A stretch of DNA of 64,000 nucleotides from Cenococcum geophilum (taxonomy: Eukaryota). Where the stretch lies: NCBI GenBank assembly GCA_050273025.1, contig CP158635.1, positions 14,446,001 to 14,510,000 of the forward strand, read 5' to 3'. This document shows, piece by piece, positions 1 through 64,000 of the stretch; within the stretch, counting starts at the first letter, position 1; every line of letters starts with the position of its first letter. The notes under the pieces are model-generated. The model had not been told where the DNA came from, searched no databases, and was given only the letters and a program-made list of their open reading frames with translations. A program made the position numbers and the translations under genes.

Positions 1-2394
1 TCCTTCTCCCTTAAGGATTCGTCTACTTATATAATATACCCTATTGTTCTATTATTAGACTCCCTATCCACATTCTTACCTTATAATCTCGTACTTAACT
101 AATATAGGGTTAGGTAAGGTCTGTGTAGCCTCTTTATTAGAAACCTTTTTTAGGTCTATATATTCCTGCGGAATCTTTAGTTCCTTAACTACGTATAGCT
201 AGATATCCAAAAATAAATACCTTATATCTTTATTCTCGGGGTTAAGAGTAGCATATATAGTATATGCCCACCCTTCTTCTTATATATAGCTTAGGAAAGT
301 CTCTTAATCCTTAACTATCCCTTCGCACGTTGGTTTGCGTCCTACGGTATCGATAAGGGCCTGGCCAATAAGAGGCGCCCGTTGGGCGCCCGTGTGTACG
401 ATATTCCTAGGCTTGGCGCCAAGTGTAGGACTCCAACGTGCGAAGGGATAATACGCGATTAAGACTTCTAGTGTTAATACAAGGCTAAAGGCCAATTAAT
501 ATTTGGGTTAACTTAGCAAAGCTATAGGTATCCTAAAATAAGGTTATACCCCTTAATTTCTGCGGCGTAGAAGCGTATCTCCTATATATCCTATAGACCG
601 TCGCGGTCCTAGCTAGCAACGGGAAATATTTATTCCCCGTAGCACGGAATCTAATAGCCTCCAATATTTTAAACGGTGCGCACCTATAAGCCGCTAAGGT
701 CCAAATCTAATTCTTTTACTAGTAATTAAGAAATAAACCCTATACTCGCGCTACTGTCCATAAAGCAATCTCGCGTCACCTATTTATTATTAACTTAAAT
801 AGAGACAGGAATAACTATGCGGTAGTTTATTCCCTCCTTCTTTAGCTGGCCTAGTATAAGGGAGTAAAGATCTACTAGGCTATCTTTTTTCCTAATTAGG
901 CCGACTCTTACTTCTTTTACCGGTAGAAGCGGCTTATATAGCCCTTTTTGCCGCAGTTATAATAGGTGCGTGTCTCCCAGTTCCCCTTCTATAGATTAGG
1001 TCTCTGCCTATTATTATTTTAGAGTTAACCAGCGTTGCTCTAGGGCTGCGAGGCCTGCTCACGTTATCCTTCCGCAGAGCGGTTAGGTCGGGATCTGCCC
1101 CTATTATTAAAGCTAGGTCTAGTCCTACGCTCTTTATTATTAGCGTCTCGTTCCTTTTACTTGCCTAAATAGTCTCTTTTAGTATTCTTAATCCAAGTAG
1201 CTTTAGAGATAAGCTTTTCTTAAGAGGTAGGAATTTCGCCCTTTTCTTATATAGCCTGTTAAATCTTAGGTTATAGCTTAGCAAGTAGCTAGTGAAGTCG
1301 TATAGCGTCATCCTATAGGTCTAAGTAGGGTATATTGTCTTTTAGTTCTTCTAAGTAGTTTATAAACTAGACCACAGTCTAACTATCCCACTGTTTAGCG
1401 TTGTGGTATCGCTAGTTATAGTCTATCCCTTAATTAGTAGGGTCTTGGACCTAATTAACCAACTAGGTCCTAAGTTCGCTAAATTTAAGGGGTGTAGTAA
1501 GTTTCTTTTTATAGCGTATCTATAAACTCTTAACGGTACCATATAGAAAGGTAGAAGTAATTAGTGTCTAATTATATTTATTAGAGTAACGTTTCGGATC
1601 CAGCTAAAACTTAGTTTTGTATTAATGGATAAAATAATTACAGTTCCAGAGACTATCACTATAGTACTTATTAGGCTCCTTTATACGGAATTTAGGTTTT
1701 TCTAATATTATAGCGTAGTATGGCGTTACCCCTTTAAGTCCGCTTTGTATTTAGGGTGTCTATACTTCTCCTAACTGTCCTTATAATTATTCTTAGTAGT
1801 CCTAATATACTTATCTTAATTATATCTCCAACTCTTTTGTTTTTTATAGGGTCTCACATAGCGACCACTTTAATAACTCCCTAGCGGTAATCGTTTCTAA
1901 GGGTCTTGTAAGGTTAAACGGACTAGCCGTAGCTTCTTTATAGGAAGAGGGAATACGCTCCTCTAGGGAGACTCTCTAAGCCTCTTACGGTAGGGGCGTT
2001 ATTTCGGGGGGTAAGGAGGTATAGCCCGTTATTATCGATTAATAGCCATACATTCCTTCCGTAAAGGATTAAAAGCAATTAGAATTGTAAGAGGCTAGCT
2101 TAACTGGAACGTATAATTATCTAATTAATAGTATTACTGGTAAGTAGAAGGTAAGTTAAAGGTAGAATAAGTTTTTATGTATTAAAGGACAAATGCTTCT
2201 AACCACTTCTATTTAGAGACTAATTGCTAGTTCTTCTCTAGAGGGGAACTAGCTTCCTATATATTTCTTCCAAGACGCTAGTAAAACCTTTCGCCCCTAA
2301 CCTGTTTGACTATATCTTCTAGAATATAGATGGGATATAAATAAAACCTCCTACCGTCTTATCGGATATATACCTCTCGGGGGATTCCGTTATA
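1..2394 (-). mobile_element. Gypsy-like LTR retrotransposon, 5' part (5' LTR about 2086-2394, gag, start of pol); runs off the left edge; RIP-inactivated
   Basis: TGTAA at 2086 and TTATA (RIPed TTACA) ending at 2394. The minus strand near 1700-1580 de-RIPs to gag-like KPKFRMKEPDKYYGDSLWNCNHFIHQCETKF. A possible protease DTGS lies near 480-460. Confidence 0.7.
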
Positions 2395-3290
2395 ATTTCC
2401 TTATATTTAACTAGGAAGTCTACATTATACTCTTCTATAGTTATAAGGAGAATATTTTATTTTTCTTTAGTTCTAGTTATAGATACTAAAATAGGGGTTT
2501 CTACTTATAGTTTTAATATAAATAGTTAATTAACTTTGTTTCGTGTAGAAAAAGTATCTAAAGGTTAGCCCTTTTAGTCTATAATTAAAACCAGCTTTTT
2601 TTAACTTCTAGTAGAAGTAGAAGGGGTAGAAGATAGTAGTAATAAGGAGGGTAAAGAGGACGAAGTAGGGAGGTCCTTCTTTAGCCTCTTTGCATAGGTT
2701 TCTTTAGTAGGGGCTACCTCCTTATAGAAAGCCCTTACTTCTTTAACTAGTCCTTTTAGGATATCTTTTGTTTTTTCTTTTCCTTTTATAAAGGGATTTT
2801 CTCCTACTAGGATACTACGTATATAGCCCTCTAGCTGTTTAACTTATTCCTTTTTATCTCCTTCTTCTTCTAGCCTTTTATAGGCCTACATTAGGCTATC
2901 TAAAGCCTTTTATAGGTGTTATTTTAGAGAAAGGGGAAAGAAAGATATACTAGGTATACTAGCTGTAAAAGTTATTAGTTTAGTTATCTTTTTTGCAGGT
3001 TTTTGGTTTTCTTTTTTTAGTAGAATACTAAGGATATCCTCTTTTTCTCCTGTCCCAAATAGGTTAGGAGAAGGAGAAGGGGTAGAAAAAGTAAATATAG
3101 ATATAGACTTATTATTACTTATTTCTATAAAAGGTTTCTTTTTAGGCCTACTAGGCCTTGGCATTTTATATCTTATAGGGGGGTTTCCTAGTTTTTACAG
3201 TAGATAATAACCTCCTTAGGTCTCTTATTTCCTAGTCTTAGAGGTAAAAAAAACTAGGATAGGAGCGTTTAGAGGATCTCCTAGCCAAGC
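2395..3290 (-). pseudogene. Probable 5' end/ORF1 N-terminus of a LINE, reading leftward and cut by the Gypsy
   Basis: ATG at 3164 (MPRPSRPKKKP). The frame continues through RIP-type stops as a coiled-coil-like stretch with TYAKRLKK and an S/P-rich tract, as in fungal LINE ORF1 proteins. No diagnostic domain seen. Confidence 0.45.
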
Positions 3291-4947
3291 TATAGAGATT
3301 AAAGCCTCTATTCATCCTCCTAGAATTAGATTTAAAAAGCTTTGCAATAACTACGCATTAAGAATCCTAAAATTTAAGGAAAACCACGTAATTAAGAAGG
3401 TCTATATAGAAGAGATTAACAAAGATAGGGACGAATTAGCAGCTAATTCTAGCTCTAGTTCCAGCCCTAAAAACTGGACTATAAAGTACCTCTTATAGCT
3501 AAAGACACAGCTATTATCTCTAGCCTCTAGAGTCTAGCAGCTAATTTAAAACTGGAAAATAGAGAGAACCTCTCTAGATTGGCAAAAACCGTGGTCTCCT
3601 CCTATTTCTATATCCTTTTCTATCTCAAAAGGTAGTAAAGAAGAAGCTGCACAAGAACACCTAAAACTAGTAGAAAATCTATAAAAATCCCTAGAGTGGG
3701 ACTTAGTAGATATATACTATACAGATAGCTTTAAAGATAATAAATTAAATGTAGCTGCTATATATAAAATAGGGGAGAGAAATAGGATTAAATATGCAAC
3801 AAACTGGAATCTAGGACCCTATATAGAAATTATAAACGTAGAGATCTATGCAGTCTATAGGGCCCTAGAATACCTAAAATAATAAAGACTAGAAGAGAAA
3901 CAAGTTTATATCTTTATAGATAGCCAAGCGGCTATTAAAAGATTACAGCTTAATTCTCTTATAGGGGGGCAAGAACTAGTTTATAAAATTACGTAAAGCT
4001 ACTCCTATCTAGCTAGTAAGGGGATCTCTATTAACTTTTACTAGGTTCCTAGCTATTTAGTAATCTATAGAAACGAAATAGCAGATAAGCTAGCTAAAAA
4101 GTGCCTTTCTAGAAGAAAACTATAATCTTCTTATACCTCCCTAGCCTATATAGGGAGAGCAGCAAGAGAAAAGATACTAAAATAGTGGAAAAATAACTAG
4201 CAACAGAATAAGAATAAAGGAAAACACTATACTAGGATCTGTAAAAGAAGCTACTCCTTTTCTCTTAAAGCCCCTAAGGATAAATATCCTAAAAGGCTAT
4301 AATTAGCTTTCTTCCAGCTAAAGCTAGGAAAAGGCTATTTTAAATCCTTCTCTAAAGTAATAGGGGGGGAAGACGAAGATGGTAGATGCTTTAGGGAATG
4401 TAGAGCACTATAGACCCCTAGGCACCTACTACTAGACTATAACCTATATAGAGAAGAAAGAAGAGAAATGCAAAAGAAACTAGGCTCTTCTCTCTCTCTA
4501 AAAAAGCTATTTTGTATATAAAAAGGAAGAGAGGCGCTTTTTCCATTTCTAAGTAGGACAGGGATAGCTACTAAAAAGTGGCTAATAACAGCAGGATCTA
4601 TAGAAGGAGGTAACTCCTACTAAGCTCCTAGTAAAGAGATATTAGTAAGTAAAAGGACAGAAATAAATCATAAAAGGACAGAGATAGGCGTTAGGGTTTT
4701 TTAATTTTCTTATAGTTTTCTACCGCTTTCTTATTCCCTAGTAGTTGCTTATAACTTAGTATTTTACTAAAGAACTATAAACCCTTAGTTTAGGGGCTTA
4801 TAATCTACTAGGATATAGTTACTAGTATATATTAAGCTGCCCTAAGGGGTTTATATATATAGGACTATAGCGCCATAGCCTAGAGGCTGTATGCGTAGTA
4901 TTGTATATAGTATAATACAACGGATAATAAAAAAAAAAAAAAAAAAA
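3290..4947 (+). mobile_element. LINE (Tad-like) 3' portion: RNase H, CCHC finger, 3' UTR, poly(A)
   Basis: De-RIPed YTDGS (~3718), NAEIYA (~3835), DSQAA (~3919), WVPSH..GNEIAD (~4042-4086) and C..EC....TPRHLLLDC (~4387-4440). A-tail at ~4929-4947. Confidence 0.85.
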
Positions 4948-5105
4948 CTGGGCAAAAAGCCTTGCTAGTTTTTACTGTCCTTTTACGCCCTTTATCCTTA
5001 CTAATCTTACTAAAAGATTTCTAGGGAGATTAGGCTAAAAGGTAGTAGAAAAACCAGCTAAAAAAGACTAGTATAGTTATTTTCTTTTTCTATTAGAAGT
5101 AGAAA

Positions 5106-5206
5106 TGTAACATGGCCCGCCTCCGCGTCGCCATACGGCCAAAAAGACTGAGAGTGCTTGCGAACTTGTCGTAAGCGCGGCGGGACCTAATATATATACT
5201 CTTACA
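5106..5206. mobile_element. Solo LTR, 101 bp
   Basis: TGTAA...TTACA termini. AGAAA is duplicated at 5101-5105 and 5207-5211. GC-rich relative to its flanks. Confidence 0.8.
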
Positions 5207-5765
5207 AGAAAAAGCTACTAAAAAAAGGACTTATTAGGCTTTTACTAGTAAAAAAGCCCTAAAGGCAATCCTCCTCTTATTAAAGAAATTCTAACTAAAG
5301 GAGATATAGAAAAGTACCTACACCTCCTATTTTATTAGGCTTTTACTTTCTATAGAAGAAAAACCTAAGAAAATTCTATATTTTGTGGTTTTGGTATTCC
5401 TACCCTTACCTCGCTTATAAGCTAGGACCACCCCCAAGAAGAATTTTCTCTTTAGAGAAGGGGGTAAAAAGGCAAATAAATCTACCTCTAGCTCGCTAGG
5501 CAGTAGGAATTAGGTCTTAAAAGTTAGAAAATTAATTATTTTTAATGGTAAGATAGATATGCGTAAGATTTAAAGTGCGGTACTACTTTTTAGTAAGGTT
5601 ATATGTGTGGTTATAAGAATATATACGTATAGGTGTTAGCGACTCCATCAGGAAATTTTTTTTGGGGCTCGTTGTTGCGGTTTGCGGCAGGTGGATATGG
5701 TTGGTAGCAATTTGCGCAAAACGTACGTTTTGCAATAAAATCGCAGCACCTAATAGCAAATTACG

Positions 5766-5945
5766 GCAAAATGCTACCCCTATAAATAAATTATAGCAAA
5801 ACGCTACCCTATAAATAAATAGCGCGCAAATAGTACGAATTATAAAAACTGTACGAATTGTATAAACCGTACGAATTATACAAACCGTACGAATTGTACA
5901 AACTGTATAAATTGTAAAAACTGTACAAATTGTAACTATATAAAT
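5766..5945. repeat. Subterminal repeats: two GCAAAAYGCTACCC(C)TATAAATAAAT copies, then an ~18-bp TGTACGAATTGTACAAAC array
   Basis: Directly visible direct and tandem repeats. Confidence 0.8.
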
Positions 5946-6097
5946 TATAATTATATTATATAATAACCAAATTATTATATATTCCCATAGATTTCTATAA
6001 TATACTTTTAAATATATTTATATTATAACTATATAAAATGTAGAGCTATCTACTTTGGGCGTTAAGGGGGAAGCCTCTCGCAGAGGCTCTAAATTAT

Positions 6098-6270
6098 CTA
6101 CCTACCTACCTGCCTGCCTGCCTGCCAGCCTGCCTGCCAGCCTACCTACCTGCCTACCTACCTGCCTACCTGCCTGCCTACCTGCCTACCTGCTTGCCTA
6201 CCTACCTGTCTGTCTGTCCGTCCGTCTATACCTACCCGTCTATGCCTACCTGTCTGTGCCTACCTGTCTA
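6098..6270. repeat. (CTAC/CTGC)n tetranucleotide microsatellite
   Basis: Visible 4-bp periodicity. Confidence 0.9.
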
Positions 6271-6344
6271 TGTCACCTTGATTCGATCGATCGATCGAAT
6301 CGTTTATCGTGTTCGCTGGCTGGTCGTTCGAACGGTTGTCGTGT

Positions 6345-6780
6345 GGCTCTGGCGACGGTCGTGTGGCGATGACGACGGTCGTCTGGCTCTGACGGTCGTC
6401 TAGCTCTGGCGACGGTCATCTGGCTCCGGCGACGGTCGTCCAGCTCTGACGACGGTCGTCCAGCTCTGGCGACGGTCATCTGGCTCCGGCGACGGCCGTC
6501 TAGCTCTGACGACGGTCGTCCAGCTCTGGCGACGGTCATCTGGCTCCGGCGACGGTCGTCTAGCTCTGGCGACGGTCATCTGGCTCCGGCGACGGTCGTC
6601 CAGCTCTGGCGACGGTCATCTGGCTCCGGCGACGGTCGTCTAGCTCTGACGACGGTTGTCTAGCTCTGACGACGGTCGTCTGGCTCTGACGGTCGTCTAG
6701 CTCTGGCGACGGTCATCTGGCTCCGGCGACGGTCGTCTAGCTCTGACGACGGTCGTCTGGCTCCGGCGACGGTCGTCTGC
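6345..6780. repeat. ~20-bp GC-rich minisatellite (GCTCYGRCGACGGTCRTCYR)
   Basis: About 20 tandem units with an internal dyad GACGAC-G-GTCGTC and no spacers. Confidence 0.92.
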
Positions 6781-6945
6781 TGGCTGTCGTTCTGGTGTCT
6801 TCCTAGGTAGGGAGGATGTAAGGAAGGGTAAAAAATGAGGTGGCTACCTAGGTGTATATAGGGGGTATACTTGGCAGAGGCACGTGTAGAGGCTATTGGG
6901 AATATAGCGGGGACCCGATAGTAGTGTGTCGCGCGCATACACAAA

Positions 6946-8058
6946 GGCTTTGTGTAGAGCTTCGTGTAGAGCCTCCGTATGCAGAGCTTCGCGCAGAGCC
7001 TCGTGTAGAGCTTTGCGCAGAGCCTCGTGCAGAGCCTCTATATGTAGAGCTTCGTGTAGAGCTTCGTAGAGCTTTATGCAGAGCTTCGTGTAGAGCTTCA
7101 TATAGAGCTTTGTGCAGAGCTTCGTGCAGAGCTTCGTGTAGAGCTTCGTGCAGAGCCTTGTGTAGAGCTTCGTGTAGAGCTTCGTGCAGAGCCTCGTGCA
7201 GAGCCTCTATATGCAGAGCTTTGTGTAGAGCCTCGTGTAGAGCCTCGTGCAAAGCTTCGTGTAGAGCTTCGTGTAGAGCTTCGTGTAGAGCTTTGTGTAG
7301 AGCTTCGTGCAGAGCTTCGTACAGAGCTTCGTGTAGAGCCTCGTGCAGAGCCTCTGTACGCAGAGCTTTGTGTAGAGCCTCGTGTAGAGCCTCGTGCAAA
7401 GCTTCGTGTAAAGCTTCGTGCAGAGCTTCGTGTAGAGCCTCTGTACGCAGAGCTTCGTGTAGAGCATCGTGCAAAGTTTCGTGTAGAGCTTCGTGTAGAG
7501 CTTTGTGTAGAGCTTCGTACAGAGCTTCGTACAGAGCTTCGTACAGAGCTTCGTGTAGAGCCTCGTGCAGAGCCTCTGTACGCAGAGCTTTGTGTAGAGC
7601 CTCGTGTAGAGCCTCGTGCAAAGCTTCGTGTAAAGCTTCGTGCAGAGCTTCGTGCAGAGCTTCGTGTAGAGCATCGTGTAGAGCATCGTGTAGAGCCTCT
7701 GTACGCAGAGCTTCGTGTAGAGCATCGTGCAAAGCTTCGTGTAGAGCTTCGTGTAGAGCTTCGTACAGAGCCTCGTGCGAGCCTCTGTACGCAGAGCTTC
7801 GTGTAGAGCCTCGTGTGGAGCCTCGTGCAAAGCTTCGTGTAGAGCTTCGTGTAGAGCTTCGTGTAGAGCTTCGTGCAGAGCTTCGTGCACGAATTCGTGC
7901 AGAACTTCGTGTAGAGCCTCGTGCAGAGCCTCTGTACGCAGAGCTTTATGTAGAGCCTCGTGTAGAGCCTCGTGCAAAGCTTCGTGTAGAGCTTCGCGCA
8001 GAGCTTTGTATAGAGCTTCGTGTAGAGCTTCGTGTAGAGCTTCGTGCAGAGCCTCTGT
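6946..8058. repeat. 12-bp minisatellite (GTAGAGCTTCGT) with periodic longer variant units
   Basis: ~1.1 kb tandem array; it produces the ASCR/EALH/TKLY pseudo-ORFs. Confidence 0.95.
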
Positions 8059-8059
8059 A

Positions 8060-10465
8060 TTCTCGCTTGCAAAAGTGTTTAGAAAAATTGGGGGCTTAGC
8101 GCCCCACCAAAAAAAAAATCGAATTCGACCAATTTGACGACTACCTTATATAGACCCACCACGAAGCCTTTGGTAAGCCTAAATATTGCCTAAAAAGTAT
8201 ATATTTATCAATTATATAGTATTGCAGGTCCATTTTTGCCGTTCCTTTCCGCTTTTACTATGCCACCGCGGGCTCCTGCCTATATTGTCGCTATATAGGT
8301 ACCTAGTATTCTATATCAGCTTCCTCCTAAATTAAGTACCTTATTAGGGCCCTTACCAAGATTAAGTATTAAGCGTCTTCTTAAACTCATTAATATGCGC
8401 ATATATTAAAGCTTGAGTCCCTTTTTTCTCTACTATGCTAATTAAAGTGTCCTCATAGTTGTCTCTATTCCTCTTTATATACAGCGCCTGCTAGGTATAT
8501 ACCTCTTCCGTAAAGCCTTCCTTTGCTATATTAAAAAGCTTAATATACTTAGGGTACCGTATTAAGAGCTAATCTATATATTAATTAATAAGAGGCGGGA
8601 GATCTAGGTCCTTGGTAATTGGGCTACTTTTATAAGGAGCAGTAGATTGCGGTATAGGAAATTAAGACTGCTGATTTAGCTATAGAGCCTACGGAGCCTA
8701 TGGAGCCTATAGAGGTTAATAGTAGTATATATAAGGTAGTGGCGGAAAGGCCGGGTGGCTCCACTGAGGTTAATACTGCGGCTGTGGCGGCGGTAGTGGC
8801 TGTTTCTACTACTCTACCTTTTTTCTCCCCCCCTTCTTCTTCCTGTTCTTTATATTAACTAATATACGAACTATTACGGCGTTTAGAACCTCTATAGGAA
8901 CTTTATTAGCGCTAGCGGTACCAGCTACTGCTATATTATATTATTCTTAAAGCTCTAATTAATTAAGCTCCTAATGGCCGCCTACCTAATTAATGCACCT
9001 CTTTAATACGTTCCTGCACCCGGGCTTGCGGTAGGCTATAGTTTAGGCAATAAGTATATATATCGTCTGCTTAGTAACCTCTCCTTCCTTTATAAGCCGT
9101 GCCTTTATATAGGCCTCTGCGTATATCGTCTTTTTAGGCATAGTAGTAGGTGGCAATTTAGGCGCAGGAGCAATTGTTAGCATAGGAGCAATTATTGGCG
9201 TAGGCTCCAGAGCCTACGCTAAGGCTTAATTTGGTTCCTTAATTGGTCCTATAGCCAATTAGGAGTACACTAATTAAACTATTACGGTAGTACTACGCCT
9301 TTCTAAGCCCTCTTACCGATATATAATTATATCTAAGGCTTCCTACTAGTCGTCATGCGTCGTTATATAAGGCCGTTTAGACGTTATCTTAATCGCTCGA
9401 AGACCTAGGCCATCTGGAGCCTTAATTAAGATCGTCCTTTTAATAAAATGCGTATTAAAGCCTTGCGATCTAGCGTATTTCTCTACTCCTTCCTACTTAT
9501 TAATCGCAATTAAGCCAAATAGTAGGTTATTTAACTTCTTTACTAAGCTTAATATAAGCAGCTTCTTATTATTAAATAGAACAATAACATTTATTAAAAA
9601 GGTAGCAATGGCTAGTGCTGGCGAGAAATTAAGCTCCTTCCTACGACGCTTGCTGGCCTTAGTAGGAGTCTTTATAAGCTCTCTTATACTGTCGTCTAAG
9701 GCCTTAATATTAGATATAGGCTCTAGGGGCCTGCTTTTCCTAGCGGCTAATTTTGATGCATTTGACGGCCTTTTTGACGTTAATTTATGCTTATTCTGAT
9801 TTCCTATTTAGGAAGCTCTATACGGCCTTAATTGAGAGACTATCTTTAGTGTCTTTTTAGTTAATCTACTAGAACTCCTTGGTGGATCGCCCCCCCTATA
9901 TACCACTTTGGGTCTACTCCTTTTTAGATTAGAAAGTTCTTCTACCTCATCTTTATCTTCCTTATCGTCCTCAGCCTTAGCAGGAAGCTCCTAGTTATCT
10001 TCCTTATTAAAATTAGGTAGCGTATAAATATTACATAGGGTATTAAACGAGGGTAATTTAGGGCTTAATTGGAGCTGCATACTGAGCGCATCTTCCTCTC
10101 CTAAGTTATAATCCATAGAATTAGAGCTTATAACTCTAATTGGTAGCTGGGTAGTAAAGCCTTTAGTAATAGGGGCGGGATTAGGAAGCTGTTTGGTGGT
10201 AATATGAGAGGTAATATTTAGTGGGCTGCTGGGGGGGATCTAATCGGCCAAAGGCTGTACCACCTTCTGCACTGACGTTTTGCCCTTATTCTAATACTTG
10301 GATATTTAAGTTTTAAGCTTATTTAAGCCCTACGACACTTTACCAGAGCGTAATATAGGCATGGTGGCTTATTGTAGGTGGTAAGCTTTAAATTAGTCGA
10401 ATTCGATTTTTTTTTTCGTGGGGCGCCAAGCCCCCGATTTTTCTGAACACTTTTGCAAGCGAGAA
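8060..10465 (-). mobile_element. TA-flanked TIR element with only the accessory Cys/Trp-motif ORF; no transposase found
   Basis: ~85-bp inverted repeats (8060-~8146 and ~10380-10465, TTCTCGCTTGCAAAAGTG...). TA at 8058-8059 and 10466-10467. Confidence 0.8.
8215..10362 (-). pseudogene. Accessory Cys/Trp-motif protein, copy 1 (RIPed)
   Basis: CCACC-ATG at 10362 (MPxLRSGK). De-RIPed CRKPGCRNVSKRCIDQVGGHQELDQSELQEWHDMAVAGTASADEVP at ~9035-8890. C-terminal ...KKGTQALIHAHIDEFKK. The 3' end is approximate. Confidence 0.7.
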
Positions 10466-10499
10466 TATCAAGAATTTGCAGAAGATAAGAAAACCACAG

Positions 10500-10618
10500 T
10501 ATTAGGAAAAAAATTTTTAGGCACGTTGTTGCAAGCGAAAATCGGGGTCTGCAAAACCTGCGTAAGTCGCAATTTTGGTAGTTTGCGGCGATTTGCAGCA
10601 ATTTGCTACGAACACATA
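10500..10618. repeat. Internal inverted copy of the large element's right end (matches 28279-28396)
   Basis: TATTAGG (RIPed CATCAGG) ...CGTTGTTGCAAGCGAAAATCGGGGTCTGCAAAACCTGCG...ACACATA is the reverse complement of 28279-28396 with a few changes. Confidence 0.92.
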
Positions 10619-10681
10619 GATAGGGTAGGCGCGTGCATAGGTATTGTTCTTGCCGAAATATCGTGAACTCGCGCCGGAGTA

Positions 10682-13600
10682 TTATAGTTTCCTTATCGAC
10701 TGCAACTCGCTTCTAGATAAAGGCCTCCCACATTAAATAATACACCCCCAATTGCCCCACTAAATATAGCTTTATATTTTATAAATAGAGGCCTATTTTA
10801 TAGCTCTATTCCAGGGCTATAAAATAAGCCCTTATTTATATAAATTGGACGAATATTAGTGGAATTATATGGGGTGCTTTATAACTTGAATTGAGGCTCT
10901 ACACTGACTAATCCGACCCCTTTACCCCCAAAATAAGCACCCCTTATAACACTACCAAAATAGCCCTAAATTATATAAATAAGGGCTTATTTTGCAGCCC
11001 TGGAATAGAGCTATTAAATAGGCCTCTATTTATAAAATATAAAGCTATATCTAGTGGGGCTATTAGGGGTGTATTATTTGATGTGGGAGGCTCTTATCCG
11101 GAGGCGAGTTGCAGTCGATAAGAAAACTTGTCGATCGGTAGTCCGTGCACCGATGAGTAAGTAAAGAATGAGGACTCTGTCTATTCAAACTATGAAGAAA
11201 AGAAGCTATTTATACATGAGGTAGGTCCAGGTAACTGAGTCAAAATAGGTAATAGAAACGGGTGGTGAGACCTAGGGCACTAGGCATCAAAGACAGTAGT
11301 AAGACGGTAGTAAGACGGTAGTAAGACGGTGGTAAGAAAACCTGATCTGGATTGACACACCCCCCTAGCTTTGAGCCCCTACGGGTCAAAGCTATATCGC
11401 GGGTCTTGGTATAGTATTAAGTCGAATATACCCTATATCTTCCTCCTTGCTTACCTTTTTTAATTTAGATCCTTTCCTTAATATTAACTAAATTTAATTA
11501 ATAAATAAATGTCTCGTGCTTCTGCCTTAGCAGAGCTTTTATTAAGCCGTCTGCTACTATTACTATAGTAGGCGTCTAGTTGATCCTAATTCGATTGTTA
11601 TGTACTTCTTGACGTAACCAGTAGTGGTGTATATTAACATGTCGGAGCTTTATAGATAGCTCTGGTCCGTCTTTTATAAGTAGTCGAATTGTCTATAGAT
11701 TGTTACAGTTAATCGTCTGCCTGTTATCTAAGGTTAATCCAATTTCTTTAAAGAAGCGACCCTACTAGATTAATTCTGTTCCTGCATATAATAGAGCTAT
11801 AAACTCTGCCTTTATACTTGACTTTGTTACTAATATCTACTTAGTAAAGCGCTAGTTAATTAGTCCCCTGAATAGGGTAAACAAATATCCTTCTATACTA
11901 CGTCTACTTATTAAGTTGTCTCCAAACGCTACGTCACTTGCTCCTATGAAGACCTAACTCCCTATATTATATCCTAAGTATTTAATCGCGAGGGTCCTTT
12001 TCTAATATAGGTAGGCGATTGCTTGACGAGCTGCGGCGTTATATAGGGGTAAGGGGTTTCGTAGGAATTCCGATAACTTACTTGAAGCTCTCGCTGTATT
12101 AGATCTCGTAATGCAGGTCGCATAGAGGAGTGAGCCGATTATCCTCTAGTAGACGTAGATGTCTTATTTTAAAGCTTCCTCCAGATTTAGTAGGAGCTTA
12201 TTAGTGCTTATAGGTATACTAACTAAGCGTATATTAGTTAAATAAAAGTTATTAGCAATCTTCTTAATATAGGAGTCTTAACAGAGCTATAGCTTCCTCT
12301 AACTCCTATCTCTTAAGACTTAAATTCCTAGGAACTAGGATAGTTTACCTAAGTCCTTTATCTCGTATTTCTTTATAAGCGCAGTCTTAAAGCTTAAAAG
12401 CTCTAACTAGTTCCCCTTAGTGCTTACGGCATAGATATCGTCTATATAGAAGAATATAATTAGCCGATTGTTATAGTAGAGACACGGCTCTCCGCTAATA
12501 GGCTTTAACCCTAATTTAGTTAGTTCCTGACTTAAGTCGTTATACTAAAGACGTGGCGATTATTAAAGTCCGTAGAGAGCTTTACGTAGTAGTAGACATT
12601 TGCCCTTAATAGTAAATCCATCCGGACACTTAATATAGACTATTTTGTTAATCAAGCTGTTTGCGAACGCGTTAATAGCGTTGCCCTGCTAAACGTCTAA
12701 ATTAAATACTGCGATGACTGCTATAAGAGCTCTAAAGACTTTGGCTGCCAGAGTCGCCGTATAGGTGTCCTTATAAATCGACTCTTATAGATCGCCTCTT
12801 ACACAAAGTCGTGCTTTAAACTTCGTTAGATATCTATTAGTGTCCATTTTATAGGTAAATCTCCAGGTCATAGGCACCGTTTTAACTGATAGTAACTTAT
12901 TTATGACCTTAAACGTTCCACGACCTTCTAGGTTAGTATACTCTTTTATAACAGCAGCAAGGAAATCTTCCCTATACTAGTGTCTTATAAGCTCCTTCTA
13001 GTTCTTAGGCGGAGGTGGTAGCTTATCGCGATGGATTTTCCTGTAATATTTTAGGCCTACGTAGAAGGCTGCCTAAAGCGCTTTAAAGCTATCTACCTTC
13101 TTAAGGTAAGTTAAATGAGCTATATATCATTTAGGTAGCCTTTTTAATTATTTACCTTTTATAATATTGTCTTCCTTAATAGCTGCGCCGTCTTTATCCT
13201 TTAAGTCATCCTCTACAGGTACGTATTTATAATGTGGTTATTAACAGGTAAAGGGAGCTAAGGAGCTTAAGGATTCTTTAGTAGGAATTAACTAAGGTTC
13301 TAGCGTCTCGTCTAGGGTAGGAAGGGCAGGTAGGAAATTGTCCTTTAAGGTTTATAAGCTTGCTACGTTATTATCTTAATTGGTTGCTTGGTCTTAATTT
13401 CCACTAAAATCTGCCTATTAATTTCTACTATTTTCTACTTAAATCTTATCTAAAGTCTTATTGTCCTTATCTGACGTTTTGTTAAGCTCTTCCTAAAGCG
13501 TCCTATTAATGTGCGACACATTAATTACCTCCAAAATTTAATTAGCGCGTTTTTGGAGCAGATTCGCGAGATTTAGCTAATTATTATTATAAAGCAATTG

Positions 13601-16407
13601 CTCATTAAATATAACGTCTCTTATTTAAATTACCTTTTTTTCGCTAAGTATATAGATCCTAAAGATATTTATTAACTGGTACCTAACTAGGTATCTAATA
13701 TAAGCTCTTAGCTTAAGCTTTTAAGTGCGTAGGAGGTTATATTTAAGTGGGTAGGCTCTACAGCCGTATATACGTAAATAGGCTATATTTAGCTTTAATG
13801 GCGAGAGCCCTAGTGCTAACTAAAGCTTCTTAAAAGGTGTTATCTAGCTAAGCTGGGCGTTTGGTGTCCGATTAATTAAATACGCTATAGCTCTAATAAT
13901 CTCTGGCCAGAGCTCTTCTAGTAATTAAGCTTCAATTCGCATACAGCGAGACTTAATAATAATTACCCCCCTAGAACATTTAGCAGAACCGTTCTAAGAC
14001 TTTATATATAGGGCCGATTACTCCACTATAATTCCTTTTTAGTTCGTCTAACTATAGAAGTCGCCACTAAGGGAGGTCTCGCTATTGACTTGGATAACCG
14101 CAATCTTCTGATTATATTAACGCTTCACCCTGTTTGAATATCGTATAATTGCTTGCGTTAACGATAACTTTCAGGCAAAGGTCTCTACCTCGTTTATTCG
14201 CAGAAATTCGTCATAGAAATGTATCGTCTATTTATGACCGTTATACGCCACAATCTCTTAAAATAGGTCGATATATATATAGTAGAAGGGCCTCGTTGCC
14301 TTGTTGGTAGGTGCTCTTCTTAATACAATTTCGCGAGCCTTGCTGACAGCATAGGATTCACAGTTAATTGTCGCTGGTCCTTAAAGCTTCGCACCTTCTA
14401 CCTCCTAAGGTAGATGCTTAATTGCCTTCGGTCTTATATGGCCTAGTCTCTTATACTAGAGCCTTCCTACTACTTCTTAATTAGGAAGGGGGTCTTGTAA
14501 TTAGATTATAAATAAGGCTTTTGGCTTATTATATTCAAACGTGTTTTAGTTATAATGTTACCCGCAATAGGTAAATATTTTATAATTGTCTTTGTAATAT
14601 AGTAGGTTCTTTTTATTATCCTACTATATGTTTTTATTGTTAAACCTATCTAGATAGGCCAAATTTGTATGGAACGCTAGTATATATGCTGCATTAGCTA
14701 GTAGGATCCTCTTGGGGCCTGCTGGCGTCTAGATTATAACTACTACTATCCCTATGCCCTTAACTAGATCTAGGCCCGTTCCGGCGTATATAAAGTTATT
14801 ACTTAGTTAGAGCTTGTCAACGAATCTTAATCAATCGTTAATAATATATATTGTGGTTCCGTTATTAAAAATCACGCTATTATATAGCTTATAGTCAGAA
14901 CCTACATTATAGGCGCCTACTTGGTGTACGGCGAAGATACTATAGTTGTTTTCCTTTTGACTTCCGTCTGGGTTCCGTACGGCTTCCTTTTGTGGAGCTT
15001 CCTTGCTTAAAGCCTCCTTCCTTATCTTCTTAATCTTTGACTTGGTCTAATCTAATACGCTTATAATTCTTTCCTTAACTTTTGTAGCTGTGGCTTTGTT
15101 AGATTTCTAATCCTTTAATTAAACCGATTTGTTAATATAAGGACACTCTAGAAACCAGTGAATATCTCCGCAGTAGCATAGTGGGGCGTCTTTCTTCTGT
15201 GACGTCTTAGACGATGTAGTAGTAGAGGTTTTGTCCTTAGAAGCCTTATCCTTAGAAGCTTTATCCTTAGGAGCTCCGTTAATTAACTCGCCCTAGAAGC
15301 CTACTACATTAGCGCTAAGCTAATCCCTTCTCTTTTAGGTAGTCTCTATTCGTTAATAGTTCCAATATATTTCAACTAGTCAATCTATAGATATTATCTA
15401 GTTACTAGCCCAGTTGTATTTGTTAAATTCGACCCTCTACATTAAAGCCCAGTTTGGTAATGCTGGCTCTACCGCCATTAAAAAGTCTCTAATTATACGG
15501 TCGCCGTGTACGTCTAGCAATTTGATCTTTTTGCAGTCGTTATATGTCTTCTCCTACTACTATAATTAGGCCTCAAAGTTCTGGTTCTTTAGACCCTTTT
15601 TAACCTTAGTATATTAAGTGGATAGGTATAGCTTATATGCTATATTAGTAGGGGCAACCCTCTCCTTAAGAGCCACCAGGGTATTATATACCGAGTTAAT
15701 ACCCAGTATATAGGTGTTAAGGTTCCTAGCTACTATACTAATAATATAGCTTCGTAGGGAGGTTAAAGCTACCTTCTACTTCTTATATTCCTTCTTTACT
15801 ATTTTATACCTCTTACGGAGAATTTAAAGCTCATCCTTCTTGTCCTTAGAGAGAGCTATATATAAGGTCGTTCCTGTCTTTACATCTTAAGGCCTAGGAA
15901 AGACTAGTTTAAGCAAACAGGGCAACTAATTCTGTTTGGTTAAGGGGTTAACATATTCCCATATATTTCCTATTTAAGCTTAAAGCCTAATAAGGTTAAT
16001 CTATTCGTCCTAATCAGCTTAGTTTAATAATATTACCGTTATAGTAACAGCTTAAGTAGTTTAAGAGGTTATATTAAGAGGTGCTTGCAAAGACGAATAA
16101 AGTATTTAATAAGGGATAGGATTAATTAAATTAATAGGTGTAATACGGCAAGTCACCCGGGCTTATAACTGTCAATTAGTAGTCCGTACACTAATAAGTA
16201 AGTAAAGAATAAGGACTCTATCTATTTAAACTATAAAGAAAAGAAGCTATTTATACATAAGGTAGGTCTAGGTAACTAAGTTAAAATAGGTAATAGAAAC
16301 GGGTGGTGAGACCTAGGGCACTAGGCATTAAAGACAGTAGTAAGACGGTAGTAAGACGGTAGTAAGACGGTGGTAAGAAAACCCAATCTGGATCGACAAA
16401 ACTATAA
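10682..16407. mobile_element. ~450-bp foldback MITE (10682-11128 plus 16404-16407), interrupted by a Copia near its right terminus
   Basis: Almost entirely self-complementary (TTATAGTTTCCTTATCGACTGCAACTCGC.../...GCGAGTTGCAGTCGATAAGAAAACTATAA). TA at 10680-10681 and 16408-16409. Confidence 0.88.
11129..16398 (-). mobile_element. Copia LTR retrotransposon, full length, RIPed
   Basis: 229-bp LTRs at 11129-11357 and 16170-16398; TSD AAACT. PBS-like GTTATAAGCCC next to 16169; PPT next to 11358. Order is zinc knuckle (~15160), protease DNGTT (~14860), integrase (~13985), RT FYVDDI (~12445), RNase H. Confidence 0.95.
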
Positions 16408-16564
16408 TAAAGCCGGTCATCGCGCACCACCCAATTTCACATAGAAATCGATGCCATTGATTATTTTTGCTTGCCCACGCCTTCCACCCCCAACAATTAC
16501 GGCGTAAAATCATACTTTGGTCTAGCTGCATTAAGCCAATTATATAGAATTGCTGGTGTTAACC

Positions 16565-18148
16565 ATGGAGCCGCCTATACGTGTATTTAGTCGCGCTAAT
16601 AAGGGCCAAAATTGCAAGCGTGCATTGTCTACTACCTCACCAACGTAGGCTTCTAAAAGGACTCTAAAGCGTCGTTTAAAGCTTATTTTAAAGAAGGCTT
16701 TAAATTATTAAGCAAGGCGTCGTACGGAACCACCGCAGCAACTACCGTTACCAATATTTGTAGAGTCTTCGCCACCACGGCCAGAGCAGCTAGATAAGGA
16801 GGAGGAGGAGGAGGAGGAGGAGGAGCCAAAGGAGGAGCTAGATAAGGAGGAGGAGGAAGAGAAGGAGGAAGAGAAGGAGGAAGAGAAGGAGGAAGAGAAG
16901 CTAGAGGAGCAGCTAGAGGAGCCAGAGGAGTAGCTAGAGGAGGAGCTAGAGGAGGAGCCGGAGGAGCTTCCTATTAGCTTTATAAGTCGGTAGAAGGTAG
17001 TATATAGGAGAAAGGCCTTACCTGGTGCGGTATCTTTAAAATATAATACTACTAACCTCTTCTACTACCTAATTGAGCGCTGGTAAGATAGTATTATTGC
17101 TAAGTGCCTACCGCGGATCTTTACCGTTAATCGCCTTAAAGCCACTGCCTCCTATAAGAAGTAATTAAAGACTAATCACTTCCGCTATAAGATTGGTGAT
17201 TATTGTAATCTATGTAAGGTAACTAAGCTGCTTAAGGATCTTTATAAGCAGAATCCTACTAAGTTATTATACTTAGATCTTACCTTGTATATAATTAAGG
17301 AGAAGCCCCAAGAGATACTAGTACTATTATTAACACCTTTCTTTAGCTAAGCAGTAAGATCTAGTAAAAGAACTACTACCTAAATCTAAAAAGCCAATCT
17401 CCCTAATATTATTGCCGTAAAGGAAGCTGCTAATAATAGGATTCCGGCTCTAGTAAGTAGATAGCCTTATATTAATAGCTACTATTCTAATAAAGGAGCT
17501 ACCTGCTAACAAAATAGACGTGGAAATAAAGCTAATTAAGTTAAGCACTACTATCCTATTAATACTTATATCCTTTAGAGGTGGAGTAGAGAGATCTAAT
17601 TAGATATATTAACGGTTAAGGAGCCATTACAAAATATAGTCTATTAGCTGTTAGCTTAAAAGATAAAATAGCAGCTACTAAAGAGTTAAAAGCTAACGGC
17701 AGTAGGAGGCTTACTATCTAAGTAAGTTAAGGACCTTATTTAGCTAATTACTGTTTAGGAGTTAAACTTAATAAGGTATCTAGATTAGCAACAGCATACT
17801 TAACCCCTGCCTTCCTCTGGTATTAAGCCGCCTACTTAGTTAAGCCTAGTATAGTTAGAAACGGATTATTATAAGATCCTCTTATAGTTCTTTAACTGGC
17901 TAAGAGCTTAGCTAAGCCATTCTAATAAGCGTTAAAGGCAGATTCTGGAGTTAATTAGGTATACGTTAGTAGAGGACAATTAGGATATTAATAGAATAAG
18001 ATCTTTAAAAGATATAACGATTAAGATCTGGAAGGATTATGGCTTTCTAATTAGCACGCTATCGCGAATAAGAGAGAAAATAGGAGAGTTTAAACGGTAG
18101 AGAGTAGTATACTATAAGTAGAGAGTAGATTATAGAGAGTCTCTATAA
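16565..18148 (+). pseudogene. Accessory Cys/Trp-motif protein, copy 2, with a poly-Glu tract
   Basis: ATG at 16565; GAG-rich tract ~16795-16965. De-RIPed WPC...CSNKGATCW...HYP...RWSREI...TVEEP at ~17462-17630. C-terminal YGFPIGTLSRIREKIGEFKR. Stop position uncertain. Confidence 0.75.
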
Positions 18149-18154
18149 AGAGCC

Positions 18155-19173
18155 TTATTCTACTATATAGCCAGCCCTTTTAAAATAGCCTTCCGCATAA
18201 ACTCTATAAGCTTAACTAATTACAAACTCTAGAAATCTATTAAAGCTCTTAAAGTTAACCGCTAGTATATAGTTTTTTTTTATCTAAGCCTTTAGATCTT
18301 TAAAAGTTGCCTTAATTAAATTAAAATCTGGTAAATATAGTGGTAGGAATTTAAGAATAACACCTACCTAGTTATAAAGCTCTTAAAGCCGCTTTAACTT
18401 ATAGATAGATGCGTTATCTAGTATAATAATTAATTACGGCCCTGGGTACGGTATACAATTAGGTAAAACTTTATACTCTATAAAAGCCTTAAAAAGCTTA
18501 TTTATAAAAGCTCCTTAAAAGATAATATAGTCTATATAGCCTTTAAGCGTTAACGCCGGTAAGATGCTCCACCGTTTAGATCTTTTATATAGCGTTAACA
18601 CCTTACAGTCTGCACTAACTGGCGCCTAGCCTTATTTTCTATCACTAGTCCTCTTATTTAAAGCCGACTTATTAAGAAAGATAAGCTAGTTAGCAAGCCA
18701 TTCTTTCTGCCTACTTTGCCACGTATAATGGAGCAATAAGCTTTACTAAGCGGCACGATTAGAGACTACCTTTTAAGAGTACTAAGCTGCCTTAAGAATA
18801 CGGCGAATAGTGGTAATAGAGGCTTAGATGTCGAATTCGTTAAAGAGGAAGTCTTACATCTCGTTAAGATACGCAGTAGGCCTGTCTTTAAGATACTTAA
18901 GCAGTTACTATAAGTGGGCAGGAACGTTAATAAAAAACTTAACATTATGCCAAGAATACTGACCTGCTTTTGATACTCCAAAAGAAGGCCCGGTCTACCT
19001 AGTTTTACAGTAGATGGCGCGTATGGTTGGCCCCAAAGGTCCTAGTTTAATTGAAGCTTATAAACAGTTGTTTTTAACAGCCCTAAAGCGACTGCTATAT
19101 TAGGGATGTACTCATTAAGATCTAAACGAAGCTTGATTTGGTTTATAACCTTAATTAGAAGACAACGGCCTAT
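18155..19173 (-). pseudogene. IS630/Tc1 DDE transposase (RIPed)
   Basis: N-terminal HTH (IAVALGLSKTTVYK...GRP), FLDESA ~18675, LDNASIH ~18415, FLPPYSPDFNPIE ~18350-18312. Confidence 0.9.
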
Positions 19174-19547
19174 TATAACGACGTGTGCAAGCAAAAATAA
19201 TCAATTGCATCGATTTCTATGTGAAATTGGGTGGTGCGCGATAACCGGCTTTACTCCGGCGCGAGTTTACGATATTTCGGCAAGAACAATAGCCTATCCG
19301 CCTCAGAGTCCTACAGGGTCCGCAAGGTTCGGTGTCGCCCCCCCCGTGCGCGCAGCAGCGGTGGCATCTAATTTCGCTTAAGCTTCGCCTAAGTTAGTAT
19401 GTAGAGCTAGCAGAATTAGATGTAGTGGCCGCTAGGGGGGGGAGACGTCGCCTTACATTTGAAGCTATTTATAATATCTCTTCCTTACCAATATCGTGAT
19501 CTTTATTCTAGATCATAGTGTAACTCTTATTGTCGCCTCTATTAAAT

Positions 19548-20577
19548 ATGGCACCCAATATACATAAATGGCAATACGTCTTCCTTAAAATCCTTATTAA
19601 CGCGGGCGCCACTAATTAATAGTATCGTGTTTAAGCCAAGTGCTCTTATAGAGCTGTTTAACGAATTTAACGGAAACTAGAGAGGTACGGAAGGACGAGA
19701 CTTAGTTGTGTATACTTTGGCCTAAAGAGTGCACTAAGCTCTTAGATAATTATTGTATTGCTTTACCGACTTAATAAGGCACCAAATCTATATCTAAATA
19801 AGATGGCTTGGTATATATACAACAGTTTTAGAGTTATAGTAGGCCCGTGAATAATTGCTGCAGAGTTAAAAGTCGCTGGCTGGAGTAGGAAGCTGGTAAG
19901 CTACATTCTAAATATATGGATGAGGAAATAACTTACTTATATATAAGGCTTGTTGCGTTACTTTAGAGTGGAGTTAGGAAAACCGCAATTAATACTAGGC
20001 CAATATCTTATAGTTTACTATTAAGTAACTTGTCTTTATAGACGAATCTAGCGCTAATTTAAAGACGGGTATACGAAAGTTGGCTTGGGCGCCGGTAGGC
20101 ATAACGCTAATCCTATATACTCTATATAATCGCGACAAGCAGCGGCTTAATATTCTACCTATGTATACTATTAACGGTATACTAGTATTATTAGTATATA
20201 GCGGCTTAACGAACGCGGAAGGATATAATTACTAGATTAAATACTACCTCCTGCCTTACTATAATCCTTATTTAGCTCTGAGGTTAGTAGTTATTATAGA
20301 TAATATAAGCTTCCACCATTTAGAACGGATTAAGTCTCTTTTTGCTGAGCGTGGTATAGTGCTTATCTATTTACCTGCATATTCGCCTGATTTAAATCCG
20401 ATTAAGGAGTTCTTTAGTAAGCTAAAGGAGTATATTTAACGACATTTTAGATTATGGAGGAGTAAGCCAGAGCTTTGGGGTAATGAGTTTAAAAACTTCC
20501 TATAGTGGTGTGTAGATACTATAGGTAGAAGGAGTAATAACGCTAGAGCCTATTTTGGCTATAGTGGGTATATATAA
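19548..20577 (+). pseudogene. DD34E transposase (RIPed)
   Basis: ATG at 19548, FIDES ~20035, DNxSFH ~20299, LPAYSPDLNPIEEF ~20371-20412. I counted 34 residues between the second D and the de-RIPed E. Confidence 0.92.
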
Positions 20578-20599
20578 GGAAGGATTGATAGAAGAGTTA

Positions 20600-22670
20600 G
20601 TAAGTTATTAGATTTGGGTTAAACCTTATAATCTTTAGCGTGGTGTTTTTTAGTAGGAGTTAGACGTTGCCTTAGTCGGCTTACTATATTACAGAACTCT
20701 TATATAAATTACTAGTAAAATCTATATTCTACCCTAAACTTTTAGGCAAAGCTATACTAGTATAAAAAATCTACTGCTTATCTTCCTCTAAATCCTTAAT
20801 ACTACTAAAAAGCTAAGCAACTTATAAAGTCCTCTAGTTCTTAATATCCTAATATACCTATTCAGCAATTGCCTCTAGTACTCCCTTATTAATTATTATA
20901 TCAACTAGTATTTTACCCTCTTTATTTAGCTTTTACTCCCTAATAATCCTTAAGTCCCACCGCTTCTTATAAGTAACTTAATAGGCGGCTTTAAAATTAC
21001 TTTCCTACTCTAGGTCTTCTTGTACTAAGAGCTTCTGCTAGTTAAAATACTCCCGTAAATTAGCTATGTGATTTAGGCCTTACAAACAAGGCAGAGGAAC
21101 TATAGGTAATGATTTTATAGTTAGGTCTTGCCCTAATAGTAGTATAGCTGGACGCCTATACTGCCTACTAGTTAGATTAATATAAAATTAATTGATAATG
21201 CTAGGAGTATTAGGTGTAGGTAACTTAGTAAAGGTAAATTAAGACTTCTTACTACCTCCCTTTTTCTAATCTTGAAGCTTTTTAAATAGCTTACTATGAG
21301 GTGTGCGAATAGTAGCTAAACTATCCTTAATAGCCCGCGCCCACTCCTTAAGGTCCTTCTACGTTAGCTTATAGTTAACTTGGCAATAGATCTAGCACTA
21401 AAAAGAGCCTAGGTACCTCTTCTTATATTTCCACTCCCTATATAGCTCTAGCCGAAGCTTAGTAGTCTTTAGGTAGGGGGCTAGAGAACGAGCAATATCA
21501 CTAGCCTTATACTATTTAGATTGCGGTATATTTAAAGGCATATCCTATAAGGAGATAGTGGCAGCTAGCTATGTTAATAATGGCTATGTTAATAACTGTG
21601 CGGCTATTATAGAATAATTAGTAGAGCGAGCGGTAGATCTAGCTTAATTGTTTACCTTAATATATATAAAGCTAACTTTAACTAAGAGCTACTTAGTAGA
21701 GCCGTCTATATTCCAGTACTTCTTTACTAAGCTTATAAGTTTACTGTTAATTAAGCTCTAGCTAGCTTCCTGACTAGGATTAATCTTAAATATCACTTAA
21801 GTCTTATTCTTCTTAGTATATAAAACCGACGCATTACATAACTCTCGTATAACGCGATAGCTAGGAAGCTGCTGCTTAATAGCCTCATTAATTATAGGCA
21901 GCATATTATAACTATATGCGAGTGAGAGGCTTAGGTGAGAGTCAGTAAAAGTATATATAACTATATTCTGAGTCCGTACACCCTTCTTAAGCTTCGCTAA
22001 TAATAAGAGACGATAGTTAAAAAAAGATACCTCTACTGCTTAGCTTTGCCTGCTCCAATTCATGCTTAAATTAAAGCCTTAGTAGTGGCTCCTCCTCCTT
22101 ACTTTCCGTCATTAAATCCTTAGGTGTTGGCTTAAATACTTGCGAAGGAAGTATAGGGGGTCTCCGCAATTGACGCGGGGTTTGTATATAGTGGCTAATA
22201 TTATCTAGATTAAGCTCTGGGTAGAGGTATAGTAATTAATAATATTGTTACTGACTTAAAGGACGATAGGAACCTATATTTAAAAGCTACGTAAGACGCG
22301 GCAGCTGCGGAGGAGCCCTCATTGTATTATAATCCTGCGATTAATAGAAGCGTTAAACCTCCTCACGATCTACCTCCTCTGCTGCCTTAGGATGATTCAA
22401 TATTTCCTTAAGCTCGCCGTTAGTAAAAGCAGCTGCCTGCCGTAATGGAGGCAACCCATTAAACGCTATTGGTAGAGAGAAGTTAAGCTGCGTGCTAATC
22501 TGGCTACTAAATACGGGCGGCAGAGTCACGACCGTACTTATACTTAAGCTCTGCGTTAAGATAGGTGGTTAAGGAATAGATAAGGATAGTATTGGCGACA
22601 GTCGAGGCCTTTAATGGGGTGGACGAGAAGGACTTCCAACGGCGGCAGCGGCAGTACGTTTAGAGCTCAT
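20600..22670 (-). pseudogene. Accessory Cys/Trp-motif protein, copy 3
   Basis: ATG at 22670 (MSSKRTAAAAVGSP). De-RIPed EWKCEKRxPGSFWCWIHCQV...DLKEWARAIKDGLATIRTP at ~21436-21300. C-terminal KGVPEAIAEQVHQDIKNW. Confidence 0.75.
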
Positions 22671-23147
22671 ATTGACGAGAGGAAGGCTCTATTACACTAA
22701 GATCTAGAGCAGATATCACAATATTGGTAAGGAAGAGAAGTTGCGAATAGCTTCAAATGCAAGGAGGCGACGTCTCCCCCCCCCTAGCGGCCACTACATC
22801 TAATTCTGCTAGCTCTACATACTAACTTAGGCGAAGCTTAAGCGAAATTAGATGCCACCGCTGCTGCGCGCACGGGGGGGGCGACACCGAACCTTGCGGA
22901 CCCTGTACAGCCTGTTGCACGACCAGCTTCCCCCCCCCTCAAAAAAAAAGTTAATTTCGCTTCGGTACGCGGGCTCACTAAATCGCCACCAACTGTATAT
23001 AGTAATCGAAGCGAAGCCAAGTACCTATACGCAAGTGCTGGTTGCTAGGGGCAATTAAATTAAAGCTATATATTTAGAACTTGCCTAGCTTACCAAAGTC
23101 TCAATTAATTCAAAATCGTGTCCTAAAATCGTCAATTTGCCTTCAAT

Positions 23148-25000
23148 ATAAATCCTCCTTCAAAACGCGTAGCGGCTCAATTAACGGGTATATCTCCTCG
23201 CCCTTAACAAAATCGACAAAGCCTCCTTCCTCCCTTATTACGTACGTCTCTACCTTCATTAAGTCACCGGGGTGTCCTACAATAGCCGCCAAGACACAAA
23301 TACAACGCTATTTAGCTAGACTTTACATTAAAGGAGCTTAAGGAAATAGAAAATAATCTGGAAGCTATAAATAAGGACAATAAGGAAAATACGGAGGCTT
23401 AGCTTAACTATATATAGAGTTAACAGACTTCTTATACGCAGAGCTAACAGGCTTCTTAAAATCAGATCGGCCGATCAACTCAATTAAGGCCGTATAAGTC
23501 ACTGTATTTAATATAAGATCCTACCTACCCACAGTCAAATATAATAACACCATAATATTAAGCTATAGCCTTTTAGGCAGCTGCTTAAGCTTATCTAGCT
23601 CCTTAGTCTCCTTTACAAAATATAATTAAAAATAAAGAAGAAATAACTCCGCCGCCTTACCTATATATAAAGAGTAAGATTAGTAATATAGGAAGAGCTA
23701 GCGGCGGCGTGTTTATTACTTATAATTATAATATATTAATTTAATATCTAAAGGAGCTGGTATTTACTAAAACTCTCGTTAATATAAGCCTTTAATATTA
23801 TAATCTTTAGCGACTTTAAGTCTTTCCTATTTATAAGAGGGAGCTACATTATTAAGAGCAAGGTATTCGCGTTAAGCTCTAGCCAATTAAGGCAAAGGTT
23901 AACACTTAGCATATAGGCGTTTATAATATTAGGTTTAATATAGATTCTAAAGTCGCAAATTAGTGGCAGAAGGTTAATACGCAACTCATTATATAGGCTC
24001 AACATACTAATAGACGTGGCGAGATTAAGGCTCTAACTATTAACCTCTTAATTATATATACTCCAGATAGAAATTAGCTAGTAGGTAGCTCTCGCCCATT
24101 AATAATTAATTAACTCTATAATAAACTTCTAACGCCCTCGCAGAGCTTAGAGCTTAATATAACGCCTCATATACCTACTAGTAGTATTACAAATTTAATA
24201 GGCTTACAAGTTAAGCTTACTAGGTATTAGCGCTATAAAAAGCACTATTTTAACGCCAATTGGTATTATATACTTAGCTAGGTAGATATTAAATTAATAG
24301 ATAAGGACTTACGGGAGTAGGTAACTAGTATTTAGCAAGGCATCGCAAATATTAAGAATCTACCTTATAAGCTTGCTACTCGGCTTACTAAGAAAGCGGC
24401 AACAAGAGGAAAAAGTGGTAGAAAAGTACGCCAATCTGCCTCAAGCAAGAGCTCTACAGTTAATAGCCTAGGCATCATTAATTACTTTCACGTTAGCTCT
24501 ATAGGCTCAATATTAGATTAGCAAATTACTTCTACACCAGTAAGCCGACTGCCCTTATTATCCTTACCTATATTACTAATATACCGCTTATAAGGTATTA
24601 ACCGCGCAAAAGATCTAAAGGAGTTCTTTAAGTATTAGAGGCAGAGTGTAGCTAGCAATCTTAACTAGGAGGCTGATTTCAAAGCTACGCATAAGGTTGT
24701 CTATAATTTAAGGTAGAACTTAGAGCTCCTACGTAATAAATCTAATAGCGCTAATCCTATTAAGGAGCTTATTAAGGCTAGTATTAAATCAGGTGTCGCA
24801 AGACGGCTATAGAAGGACTTAAAGAAGTGGGCAAATAAGCGTCGTACGCAGCTTAAGGGGAATTTTCAAGATATAGATAATTAGCAAAATATAGGGTGTC
24901 TCTGCCACTGCTAGCGCCCCTATAGTGGCAGAGACGCCCTATATCTGGGTTCTTTAAGATATAGATTATCGTAATTAGCAAAATATAAGGTCTCTTTATT
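23148..25000 (+). pseudogene. Accessory Cys/Trp-motif protein, copy 4
   Basis: RIPed start ATA at 23148 (MxPPSKRAAAQ). De-RIPed WRCEKHCSNANWCY...DLREWxTSIQQGIANIENPP at ~24228-24365. C-terminal GIKSGVARRLQKDLKKW at ~24780-24830. End approximate. Confidence 0.75.
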
Positions 25001-25122
25001 ACTACTAGCTCCCCTATAGTAATAAAGACACCCCATATATATAATAGATTAAAGCCTTTTAGTAAGTTATATACGGTCAAAAACGCTACCAAAGATCAAT
25101 TGCAACTCTTACCCTAAAAACC

Positions 25123-26158
25123 TCAATAATTATACCCACTATATTGGAAATGGCCTCTTACACTCTCGCTCTTGCTACTAACCTTATTTATACACTAAAG
25201 GAGGAACGCTTTAAAGCTATAGCTAAAGTTTTCTAGGTACTCTAGCTAAGAGAACTACTACCACTAAATAAAGTCCTTTAGCTCTCTAAAAAACTCTTTA
25301 ATTAGATTTAAATTAGGTAAGTATAATAGTAAATACACTAGCTTAACTCTAAAGGTATTAAAGAGAGACTGCATCCTTTCTAAATAATAGAAGCTGGCGT
25401 TATCTATAACTACTACTAATCACTTAGCAGGAAAGCGATTATATTATAGTAGAAGAGTATATACCACCCAGAACTTAAAGCCTTTACTATTTATCAAGCC
25501 TTTATATACCAAAGCTGCTAGTATGCCGTTAATCGTATATATAGGCAGTATATTAAGCCTCCTCTTACCCCAATTATATGGCGTCTATAAGACTGGTATA
25601 ATACTAAAAGGAGCCTAGCCTACCTTCCGTACGCCTATCTTTGAATCCATACCTAACTCATCTACAAATACTAGTTAATTGGCGGTATACTATAATATAA
25701 TAGCAAAATATATATCACAATCGTAAGCGCTACATTTAAGAGCTACCTAGTAACACTTCTTTATATAAGCTACTCTCTAAGCTCTATACTAGAGGATTTA
25801 ATTAGCTTACTTGCTTCCTTATCTAGCCAGCTAAATAGAGCTCTTAAAATATTATATAGCGGCTTACTATAACATTAAACGTATTATAGATTAGCTATTA
25901 CAACTCATTACCAAAGAGAGTTGGCTTCTCCTTTAGCTGTATTAGTATTACCATAATCATCGGATCGCTTAGGAGGAACTAGCCGCCTTCACTATTTAAA
26001 GGTACCCAAGTTAAGCTAAAAACTCATAAGTTCCTGCTAATTAAGGTAATTAAGCGAATCGTACAACTAGCGGCGGAGGTATACTCTGCTCGGGTCGCTC
26101 CAAGTTAAAGAAGATCCTTAATTAGGGCGTGCTAATATGGGCCTATTCGCGGAGCTAT
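25123..26158 (-). pseudogene. IS630/Tc1 DDE transposase (RIPed)
   Basis: MAPRIG... start, FVDExG ~25665, DNASF ~25400, YLPPYSPDLNPIEEFF ~25335-25290, TGA at 25125-25123. Confidence 0.9.
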
Positions 26159-26381
26159 ACTACGGGTAGAAGATAGGTAGAAACCTCACAATATTTAACA
26201 ATAATCACGACATAGGAAGATCAATCGTGGACAGCTTTAGGAACAAGGCTCTTACAGCCAAGCATACGGCTTCACTTCGATTACTATGTACAGTTGGTGG
26301 TGATTTGGCGAGCCCGCGTACCGAAGTGAAATCAACTTTTTTTTTTGAGGGGGGGGGAAGCTGGTCGTGCAACAGGCTGTA

Positions 26382-28239
26382 CGTAGCTCAACGGGCCACG
26401 TAGCTCAACGGGCCTGCTTAGCCGAAATCTAATACACCACTTTTTATTAGCAATCTGTATACCATAATTATGTCTAATAAATACAAAACTGAAGAGAAGC
26501 GCGTCTAAGATGCAATTAATTACAAAAATCGACATCCTGGGTTATTGCTTAAGACGTACGCCAATGAATTCGACGCGCCATATAAACGTGTCGTAGCGCG
26601 TCACAAGGGCGTGCAAAGCAAGATGCAGAGGCCAGGAAGCAATAAGAAGCTTAATTCTATATAGGAGCAGATGCTTCTGGCATATATTAAGCGCATGGAT
26701 TGTATAGGAACTTATGCCTTAATCCATCAGGTCCACGCTGCCGCTGAGCGCATCCTTATCCTCCACGCCCAACCTGGCACTAAGCCCGCCTCTCTTAAAC
26801 GCGACTAGACTAAGAACTTTATTAAATAATATAAAGAAACACTCTATAAGGTTAGACAGAAGCCTATAAAGGTAGAACGAGCTGCTTTAAATAATTTAAA
26901 TAAGATAGTGGAGTGGTATACGTTATATAAGGACATTAAGGCAAAATACGGTATACTCCTATGCGACGAATATAACTTTAATAAGTCTGGGTTTTGCATT
27001 AGGATAAGTAGCGCGTAGTGGATTATAACGCGAGTTTTAAACAATAAAAGATTGTATTTAGTAAGTGAGATAAACCGCGATTTTACTTCGGTATTGGAGG
27101 CTATATTTAGTAATAGTGTTACGCTTAATCCGGCGGTTATTATTAAAGGTGCCCAAATTATACACTAATACCTTAATAATATAGATATACTAGATAGGTA
27201 TATGCTAGGTACGTAAAAAAGAGGCTACTTAAATAATAATCTTGCGTTTAAATGGATTTAGCACTTTAATAAGCAGAGCGCACGTTAATAGATAGGCGCG
27301 CATTAACTGCTATTACTTAACGGCCACGGATCGCACCTTATGATAGAGCTAGCTTAATATTATAAAGAAAGGAATATTTATCTTTTAGCACTTCCGGCCT
27401 ATATAAGCCACTTTCTATAACCTCTTAATGTGGTATTATTCCAGCCGTATAAGCACCACCATCGACGTACTATTAAGATGGCCGTCCGAACGGGCTGTAT
27501 AAACTTTAACATCGTTAAGTTCCTATACGCTCTATACCATATTCGGGTCACCATATTTAAACCCACGTCTATTAAATCGGCATAGGAGAAAGCTGGCCTT
27601 ATTCCATATAATCCTAAGCTTGTTTTAACCAAGTTGCGACACTAAACTGCTGTTATACGCCTATCTATACCCCCACCTATAAAAAGTGTCTAGCCACCGT
27701 TGCAGCCTGCGCCCCTCTGGACGCCTATAACACTAAGATCTATTTCTTAAGCTATTAGCGAGCTTCGTAATTACGTATATAGACAGGACGTAAGGCACCG
27801 GGGCCCGTTATATAAGCTTATAAAGGGTGCTAGTATTAATGCCACGCTTCGCGCGTTAGCTAAGGAAGACCTATATAAAACGCAGGTAGCGGTACAAGCG
27901 CGCGCAAAGCAACAAAAAGGCGACCAACGTGTCGTCTCAAAGGGAGGCCTTATATCTGCTAAGGACGGACGACTTAAGGTATCGCAGAGAGTCCGCGCTG
28001 AGGCAGAGAAGGCAGCTAGAGCTGCTGCGCGTGCAGTAAAGAAGCGGGCTGCTGAGGACGCCAAGCGGGCTGCTAAGGCCGCAGCGGCGCCAATTTTGGA
28101 CAGAGAGTAGATAAAGACTATCGCATTAATTACTATACTACAAATATTAATATATCTGTCTTGCACGTGGAGCTATATAGCTTTAAAGTTGTAAGGTGCG
28201 GGGCATGGCCCGTTGAGCTACGTGGCCCGTTGAGCTACG
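26382..28239 (+). mobile_element. Fot1/Pogo-family DNA transposon (RIPed transposase ~26470-28110)
   Basis: ~33-bp TIRs with an internal direct repeat ACGTAGCTCAACGGGCC; TA flanks. De-RIPed YNFDESGF ~26971, LLDGHGSH ~27313, LQPLDV ~27415. Confidence 0.93.
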
Positions 28240-30143
28240 TAGGACTCTGAGGCGGAGCCGAAGAGTCCGTGGGGCGGATATGTGTTTGTAGCAAATTGCT
28301 GCAAATCGCCGCAAATTGCCAAAATTGCGACTTACGCAGGTTTTGCAGACCCCGATTTTCGTTTGCAACAACGCGCCCAAAAAAAAAATCCTGATGTCAG
28401 TCAATTGAGGCATGGGCACGGCAAAGGGGACGCGCAAGCCTGTACGATTGGATTGTCTATAAACGAGAATCTAAAGCTAGGGAAAGGAAAGGAGAAGAAG
28501 AGTAGCGCCGTTTAATGTTTTATAAGATCTTCGCGTTACATAACCGCAATATACGGCAATCTGTGGCAACTTGCCGGTGCGTAGTTCTGCTAAGTTCTGC
28601 CAGTGCCGTAATATTACCCCCCCCTCTAAAAAAGCCTACCCTTAGGCTTTGCCGCTAAAAGTCTTAGTAAGAGAATCTAACTAATTAGATAACTTTAACC
28701 GCCGGTTAAAGTTCCTAGATATCTTAACACCTTACATAACTAAGAAATTTTTAGAGTATTTTTGTTCTTATATTCTTCTAGTAGCTTATTATCTTTATTA
28801 TACTAGCATTCTATTTACTTATCTAGGTACTTTAACGGTCTAGGTTTATTAGGGTAACAGCTATAAAACTCTTAAAGCTTATAGGGGCTACCTATAAAGT
28901 TCTATATAGGGTACTAAGTAGGGTCTAGGTTATATTCTTTCTAACTAATATAATACTTTAACGTTCCCTTTATAAGTTTATAGGCTAGTATTTCTTTAAT
29001 TTCCTATTTATTATTATTATTAACTTAAATTAGTAGGGGAGGTTAATTTTTTTATCTAGGTAGTAGGTTATTTATAGCTTTTTATAGCTTATTTAGTAAG
29101 AAGATAGGGTAAACTTTAATTAAGTCTGGGAGCTTAACCTTATATAAGTTGCCTACTTTATTAAAAATCTTATACAGTCCTGCCATCTTATAGTCTAGCT
29201 TATAGTTAGGCGGTTCTATCTTCTAGTTCTTTATTATAACCTAGACTATATCGCCTATAGTAAAATTAGGCTTATACTTATACTTATTCGCCTACTATTC
29301 TATTAATTTTAAGCCTTTTTTAGGTTTGTATAGGCTACTTTCTAAGCTTCTTCTAAGCGCTTAGCGTACTACTAGGCTTCCTTATAAGATAGTTTTTCGC
29401 GTATAGTCTAGGGCCCTTTTAGTCTTTCCCAGTTAAAGCTTATATAGGATAGGTAACCTATTTCTAGTTAAATAGGGGCAAATCCGGTAGAGTTGTGGGG
29501 TAGGGTGGCTTAGGCGTAGTCTATTAAGGGTAATAGTTTAGCCTAGTTATTCTAGAAGTAGTTAATTAAAGGCCGGAGTTTTTAGTTTAAGTATTAATTA
29601 ATAATTTCTGTTTAACCGTCTATCTGGGGGTAATATGCTATAGAAAGCTTTAGCTTAATGCTTAAGATTTAGGTAAACTTATTCTAAAAGGCTAATATAA
29701 ACTATAGCCCGCGGTTAGATATAATAGTATTTAGTAGTTCGTAAATTTAGTAGACATAGTAGATATATAATTAGGCCGCCTCTTTAGCATTAATATTTTT
29801 ATAATAGGGAATTAAAAACGGGCGTTTGCTAAAGTGGTTAACTAGGATTATAACTATATTATATCCGTTATGGTCTAGAGGTAGCTTATAAAAGTCTATA
29901 AAGATATATTACTAGGGGTGGTTGGGTATTAGAAGGGGTTTTAATAGTTCTAGGGTTTTATCTTATAGAATTATAGACCTATAGTAGTTATTGCAGTTCT
30001 ATATATAGCGGTTAATATCTATAATTATTCTAGGCTAGTAGTAGCGATCGCTAATAATCCTACGGGTTTTATTTTTTCTAGGGTGGGCCGTAAAGACCTA
30101 GGTATATACTTTGGCAATAAGCCAAGTCCGTAAGTTCTATTTC

Positions 30144-33100
30144 TGTCGGGAATAAGGCAATTTGCCCTTACGTGCGGCAAATTGCCGTCACGTGAGGCAA
30201 CTTGCCGTCACGTGCCGTCGTGGCACTAGCGCGGTAAGGAACCTTAAGTTCCTCACCCTCCCCTATCTAATATAACAAGCTTTTCCATCACTATATCTAC
30301 TTAAGTAGTATTAGTAATTTCCCCTGTGTTACTAACACTAATTAGTGGTTAAATATATAGTTAACTATAGAACAGCAAGGTTTTTAATAGAAGAGACAGT
30401 CTCGTATAGGGGTGCCATATACGCTTATATGGAATAGATCCCGGCGATACTATACTACCTTAGACTTACGGAAAACTAGTAATAGAAGTATCACTAAGTA
30501 CTAAGAGATACTAAGTTGCGTCTATTATATAGAACAATTGCGTTTACGAAGATTTAGTTAAGTACTTTAGGTTAGAAGTATTACTAAACCTAGGGTCCCA
30601 AATCAACGTCCAAAACGCGTTAAACAACATCTTAAATTATCTACCTTTTAACAGCAAACCTACGAGATTCTATAAAACCGAAAACCCTACCTACCTTTAA
30701 CATACGACACCCCGTTAATTTTATACTAATTATAGCATTAACCTACCTAAAGAAGTACGAGAAGGACATTAACCCAGAGATATGGCATAAAGATATTAAC
30801 CCTACAAATGCCGAACAATAGGACCTAAACGGATTCTTACTATACTGTATAGCATACTATAAAGACAGCAAATATAACAATACTATGCTTTAGTATTATA
30901 TAAAGGAGGACTTTATTAGATAGATAAAGGAAACATAGGCTCTCATAACAAAGGTTATCATATAAGACTTCCATAACTTCCTTTAGGAGAACAGAGTATT
31001 TATCCCTATAGATAGGGGCGCTATTAAAGATAATATTTAGGAGCATATTATTAACGCAAAAGAAGAGCATAAATAGACTCCATAAGAAATTAAGCACCAA
31101 CTACGCACTATAAGGAAGCTTAACTCACAATAGAATCTAAACGATATACTAATAGAGACACGTTCTAATTCTATTGCTCCAGAGCAAGCGCAAGACCCCC
31201 TTACTTCGCGATTTAATAACCTTTAAACTCTACTAGAGTAAGACTAGGTACCACGCCATATTCCATCGGGCTCTATATCTCCACTATAGCCTATAAAGCA
31301 ATTCCCACCTTAATCTCTAATACAATTTCAACGTGGCCTAATACCACTTAAAGGCACCTTAAAAATGCTTACAGAGCTTATAAAGCTCTATTCAGACTAA
31401 GAGAAAAGGTTTAGCGGGGAACTATATAATATCCTTAATTCAAAGCTATACATCTTCTATAACTATTACTAGAAGGTTAAACTAAAACCTAACTAATATT
31501 ATAACGCCTATTCCATTATACTTAAGGGCCGCGCTAGTACCTTCTATTATAATTATCTAGCAGGAAAAGAATATAATTTTAACCGAATAATATATAAGAT
31601 AAGATGCCACTTTAAAATAGAAGAGAATAAGCAGCAGTATATATTAGAGTAGAGAGAGACTACCTTTCTAAGAATTATTACTATAAACCTAGGTGTCTCT
31701 CAGCTCAATTATCTTTAAAAGCTCTTTAATTAACTTTAGATAATTTAGCGTGGTTTATCCAAATTATATTAAAAGGACTTTAGCCTACGCGATTAAGTTA
31801 TTAGCGTATACTAAGGTATTAAAGAATACAACCTTACTCTCTTTAATCCTATAAACACTTACAAAGGAGTATATACCTAATTAAGATCCTCTATTAGCAC
31901 AGCTCTGCGCTCTTAAGAAGTATAGTAATTTAATACCTAACCCTAACCTACTTTAATTAACCTAACCAACTAATATAATTATAACTAGACCGATCAAATA
32001 TATAGTGGCCGCGGTAGGGGATACAGCAGAGGGTACGATTAACATTAACCACAAGGTAATTATAGAGGTTCATTTTAGAGCAATTATTAGAAGAAGTACT
32101 ACGTTTATAAAAAGCCAAATTACTAGTTAACCAGGCACCCCCTTAATAGACGAAAGGAGGCATATAATAAGTTCTGCTAGAGCGCACAAAACGTTAGAAA
32201 TTATAAGGTTATTATAGCCTACTTCTAAAGCTTCCTAGTTTAATATAAAGGTATAGAAGATCTTAAGGGTAAAGTTAACGAGGCCAAATAGCTCCTTATA
32301 GATATAGAAATTAAGGACTACTCCTCTAACCAATACTTCACCAAGTATAGTAAGGTAAATGGCATATAAACTATTACTATCCTTAATAACTAATCTACGC
32401 TCCATTCCGTTACAAAGTTAAATATCTTTAATAAGCTAAAGGAAAGTTCCGCGTTCTCCTTTAACAATAGATACTCGGCGAATATCTTCCATAGTATTAT
32501 GCCAGATACTAGAGCCACAGGAGTATCTATAGTAGGAGAACCTTAAGTTCAAGCCCTTTAGCAGCTTAATAGATCTATTTAGATTAACTAATTAACGGTA
32601 GGCTAATATACAATCCGCTTTAGCAAGGGTACTATAATCTCTTTTGGTACAATTAAGGTCCAAACCCTATTAGGATATATTACTTTCCACATTATTCCTA
32701 CAAACACCCCATTCCTATTCTGCATCTAAAATATAAATAGATTAGGCGTTAAGCTTAACAACCTTAAGAACGTGCTTATCTAGGGAGATAATTAGGTACC
32801 CATTATACACAAGTAGGGTCACCCTTAGTTGCTCCTTTAACAGCTAAAAAGGAGCGTTACTTAGAGCCATTTAACTAAGTTAAAGCTACACCAACTACAT
32901 CATTATTTTAGTCACTTATCTATCTACTAACTGCTTAGGGTCCTTTAGTAAGTAGGTTATAAGGTTAAGGTTAAGATAATTAAACATCTTATAAAGTACT
33001 ACTATTACTATTAAATAAACCAGAAGTCCCCTAGCCAATTCAAGTTTACCCTTAAAAATAACTATAACTTTAACTTCTATATCATTATTAACATTATATA

Positions 33101-36100
33101 TCTTAGCGGCAAGCCAGTACTCTAAATTATTAACTTCTTAACCTTCTTCTAAGCCGCACGTTTCCTAAGGGATATATTAACTAGGAACGCATAGGATACT
33201 CTTTAATTATACTAGATTAATGTCTACCTAGGACCCCCTAACCAAGTCATTTACAATATAGAAAGGAACTTCTTATCTATAGAGTTTCAGTAATAAGCAA
33301 AGGCAATAGCAATCAAGGTTAAGGAAGTCCCTATTAAGGCACATAATAGCGTTAAAAAAGTAGAATAATACTATACGCTATTACGCTAAGCATATAAGAT
33401 TATTTCTTTAGAACTAGAGGACGCTAGCAAAGAGCTTATCTTATAAATGGCTATTAAGGCTATTAACGATTCCGCTAGTCCAGATAGACTTATACCCATA
33501 TTACTAGTCTTTAGCGCTTACCCTTAAATAACTAATAATTCTTCACTATCTCCCTCTATTATATAACGAGCTAAGGCTATTTACAAGGCAATAAAAGAGG
33601 TGCGACGTATCTACGCCACGCGCTAGGTTAACAACGTACTAGAAATAAGAAATAGCCCAAATACCTCAACTACGCTTAATTTGCCTCTCTAATCTAAAGT
33701 ACGGGTATAACGTAAAAAGGGAGAATAGTTAGGGCTATATAAACTCATTGTAAGCAATAGTTAAACTTATACTCTTTAAATGCCCTATAGACCTACTTAA
33801 TTCCATTTAACCGTTATTAAGCCCTACTATAGAAATAACAGTTATAAGCCTTTATAGGATGCCCTAGAGGATTCCCTAAAGGATGCCCTAGAGGATACCC
33901 TAAAGGAGAACTACGATTAACGTGCTCTAGAAGGAGACCATAATTCTAATATAATTGCAGCAGATGTACCGCAACCATAATGCGGTAGAGGTCGCCTAAA
34001 AGGATTACAAAATTACCAATACCTTATTAATTTTAAAGAGCAATTTATTACCGCTATTAAGAGTAGAGACAAGTTATTAATGGCCTTTATAACAGCTAAA
34101 GAGAAGGCTAACTTTAAGCTCGTAAAACAGCTCTAAAAGGAAGGCCGTATTATAACCCTAGGAGCTCCTTTTTAAGCATCTAATAAACAAGAGATCGACG
34201 GTCTTATTTTAAGAGGAGTCTTTAAATTCAAGAAGTATAACCCTACTAAGTTTAATAGAGTTCGTATCTTTAAGTTAAGAATAGTTAACAAGATTAAGGG
34301 CAAAGCTACTAACGCCCCATTTAAGAAATTAAGGCTTATTATCTAAGGTTACAACAATAATAGTAAGGAGGTAATCCTTATATAATCCCCTATAATTTAA
34401 CAAGCTAGTTAGCAAGTTATTATTGCACTAGCTCCCTCCTTAATAAAGAATAGAATAGTAGTTTATTTATAAGATATTACTTAAGCCTACACCCAATTAG
34501 AGACGCACCTTTAGCGCTTAATATTAGCATATCTTCTAGAATAAATTCGCCACTAATATCCTAAAGATACAATTATAGTTATTCTTAAGCTATTATACAA
34601 AATCGCAGAGGTAGGAACCTATTAGTGGGCTACCTATAGCAAGCACTATAAGGAGAAGCTTTTAATAACTACTTCTATATTTAATCCCTGCTTCCTTATT
34701 ATAACTACGGGAACCCTATTCGGAATTGTTGGTATATAAACTAATAATATAATCATCTTAGGAGACGACCAATTCTCAGCTCTTAAAGAAGACGAGCTAA
34801 TAAAGGCAAATCTTATAGCAAAGCTAAAGGAAAGACTTAGTTTAATAACACCATTACTCTTTAATAAATGCATCCTCTCCCTAAACGAGGATTCTATTGC
34901 TTTGCGCTAGAAGGGTTAAGGCAAAAAGATCAACGTTATTAACGTTAATTCTCTAAAGCAAGGATACGTGGAGTAACGCGCTTGCGAAGCTTATATTACT
35001 TCTATCTATTAACCCAAGGCTTCCTTTAATCTCTCTATTACCGCTTAACACTAGAAACCAACTAAGGATAACATTCTTGCCCTAAATAAGCGTCTTTCCT
35101 AGTAAATAAACCATCTCGATTGAGGACTACTCTACGTACCTATTAATCTTCCCACCGCTAAGCTCTTTGTGTTTATTAATAGGTTATTCATAAATAATAA
35201 AGATTTTAGCTCCTAGCTAAAATATAAGATTATTATCGCGAATAAATCTACTAGAGAGAATAACTTTATAATCTATAGTAATCTTATCTATTAGAGCTTA
35301 ACTAAGAGCAAGCGCATTACTTAAAGTGTTTTAGCGTTAGAAATATATAAAATAGTTAGTAGAGTTAATATAGCAATTACAATTGGAACTACCTTAAAGA
35401 TAATTATAGATTGACTTAAACTTCCCGTTATCCCTATAATCGTATACACTGACTTATATTCCCTCTATAAGTATTTAGTTAAGCTTAGTACCATAAAGGA
35501 GAAGCGCCTTATAATTAATATTATAGCACTATAGCAATCTTACGAGCGTTAAGAACTCTTTAAGATTTAATAAATTAATAGCTAAGATAACCCGGTAGAT
35601 GTAATAACAAAGGCAAACCTAAATAAGGCGCTAGAGACGTTCATTGACATAAATACTCTATGTATACAAGTTAAAGGTTAGGTTAAGAGGGAGTAAAAGA
35701 TGCGGCAAGGGCCGCTAAGGCGCTAGTAGTAAGCAAGCTAATAGCGATTTTCCATGCTAGGTATGGAAAATCGTAATTAGCTAGTAAAAGTCCGGGTTAG
35801 TAGAATAAGGCATATTACCTGCCAAAGTCTGCTATATTCTACCTACTGTCGTATTATCATATACGGTCTATTTGCATATAGATAGCAACCATAAAAAGAA
35901 GAGTTACCAGTGTCGGGAATGAGGTAATTTGCCCTTACGTGCGGCAAATTGCCGTCACGTAAGGCAACTTACCGTCACGTGCCGTCGTGGCACTAGCGCG
36001 GTAAGGAACCTTAAGTTCCTCACCCTCCCCTATCTAATACAACAAGCTTTTCCATCACTGTATCTACTTGAGTAGTATTGGTGATTTCCCCTGTGTTACC

Positions 36101-36104
36101 AACA
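30144..36104 (+). mobile_element. Copia B, full length, inserted in Gypsy A pol
   Basis: 194-bp LTRs at 30144-30337 and 35911-36104. TSD GTTTC (left copy RIPed to ATTTC). Protease DTG ~32505, integrase, RT DITQAY ~34473, QTDD ~34737, RNase H FVDGSF ~35170. Confidence 0.94.
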
Positions 36105-39100
36105 GTTTCTCTACTACTACCAGCCGTTTACAGTACTTAAGTAGTCCACTTTTAAGGGACTATAGGCTAGAAACGTTCCTTGCCTTTTTATAGTACTTTT
36201 ATAGAGAAGGGGCCGTATAGTTTACCTGTAGTAGTTTATTAATAAGGTTTAGTTCTATAGAGTTAATAGGGTATATCTTGGCATCTAAAGAGTTTATATT
36301 TAGTTCTGCCCGTATTTAGGAGTTAAGGTGCTCTAGTTATAGTAGCGCTTAGGTCTATAATAAGATCTTTATAGCTGTCTAGTTATTTATATCCTATTTA
36401 CGCCTTATAAGAGCGTCCGCATAGTTAGTAGCGCCTAGCCTATATATAATTAGAAAGTTAAATTAAGATAGGGTGTCCGCTTAGCGCGCCTATTAGGCCG
36501 TAAGGGCCTTTATTATTATAAAATATTCTAAGGCCTTATAATTAGAAACTACCTAAATAGACTTAGGGGTGCCTTTTAATTAGGCTCGCTAGTGCTAAAA
36601 GCTAAAGATAATAGCCAGCATTTCTTTATCGTGAATTAGGTAGTTTAGCTTAATATCTACTATAGTCTTTAAATAGTAAGCAACAGGGTACTATTCTCTG
36701 TCTATTTACTTTTAGGAGTAAACGCTAGCTATAATACTATCTAAGGCATCGGTTTCTAGTATTAAGGGCCATTTTAGGTTAAAGTGGGCGAGTAAGGAAG
36801 TAGAGACTAGTTATTTCTTAGGCTTATTAAAGGCCTACCTATATGCGGTATTAAAGTAAAAGGGCCGGTTCTTATAGGTAAATAGGCTTAGTGGCCGGGT
36901 AATCCTGCTATAGTTCTTAATAAAGTGTTAGTAGAAGTTATAGAACCCTAAGAATAACTACACCCCCTTTACGGTCCTTAGGGGTACCTATTAGTTAATT
37001 ATAGCCGTCTTTTCTAGGTCTGCCTTAATTCCGTTTATACTAATAATAAACCCTAAGTACTTTATACGCTTAACACTAAATTCTAACTTTTTAATATTAG
37101 CTTAGAGGCTAGCTTTCTAAAGCTATTAGAGGACTTTATAGACATGCTCTTTATATTCTAGTTTATTTTTAGAGTAGATTATAATATTATCTAGGTATGC
37201 TATATAGAAGTTATTAAAGTAGTTAAATAGTATATTATTTATATATCGTTAGTATATAGCCAGTCCGTTAGTTAGTCTAAAAGGTAGTACTTTATATTTA
37301 TACGTTCCGTAACGGGTCTAAAATATAGTAAGGTTTTCTAATTTAGGGTCTATCCTAATTTAGTAAAAAGCTTAGCGGATATTAAGCTTTATAAAGATCT
37401 TAGCTCTACTTATTTAGGCTAAAGTCTTATTAAGTAAAGGTAGTAGGTAGCGGTCTTTAAGGGTTAAATTATTAAGCTTATAGTAGTTAATATAGAAACA
37501 AAGTCCTCTATTTAGCTTTTTAGTAAAGAAAATAGGTAAGTTAAAAGGGGCTTAACTAGGCTTAATAAAGCCCTTATCTAGGTTATTAATAAGATACTAC
37601 TTTATGGCCTATAATTTGACAGTAGATTGCTATCGGAGGGGGCTATAGCTAAGGGTAACCACCTTATCTAGCTTAATTTTAATCTTATAGTTATATAGTC
37701 GGTAAGGCGGGAGTATATTAAACGCTGCTTTAGAGAAGGTGTCTTTAAATTTCTAGTATTAACGGGGCAGTTTCTGTTCTACTAGCTCCTTATCTATAAA
37801 CTTGTCTTTCTCTTAGGCTAGGGCTTCTTTCTCTTTAATTATTTAATTAATTTTGTATAAGCTAGTTGTAAAGGTAATAGTATTAGGCTAAACTAGGTTC
37901 TAGTAGAATCCTATAGCGCTAATATAGTAGATATTAATTAGTGGGAGGTCTATAGGCTTCTTTACGGATATTTATTAGGCAGTATTTTACGGTATAGGGT
38001 TTATAGTCTTCCTTAGCTTACATTCTATTTTCCGTAAGTTGTCCTTCTAGTTTATTAGTTTAGTATATTATCTAATATCCCTAGCCTTCCTTTATAGCTG
38101 CGTAGGGCCTAGGTTCTCTATTAGGGACTTAGCTAGGCTACTACCAACTTCCTAAGTTTTTAATACGGGTAGTGTAATATAGGTAGTTTAGGGGCGGCGT
38201 AATATACGGATCTATTGCGGATTAAACTGTATATCCTTCTTAAAAGCCTAGTCCCTACGCGTTGTATTAGCCTAGTAAACGGTATCTATCTGCGGCTATA
38301 TAAGGTTTTCTATTATAATACTAATCTCTTTTATAAAGGAAGGCGTTAGGGGTATAGTTTTGGGCTAGATAAGCTGCCTATTCCGTATATTAAGCTATAA
38401 GCCTAAATAGGCTAGCCATTTTCTCCCTAAGATTATATTATAGCTTCTAAGGTCCGTAATAAGGAAGGGGATATTATACTACCTTCGTCCGTTAACGCGG
38501 AGGTAGATCTATAAGATAGTTATAATAGGTAGCCCTATCCGTCCGTTATAACCGCGAATAGGAATTAGTTTAGGCAGTTCTTTAAGGGGTATATTTAAAA
38601 AGTTAGCTAGTTTTATAGCGCACTTTATATTAATTAAGGTAAAGGTATTTACTCCTAAGTTAGCTAAAGTAAAGGTTAAAACTTAATATTTATTACGAAA
38701 TAAAGTATAAGGGATAGTGTAGCTTTTTCCACTAACTAGCTAACCCAGATTAATATATAACATATCAATCCCTTTTAACCCTAGAGAGGAGTCTTCCTCT
38801 AAGGTTCCTCTTTTTCTAGCTTTATATTATCCTCCTAAATTAATAGGACCTTATTTGTCTTTGCCTTTATTAGGTAGTTCCTTATAGGGTAGCCTATTTA
38901 ACCGTATAAAAAGCAAGCTCCTTAATTGCTAAGGGCCTATATATAGGCCGGGTGTATACTAGGCCCATAGTAGGGGTAGCTGCGCAGTTAGCTGCTAGGT
39001 TAACTATAAGGGTTGCTAATTATACTAGGGCACTATAGGCCGTACTTGTAGTGCTTATAGCCTAGTTTATAAGGTTTCTAGTTTTTAGCTAATTAGCGCG

Positions 39101-42100
39101 TGCCTTAATTTAATAAAGGCCTTGGTTAATAGCTAGGCAATAGTCTATAAGTTCTTTTAATGTCTATACTATAGTATAAGCTAGTAATACGGCCCGCTAT
39201 AGGTCTAGGGTAAGCTTATTAAAGAGGTTTAGTAGTAGGTCTTTTTAGGGGATCTAGGCCTATCTGGCTATATATAAAAAGCGGGTTTAGAAGGCCGAAA
39301 AGGTCTCCATTGTTTTTATATTTAGGCTTTTATAGCTAAGGCGGGCGTTTTATACTTTAAAAGGGTCTTTATAAATAGAAGATAAGTATTTAATTATTTC
39401 TTCTTTAGAGATAAAGGGGTCTATTAAGTCTTTAGTGTATTGCGGGCGTAAATGCGTCTAAGTATCTCCGCTAGTACGGCTAAAGATATAGGCTATTCTG
39501 GCTCGGGCGCTAGGGAAGTAGTCTATATTAACTTTAAGCTTATTCTATAATTAAAGCTTCTAATTATTAAATATAGGGTTAGCTCCATCTATAAGTAGTA
39601 AGGGGTCCGCGACCTTTACTAACTACTTCGGTACTATATAGGCCTTAGTAGATTTACTAAGGCGCTAGGATAGGGCCTAAAGGACTATAGTAAGTCTTTA
39701 GTTGTCTAATAATAACTCATTATTAAATATAGGGGTATCTCTGGCTTTAAGCAGCTCTCGCAGTTATTTAATTTTGGTATTAGTAGCCGTAAGCTCCGCC
39801 TAGGGGGTTAAAACGTTAATTATTTCTTCGTCTGAAGTATTTGAGGGTCCTATAGCTACTTTACCTGCTACTGTGGTTCATGGCATAGTGGTAGGGGTAT
39901 TAGGTAATTTTAGGTAATTTCCTTAGGGGTTTTGGTCTGTGTGTGTCTTATAGGTCCTTTCCTTAAGGTTTTATTCTTTTCTTTTAGGTCCTATCCTTAT
40001 AGTCCTAGTAATATCTTAGGGTCCTATTCTATGTTCTTGTCCTATTTATAATCTTGTAGATATATTTAAGTTCTATTTTAGGGGGAAAGAGTAAAGAGAG
40101 CTTTAGATAATATTAGCGACTTAGTTAATTAAGGTATAGGCACGGCAAAGGGGACGCGCAAGCCTATACGATTGGATTGTTTATAAACGAGAATCTAAAG
40201 CTAGGAAAAGGAAAGGAGAAGAAGAGTAGCGCCGTTTGATATTTTATAAGATCTTTACGTTACATAACCGTAATATACGGCAATCTGTGGCAACTTGCTG
40301 GTGGTAGTTCTGCTAAGTTTTACCAGTGCTATAACAATAGGGTAAGTTCCTATTAAATAATTAAAAAGTAGTAAGTACCTAAATTACCTCCATTCCGTGC
40401 CGTATATTAAAGCTAGGCCTATTTTATAGGCCTAGAGTTTTTACTTTAATATTATCCATCTTCTGATAATGTTATATATAATATATTTACCACTAAAAAA
40501 GGCTTAATTGGTTACTTTAAGTCTATTTCTAGCCTTAAAAAACTGCCCTAGGAGGCCTATTTATACTATATATTATACCAATTTCTTTACTAACTATATT
40601 TAGTTTAAAATCGTTTTAAAGGTTTAAGGCTAGCTATTATACGGCCAAACTACTTTCCTTAGTTCTTTAAAATTAGGGCATTTAATTAAGACGTGTTATC
40701 TTATCTATTTATTCCTATATATACACCTTAAGTTAGGCATATATTTAATCCTATAAAGGTAGCTTTTAAGGGCTACCTTACCTATATAGATCTGTATAAG
40801 AGTAGCAAAGAAAGCCTTTAGTAAACCTCTATATATCCTTAGTCTCTGCTTTAAGATCTTTAGTACTAATCTATATAGTTCTATTCTAGTTTCTCCTATC
40901 TTTTACTTATTTACCTAGTAGGCTTTTAATCTTGCCTTTATTATTCTCTTTAATGCAAATAATAGGCTTTAAAGTAATAAGAAAGTAGGGACTTTTAGTC
41001 CTTTCTCTCCTTCTCCTTCTCTCTACCCTATTGCCATTTTTACTAAAATATCCGCTTATTTATTTCTATTAATATCCATATATAACGGGACCTAGTATAT
41101 TACTACCTATATACTTAGTATTTACATAGCTTATACCCTTTTACGTACTTTATAGACTAGGTACTAACATAAGTAGTTCTATAGTTTAGCTACTGCTTAT
41201 ATTACTACTTAATTATCTATAGATATTATTAATCTTCTAATTATTAGTAAGTGCTTAAGTACTAAGTTAAGGGCTAGCTATAGCCCTCTTAGCTCCTTTG
41301 TATATACTATACTAACCTAGTTTATTCCTGTATAGTTAGCTACTTTAGCTTCTCGTTCTAGAATGCATACCCAGGCTCTTACCTCTCTATTAATTTTACT
41401 ACCATCTATATATACTAGTACGTATCCTAGGTTATTCCTAGCTTTTTATATAATATAGTTATATCCTAGCTTGCCTACTTTTATTCCTCTAGTAATATAG
41501 ATCTTTAGTAGCTTGGTTTATAGATAGATAATTTCTAAGTAAATTACTTCTATAAGAGGTATCCCTTCCTTAAGACGGAGCGCTACTTTATTCTCTAATT
41601 TTTAAAGAGGGCTATACCACTTAAACTTTAATAGGGCGGATCTCCGCAGTTATTAAATCTTATAATATAGCGGCGACCTCCTAGTTTAATTTAGAGAGGA
41701 CTTAACCGCCTAGTAAAGCGATGTTTTAATTAGTGGGATATATATCTCTACTTTTAGTTCCGTCTTAGCGGTAGTTTTAAAAGTTCCTATTATAAGATAG
41801 AGTACTTTATACTAAATTTATAATGGAACCTAGTAAATACTTTTTACTCTATTAATAAAACCGCGCCCCTTTTCCGGTATATACTAGTATAAAGCTGCTA
41901 AAGTATATATAGCATAACTATAGCTATATAGAGTTGGCGCATATATCTAGTTGTAATACCCTATATAGATTCTATAATACCTAAAAGACATATAAGTTAG
42001 CTTATAGATCTTTCCACTAAATAGCCTAAGTACACTTTCCCTATTAGCTTATTATTTAGTATAATACTAAGGTATCTAGCTTTTATTATTAGTTATACTC

Positions 42101-42155
42101 TTTAAGTCCTTCTATCCTTTAGTATAAGCACTAAAGGATATTTATATTCCCCTTC

Positions 42156-45100
42156 TGTTATAGAACGGAGGCAGTAGCTACAGAGTGTATGTATTTAAGG
42201 AGTCTATAAGACGTTACGCGATTAATCGTAAGGGTTAAGGGCGTAAGGAGGTAATATACCTACGCGTAGCTAATATAAGCTGTATATAGGGTGTATGTAA
42301 AAGCACGGGGTTCTCCTATAGAGGCCCCTGCGGTAGGGTTCTGTAATACTACCCCCCCTCCTATAAAGGCGGAGCTCCGGCGACCCTATAGTTACTATAT
42401 ATATATAAAAGGGACACTTAAGGTATAGAAAAGAAGAAAAGGGGGGTATTACTAAAGGCTTAAAATAACGTTATATAATAAGGCTTGGCATCTAAGAATC
42501 CAACTAATTAAATAACTTTAACCGCCAGTTAAAGTTCCTGGATATCTTAACGATATTCCGGTTACGTAATTACACTTTACCGCAATTTAACGACAATTTA
42601 ACGGCAATTTGCCCTTACGTGGTAATATATAACGGTTTAACTCTATAAGGGCTCCTATAGAGGATTAGGTATGAAATCTTTGCTTAGGCCTAGTTTCTAT
42701 AGGTTTACGTAGTAAAAGTTGCTAATAAGAACCTTTGTATTTTTAAAGTCTTTCTATAGTTACTATTCTGGCTAATTTATATTAAATCCTGTGTATATAG
42801 CTCTGAGTAGAGTTATTATCCTCTACCTTTACTAAAGTATTTAGAGTTAATAATTTATTTAATGGTCCACTTCTTATAGTTCTTATCTTTATTCTCGTCT
42901 TAGATTAGTACTAGTAGGGGTTTAAGCTATATCTGCCCTAGTAAGGAGTTGGGCTAATAAAGGTATAGTAGCTATGGGTAAAATATAGGCTATATCCCAT
43001 GGGTAGCTAGGGTAAGTAGGAGTTCTAGCTTATATATAGCTCCCCTATTAATAACTCGTTTAATTAAATAGGGGCTAAGGTTCTTATAATTAAGTAACTT
43101 TATAGGCCTCTGTATAGAGATATTATATATATTTAGCTATACCTAGTCGCTAACACGTATCTCTAGTAGTGGCGTTCTATAATAGTCGGCAAAGTAGGCC
43201 TACTTTACTTAAGCCTAGGCCATTTCTCCCTTATAGTAGTTAAGTAGATTTTTTATACGGTTTATATGCTAGTTAGCAAGTAGCATCTTAAGGCGTTTTT
43301 TATATAGTAGTTTTTTATTAATAGGTTCTGGTGGCTCTATACCTAATTAGGGGTAATAACCCTTATTTACAAAGAACGGGGTAAGTCCTATAATAGTTAA
43401 GACGTAGTTATTTGCTATAAATTTACCTAGTAGGAGGTAATCTACCCAGTTATCTTAACTATAGGCGACTACCTATTATATGTACGCTTTTATACTAGCA
43501 TTAGCGTTTTCCGGTTACCTAGTAGTTTTATAGTAGAAAGATATAGACATCTTAATAAAGATGCTAAGGCGTTAGTAGATTTGTCTCTATATATTAGAGT
43601 TAAATTATATACCTTAGTTAGATATAATTAAGTTAGGTAACCTATATAGTTAATAGACTTTATAAAGAAAGGCATTAGTAATATCGCTAACGGCTACGCC
43701 TTTAGTTAGGACGTAGTGGCGCTCTTTTATAAGTCGGTATATTATTATAAGGATGTTCTTATAGGTACGGCCATATTATTTATAGGGTAGTAGGTTAATA
43801 ATGAAATCTATAGCAATATCTGCCTATTATTATATAGGTACTAGTAAAGGGTACAGTAGTCCTTAGTACTTTATATTAAAGGCCTTAGCGCGCTTATAAC
43901 TATAGTAGGCGCCTATAAAGCGTTTAACTAAGTCTATTATTTTTTAGCTAGAAGTAGTATCGGCTAAGGAGCTTATAGATTTTTTCTCTGCCTACGTAGC
44001 CGCTTAATTAGAGGTTATAAGCTATTTAGATTAGTTACCGTTATAGATTTTCTAAGTTGGGGATAAATAGGCGGCCTCTATAATAGAGCCTGTTTTCTTT
44101 TACTTCTAAGGCTGCTATATTAATCTAGCCTAAGCTTTAAAGGTTAGTAGGTAGTATATAGGCGCTAGCGGTCTTTACGGCGATAAGTTAATATAGTAAT
44201 AAGTTAACAGAGGTGTTATATACCGTAGTAATAAGCTTATTAATTTTAGGAGGTAACTTTAGTTCTGTAGTATAAAGCTAAGGTATAGTTAGCTCTATTG
44301 TAGGTAGTATACCTAGGGCTAAATTTTATGCTTTTAGGATTGTCTGTTATTGGAACTAATTATAGGGGTTATTTTTAGACTAAGGAAGGTCTTATAAGCG
44401 GCGTATTAGGCTATTAGGTTTAGTACCTTATACTCTTAGTCTATATATAATTTTAAAGTTAAAACTAGAGAGGAACTCGTTTTAATATACCTGATATTAG
44501 TTTAGCTGCTTTATAGTTATAAAGTACTTAAGGTTACGATGGTCCGTAAGAACTTTAGTTAGCTAGCTAGGCTCTATTAAGAAGAGTTCTGGTTAGAATT
44601 CTTTAAACGCTTATATAATTATAAGGAGTTCTTTATTATAGATCTTATAGTTATACTTTTATAGTATAAGCTTAGATAAGTAGAATATAACTAGGTAAAG
44701 GAGACTGTTATTACCTATTTAGGAGAGGACGCCTACGTTAATATGGTCTAAGGAGTCGGTTTTAAGATAGAGTTATTATCCTAGTGTAAAGTAAGCTAGA
44801 ATAGGTGCTTTAGTAAAGACATTTTTAAGGTCTTAGAACGCCTTCTTATATTTAGGCGTCTAGGTAAAGTATAGATACGTTTTTCTTTCTTTTACAGAAA
44901 GGCCTTTTATTCGCATTATTACTATAAGTAGTACTATTACACTTAAGAAGTTAAATATAAATTTCTAATAGAAGTTAGTAAAACTAAAGAAGGCTTATAT
45001 ATCCTTAATGCAGTTAATGTTAGGTGACGAAGTCACCTCGCCTATATATATTGTTCCGCACAGCTGTGTCTGGCATTAAGCCAGTTACTTGCTTACCTTT

Positions 45101-48100
45101 TGGTTTATATGGCTGAGTGGTGCGGAGCTTATCACCTCACAGTTAAGGGCTTACTATTTAGTAATTATACGTACTTTTTTGGGGTCTATATAGATACCCT
45201 TAGTAGTAATAATTAGTTTAAAGTATTTTACTTCTATAACTAAGATTTTATATTTCTTTAAATTAATATAAAATCCTATGTCCTTAAGGCGCTATAAGAC
45301 CTTTTAAATGTGTTTAGTATACTTAAAAGGATTATTGTTATAAATAAGTATATCGTCTAGGTACGTAGAGTAGAAGTTATTAAGGTAGTCCTATAAGGCG
45401 TTATTAATATAGCTTTAAAAGGTGTTTAGGCCGTTATATACGCTAAAGGGTATAACGGTATATTTAAACTAGCTAAAGCGTAATGCAAATACGGTTTTCT
45501 ATTTATTACCTTTCTATATTTAAAGATAGTTAAAGGCGGCGATAATATTAAGCTTAGTATAGATTTTAGCTTAACTAAGCCGCTTAAGGGTCTTACGTAT
45601 AAGCAGTACTAGGTATTAGTTTTTAATTATAATAGCGTTAAGTCCTCTATAGTTAATATAAAATTAAATACCTCTTTTTAGTTTTTTAGTAAGAAGGATA
45701 GGGGCGGCTATTAGTAATATACTAGGACGAATAAATCCTTTATTAAGGTACTTATTAATAAACTTTTTTATAACTAGAAGTTTATTTTTTAATATTAGGT
45801 AGGGTCTCTTATAAAGTAGCATTTTTCCTTATTTAATATTAATAGTATAGTTATTAGGTTAATATAGGGGGAGTATATCTACGCCCTTTTGTAAGCATAT
45901 ATTAGTAAAGTTATAGTACCTCTTAGGGAGGAGCTTACGGAGTTCTTTATTAGTAAGTCCTTTTTTAAGCTTTATAAACTTCTTAAAGTCTAAAGGTAAA
46001 AGTCCGTAAAGTTCTATAGAGGCGTTATCTTCTAAAAGGTTAACTATATCTATTCTATTACTATAAAGGACATAGTCCTATTCTTTATTAAGCTTATATA
46101 ATTATAATTAGAAAGCTGCAGTAACGGTTTAGCCTTTTCTATATACTATACGGTAAAAGGCTAGGGCACTTATATAGTGGTAGTTAGTTATAGGTAGAGT
46201 AATAAGGGGTTCCGTAGATTAATATCCTAGGGAGTAAATAGAGGCGGCTAGGCTATACCCTAGGTAAGTCTCTCTGTAGTATTTAGAGTTAAAGGTTACT
46301 TCTCTCTTCTTCTAATTAATAGTAGGATTGTATTATTTAAGCTAGTTTATTTTAAGAATAATAGGGTAATTAGTAAGTGGTATAATATAGGCCTAAAGTT
46401 CTTCCTGGTGTCTATTTATATCTAAGTAGAGTTATACTATATAGGTAATCTTCTATATAATATAACTACCATTAGCAAGTTATAGGGCTCGGGCTTTAGT
46501 AAGGGGTAAGGTAGGTAGGTTATAAGTATATATAAATTAGGTATCTATAAATTTATTAGTAGCTTTATAATTAATTATAGAACGGCTTTTATATTATTTT
46601 TTGGCAGTAGTTCCTATTATAGGTAAAACTATCTATTTCCGTCTATTTATCTTTACTAAGTTATTTATTAAGTAAGCCGATATATAGATCCCTCTATTAT
46701 TAAGGCGTCCTAACCCACAACTTAGAGCTAGGACTTAGTATTTTCCGCTTTTATATCTAACTCTACCGCTATTACTACGTCTTTGTCTTATATAGTAGTA
46801 ATATATAGTAATATATTTAGTGTTTAGGGTATTAGGCTAGGTATTAAGCGACAGCTACTAAACCTAGCTATTAGGTAGTTTAGGTTATTGTAATAGTAGC
46901 CTTTTTAATAGCATTTATAGTAGCGTCCTAGTTTCTAAAGTAGCTTACGCTTTCTATCTAGGAGTTTTTATAGAAAGGTTAGTATAGAGAACTCGATATT
47001 AGCTCTGGTAGCACTTAAGGTAGTAGGCGTTAGTAACTTAGTATATATAGGTTTAGTAAGCCTAGAAGGCTTCTATAAAAAGGTCTTTAAATAAGGGTTA
47101 GTAGTAGTAATCTAATTTAGTTATCGTTCGATCTTCTATAGAGCTACTACTATATTATAAACATCGTTATAGTTATAGCTGGCGGCTGCGTAACTAAGGC
47201 AATAAGTAACTTTTTTAAGGAGGTTCTCCTAGTCTTTAGTATCGTCTTAGGCGAGGGCTTTAGTATATTTCTAGAATTTAACATAGAATTTATTAAATAA
47301 TTTAGTAGGGTTTATCTTTAGGGTATATAGTTTAGCTTAGCTAGTAGCTAATAGGTTATAGTTATAGTATATTAGGTTAAGATCGTTAAGAATTTCCTAG
47401 TAGGACTTCTACTTTTAGGGGCTATTAGTCTCCTATTAGGTGAAGAGTCTATTAAATAGTATACCCTTTATTTACCCAATAATGTAACTAATCTTAGTAT
47501 CTTCTATAGAAAAAAGGCAGGTACTTTAGGTTAGTTTTTTATGGATTTGCATCTTCTAGTAGCTATATTCCTTACGGTCTCCCTAAAAGACTAGGGTATT
47601 AGGGTAACGTGCATTAAACCCTACAGTAGCAGCTTAGGTTTAATTATTATGGCTTTTATTATTACTGCTTTAGTAGGGGTTCCTATTAGGTAAAGCTGCT
47701 TAGCGCTAACCCTCTATTAAGTATTAAGTAGGTAAAGTTGCTAGGGGCGTAGAGACTTAGGTGGCATTATATATAGTAAAGAGGTGTCTAGCATTATTAC
47801 AAATATGCTTATTAAGCTAAGATTATAGGTATTTAATTATGCCGTCTTTTTTAGTAACCGTAGCAATAAGTATAATCTTAGCTTTCTTTAACCGTTAGAT
47901 GTCGCATTTAGATACGCGGAGGTCGTCTTTAGTTTTTTAGCGTGTATTATTAGCGAGCGCCTTATAAGCTTATAGGTCTTAGATAATATCGCGATCTTAA
48001 GTAGTACGCATTTTAGCTTATATAAGCTTTAGGTGGTAGTTCTATAAAAGGCGGTAGTATTTATTGGGTTCTTATGCTACCTTTTTTACAAATATCTTAG

Positions 48101-48689
48101 TATCTTATATTTTAATTTTAATAGGTAGTGGCTCTTCCTCTTACTTTTATCCGTAGTTATATAGTTAATAAAGAATAAAACATTATTAATGTCTACCTTA
48201 TTAAGGTTATTATAATCTTTTAAGCCACTAGGCTTCCCTTTAGGGGTTAAAGCTAGGGCTAATAAGTTAAATTCTCCTAGGGTTAATTGGCGGCGTAGGT
48301 TAAGTATAGGTATTAAATTGTTCTTTAAGTTTAATATAATAGCTAGTAAGGAATATTATCTTACTATTGTGGGTTCCTTAGAAGTATAGAGTAGGGTAAC
48401 TTATAGACACGCTGCTTCTAGCAGCGCCTACGGTATTATAAAGATATAGAATTGGTCGTAGGCTAAGTATTAGTAGTAAAAAAAGGCGCAACGTAATGTT
48501 ATAGGACGGGGGCAGTGGCTATAGAGCGTATGTATTCGAGGAGTCTATAAGACGTTACGCGATCGATCGTAAGGGTCAAGGGCGTAAGGAGGTGATATAC
48601 CTACGCGTAGCTGACATAAGCTATACGCGGGGTGTACGCGAGAGCACGGGGTTCTCCTATGGAGGCCCTTGCGGTGGGGTTCCGTAATA
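42156..48689 (-). mobile_element. Gypsy F, full length, distinct family
   Basis: 193-bp LTRs at 42156-42348 and 48497-48689; TSD CCTTC; PPT ~42352; RT YLDDI ~45364-45350; RNase H and integrase motifs. Confidence 0.94.
45018..45141. mobile_element. Solo LTR, 124 bp, inside Gypsy F pol
   Basis: TGTTAGGTGA...TCACCTCACA termini; TSD GTTAA at 45013-45017 and 45142-45146. Confidence 0.85.
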
Positions 48690-51600
48690 CCTTCTAAGAT
48701 CTTCTTCCTAGGTTATATAAAAAGATAAGTTTATACTTCTATAGTGCGAATACTAAGGTATATCTATATGCCCAATTCTCTACTCTCTCGTATAGTATTA
48801 ATAGTGTTATTATTATCTCTTCTGTGTTTCTTCTATTAGCTATTATACTTTTATTATTAATATACTCTATAACTAGGCTATACCTTAGTCCGTCTTCGTT
48901 TATAGTAATATTTAAAAGATCTACGTTATAGAAAAGGTATAATATTAGCAATATTAGTAAGCCTTAAGGAATTCCTATTAGTATAGGGAATCTCTCTAAT
49001 ATTCCTTCTAGTAGTTTAATGTATATAGATCTTCTTATAAGGAAGCTTTAAATCCATTTAACCATTAGTATAGGGATTATTAATTTCCATAGGCAGTAAA
49101 AGAGCCTCCAGTATAACACGTTATTAAATACTCCGCTTATATTAAGTATAAGTAGGCTTACTACGTCTTCCTTATCCGTCTACTATGCAGCGTAAATCTT
49201 TTCTAGAAGGAGATATACTACGTATTTACAACTAGCTGCTCCTCTTCTACCTATATAAGTACGTAGTAGGAGGCTATAAGCATCTGCTATAAAGAGCATC
49301 TGCTTTATAAGCACTTTATCCATAACTTTGCCTACTATATTTAGTAGGGCTATTAGTTAGTACATCTTAAGGTCCTTAAAGTCGCCTTTCTTTAGTTTTC
49401 TTAGTACTATAGTAATTAATCTTTAAAAGTATATAGGGTAATATCCTACTATAAGGTATTAGTTAAATAGTTAGGTTAGTAGTTCTTTTAGTTCTTATAT
49501 AGCCTTATAAATTATACGGCTTAGAAACTAGTCCTCTTTTAGTGCTTTATTAGAACTAGTTATTCTAATAGCTTTTTCTACCTCTTATATTTTAATATCC
49601 AAGACCTATAAGGGGTATAGATATTAGTAGTTATATAGGTCTTTTAGATCTATAGGCGGTAGTATTAGGAAAAGGGAGTTTTTAAGGGCTACTACCTTTT
49701 TCTCTACAGTATATTATAGGGTGCCTACTACGTCTCTAATATTTAGCGTAAACGTAGTTTTTATAATATTCTGGTTTTGGGCCTAAGCATATAGGAACTA
49801 GTCCCTTTATATCTTTAATCTTACTTACTCTATTTCTATATTCTATTTTAGTTACTTTCCTAATAACCTTATCCTTCTCTCGCCTTACTATTTATAGTAT
49901 AGTATAGTATTCCTTAGTCAGACGTCTGTCAAAGTGCCTATATATATTATTCCACCTTAATTACTTATATATATTTATCCGTCTATTTTAGTTTAGATTA
50001 CGGGCTAAGTTTAGCTACTAGTATAGAGAGTTTTACGGCTTTAGTAAGGATGTTTATAATTCTAATAGTTACTATATTAATTTAGTCCTATAATAAAACT
50101 AGGGGCATTTTTAGAAAATCTTAAAGTATATTATAGAAGATTTCTTTATTTATCTTTTTAAAGAGTTGCCTAGTTAGTTCCTCTTTTTATTCTAGTTAGT
50201 ATTTAAATACTATTTCTATTAGGAGGTGGCTAGAGCCCTTATTAAGCTCCTTATTAATTCCTATTTAGATTAGGTGGTTTACTATATCTAAAGCAATAAA
50301 GCTAAGGCTAATTGTTAAGGGGTTAATACCTACTCCCTTAGCTAGCCTTATAATAAGCCCCGGCTTAAAGCCTAGCTTAAGCCTATTATTTTCTATTACT
50401 TTAATAAGATATTCCGCTGCTATCCTATAGTTATACCTAGCTTTAGGTCCTCCCTATCTAGAGTAGTAGAGGCTAAAGTCTTCTATAACTATAGTACTAT
50501 AGTCTAATCCAGTAATTTATTTTAAGGTGTTATTTAGCTTTAGAAATATATACCCTCTTAAAAGGCCATATAACTAATTATATGGTAAAAGGGGGTTTAG
50601 GTTATAGATATTAATTAGAGTAATTATATATTATTATCCTTCTCCTTAATTTGTAATTGATACTACTATAAAGTTACTACCGTAATCCGTAATACGGAGG
50701 CATCTAATGAGAATCCTTTTGTTAATAAAAAGATATACCTATGTTTCCTTATAGGGCGGGTAATATAAGTAGAACCTATTACAAATTAGATTTATAGTTA
50801 TAGGGAGGTCCCTTTCTAATCTCTTGCTACACTATACCTCCTAGATAGCAATTATATTATACTACTATATCCATTTGTTTTGTAGGAGTTCCTATATTTT
50901 TATATAGCTTTTTCCTATATTATATTACAGAACCTTAATAGTATAGATATTTAGGTCTTCCGTTATTATAAACGTCTAAATATATCTATCTATAGTAGTA
51001 TAAGTACTTTACCTAAGCTCTATATAGAGTACTACGAGCTCTTACTAAGGTTCGAACCCTTATCTTTAATTTTCGCTTATTTATCTATAACGATTTTAAT
51101 TATCTCCCTTTCCTTCTCTTTCTCCCTTTTTAAATTAGCACTATTTCTACTCTTACTGCGGCTTATTATAGTATTATCTTTAGTTTATTCTTCCTACTCT
51201 TTATACTAGGTTTTACTTTCGTAATATTACGGTTATATCTTTTTATTTATATTAGTAATATATCCCATTTTAGGTTTCTATTATCTATTTCTTTTTCCTA
51301 ACTAAGCTTCCCGTTTAGGCTCCCTATTAGGCTTTATTCGGCCCTTCATTTATTACTTCTATCTATTATTTACGTTTCCATCCTATCTATTTTATTTATA
51401 GTATTTACTATACTTTTAGTTGTCTATAGTAATAGGGATAGAAAGCTCCGTTAGCTTAAACTTTAATACCTTATTTTTAATAGCCTTAGTAATATATATA
51501 CTAGGTTTTTAGGCCAGTATAGGTTTATATAAAGTCTAACTTTTACTTCCTCTATATATACCATCTCCTTTCTATAAATAGAGTAGGCTAGTAACTAGGC

Positions 51601-52295
51601 AGTATACTTGCCTTAATAAAGATAGCACTTAGCCCTTATAGTCTTTTATATTATAATCTTAAGCGGTATATTATCCGCATATCTCTATCTCGCGATATTA
51701 GGTTCCTATATATCTATACTAATAGTATTTAAAACACCACCTTACCTAGTAGGCGCAGTTGTATTTTTTAGTTCTCTTATAGGTGCTATCCTATAGAGGA
51801 CCTTTATATAGATTGCGGCGTTCGCGCCTAGTACGGTCTTAAATTCTAGTACTAGAGATACGTCTCTCTGTTTCTCCTTTAGGGGCTTTAGCTACCTCTA
51901 CTTAACAATCCTATAGTTACTAAATGCCCTACGGTTCTCTAGCTTAAATTTTCTAATTATAGCCTCCTTATCTATATTAGTAATAGACTATATAGGTGCG
52001 CTATATACTACTACTCTATATATAGGTTTTATTACCTAAAAGCTTCTTCCTAGTGTCTTTCCCCACTCGTCTCTATGTCTACGCAGGTTGTTTACCTATA
52101 CTAGTATCTTAGCGAATATAAGAACGTCTCCAGATTTAAGGATCTTTAACACGGTAATCTATGCCTTATTTACCAGTACATTACCTACTTTAGATAATAT
52201 ATTATTTAGCTTCTCCTAAATAGCTTTATACGGCTCTTTAAAGCTCTAAAGGACCTCTATATTAGCCTTTTTATTAAATTTAATAACTATATATC

Positions 52296-55200
52296 TGTTA
52301 GCGACTCAGTTAATCGAGACATAAGCACGGCAAAAGGGTCGCGCAAGCCTGTACGATTGGATTGTCTATAAACGAGAATCTAAAGCTAAAGAAAGGAAAG
52401 GAGAAGAAGGGGAGCGCCGCTCGAAGCTATATACGATCTTCGCGTCACGTGACCGTAATATGCGGCAATCTGTGGCAACTTGCCGGTGCGTAGTTCTGCT
52501 AAGTTCTACTAAGTTCTGCTAGTGCCGTAACATTACCCCCCCTCCAAAAAAGCCTACCCTTAGGCTTTGCTGCTAAAAGTCTTAGCAAGAGAATCTAACT
52601 AATTAGATAACTTTAACCGCCGGTTAAAGTTCCTGGATATCTTAACACCTTATATAACTAAGAAATTTCTAGGGCGTTTTTGTCCTTATGTTCTTCTGGT
52701 AGCTTATTATCTTTATTATACTAGCATTCTATCTACTTATCTAGGTACTTTAGCGGTTTAGGTTTATTAGGGTAACGGCTATAGAACTCCTAAAGCTTAT
52801 AGGGGCTACTTATAAAGTTCTATATAGGGTACTAAGTGGGGTCTAGGTTATATCCTTTCTAACTAATATAATACTTTAACGTTCCCTTTATAAGTTTACA
52901 GGCCAGTATTTCTTTAATTTCCTATTTATTATTATTGCTAACTTAAATTAGTAGGGGAGGTTTATTCTTTTATCCAGGTAGTGGGTTATTTATAGCTTTC
53001 TATAGCTTATCCGGTAAAAAGATAGGGTGGACTTTAATTAAGTTTGGGAGCTTAACCTTATACGAGTTGCCTATTTTATTAAGAATCTTATATAATTCTA
53101 CCATCTTATAGTCTAGCTTATGGCTAGGCCGTTCTGTCTTTTAGTTCTTTGTTATAACCTAGACTATATCGCCTATAGTAAAGTTAGGCTCGCGCCTATA
53201 CTTATTTGCCTACTATTTTATTAACTTTTAGGCCTTTTTTAGGTTTGTACGGGCTACTTTCTAAGCTTCTTCTAAGCGCTTAGCGTACTGCTGGGCTTCC
53301 TTATAAGATAGTTTTTCGCGTATAGTCTAGGGCCCTTTTAGTCTTTCCTAGTTAAAGCTTATATAGGGTAGGTAACCCATTTCTAGTTAAATAGGGGCAA
53401 ATCCGGTAGAGTTGTGGGGTAGGGTCGCTTGGGCGTAGTCTATTAAGGGCAATAGTTTGGCCTAGTTATTCTAGAAGTAGTTAATAAAAGGCCGGAGTCT
53501 CTAGTCTAAGTATTAATTTATAATCTCCGTTTAACCGTCTATCTAGGGGTAATATACCGTAGAAAGCTTTAGCTTAATGCCTAGGATCTAGGTAAACTTA
53601 TTCTAAAAGGCTAATATAAACTGCGGCCTGTGGTTGGATATAATAGTATCTAATAGTTTATAAATTTGGTAGACGTAGTGGATATATAGTTAGGCTGCCT
53701 CTTTAGTATTAATATTTTTATAATAGGGAATTAAGAACGGGCGCTTGCCGAAGCGGTTAACTAGGATTATAACTATATCATATCCGTTACGGTCTAGAGG
53801 TAGCTTATAAAAGTCTATAGAGATATATTACTAGGGGCGGTTAGGTATTAGAAGGGGTTTTAATAATCCTAGGGTTTTATCTTATGGGATTGTAGACCTA
53901 CGGCAGTTGTTGCAGTTCCGTATATAGCGGTTAATATTTATAACCATTCCGGGCCAGTAGTAGCGGTTATTAATAATCCTACGGGTCTTATTCTTTCTGG
54001 GGTGGGCCGTAGAGACCTAGATATGTGCTTTAGTAATAAGCCGAGTCCGTAAGTTCTGTTCCTTTATTACTACTAGCCGTTCCTAATACTTAAGTAATTT
54101 ATTTTCGAGGGACTATGGGCTAGTAACGTTCTTTACCTTTTTACGGTACTCCTATAGAGAAGGGGCCGTACGGTTTATCTACAGTAATTTGTCGATTAAG
54201 TTAAGTCCTAAAGGGTTAATAGGATATATATTGGCGCCTAAAGAGTCTATACTTAGTTTTACCTATATCTGGGGGTTAAGGTGCTCTAGTTATAGTAGCA
54301 TCTAGGTCTATAATAAGATCTTTATAGCTATATAGTCACCTAGGTCTTATTTACGCCTAGTAAGAGCATCTGCATAGTTTATAGCGCCTAGTCTATATAT
54401 AATTAAGAAGTTAAGCTAAGATAGGACATCCGCCTAGCGTGCCTGCCGGGCCGTAAGGGCCTTAGTTATTATAAAGTATTCTAGGGCCTTATAATTTTGT
54501 CGGGAATGAGGCAAGTTGCCGTCACGTGTCGACATGGCCCTAGCGCGGTGAGGAACCTTAAGTTCCTTACCCCTTTCCTCATTCCTAAAAAGAAAAAAGA
54601 ACAACAATTATTATACTATCTACGAACCGTAGCTACGTGATATCCCCTTATAATCCAACACTAATTAGTAGTTAACTTCACAGTTATACTATAGAACAGC
54701 TAGGTTTTCACTAAGAAGAGACAAGCCACTGTACCAGTGCTACTCGTGCTAAAGGAAGCTATCTTTTAAGGTCAGAACTGGTCCTAAACCTTAAATAGAA
54801 CTCTTTCATAAATCTAAGGATCTAAAGGCTAGAACTAGTCCTAAGCCTTTCTAAGATTACGGATTCTTGCGTCTATTACGCAGAATAATACGCTTTATGA
54901 GTCTTCGCGATTTAAGGCTAAAACTGGTCCTAAGCCCCATAACCGCAAATATACGTCATAAACGCGTACTAAATAACAAACGCGTACTAAACAACAAATA
55001 TATATTATGAATGCGTACTAAACGACAATCCCTACACCAATAATACTTCCCTCCCTCCGAAAACATGGCTACGCCTACCTTAAATAACTGGAAAGACTCC
55101 TTACCACTAGGGGTAGCTAAGTACGCGAAACTCATTAATAAAGATTAGGACGAATTCGCCTTTAATATAACAACTTATACCGCAAAACAAGTTAACAGCT

Positions 55201-58200
55201 TTCTCCTACACTATATTATATTCTACCGAAATAGATACTATACTAACTCATAACTATAGAAGTATTTTAGGGAGGATTTTATGGGATGGACTGCTGATAC
55301 CTAGGCACTTAGCAACGTTAATATTATTTAGAACTTTTAAGACTTCCTCCATAGGAATGGGGTATACGTTGCTGAGAACGGTAACCTAATTACTAGCAAT
55401 ATTTAGGCCGTTATTACTAATATAGAAGAACTAATATGGACGGAAGCTAAGATTATACGTTAACTATAGAAACCTAAAAACAACCTATATTCTTTGGAAG
55501 GTAACTTTAATTTATATTAAAACCCCTAGAACACTAACCCCCTACCTAAAGCTGCTCTCCCACCTAGAGGTGCTCTCCTACTTAGAGTTGCTCTACCTCT
55601 ACCTCCTCTACTTTAGCTAACCGGTAAGCCTTTACTATAAGAAGTTATAAATCTGATAAAGGTATATTCGGACGAAGAGAAGAAGTTTAGAGGAGAACTA
55701 TATAATATGCTCGGAGCAAAACTATAGATCTTTTATAACTGTTGTAATAAGGTTGGAATTTAACGCCACTAGTACTATTACGCTTTCTCTATTATATTAA
55801 AGGGACGGGCGGCAACATTCTATTACGACCATATTGCGGGTAAAAACTATAACTTTAATACAATACTTTAGCTCACTAGAGCCCACTTTAAGACCAATAA
55901 GAATCGCCAACTTTATATGTCCAAATGGCGGGAGACTACGTTCTAGAGAGTTATTGCTTCTAACCCAATAAAGACTTATTTAGAGTGCCTTTAACTACTC
56001 TTTAATAAACTCTAAAAAATCTAACGTGGCTTTACCAAAACTTACTAAAATAAGAACAGCCTAAGGGACTAGGTTATCTCAGCATACCGTAGCGTTTATA
56101 AGTGTAACTTAGCGCTATATAAACCTATAGATACGTTTAAAGGAGTATATGCTAAGCTACGCTCCGCTGTAAGTACTGCGATATAAATATAAGAATCTTA
56201 ATAGTTTTATACCGAAAACCCTACCTAACTAAGTATTCCTAACTAATATAATTATAACTGGACTAATTAAATATATAGTGGCCGCGGTAGGGAATACGGA
56301 AGAGGGTATAATTAATGTTAACTATAAGGTAATTATGGAGGTCCTTATAGAGGTTCATTTCAAAGTAATCGCTAGAAGAAATGCTACGTTTGTAAGAAGC
56401 TAAATTACTAGTTAACTAGACACTCCCTTAATAAGCGAAAAGAGGCATATAATAAGTTCCGTCAAAGTATAAGAAACGTTAGAAATTGCGAGGTCACTAC
56501 GGCCTACTTCTAAAGCTTCCTGGTTTAATATAAAGGCGTAAAAGACCTTAAGGGTAAGGTTAATAAGACCAAACAGCTCCTTATAGATATGGAAATTAAG
56601 GACTACTCACCTAACTAATACTTTACTAAGTATGGTAAGGTAAATGGTATATAAACTGTTGCTATCCTTAATAACCAATCTACGCTCCATTTTATTATAA
56701 AGTTAGATATCTTTAATAAGCCAAAGAAGAGCTTTACGTTTTCCTTTAATAACAGATACTTAGCGAATGTCTTTTATAGTATTATGCCGGATACTAGAGC
56801 CGCAGGAGTATCTACAGCAGGAGAACCTTAAGTTCGAGCCCTTTAGTAGCTTAATAGCTCTATTTAGATTAACTATTTAACGGCAGGCTAGTATACGATT
56901 TGTTTTAGTAAAGGTACTATAATCTCTCTCGGCACAATTAGGGTTTAAACCCCCTTAGGGTATATTAGTTTTTACGTTATTCCTATAAACACTCCATTTC
57001 TATTTTGCATTAAAGATATAAATAAGTTAGGCGTTAGGCTTAATAACCTTAAGAATATACTTATTTAGGGAGACAATCGGGTACCTATTATACGCAAGTA
57101 GGGTCACCCCTAGTTGCTCCTTTATTAACTAGAAAAGAGTGTTGCTTAGAGCCACTTAACTAAATCAGAATTACGCCAACTACACTACCGTTTTAGCCAC
57201 CCATCTATTTATTAATTACTTAGGGTTCTTTAGTAAGCAGGCCATAAAGTCAAGGTTAAGGCAATTAAACATCTTATAAAGTATTACCATTACTACCAAA
57301 TGAACTAAAAGTCCCCTGGCCGATTTAAGTTTACCCTTAAAAATAACTATAACTTTAACTTCTATATTATTATTAACGTTATATATCTCAGCGGCAAGCC
57401 AGTGCTCTAAGTTATTAACTTCTTAACCTCCTTCCAAGCCGCGCGTTTCTTAAAAGATATATTAGCTAAAAACGTATAGGAGACCCTTCAGTTATGCTAG
57501 ATTAATGTCTATTTAGGACCCCCTAATTAAATTATCTATAACGCAGGAAAGAACTTCTTATCTATAGAGTTTTAACAATAGATAAAGGTAATGGTAATTA
57601 AGGTTAAGGAAGTCCCTGTTAAGGCATATAATAGTATTAGAAAAGTAAAATAATATTATACGCTATTACGCCGCGTATATAAGATTATCTCTTTAGAACT
57701 AAAGAACGCTAGTAAAGAACTTACCTTATAAATAGCTGTTAAAGCTATTAATAATTCCGCTAGCCTAGATGGACTCATACCTATATTACTAGTCTTTAGC
57801 GCCTACCCTTAAATAACTAACGATTCTCTACTATCTCCTTCTGTTATGCAATAAGCCAAGGCTATTCGCAAGGCAATAAAGGAGGTACAACGTCTCTACG
57901 CTATACGCTAGGTCAACAATGCACTAGGAATAAGAAATGGCCTAAACACCTTAATTACGCTCAATCTGCCACTTTAGTCTAAGGTACACATATGGCGTAA
58001 AAAGGGAGGATAGTTAGGCCTATACCAACTCATTACAATTAATGGTTAAACTTATACTATTTAGATGCCTTACAGACCTACTTAATTCCGTTTAACTATT
58101 ATTAAGCCTTACTATAAAGATAATAATTTTAAGCCTTTACAGGATGCCTTAGAAGATACCCTAGAAGAGAACTATAATCAATATGCTCTAGAAGGCGACT

Positions 58201-61200
58201 ACAATCCTAATATAATTGTAGTAGATGCGCCACAACCATGACGCGGCAGAGGTCGCCCGAAGGGATCACAAAATCGCCAATATCTTATTAATTTTAAAGA
58301 ATAATTTGTTACCGCCATTAAGAATAGAGTTAAGTTATTAATGGCCTTTATAACAGCTAAGGAGAAGGCTAACTTTAAACTTGTAAAATAGCTCTAAAAG
58401 AAAGGTCGTATTATAACTTTAGGAGTTCCTTTCCAAGCATCCGATAAGTAGGAGATCGATAGTCTTATTATAAGAGGAGTCTTTAAATTCGAGAAGTATA
58501 ACCCTACTAAGTTCGATAGAGTTTACATCTTTAAGTTAAGAATAGTTAACAAGATTAAGGGTAAAGCTACTAATGCCCTATTTAAGAAATTAAGGCTTAT
58601 TATCTAAGGCTATAACAATAATGGCAAGGAGGTAATTCTTACGCAGTCTCCTATAATTCAACGAGCTAGTTAGCAAGTTATTATTATGCTAGCTCCCTCC
58701 TTAATAAAGAATAGAATAGCAGTTTATTTATAAGATATTACTTAAGCCTACACCTAATTAGAGACGCACCTTTAGCGCTTAATATTAGCATACCTTCCAA
58801 AGCAAATTCACCACCAGTATCCTAAAGATACGATTATAGTTATACTTAAGCCATTATATAGAATTGCAAAGGCAGGAACTTACTAGTAGGCTACCTACAG
58901 CAAGCACCATAAAAAGAAGCTTTTAATAACTACTTCTATATTCAATCCCTACTTCCTTATCACAACTACAGGAACTCCGTTCGGAATTATCGGCATACAA
59001 ACTAACGATATAATTATCTTAGGGGACGACCAATTCTTAGCTCTTAAAGAAGATAAGCTAGTAAAGGTAAATCTTATAGCAAAGCCAAAAGAAAAGCTTA
59101 ATTTAATAACACCATTACTCTTTAATAAATGCATCCTCTCCCTAAATAAGGATTCTATTGCTTTACGCCAGAAGGGTTAAGGTAAGAAGATCGATATTAT
59201 TAACGTTAATTCCCTAAAGCAAGGATACGTAGAGCAACGCGCTCGCAAAGCTTATATTACTTCTATCTATTAACCCAAGGCTTTATTCAATCTCTTTGTT
59301 ACCGCCTAACACCAGGAACTAACTAAGGACAACGTTCTTACCCTAAATAAATGTCTTTCCTAGCAAATAAACCATCTTAATTAGGGACTACTCTACGTGC
59401 CTATTAATCTTCCTACCGCTAAGCTCTTTATATTTATTAATAGATCGTTTATAAACAATAAAGATTTTAGCTCCTAGCTAGGATATAAGATTATTATCGC
59501 GAATAAATCTACCGGAGATAATAACTTCACAATCCACGGCAATCTTATCCATTAAAGCTTAACTAAAAGTAAGCGCGTTACTTAAAGCGTTCTAGCGTCA
59601 GAGATATATAAAATAGTTGGCGGAGTTAATATAGCAATTGCAATTAGAACTACCCTTAAGATAATTATAGACCGACTTAAACTTCCTACTATCCCTACAA
59701 TCGTGTATACCGACTTATATTCCCTCTATAAGTGTTTAGTTAAGCTTAGTACCATAAAGGAGAAACGCCTTATAATCGATATTATGGCACTTCGGCAGTC
59801 CTATAAGCGTTAAGAACTCTTTAAGATCTAATAGATTAATAGCTAAGATAACCCGGTAGATATAATAATAAAGGTAAACCTAAACAAGGCACTAGAGACG
59901 TTCGTTAACACAAATACTCTACATATACGAGTTAAAGGTTAGGTTAAGAGGGAAATTTAGAGAAGTTAAGATCTTATAGAACTTCAACCGCCGGTTAAAG
60001 TTGTCTAATTAGTCAGATTTATGCTAAGAGCGCCGCGCCTAATTAATTCGGGTAGCGGTGTAGAGTTCTGCTAACACTAGTCGTTGAGCTAGCTAATTAG
60101 GATTTTCCATCCCCGGGATGGAAAATCGCCATTGGCTCGCTTACTACTAGCGCCTTGGCGGCCCCTATATCTTCGCGTTATCCGCCAAATCCTGCTAACT
60201 ACCGCATTATCGCATATTGTCGCATATTGTTTGGTATTGTTATACACTATCTGGTATTATTATACACTGTTGGGTATTATTACATCCTATCTGTTTATAT
60301 ATATATAGATAGCAACTATAAAAAGAAGAGTTGCTAGTGTCGGGAATGAGGCAAGTTGCCGTTACGTGTCGACATAGCCCTAGCGCGGTAAGGAACCTTA
60401 AGTTCCTCACCCCTTTCCTCATTCCTAAAAAGAAAAAAGAACAACAATTATCATACTATCTACGAACCGTAGCTACGTGATATCCCCTTGTGATCCAACA
60501 AATTTAATACTACTTTAATGGGTTTAGGGGTCCCCTCTAGCTATACACGCTAGTGCTAAAAGCTAGAGATAATAGCCAGCATTTCTTTATTATAGATATG
60601 GTAGTTTAGTTTAGTATCTATTATAGTCTTTAAATAGTATACGATAGGGTGCTATTCTCCGTCCGGTTACTTCTAGAAAAAAACACTAGCTATTACGCTA
60701 TTTAAGGCATTAGTTTCTAGTATTAAGGGCCGTTCTAGGTTAAAGTGGGTAAGTAGGGGGGCTGACACTAGCCGTTTTTTAAGCTTATTAAAGGCCTGTA
60801 TATATATAGCGTTAAAGTAAAAGGGCTAGTCTTTCCTAGTAAGGCGGTTAAGAGGCCGGGTAATCCTGCTGTAGTTCTTAATAAAGCGTTAGTAGAAGTT
60901 ACAGAAACCTAAAAACGATTGCACCCCCTTTACGGTCCGTGGGGGCGTCTACTAATTAATTATAGTCGTTTTCTCTGGGTTGGCCTTAATTCCGTCCGTG
61001 CTGATAATAAAACCTAGGTACTTTATACGCTTAACGCTAAATTCTAACTTCTTAATATCGGCCTGGAGGCCAGCTTCGCGGAGCTATTATAGGACTTTAT
61101 GGACGTGCTCCTCGTATTCCAGTTTGTTCTTTAAGTAGATTATAATATTATCTAGATAGGCCGTATAGAAGTTGTTAAGGTAGTTAAAGAGTATATCGTT

Positions 61201-64000
61201 TATATACCGCTAGTACGTAGCTAGTCCGTTAGTTAGTTTAAAAGGAAGTACCTTATATTTATACGTCCTGTAATAGGTTTAGAATGTAGTAAAATCCTTA
61301 GACCCGGGGTTTATCCTAATTCGGTAAAAGGCCTAGCGGATATTAAGCTTTATAAAAACCTTAGCTCTACTTATTTGGGTAAGAGTCTTATTAAGTAAGG
61401 GCAGTAGGTAGCGGTCCTTGCGGGTTATATTATTTAGCTTACGGCAGTTAATATAGAAGCGCAGTCCTCTATTTAGCTTTTTAATAAAGAGAATAGGTGA
61501 GTTAAAAGGGGCTTAGCTAGGCTTGATAAAGCCCTTATTTAGGTTGTCAATAAGGTACTATTTTATGGCCTATAATTCGGCAATAGACTGTAGGTAGAGA
61601 GGGCTAAAGCTAAGGGTGCTTTCCTTGTCTTGCTTGATCTCGATCTTATAGTTATATAGTTAGTAGGGTAAAAGCATATTAGACGCTGCCTTAGAGAATA
61701 CATCCTTGAATTTCCGGTGTTAATTAGGCAGTTTTTGCTCCACTAGTTCTTTATCTATAAGCCCGCTTTCCTATCTACTAAGCTTACTTTCTTTTTCCTT
61801 AATTATTTAGTTAATTTTGTATAGGCTAGTTATAAAGGCAATAGTATTAGGCTAAACCAGGTTCTGGTAGAATCCTACAGCGCCAATACAGCAGACATCA
61901 ACTAGTGGGAGGTCCGTAGGTTTCTTTGGCGTCCGTTAGGCCGTGGTTTGCAGTATAGGGTTTATGGTCTTCCTTAGCTCACGTTCTATTTTCCGTAAGT
62001 TATCCTTCCTATTTATTAGTTTAGTGTGGCGTCCGATATCCCTAGCTTTCCTTTATAGCTTTGTAGGGTTCTCTATAGGGAACTTAGCTAGGTCACTACC
62101 AACTTCCTAGGTCTTTGGTGTAGGTGGCGTAATATAGGTAGTTTAAGGGCGGCGTAGTATATGGATCCGTTATGGGTTAAGCTATACGTCCTTCTTAAAG
62201 GCCTGGTCTCTGCGTATAGCATCGGCCTGGTAAATAGTATTAATCTAGGGCCGTATAAGGTTTTCTATTATAATGCTAATTTTTTTTATAAAGGAAGGGG
62301 TCAGGGGTAGAGTTTTGGGCTAGATAAGCCGTTTACTCCGTACTTTAAGCTGCAAGCCTAAATAGGCTAGCTATTTTCTTCCTAAGATTATATCGTGGCT
62401 TTTTAAGTCCGTAATGAGAAAGGGGACGTTATACTACCTTCGTCCGTTAACGCGGAGGTGGATCTGTAAGATAGTTATAATAGGTAGCCCTATCCGTCTG
62501 TTATAACCGCAAATAGGGATTAGTTTGGGCAGTTCTTTAAGGGGTACATTTAAAAAGTCAGCCAGTTTTATAGCGCACTTTGTGTTAATTAAGGTAAAGG
62601 CATTTGCTCCTAAGTTAGCTAAAGCAGAGGTTAAAACTTAATATCTATTGCAAAATAAAGTATAAGGGATAGTGCAGCTTCTTCCACTAACTAGCTAACC
62701 TAGATTAATATGTAATATATCAATCCCTTTTAACCCTAGAGAGGAGTCTTCCTCTAGGGTTCCTCTTTTTCTGGCTTTATACTATCCTCCTAAATTAATA
62801 AGACCTTGTTTATTCTTACCTTTATCGGGCAGTTCCTTATAGGGTGGCCTATTTAACCGTATAAAAAGCAAGCTCCTTAATTACTAAGGGCCTATATATA
62901 GGGGTTACTATATATAGGCCGGGTATACACCGGGCCTATAGTAGGGGTAGCTACGCGGCTAGCTACTGGGTTAGTTATAGGAGTTGCCGATTATACCAGG
63001 GCACTATAGGCCGTATTTATAGTACTTACGGCCTAGTTTATAAGGTTTCTAGTTTTTAGCTAGTTAGCGCGTGCCTTAATTTAACGGAGGCCTTAGTTAA
63101 TAGCTAGGCAATAGTCCATAAGTTCCTTTAACGTCTATGCCGTAGTATAAGCTAGTAATACGGCCCGCTATAGGTTTAGGGTAAGCTTATTAAAGAGGTC
63201 TGGTAGTAGGTTTTCCTAGGGGATCTAGGCCTGTCTGGCCAGGTATAGAAAGCGGGTTTAGAAGGCCAAAAAGGTCTCCGTTATTTTTATATTTAGGCTT
63301 TTATAGCTAAGGCGGGCGTTTTATACTTTAAAAGGGTCTTTATAAATAGAGGATAAGTATTTAATTATTTCTTCTTTAGAGATAAAGGGGTCTATTAAGT
63401 CTTCTATGTATTGCGGGCGTAAATACGTCTGGGCGTCTCCGCTAGTACGGCCGAAGATATAGGCTATTCTGGCTTAGGCGTTAGGGAAGTGGTCTGTATT
63501 AACTTTAAGCTTATCCCGTAATTAAAGCTTCTAATTATTAAATATAGGGTCGGTTCTATCTATAAGTAGTAGGGGGTCCGCGACCTTTACTGACCGCTTT
63601 AGTGCTATATAGGCCTTAGTAGATCCACTAAGGCGCTAGGATAGGGCCTAAAGGACTATAGTAAGTCTTCAGTTGTCTAATAATGACTTATTATTAGATA
63701 TAGGGGTATCTCTAGCTTTAAGCAGCTCTCACAATTGTTTAATTTCGGTATTAGTAGCCGCAAGCTCCGCCTAGGGGGTTAAAACGTTAATTGTTTCTTT
63801 ATCTGAAGTATTTAAGGGTCCTACAGCTGCTTTACCTGCTGCTGTGGTTTGTGGCATAGTAGTAGGGGTATTGGGTAATTTTGGGTAATTTCTTTAGGGG
63901 TTCTGGTCTATATATGTCTTATAGGTCCTTTTCTTAGGGTTCTGTTCTTTTCTTTTAGGTCCTATCCTTGTGGTCTTAGTAATATCCTTAGGGTCCTATT
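52296..64000 (-). mobile_element. Gypsy C, second copy of the Gypsy A family; runs off the right edge
   Basis: Intact 3' LTR at 52296-52532. The interior is collinear with 28614-40030 of Gypsy A once the Copia insertions are removed; differences are mostly transitions. Expected TSD ATATC. Confidence 0.94.
54498..60500 (+). mobile_element. Copia D, full length, inserted in Gypsy C pol; related to Copia B
   Basis: 163-bp LTRs at 54498-54660 and 60338-60500; TSD AATTT; pol collinear with Copia B. Confidence 0.94.

Follow-up and report, generated by a model that had tools for sequence, protein, structure and literature searches.

Non-autonomous elements of the CACTA/EnSpm group have terminal inverted repeats (TIRs) that start with CA, subterminal repeats and internal minisatellites. 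Helentron-derived non-autonomous elements (DINE-1 type) are non-coding, have simple repeats inside and a hairpin at the terminus, and integrate between T and T with no duplication. In the portions of PMC12730594 drawn on here, EnSpm in the strict sense has CACTA termini (CAC..GTG) and a 3-bp target-site duplication (TSD), PlavakaB has termini 5′-CATCA..TGATG-3′ with 2- or 3-bp TSDs, and PHIS relatives can have 0-, 2- or 3-bp TSDs; the PlavakaB families described in those portions are from Agaricomycotina hosts, and Plavaka family sequences in the supplement begin CATCAGC, CATCTGG and CATCGGG. Excerpts of a second study report Plavaka elements with 2-bp TSDs and the TIR motif 5′-CATAC-3′ in an ascomycete, the Chinese white truffle (Tuber); these elements look coding, because automatic annotation first misclassified their consensus sequences as LTR/Pao (PMC12581995).

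We analysed a window of 64,000 nucleotides, in which positions 5646-28396 are a 22.75-kb insertion with termini CATCAGG...CCTGATG, flanked by a TC duplication. The left end reads gcgacTC followed by CATCAGGAAATTTTTTTTGGGGCTCGTTGTTGC and the right end GCAACAACGCGCCCAAAAAAAAAATCCTGATG followed by TCagtc, with a TIR of about 32 bp common to both termini. A Gypsy LTR is interrupted 12 bp in, so that its left remnant is 5634-5645 only, and the site is found uninterrupted at 52296 (gcgactcagtt) and at 40111 (gcgacttagtt). A sequence-only reading of this locus had proposed a TC-duplicated insertion 12 bp from the end of a Gypsy LTR, and the end sequences and both empty sites agree with it. The right flank aligns with both regions (28397-30144 with 52306-54063, 89.7% over 1,759 bp; 28399-28606 with 40123-40329, 92%). 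A domain search of 36105-40100 detected RVT_1 and then RT_RNaseH on the minus strand, a Gypsy-type order, with 0 matches on the plus strand. This orientation makes the interrupted LTR the 3′ one of a Gypsy element whose other LTR is the copy at 40111.

Removal of the nested elements leaves 2,677 bp of own sequence (5646-8057, 10500-10643, 19292-19294 and 28279-28396), close to the non-coding residue of about 2.8 kb claimed earlier. A Pfam search of these 2,677 bp gave no match, and their long open frames are located in tandem arrays. The unit is built of a left arm, three arrays of tandem repeats and, at its end, a foldback spanning about 265 bp, in which two inverted arms of about 118 bp enclose a 28-bp loop and which ends ...CCTGATG (Table 1). 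Within this foldback, 28279-28383 recurs in inverted orientation at 10514-10618 (94% over 105 bp), and folding of the intact foldback at another locus, L031, gave -107.6 kcal/mol (z = -20). In intact copies the junction GCAGAGCCTCTG adjoins the inner terminus. At 10500 lies a third CATCAGG-type terminus, reading TATTAGG through C-to-T mutation of CATCAGG; no matching duplication accompanies it (AG versus TC). This third terminus was absent from the sequence-only account.

Table 1 Features of the insertion, its own sequence, its nested elements and its flanks (positions in the window)
Feature	Position	Strand	Remarks
Last 12 bp of Gypsy 3′ LTR (target DNA)	5634..5645	-	left of insertion; TC copy at 5644-5645
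Left arm	5646..6045	+	~32-bp TIR from CATCAGG, then subterminal repeats; homologous arms in other loci
Left-arm subterminal repeats	5758-5820; 5833-5935		30 bp x2; 18 bp x5.7
CCTG-type microsatellite, then 14-bp repeat	6098..6272	+	microsatellite periods 12/20 bp; collinear with L038
20-bp minisatellite, ~22 copies	6338..6779	+	collinear with L038
12-bp minisatellite, ~90 copies	6947..8057	+	ends in conserved junction GCAGAGCCTCTG (8046-8057)
TIR element	8060-10465, within insertion 8058..10499	.	78-bp TIRs, TA flanks, then 32 extra bp
Inner inverted foldback arm	10500..10643	+	begins TATTAGG; ends at TA in first part of 28-bp loop
Tc1-type element (DDE_3)	10644..19289	-	at loop TA 10642-43/19290-91
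Copia (RVT_2) inside the Tc1-type element 10644-19289	LTRs 11129-11357, 16170-16398		
GCC, rest of foldback loop	19292..19294	+	letters between joint 10643 to 28279 in other copies
54-bp palindromic insert H	19297..28278	.	arms 19297-19311 and 28242-28278; at second loop TA
Element D (DDE_3)	19314-22905	+	within H
Element E (DDE_3)	22908-26379	-	within H
Element F, pogo/Fot1-type (DDE_1)	26382-28239	+	within H
Outer foldback arm	28279..28396	+	ends CCTGATG (right terminus)
Gypsy LTR continuation	28397..28606	-	second TC copy at 28397-28398

The unit belongs to a family. A metagenome scan with a 22-nt arm motif returned at least 120 loci, with at least 59 foldback pairs among those listed; homologues of the left arm, known from metagenome loci only, occur at 16 of the 120 loci among those listed. 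Thirteen other complete units among the listed loci (1,792-3,564 bp) have the same layout as in the window, in a comparison set that comes mostly from one short-read metagenome, favours empty units and may differ from the window's strain. In L038 the interior aligns collinearly with each of the three window arrays, and the junction GCAGAGCCTCTG followed by CATCAGG recurs in other loci. One contig each in isolates X1, X5 and X6, and none in isolate X8, joins 10643 to 28279 through GCC, as an intact foldback would; differing flanks precede the inner arm in eight contigs of X5 and seven of X6.

All 14 units, including that of the window, start with CATCAGG or a C-to-T/G-to-A variant (TATCAGG, CATTAGG or TATTAGG) and end with CCTGATG or a variant. 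Identical 2-mers flank 12 of these 14 listed units, the flanking dinucleotides being TA (seven times), AA (twice), GA, CC, CT and, in the window, TC; L052 has a 3-bp duplication (TAG) and L049 mismatched flanks (AA/AT). Control comparisons matched at 0-3 of 14 units when positions were shifted and at 37 of 182 when left and right flanks were mispaired. With their paired ends and 2-bp duplications, the other units and the window bear out the earlier description of a TIR element that is non-autonomous, makes 2-bp duplications and is rich in repeats near its ends.

A RIP signature is present (TpA/ApT 1.72; (CpA+TpG)/(ApC+GpT) 0.53), and transitions account for 1,255 of the 1,468 differences counted between repeat copies. 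Several candidates were set aside. L034 matches neither arm and was probably picked up by the pattern through chance. L053 is an incomplete, longer unit whose 2.7-kb extra segment was considered as the family's coding part; the segment has long TIRs of its own and a weak MULE match (E = 1e-5), and is therefore a nested Mutator-like element. Open frames near the copies, considered as transposases, proved to belong to ordinary genes of the host (Kelch-BTB, zinc finger-exonuclease, ADH, GH72, cyanate lyase and aspartyl protease), with the exception of one pogo. A literature search, which Repbase and Dfam lay outside, found no description of this family.

We conclude that 5646-28396 is one copy of a multi-copy, non-coding transposon, probably of PlavakaB type and probably filled by nesting only later. 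The element, about 2.7 kb here, makes 2-bp and rarely 3-bp target duplications; in a fungus with strong RIP-type mutation it would move by cut and paste, with a Plavaka transposase from another locus acting on it in trans. The window copy landed in the 3′ LTR of the Gypsy element; TA-targeting Tc1/pogo-type elements would then have entered the foldback region of the landed copy, and a Copia would have followed into one Tc1-type element, nesting in this way taking the unit from 2.7 to 22.75 kb. The left TIR of the Tc1-type element at 10644-19289 is split by a 5.7-kb insert (10682-16407) that contains a palindrome and the Copia. The insertion at 8058-10499, in which a Pfam search found no match, sits at a TA made by a C-to-T change in the inner terminus. 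Only one nested insertion is datable, and only relative to a point mutation.

Compatible with nested insertion is the possible, if doubtful, reading that the foldback and the palindrome H in its loop attract TA-targeting transposons, the unit being a platform with no carrier role. The three primary insertions all lie at foldback TAs, one at the inner terminus and two at loop TAs 5 bp apart, and the foldback region holds 14 of the 197 TA sites of the unit (naively, (14/197)^3, about 4e-4). At the midpoint of H (GAGTCC TA GGACTC), moreover, elements D, E and F follow one another, linked by single TAs. However, this count comes from a single locus and was made after the pattern had been seen, TA counts are inflated by RIP, and the whole window is nested repeats; loop insertions were found in 0 of 59 foldbacks among the listed loci, although assemblies break at such repeats. 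The landing platform proposed by the sequence-only reading thus keeps its clustering of primary insertions as a weak, post hoc observation.

We next consider the superfamily. The Plavaka transposase domain PF18759 was detected neither inside the element (126 open frames and 18 element-sized whole-frame translations with stops read as X) nor elsewhere in the window (70 open frames) nor in the metagenome loci (134 open frames), in scans that took in the window plus some 0.5 Mb of locus sequence, for the most part as short open frames, and that miss RIP-broken genes. Because no such transposase was found, the evidence for the superfamily is confined to a terminal motif of 5-7 bases and the duplication length, which make the unit most likely a non-autonomous, CMC-related element of PlavakaB type. 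The family has both the termini and the 2- or 3-bp TSDs of PlavakaB. The CMC/Plavaka suggestion made earlier fits the published termini and TSDs. CACTA/EnSpm in the strict sense does not match, the ends being CATCA rather than CACTA and a 3-bp duplication occurring in 1 of 14 units. Varied 2-bp duplications likewise differ from the T/T insertion without duplication of Helentrons, and duplications that are TA in 7/14 and identical but non-TA in 5/14 differ from the strict TA of Tc1/mariner-pogo MITEs. It is unlikely that the family comes from another superfamily with 2-bp duplications, such as Mirage, relatives of ISL2EU/PHIS, or a Tc1/pogo relative whose preference for TA has loosened. A family with no transposase in hand and with TA duplications in 7/14 units leaves room for such an origin, as do the 0-, 2- or 3-bp TSDs open to PHIS relatives according to the part of PMC12730594 used here. 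Yet identical non-TA duplications in five units (AA twice, GA, CC and CT) and in the window (TC) exclude strict TA targeting, and in that same part of the source CATCA..TGATG is given as the terminus of PlavakaB and Plavaka supplement sequences start CATCAGC, CATCTGG and CATCGGG.

The sequence-only reading had also suggested that the unit might carry Tc1/pogo transposons. In the window copy both outer termini are unmutated (CATCAGG and CCTGATG), and a transposase could therefore still recognise them. In this copy, six insertions fall in some 60 bp of host sequence, and with outer termini that remain intact, loaded copies might now and then mobilise whole stacks of unrelated transposons; a Plavaka-type family that has evolved a terminal foldback with a spare third terminus, whose hairpin-prone end is a strong hot spot for TA-targeting Tc1/pogo elements and whose loaded copies do so, is nevertheless very unlikely. 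That this unit picked up Tc1/pogo elements and the whole 22.75-kb block then transposed together, consistent though this is with intact termini and a TC duplication bracketing the whole block, is highly improbable. The 13 other complete units among those listed are all empty of Tc1/pogo cargo, 1.8-3.6 kb long and collinear with the window unit's own 2.7 kb, an absence that short-read assembly bias weakens; all other copies being empty units of about 2.8 kb was the outcome set beforehand as counting against a carrier. The longer unit L053 contains a different element (the MULE), no second locus among those listed has a matching cargo order, and other strains have only 0.11-0.17 of the words of 18800-28750. 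The 22.75-kb block is most likely an ordinary nested insertion and not a cargo carrier.

A chance composite, in which a free-standing foldback MITE of about 265 bp bounded by its own duplication was mobilised once together with an unrelated left element, could account for the three termini and the mismatched duplication (AG versus TC) at the inner one, but is extremely improbable, as arrays lie on exactly one side in 42 of the 44 listed foldbacks assessable at both flanks, none of the 44 is clearly free-standing, the junction with CATCAGG recurs, and the layout is common to all 13 complete units listed.

The family is, in our judgement, a new non-autonomous member of an already known transposon group, and it leaves the general view of how transposons work unchanged. 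An abundant unclassified repeat, present at no fewer than 120 loci of a single metagenome scan, gains a name and a test, and its termini, duplication length and layout can be used by annotators to mask it. Plavaka, a group that has received little study, would gain a non-coding family from a fungus with active RIP. For target choice, the concentration of TA-targeting insertions in palindromic DNA offers a modest observation that can be tested.

Set against known systems, the family resembles non-autonomous CACTA/EnSpm elements in its CA-starting TIRs, subterminal repeats and internal minisatellites, and differs in having CATCA rather than CACTA/CAC and 2-bp rather than 3-bp duplications (12/14 units). 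With Helentron-derived elements (DINE-1 type) it shares the lack of coding sequence, the internal simple repeats and the terminal hairpin, but it has true TIRs and clear, varied 2-bp duplications. Truffle Plavaka elements, as far as the excerpts of PMC12581995 describe them, are similar in their ascomycete host, 2-bp duplications and TIRs, whereas their TIR motif is 5′-CATAC-3′ rather than CATCA and they look coding, unlike the non-coding family here. PlavakaB (CMCT clade), in the portions of PMC12730594 cited above, shares the CATCA..TGATG termini, the 2- or 3-bp duplications and a fungal host; in contrast to PlavakaB, the window family has no transposase or other gene, has three internal tandem arrays and a third terminus, carried by a foldback of about 265 bp at its end, and lives in a host with ascomycete-type RIP, whereas the PlavakaB described there is from Agaricomycotina.

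The host unit, a transposon with CATCAGG...CCTGATG ends at 5646–28396 (22.75 kb with nested elements), has its left junction at gcgacTC|CATCAGGAAATTTTTTTTGGGGCTCGTTGTTGC and its right junction at GCAACAACGCGCCCAAAAAAAAAATCCTGATG|TCagtc, both read in the window, and a TIR of ~32 bp is common to the two termini. Only 12 bp of LTR (5634–5645) lie to the left of the insertion. In window self-comparison, the right flank aligned at 28397–30144 with 52306–54063 (89.7% over 1,759 bp) and at 28399–28606 with 40123–40329 (92%), and the empty sites read gcgac-tc-agtt (52296) and gcgac-tt-agtt (40111). The interrupted repeat is part of a minus-strand Gypsy-type retroelement. A domain search of the Gypsy region detected RVT_1 followed by RT_RNaseH on the minus strand (36105–40100) and no match on the plus strand; 40111 is therefore the other LTR of the same Gypsy and, as its partner, a good empty-site control. 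The junctions and uninterrupted copies thus bear out the sequence-only reading, in which a Gypsy LTR was interrupted with a TC duplication and empty sites remain at 40111 and 52296. A second LTR element (30144–36104, with 194-bp LTRs at 30144–30337 and 35911–36104; counterpart at 54498–60500) sits at the identical place within both Gypsy copies, indicating that this nesting is older than the Gypsy duplication.

We mapped the nested content by window self-comparison and reading of junctions (see table). The host unit's own sequence (5646–8057, 10500–10643, 19292–19294 and 28279–28396) amounts to 2,677 bp and gave no Pfam match, and its long open frames fall within the tandem arrays, in agreement with the earlier claim that no coding sequence is left once nested transposons are removed. 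Self-comparison of the window identified an inverted repeat between 10514–10618 and 28279–28383 (94%), and a third terminus, TATTAGG, at 10500, a form of CATCAGG altered by two C-to-T changes. We conclude that the right end is a foldback comprising an inverted arm, a loop and a terminal arm. The intact foldback of metagenome locus L031 folded at −107.6 kcal/mol, compared with −38.3 for shuffles (z = −20). The window carries a classical, strong RIP signature, with TpA/ApT of 1.72 and (CpA+TpG)/(ApC+GpT) of 0.53 overall, judged by the customary thresholds for these indices; transitions account for 1,255 of 1,468 differences between its repeat copies, most commonly in CpA context.

Features of the host unit and its nested content (window positions)
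Feature	Position	Strand or flanks	Domain or type
Tandem array 1			CCTG-type
Tandem array 2			20-bp unit, ~22 copies
Tandem array 3			12-bp unit, ~90 copies
TIR element	8060–10465 plus 32 extra bp	TA flanks	no Pfam match
Tc1-type element	10644–19289	minus	DDE_3
Palindromic insert H, 54 bp	arms 19297–19311 and 28242–28278		
Element at centre of H	19314–22905		DDE_3
Element at centre of H	22908–26379		DDE_3
Element at centre of H	26382–28239		DDE_1, pogo/Fot1 type

The block in the window is indeed a nested insertion, as first observed. In the Tc1-type element, a 5.7-kb insert containing Copia (RVT_2) divides the left TIR; a palindrome of ~340 bp (10735–11077, 69% arms) adjoins the Copia inside this insert. 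The three elements within 19297–28278 are linked end to end via single TAs at the centre of H (GAGTCC TA GGACTC), implying that a single TA, together with its duplicated copies, was targeted repeatedly. The TIR element is 2.4 kb long with 78-bp TIRs, whose T-run followed by GGGGCGCC and whose GAAAAATCGGGGG motif resemble host-unit arm motifs, possibly by coincidence.

Scanning metagenomes with a 22-nt arm motif returned at least 120 loci, mostly from one metagenome and many at contig ends. Among the matches listed, left-arm (5646–6045) homologues longer than the TIR occurred at 16 of 120 loci, never more than a few kb from a foldback, and 59 foldback pairs were present. Array sequence lay on exactly one side in 42 of the 44 listed pairs with both flanks assessable; both exceptions can be accounted for, since in L116 the flank is short and opens with the conserved junction, and in L017 the flanking DNA contains a microsatellite. 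The junction GCAGAGCCTCTG|CATCAGG recurs among loci, and all three window arrays have collinear counterparts in the interior of L038. Together these results indicate a unit of left arm, three arrays and terminal foldback. We reject a free foldback MITE accidentally joined to another element, since none of the 44 was clearly free-standing. At six loci (L042, L075, L057, L006, L065 and L109), a variant in which a full arm is paired with a short one precedes a shared flank, TATAGGAAGTGTAACCGTAGGGGCA..., and this copy seems to lie within another repeat that multiplied later.

Public runs under two organism labels contain parts of the window, and contigs from four runs (X1, X5, X6 and X8) were aligned to 8750–28700 at 85% likeness. 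The joint 10643→28279 with GCC between, which is the intact foldback of other copies, occurred in one contig each of X1, X5 and X6 and in none of X8 at that likeness. Differing sequence ahead of the inner arm was found in eight contigs of X5 and seven of X6, and the LTR without insertion in 14 of X6. Some units (L002, L008, L030, L035 and L075) have host genes that look intact within 1–3 kb (Kelch-BTB, ADH, GH72, cyanate lyase, zinc finger-exonuclease and aspartyl protease), so the family is not restricted to RIP-degraded repeat blocks.

Besides the window, 13 complete units, with left-arm and outer foldback termini both inside the fetched DNA, were present among the matches listed (1,792–3,564 bp). 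This set leaves out L053 (whose contig stops short of the left terminus), L036 and L070 (truncated at contig ends) and L043 (left arm from a second, adjacent unit). Flanking dinucleotides were identical in 12 of 14 units including the window (TA ×7, AA ×2, GA, CC, CT and TC); L052 has a 3-bp duplication (TAG) and L049 mismatched flanks (AA/AT). Shifted positions agreed in 0–3 of 14 units, and left and right flanks of different units in 37 of 182 pairs. Paired ends and 2-bp duplications in other copies establish that the proposed element is real.

The suggestion that it carries Tc1/pogo transposons fails on its own terms: each of the 13 further complete units is empty, in short-read metagenome assemblies that favour empty copies. 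The longer L053 contains not Tc1/pogo cargo but a Mutator-like insertion that has long TIRs of its own. This heavily mutated element (L053:1965–4673; TIRs ~220 bp; MULE domain, E = 1e-5) sits inside the L053 unit, with the 12-bp array on one side and the 20-bp array on the other. The landing-platform proposal retains some support, since all three primary insertions hit TAs of the foldback region (14 of the host unit's 197), at the inner terminus and at two loop TAs 5 bp apart, in a count that is post hoc and from a single locus. The target TA at the inner terminus was created by a C-to-T change, and H bears a stack of three further elements at its central TA. We infer that TA-targeting elements may prefer palindromic DNA.

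The profile pfam18759 defines autonomous Plavaka elements (PMC8290104). We detected no PF18759 match inside the element, elsewhere in the window or in the metagenome loci searched, which argues that the family is non-autonomous. A literature search for superfamily features, with Repbase and Dfam outside its scope, found no published description of the family. The host unit is a new member, abundant and non-coding, of a known group that, judged by termini and duplication length, is most likely PlavakaB, and the terminal foldback is the single unusual feature of its family. PlavakaB families are described in PMC12730594 as having 5'-CATCA..TGATG-3' termini and TSDs of 2 or 3 bp. Plavaka family sequences in the PMC12730594 supplement start with CATCAGC, CATCTGG and CATCGGG, and PMC12581995 also reports Plavaka elements in a truffle, an ascomycete, where they have TIRs and 2-bp TSDs.

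Follow-up and report, generated by a model that had tools for sequence, protein, structure and literature searches.

The window analysed here is a 64,000-nucleotide stretch of Cenococcum geophilum DNA (contig CP158635.1, 14,446,001 to 14,510,000), and its region 19297..28278 is a case of ordinary transposon nesting in repeat-rich fungal DNA, a known kind of structure. The levels of the nest are a Tc1-like host element (H), a pogo/Fot1-like element (E3-full) in the right TIR of H, and two further Tc1-like elements (E1 and E2) in the left TIR of E3-full. The features are the following, in window coordinates, with the strand where one was assigned.

8060..10465: G, a TIR element flanked by TA, no more than 33 nt away from the recognisable left TIR of H
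10501..10681, minus strand: outer part of the left TIR of H (arm A), with 21 nt that are absent from the right arm at the E3 site
10682..16407: TA-flanked fold-back MITE in the left TIR of H, in pieces (10682-11128 and 16404-16407) around a Copia insert
11129-16398: the Copia element that splits the MITE (duplication AAACT; RVT_2 8.7e-35)
16408..19294, minus strand: inner part of H, Tc1-like (inverted arm matches and DDE_3)
16408-16486: left TIR of H, inner part
about 18272-18685, minus strand: DDE_3 remnant of H
19175-19294, minus strand: inner part of the right TIR of H
19297-28278, plus strand: E3-full, pogo/Fot1-like, with 72-nt TIRs and TA duplications at 19295-96 and 28279-80
19295..19296: TA target-site duplication on the left side of E3-full (from the sequence; the 12 family ends elsewhere are also TA-flanked)
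19297..19311, plus strand: outer remnant of the left TIR of E3-full, 15 of 37 nt, the "left palindrome arm" (alignment to the left ends of L004, L006 and L009)
19312..19313: internal TA of the E3 TIR and left copy of the E1/E2 target duplication (insert-free in 11 of 12 family ends)
19314..22905, plus strand: E1, RIP-degraded Tc1-like, 3592 bp, with CAG...CTG ends
about 20029-20472, plus strand: DDE_3 remnant of E1
22906..22907: TA common to E1 and E2 (from the sequence)
22908..26379, minus strand: E2, RIP-degraded Tc1-like, 3472 bp
about 25267-25674, minus strand: DDE_3 remnant of E2
26380..26381: right TA copy of the duplication made by the E1/E2 insert (from the sequence)
26382..28278, plus strand: remainder of E3-full, with the inner left TIR, the DDE_1 remnant and the complete right TIR
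26382-26414: inner left TIR of E3-full, two 17-nt tandem units
about 27076-27474, plus strand: DDE_1 remnant of E3-full
28207-28278: complete 72-nt right TIR of E3-full, containing the "right palindrome arm" at 28242-56
28279..28280: TA target-site duplication on the right side of E3-full (from the sequence and family ends elsewhere)
28281..28391, minus strand: outer part of the right TIR of H (94% inverted match to 10514-10618)

E1 (3.9e-25), E2 (9e-10) and H (4.3e-15) are assigned to the Tc1-like elements by matches to DDE_3 (PF13358); the match in E1 covers positions 2-144 of the 146 in the profile, with RIP substitutions and stops that make calls of the catalytic DDE/D triad unreliable. 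TA flanks E1 and E2 on both sides, and the outer portions of their TIRs are perfect: in E1 the outer 131 nt are identical (100%) and identity is 92% over about 210 nt, and in E2 the corresponding figures are 45 nt (100%) and about 112 nt (93%). An extension of the E1 or E2 TIRs past their TA was considered and rejected, the outside sequences not being inverted repeats of each other. The junction at 22898-22914 reads ...GGACCCTG TA CAGCCTG..., with exactly one target-site duplication between two complete ends. The gap-free single-TA junctions of the first-pass annotation (E1 19314-22905, TA 22906-07, E2 22908-26379, TA 26380-81) are exact, inverted repeats were found at the ends of all the elements that it delimited (E1, E2 and an inner element), and its family calls stand (DDE_3 on the plus strand in E1 and on the minus strand in E2; DDE_1, 5e-14, on the plus strand in the third element). 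E1 and E2 lie tail to tail, in opposite orientation, and are colinear homologues over about 2.7 kb with unrelated TIR sequences and ~30% identity in translated comparison.

The arms of H match each other at 10514-10618 and 28279-28383 (inverted, 94%), at 10637-10681 and 19252-19297 (96%), and at 16408-16479 and 19182-19253 (96%). The tips of H cannot be placed because an LTR element (copies at 40123 and 52306) cuts off the right tip near 28392-28399. Twelve contigs of X1, one of the runs X1-X4 of a single sample, have the same arm-A type sequence (loose-end consensus at 28279).

All of these elements carry the mark of RIP. In X1, transitions predominate where other family copies differ from the window (C>T 533, G>A 517, A>G 416, T>C 371), each type of transversion numbering 12-40, and the element interiors have TpA/ApT of 1.4-1.8 and (CpA+TpG)/(ApC+GpT) of 0.58-0.85, that is, the transition excess, high first index and low second index of RIP-affected repeats. 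The TIRs are visibly spared.

The TIR of the pogo/Fot1-like family

Comparison copies of the pogo/Fot1-like element came from soil or root metagenome contigs (loci L001-L010), and their interiors are 88-92% identical to E3-full. A scan for ends that allowed at most 6 substitutions returned 12 ends, the overlapping loci L005 and L007 being left out. The outer 37 nt, the TA and the inner TIR are contiguous in 11 of these 12 ends, and 22 nt of the "right arm" recur without mismatch at 10 distinct TIR ends, nine of which run straight on into the family's inner TIR. Beyond each of the 12 ends lies a TA and then unrelated flanking sequence, and four complete copies have their ends ~1.94 kb apart. 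The 72-nt TIR is made up of 37 outer nt, the internal TA and 33 inner nt, and the window pieces 19297-19313 and 26380 onward together align into exactly this family TIR. From the left TIR of the window copy the outermost 22 nt are absent, the gap lying between two TCCGCC direct repeats. On the other side, the span 26382-28239 has inverted-repeat ends of 35 nt at 100% followed by TA 28240-41, and the inverted repeat extends through this TA for 37 nt further rightward, to 28278. The boundaries first given to the third element were set too tight: its TIR reaches 28278 on the right and takes in, on the left, the 15 nt regarded as flank, and the proposed end of the whole array, 28256, falls inside the pogo/Fot1-like element. 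No relatives of E1 or E2 are present at the 10 loci compared.

E3-full belongs to the pogo/Fot1 group: it has a TA duplication, TIRs bounding ~1.9 kb and a DDE_1 domain with a Tc5/CENP-B-type HTH (DDE_1, PF03184, at 5e-14 in the window copy; DDE_1 at 1.9e-21 and HTH_Tnp_Tc5 at 2e-5 in the less degraded L009 copy). The window copy is riddled with stop codons and encodes no active transposase, and in the best copy elsewhere the ORF reaches a stop after only 389 aa; the stops in E3-full bear on activity, not on ancestry. An extra 54 nt in the right arm of H had been considered as a repair product (templated snap-back synthesis after excision) or as a tiny TA-flanked MITE; both readings were dropped because the metagenome copies show a pogo/Fot1-like TIR.

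Order of insertion and the shared TA

As a whole, the locus is very probably explained, on its sequence, by a three-level nest of TA-inserting cut-and-paste transposons, all degraded by RIP since. In the order of events that we infer, H (~3.3 kb, TIRs of ~290 nt) would already have been resident when a pogo/Fot1-like element of ~1.94 kb entered its right TIR. Either E1 or E2, related Tc1-like elements of 3.5 kb, would then have entered the internal TA of the pogo/Fot1-like left TIR, duplicating it, and the other would have entered one of the TA copies directly beside the end of the first, giving the gap-free E1-TA-E2 arrangement. The second Tc1-like insertion would thus have reused the duplicated TA, since each insertion presumably regenerates its target. 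Relative to other sequences, 22 nt are gone from the left TIR of E3-full and 21 nt from H at the insertion site (by comparison with its other arm); therefore, either the insertions were not perfectly clean or deletions followed.

The element boundaries, the family to which each is assigned, the unbroken 72-nt TIR of other copies, the duplicated TAs and the RIP signature are observed directly; what remains to explain is the double insertion at one TA. The adjacency of E1 and E2 may be due to chance, two independent insertions having hit neighbouring TA copies with no preference for sites flanking TIRs, an explanation that we consider unlikely but quite conceivable. TA-targeting elements are numerous: by a rough, unmeasured inference, a few thousand copies and ~10 million TAs would lead one to expect one abutting pair per genome, and the depth of E1-like and E2-like words in X1 is tens of times the single-copy depth. 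The window was moreover chosen for looking odd, and none of the 11 intact pogo/Fot1-like ends elsewhere has an insertion at the internal TA. Against chance, the four cases in the window of a TA-element inserted into a resident DNA transposon all fall in or at TIRs, although TIRs contain just 27 of the 414 TAs of H (6.5%) and 6 of the 234 of the pogo/Fot1-like element (2.6%). Two of seven pogo/Fot1-like family copies in the metagenome contigs lie 3-9 nt from the end of another TIR element, and a randomly inserting family would hardly ever be seen in tandem, as far as the parts of PMC5932611 consulted go.

These counts hint, weakly and post hoc from very few events, at a preference for TIRs. We tentatively propose, while holding it doubtful, that TA-targeting transposons preferentially enter the short, GC-rich, RIP-spared TIRs of resident elements, or the adjoining TA, and so build ordered nests and gap-free pairs. 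As a possible cause, homopolymer-rich TIRs might remain nucleosome-poor islands in AT-rich heterochromatin, and Tc1/mariner elements might favour bendable linker DNA. The first-pass suggestion that TAs next to existing TIRs are targeted survives in part: E1 and E2 do share one TA and the four window insertions are at TIRs, but the support is weak, coming from a small post-hoc sample without a genome-wide control. If true genome-wide, such a preference would help to explain how nests grow in RIP-affected fungal genomes, and would connect the choice of a target, in a way open to testing, with chromatin or DNA structure.

Origin of the palindromic sequence

The locus had drawn attention as a train of three transposons at the centre of a perfect palindrome. 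The strings quoted for it are exact (TCCGCCTCAGAGTCC at 19297-19311 before TA 19312-13, and GGACTCTGAGGCGGA at 28242-56 after TA 28240-41), and the 15+15 match is not chance, the window containing the 15-mer nowhere else. What was taken for a palindromic landing site is, however, the two ends of one decayed pogo/Fot1-like element. Mental removal of E1, E2 and the pogo/Fot1-like body leaves the "32-bp perfect palindrome": the 15 outer nt that the truncated left TIR retains, then the TA, then the 15 nt with which the outer right TIR begins. Its symmetry is simply that of a pair of inverted repeats, as all TIRs are. Since its arms lie inside the TIR of this element (11 of 12 ends), the "empty site" is a part of the element, not a chromosomal target. 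Nor did three families from two clades use one TA: only E1 and E2 share a site, they belong to one clade, and the third element is their host. The resemblance of the inner 8 nt of the palindrome, CAGAGTCC, to the E1 termini, CAGGGTCC, was treated as coincidence.

The 72-nt TIR could itself be composite: an inner pogo/Fot1-like element (ends CGTAGC...GCTACG, with its own 33-nt repeat) would have inserted at the TA in the middle of a palindromic, MITE-like shell of 76 bp, and the whole would have moved since by means of the shell ends. The internal junction does look like an ordinary terminus with its TA, the two 17-nt units of the inner repeat form a perfect inverted repeat by themselves, and at L008, an end that the simple "72-nt TIR" reading leaves unexplained, an outer arm with no inner element lies beside TA-CTACG-TA, in the manner of an excision footprint. 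Yet a free shell was found at none of the 12 ends, both parts are present at all the other ends, it is commonplace for a long TIR to contain several internal repeats, and L008 can equally be read as a deletion remnant. We thus regard the composite origin as improbable and retain a single pogo/Fot1-like element with a long TIR.

That three families in succession struck the central TA of a chromosomal 32-bp palindrome, by targeting dyad centres for their structure, is most improbable, and such targeting is already refuted at this locus. In its favour are the exact strings and single-TA junctions, together with the liking of DDE transposases for weakly palindromic, bendable targets that is described in the part of PMC5481204 consulted. 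Against it, the arms travel with the third element, as parts of its TIR, in 11 of 12 ends elsewhere; no unoccupied 37+TA+37 or 15+TA+15 site was found among the matches of the scan; the sequence is wholly absent from the other arm of H and from 12 other family contigs; and the outer flanks of the four complete pogo/Fot1-like copies show no dyad symmetry.

That the gap-free junctions are an assembly artefact, made from mis-joined repeats, is hardly credible even in a region of multi-copy families: (i), the break in the host TIR falls precisely on a TA, of which one copy stands at each side of the insert, and the two halves rejoin into the family TIR, (ii), the arms of H rejoin in a similar way and, (iii), runs X1-X4 contain 0.68-0.71 of the sampled words of the stretch. 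In a comparison of contigs with the window at 80% likeness, thousands from other family members dominated, and none of those listed spans the four junctions. Some strains contain only 0.11-0.15 of the sampled words, a share that says neither that the nest is present in them nor that it is absent.

The main value of the analysis is thus a correction: a mis-set element boundary and ordinary nesting lie behind a "palindromic target reused by three families", and the locus should not serve as evidence for structure-specific targeting. A practical warning follows, as a TIR with an internal TA and a terminus-like sequence makes a nested insert mimic a train at a palindrome.

Relation to known systems

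The adjacency of E1 and E2 recalls the tandem dimers described by McGurk and Barbash (2018, PMC5932611). In the portion of that study consulted, insertion duplicates, and hence preserves, its target, and a second insertion leaves one duplication at the junction. E1 and E2 are likewise complete, with exactly one target-site duplication between them, and the same target-regenerating mechanism would apply; unlike the dimers, which are of one family and head to tail, they are of different though related families, stand tail to tail and lie inside another TIR. MITE multimers of plants and mosquitoes, adjacent or nested more often than expected and formed by independent insertions (Jiang and Wessler 2001, as excerpted via PMC5172404), are similar in that DNA transposons have inserted into or beside each other; the excerpt concerns short non-autonomous elements and genome-wide counts, whereas full-length elements in a RIP-affected fungus, and a handful of cases, are at issue here. 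The RIP-mutated AT-rich mosaics of Dothideomycetes (PMC3105345) are also gene-poor, AT-rich stretches of nested, truncated class I and class II elements, and the sections consulted reveal no essential difference; TIRs spared by RIP are seen here, and no discussion of such sparing was found in those sections.

E3-full resembles the pogo/Fot1 group of the Tc1/mariner superfamily in its TA duplication, ~1.9 kb length, DDE_1 with a Tc5-type HTH, and TIRs. It differs in its TIR of 72 nt, which includes a TA 37 nt in from the tip and a tandem pair of 17-nt units, and in being RIP-degraded, with a left tip short of 22 nt and two nested elements inside. The Fot1-like DTF_Elwe of Leptosphaeria maculans has 2,173 bp and a 57-nt TIR, according to the sections of PMC3105345 consulted. 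E1, E2 and H share with Tc1-like elements of the DDE_3 (IS630/Tc1) type the TA duplication, the CAG...CTG termini and DDE_3. At 3.3-3.6 kb, they are about twice the usual size; homopolymer runs occur in their long TIRs (110-290 nt), and an additional ~2 kb, which is colinear in E1 and E2, has no match to a Pfam family.

The palindrome and the pogo/Fot1-like element

The first-pass annotation described three transposons in a gap-free train at the central TA of a perfect 32-bp palindrome, which it took for the empty site. The strings it quoted occur in the window exactly where it placed them and its single-TA junctions are correct, giving the following block.

Block as read in the window
19297-19311, left palindrome arm, TCCGCCTCAGAGTCC
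19312-13, TA after TCCGCCTCAGAGTCC
19314-22905, + strand (DDE_3), Tc1-like element E1, 3592 bp
22906-07, TA between E1 and E2
22908-26379, - strand (DDE_3), Tc1-like element E2, 3472 bp
26380-81, TA between E2 and the inner element
26382-28239, + strand (DDE_1), inner element, 1858 bp
28240-41, TA right of the inner element
28242-56, right palindrome arm, GGACTCTGAGGCGGA

All three units (E1, E2 and the inner element) carry inverted-repeat ends, and their interiors are AT-rich with many stop codons. Six-frame translations in which stop codons were read as X matched DDE_3 in E1 (+ strand, E 3.9e-25) and E2 (- strand, E 9e-10) and DDE_1 in the third, pogo/Fot1-like unit (+ strand, E 5e-14), which bears out the family calls. 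The transcription is thus correct, but the structure is mis-parsed.

Soil or root metagenome contigs were scanned for exact matches to 22 nt of the right arm (28240-28261), which gave 10 loci with 10 distinct ends (L004 overlaps L005 and L006 overlaps L007). The 37 nt starting with the "right arm" run straight into the inner inverted repeat of the pogo/Fot1-like family at 9 of these 10 ends; on their other side come a TA and unrelated sequence. When up to 6 substitutions were allowed and L005 and L007 were excluded, the outer 37 nt, TA and inner repeat were contiguous at 11 of 12 ends, a TA lay outside the element at all 12, and the internal TA was free of inserts at all 11 intact ends. In the four complete copies the ends lie ~1.94 kb apart. 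Interiors of the family copies are 88-92% identical to that of the window copy, and the less degraded copy at L009 matches both DDE_1 (1.9e-21) and HTH_Tnp_Tc5 (2e-5). In the window, 19297-19313 and the sequence from 26380 onward align to reconstruct a 72-nt repeat; the left tip lacks its outermost 22 nt, the gap falling between two TCCGCC direct repeats.

Judged by these alignments, the "palindrome" consists of the two terminal inverted repeat (TIR) tips of the pogo/Fot1-like element itself, together with its internal TA, and a palindromic empty site is contradicted by the 11 contiguous ends. Because the outer 37 nt, TA and inner repeat are contiguous in other copies, the true third element extends well beyond the inner unit:

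19297-28278, pogo/Fot1-like element, TA duplications at 19295-96 and 28279-80

The right arm of the Tc1-like host element H has 59 nt at the block site vs 23 nt in its left arm, and the left-arm type of sequence is found in 12 contigs of other H copies (sequencing run X1, loose end at 28279); the palindrome is therefore not part of H. As the metagenome copies show the pogo/Fot1-like TIR, the idea that it arose by repair or as a tiny MITE was dropped. A composite origin, in which the inner element entered a shell formed by the outer arms, draws on locus L008, where an outer arm occurs without the inner element, and has a low probability. The L008 remnant (420-520) consists of one 37-nt outer TIR arm on its own; it comes after a footprint-like TA-CGTAG-TA and sits between imperfect inverted host flanks (GGAAGTAC / GTACTTC).

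Host element H and the E1/E2 pair

The DNA flanking the block is not unique: it makes up one arm of a more extensive inverted repeat. Three pairs of inverted segments were found: 10514-10618 with 28279-28383 (94%), 10637-10681 with 19252-19297 (96%) and 16408-16479 with 19182-19253 (96%). With inserts removed, the paired arms delimit H, with TIRs of ~290 nt; a DDE_3 remnant lies at ~18272-18685 (- strand, E 4.3e-15). The left arm is split within its TIR by a TA-flanked fold-back MITE of 451 bp (10682-11128 and 16399-16407; arms of 194 nt, 87%), itself split 4 nt from its right end by a Copia element (11129-16398; RVT_2, E 8.7e-35; duplication AAACT). In this nest the pogo/Fot1-like element lies inside the right TIR of H, and E1 and E2 lie inside the left TIR of the pogo/Fot1-like element, at its internal TA. 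An assembly artefact behind the junctions is strongly opposed by the internal logic of the nest, since the halves of every split host fit together precisely at a TA that was duplicated.

At the insertion site in H, the right arm (19290-19296 / 28279-28290) lacks 21 nt relative to 10612-10645. Both the left arm and 12 contigs from elsewhere in the family have these 21 nt, between two TAs; the pogo/Fot1-like element therefore ends at two formerly different TAs, 21 bp apart. Its site is no plain duplication: sequence was either deleted from the target or lost afterwards.

Reuse of one TA by three families from two clades, as originally claimed, narrows to two related Tc1-like families: only E1 and E2 share a TA (22906-07). 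They adjoin tail to tail and are colinear over ~2.7 kb, including ~2 kb beyond the transposase, while H has only the DDE region in common with them. Their TIR sequences differ, and neither has a repeat reaching past its own TA. All elements of the nest use TA as their target and leave it duplicated; the first arrival, E1 or E2, would have left two TA copies and the second would have entered one of them. Double insertions described in Drosophila and bacteria yield tandem elements with exactly one target duplication at the junction (cases in PMC5932611), and this route is the most likely origin of the pair. The interiors were later degraded by repeat-induced point mutation (RIP). The structure is ordinary nesting of RIP-degraded TA-transposons plus one double insertion, an arrangement of a known kind.

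Around the nest, a TA-flanked TIR element, G (8060-10465), is separated from the left arm of H by no more than 33 nt, and GC-rich minisatellites (6080-8057; units of 4/8, 20 and 12 nt; GC up to 0.58) abut the TA at its left end. The right tip of H is truncated by an LTR element beginning near 28392-28399. Large LTR-element copies occupy 28392-64000, with LTR-like starts at ~28397, 40123 and 52306 and long repeats (80-94%) at 28.4-39.2 kb and 52.3-63.2 kb. In each of the four runs, summed word depth peaked in bin 28266-28600, far above every other bin (160,786 in X1), so the LTR family there is very high-copy.

RIP and a possible insertion-site preference

Differences between the window and other family copies are mostly transitions, and RIP indices are typical in interiors, not in TIRs: across E1, E2, H and G, (CpA+TpG)/(ApC+GpT) is ~1.0-1.4 for TIRs vs 0.58-0.73 for interiors. 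The outer 131 nt of E1 are still 100% identical between its ends. By these base patterns, TIRs have escaped RIP while interiors were heavily mutated.

TIR stretches spared by RIP
19314-19444
22775-22905
22908-23018
26268-26379
28207-28278

Targeting of palindrome centres had been proposed, with random flanking TAs named as its refutation; the outer flanks in the pogo/Fot1-like family are unrelated TAs, those of the four complete copies show no dyad symmetry, and the proposal fails for this family. A weaker pattern is that TA-elements may prefer RIP-spared TIRs and TIR-flanking TAs. All four TA-element insertions into resident DNA transposons in the window fall in or at TIRs:

MITE into H
pogo/Fot1-like element into H
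first of E1/E2 into the pogo/Fot1-like element
second of E1/E2 at the duplicated TA

Of the 414 TAs in H only 27 lie within TIRs, and of the 234 in the pogo/Fot1-like element only 6; the product over three independent events is ~1e-4 by TA count or ~2e-3 by length, both rough, post-hoc figures, present-day TA counts being inflated by RIP. Two of seven family copies in the metagenome loci lie near the end of another TIR element. At L001 (2326-2984) the neighbour is 654 bp long, has perfect repeats of 43 nt and ends 3-5 nt away; at L009 (4910-5155) it is a CAG...CTG MITE of 234 bp, bounded by perfect repeats of 32 nt, at a distance of 9 nt. The other five copies have no neighbouring repeat within 300 nt, and retroelements interrupt two pogo/Fot1-like interiors (a 211-bp TG...CA solo LTR with duplication CTTAA at L003, 3194-3404; an LTR element truncating the L010 copy at ~574); both observations count against a general rule. 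Adjacent and nested DNA-transposon multimers are known from plants and mosquitoes (as treated in PMC5172404), and Tc1/mariner elements reportedly prefer targets in nucleosome-linker DNA that is bendable and weakly palindromic (in the account of PMC5481204).

Oversized Tc1-like elements

At 3.3-3.6 kb, E1, E2 and H are roughly double the length typical of Tc1 elements (regions 20500-22690, 23020-25260 and 16480-18270). No Pfam match with E below 0.01 was obtained for the extra ~2 kb of E1 and E2. On the strand opposite its transposase, H carries a glutamate-rich reading frame (16775-16975). There may be a second gene. Contigs from two other strains (runs X13 and X6), in which ~19539-19549 is fused to ~22593-22598, represent MITE-like derivatives of the E1 family that have lost their interior and retain hardly more than the TIRs.
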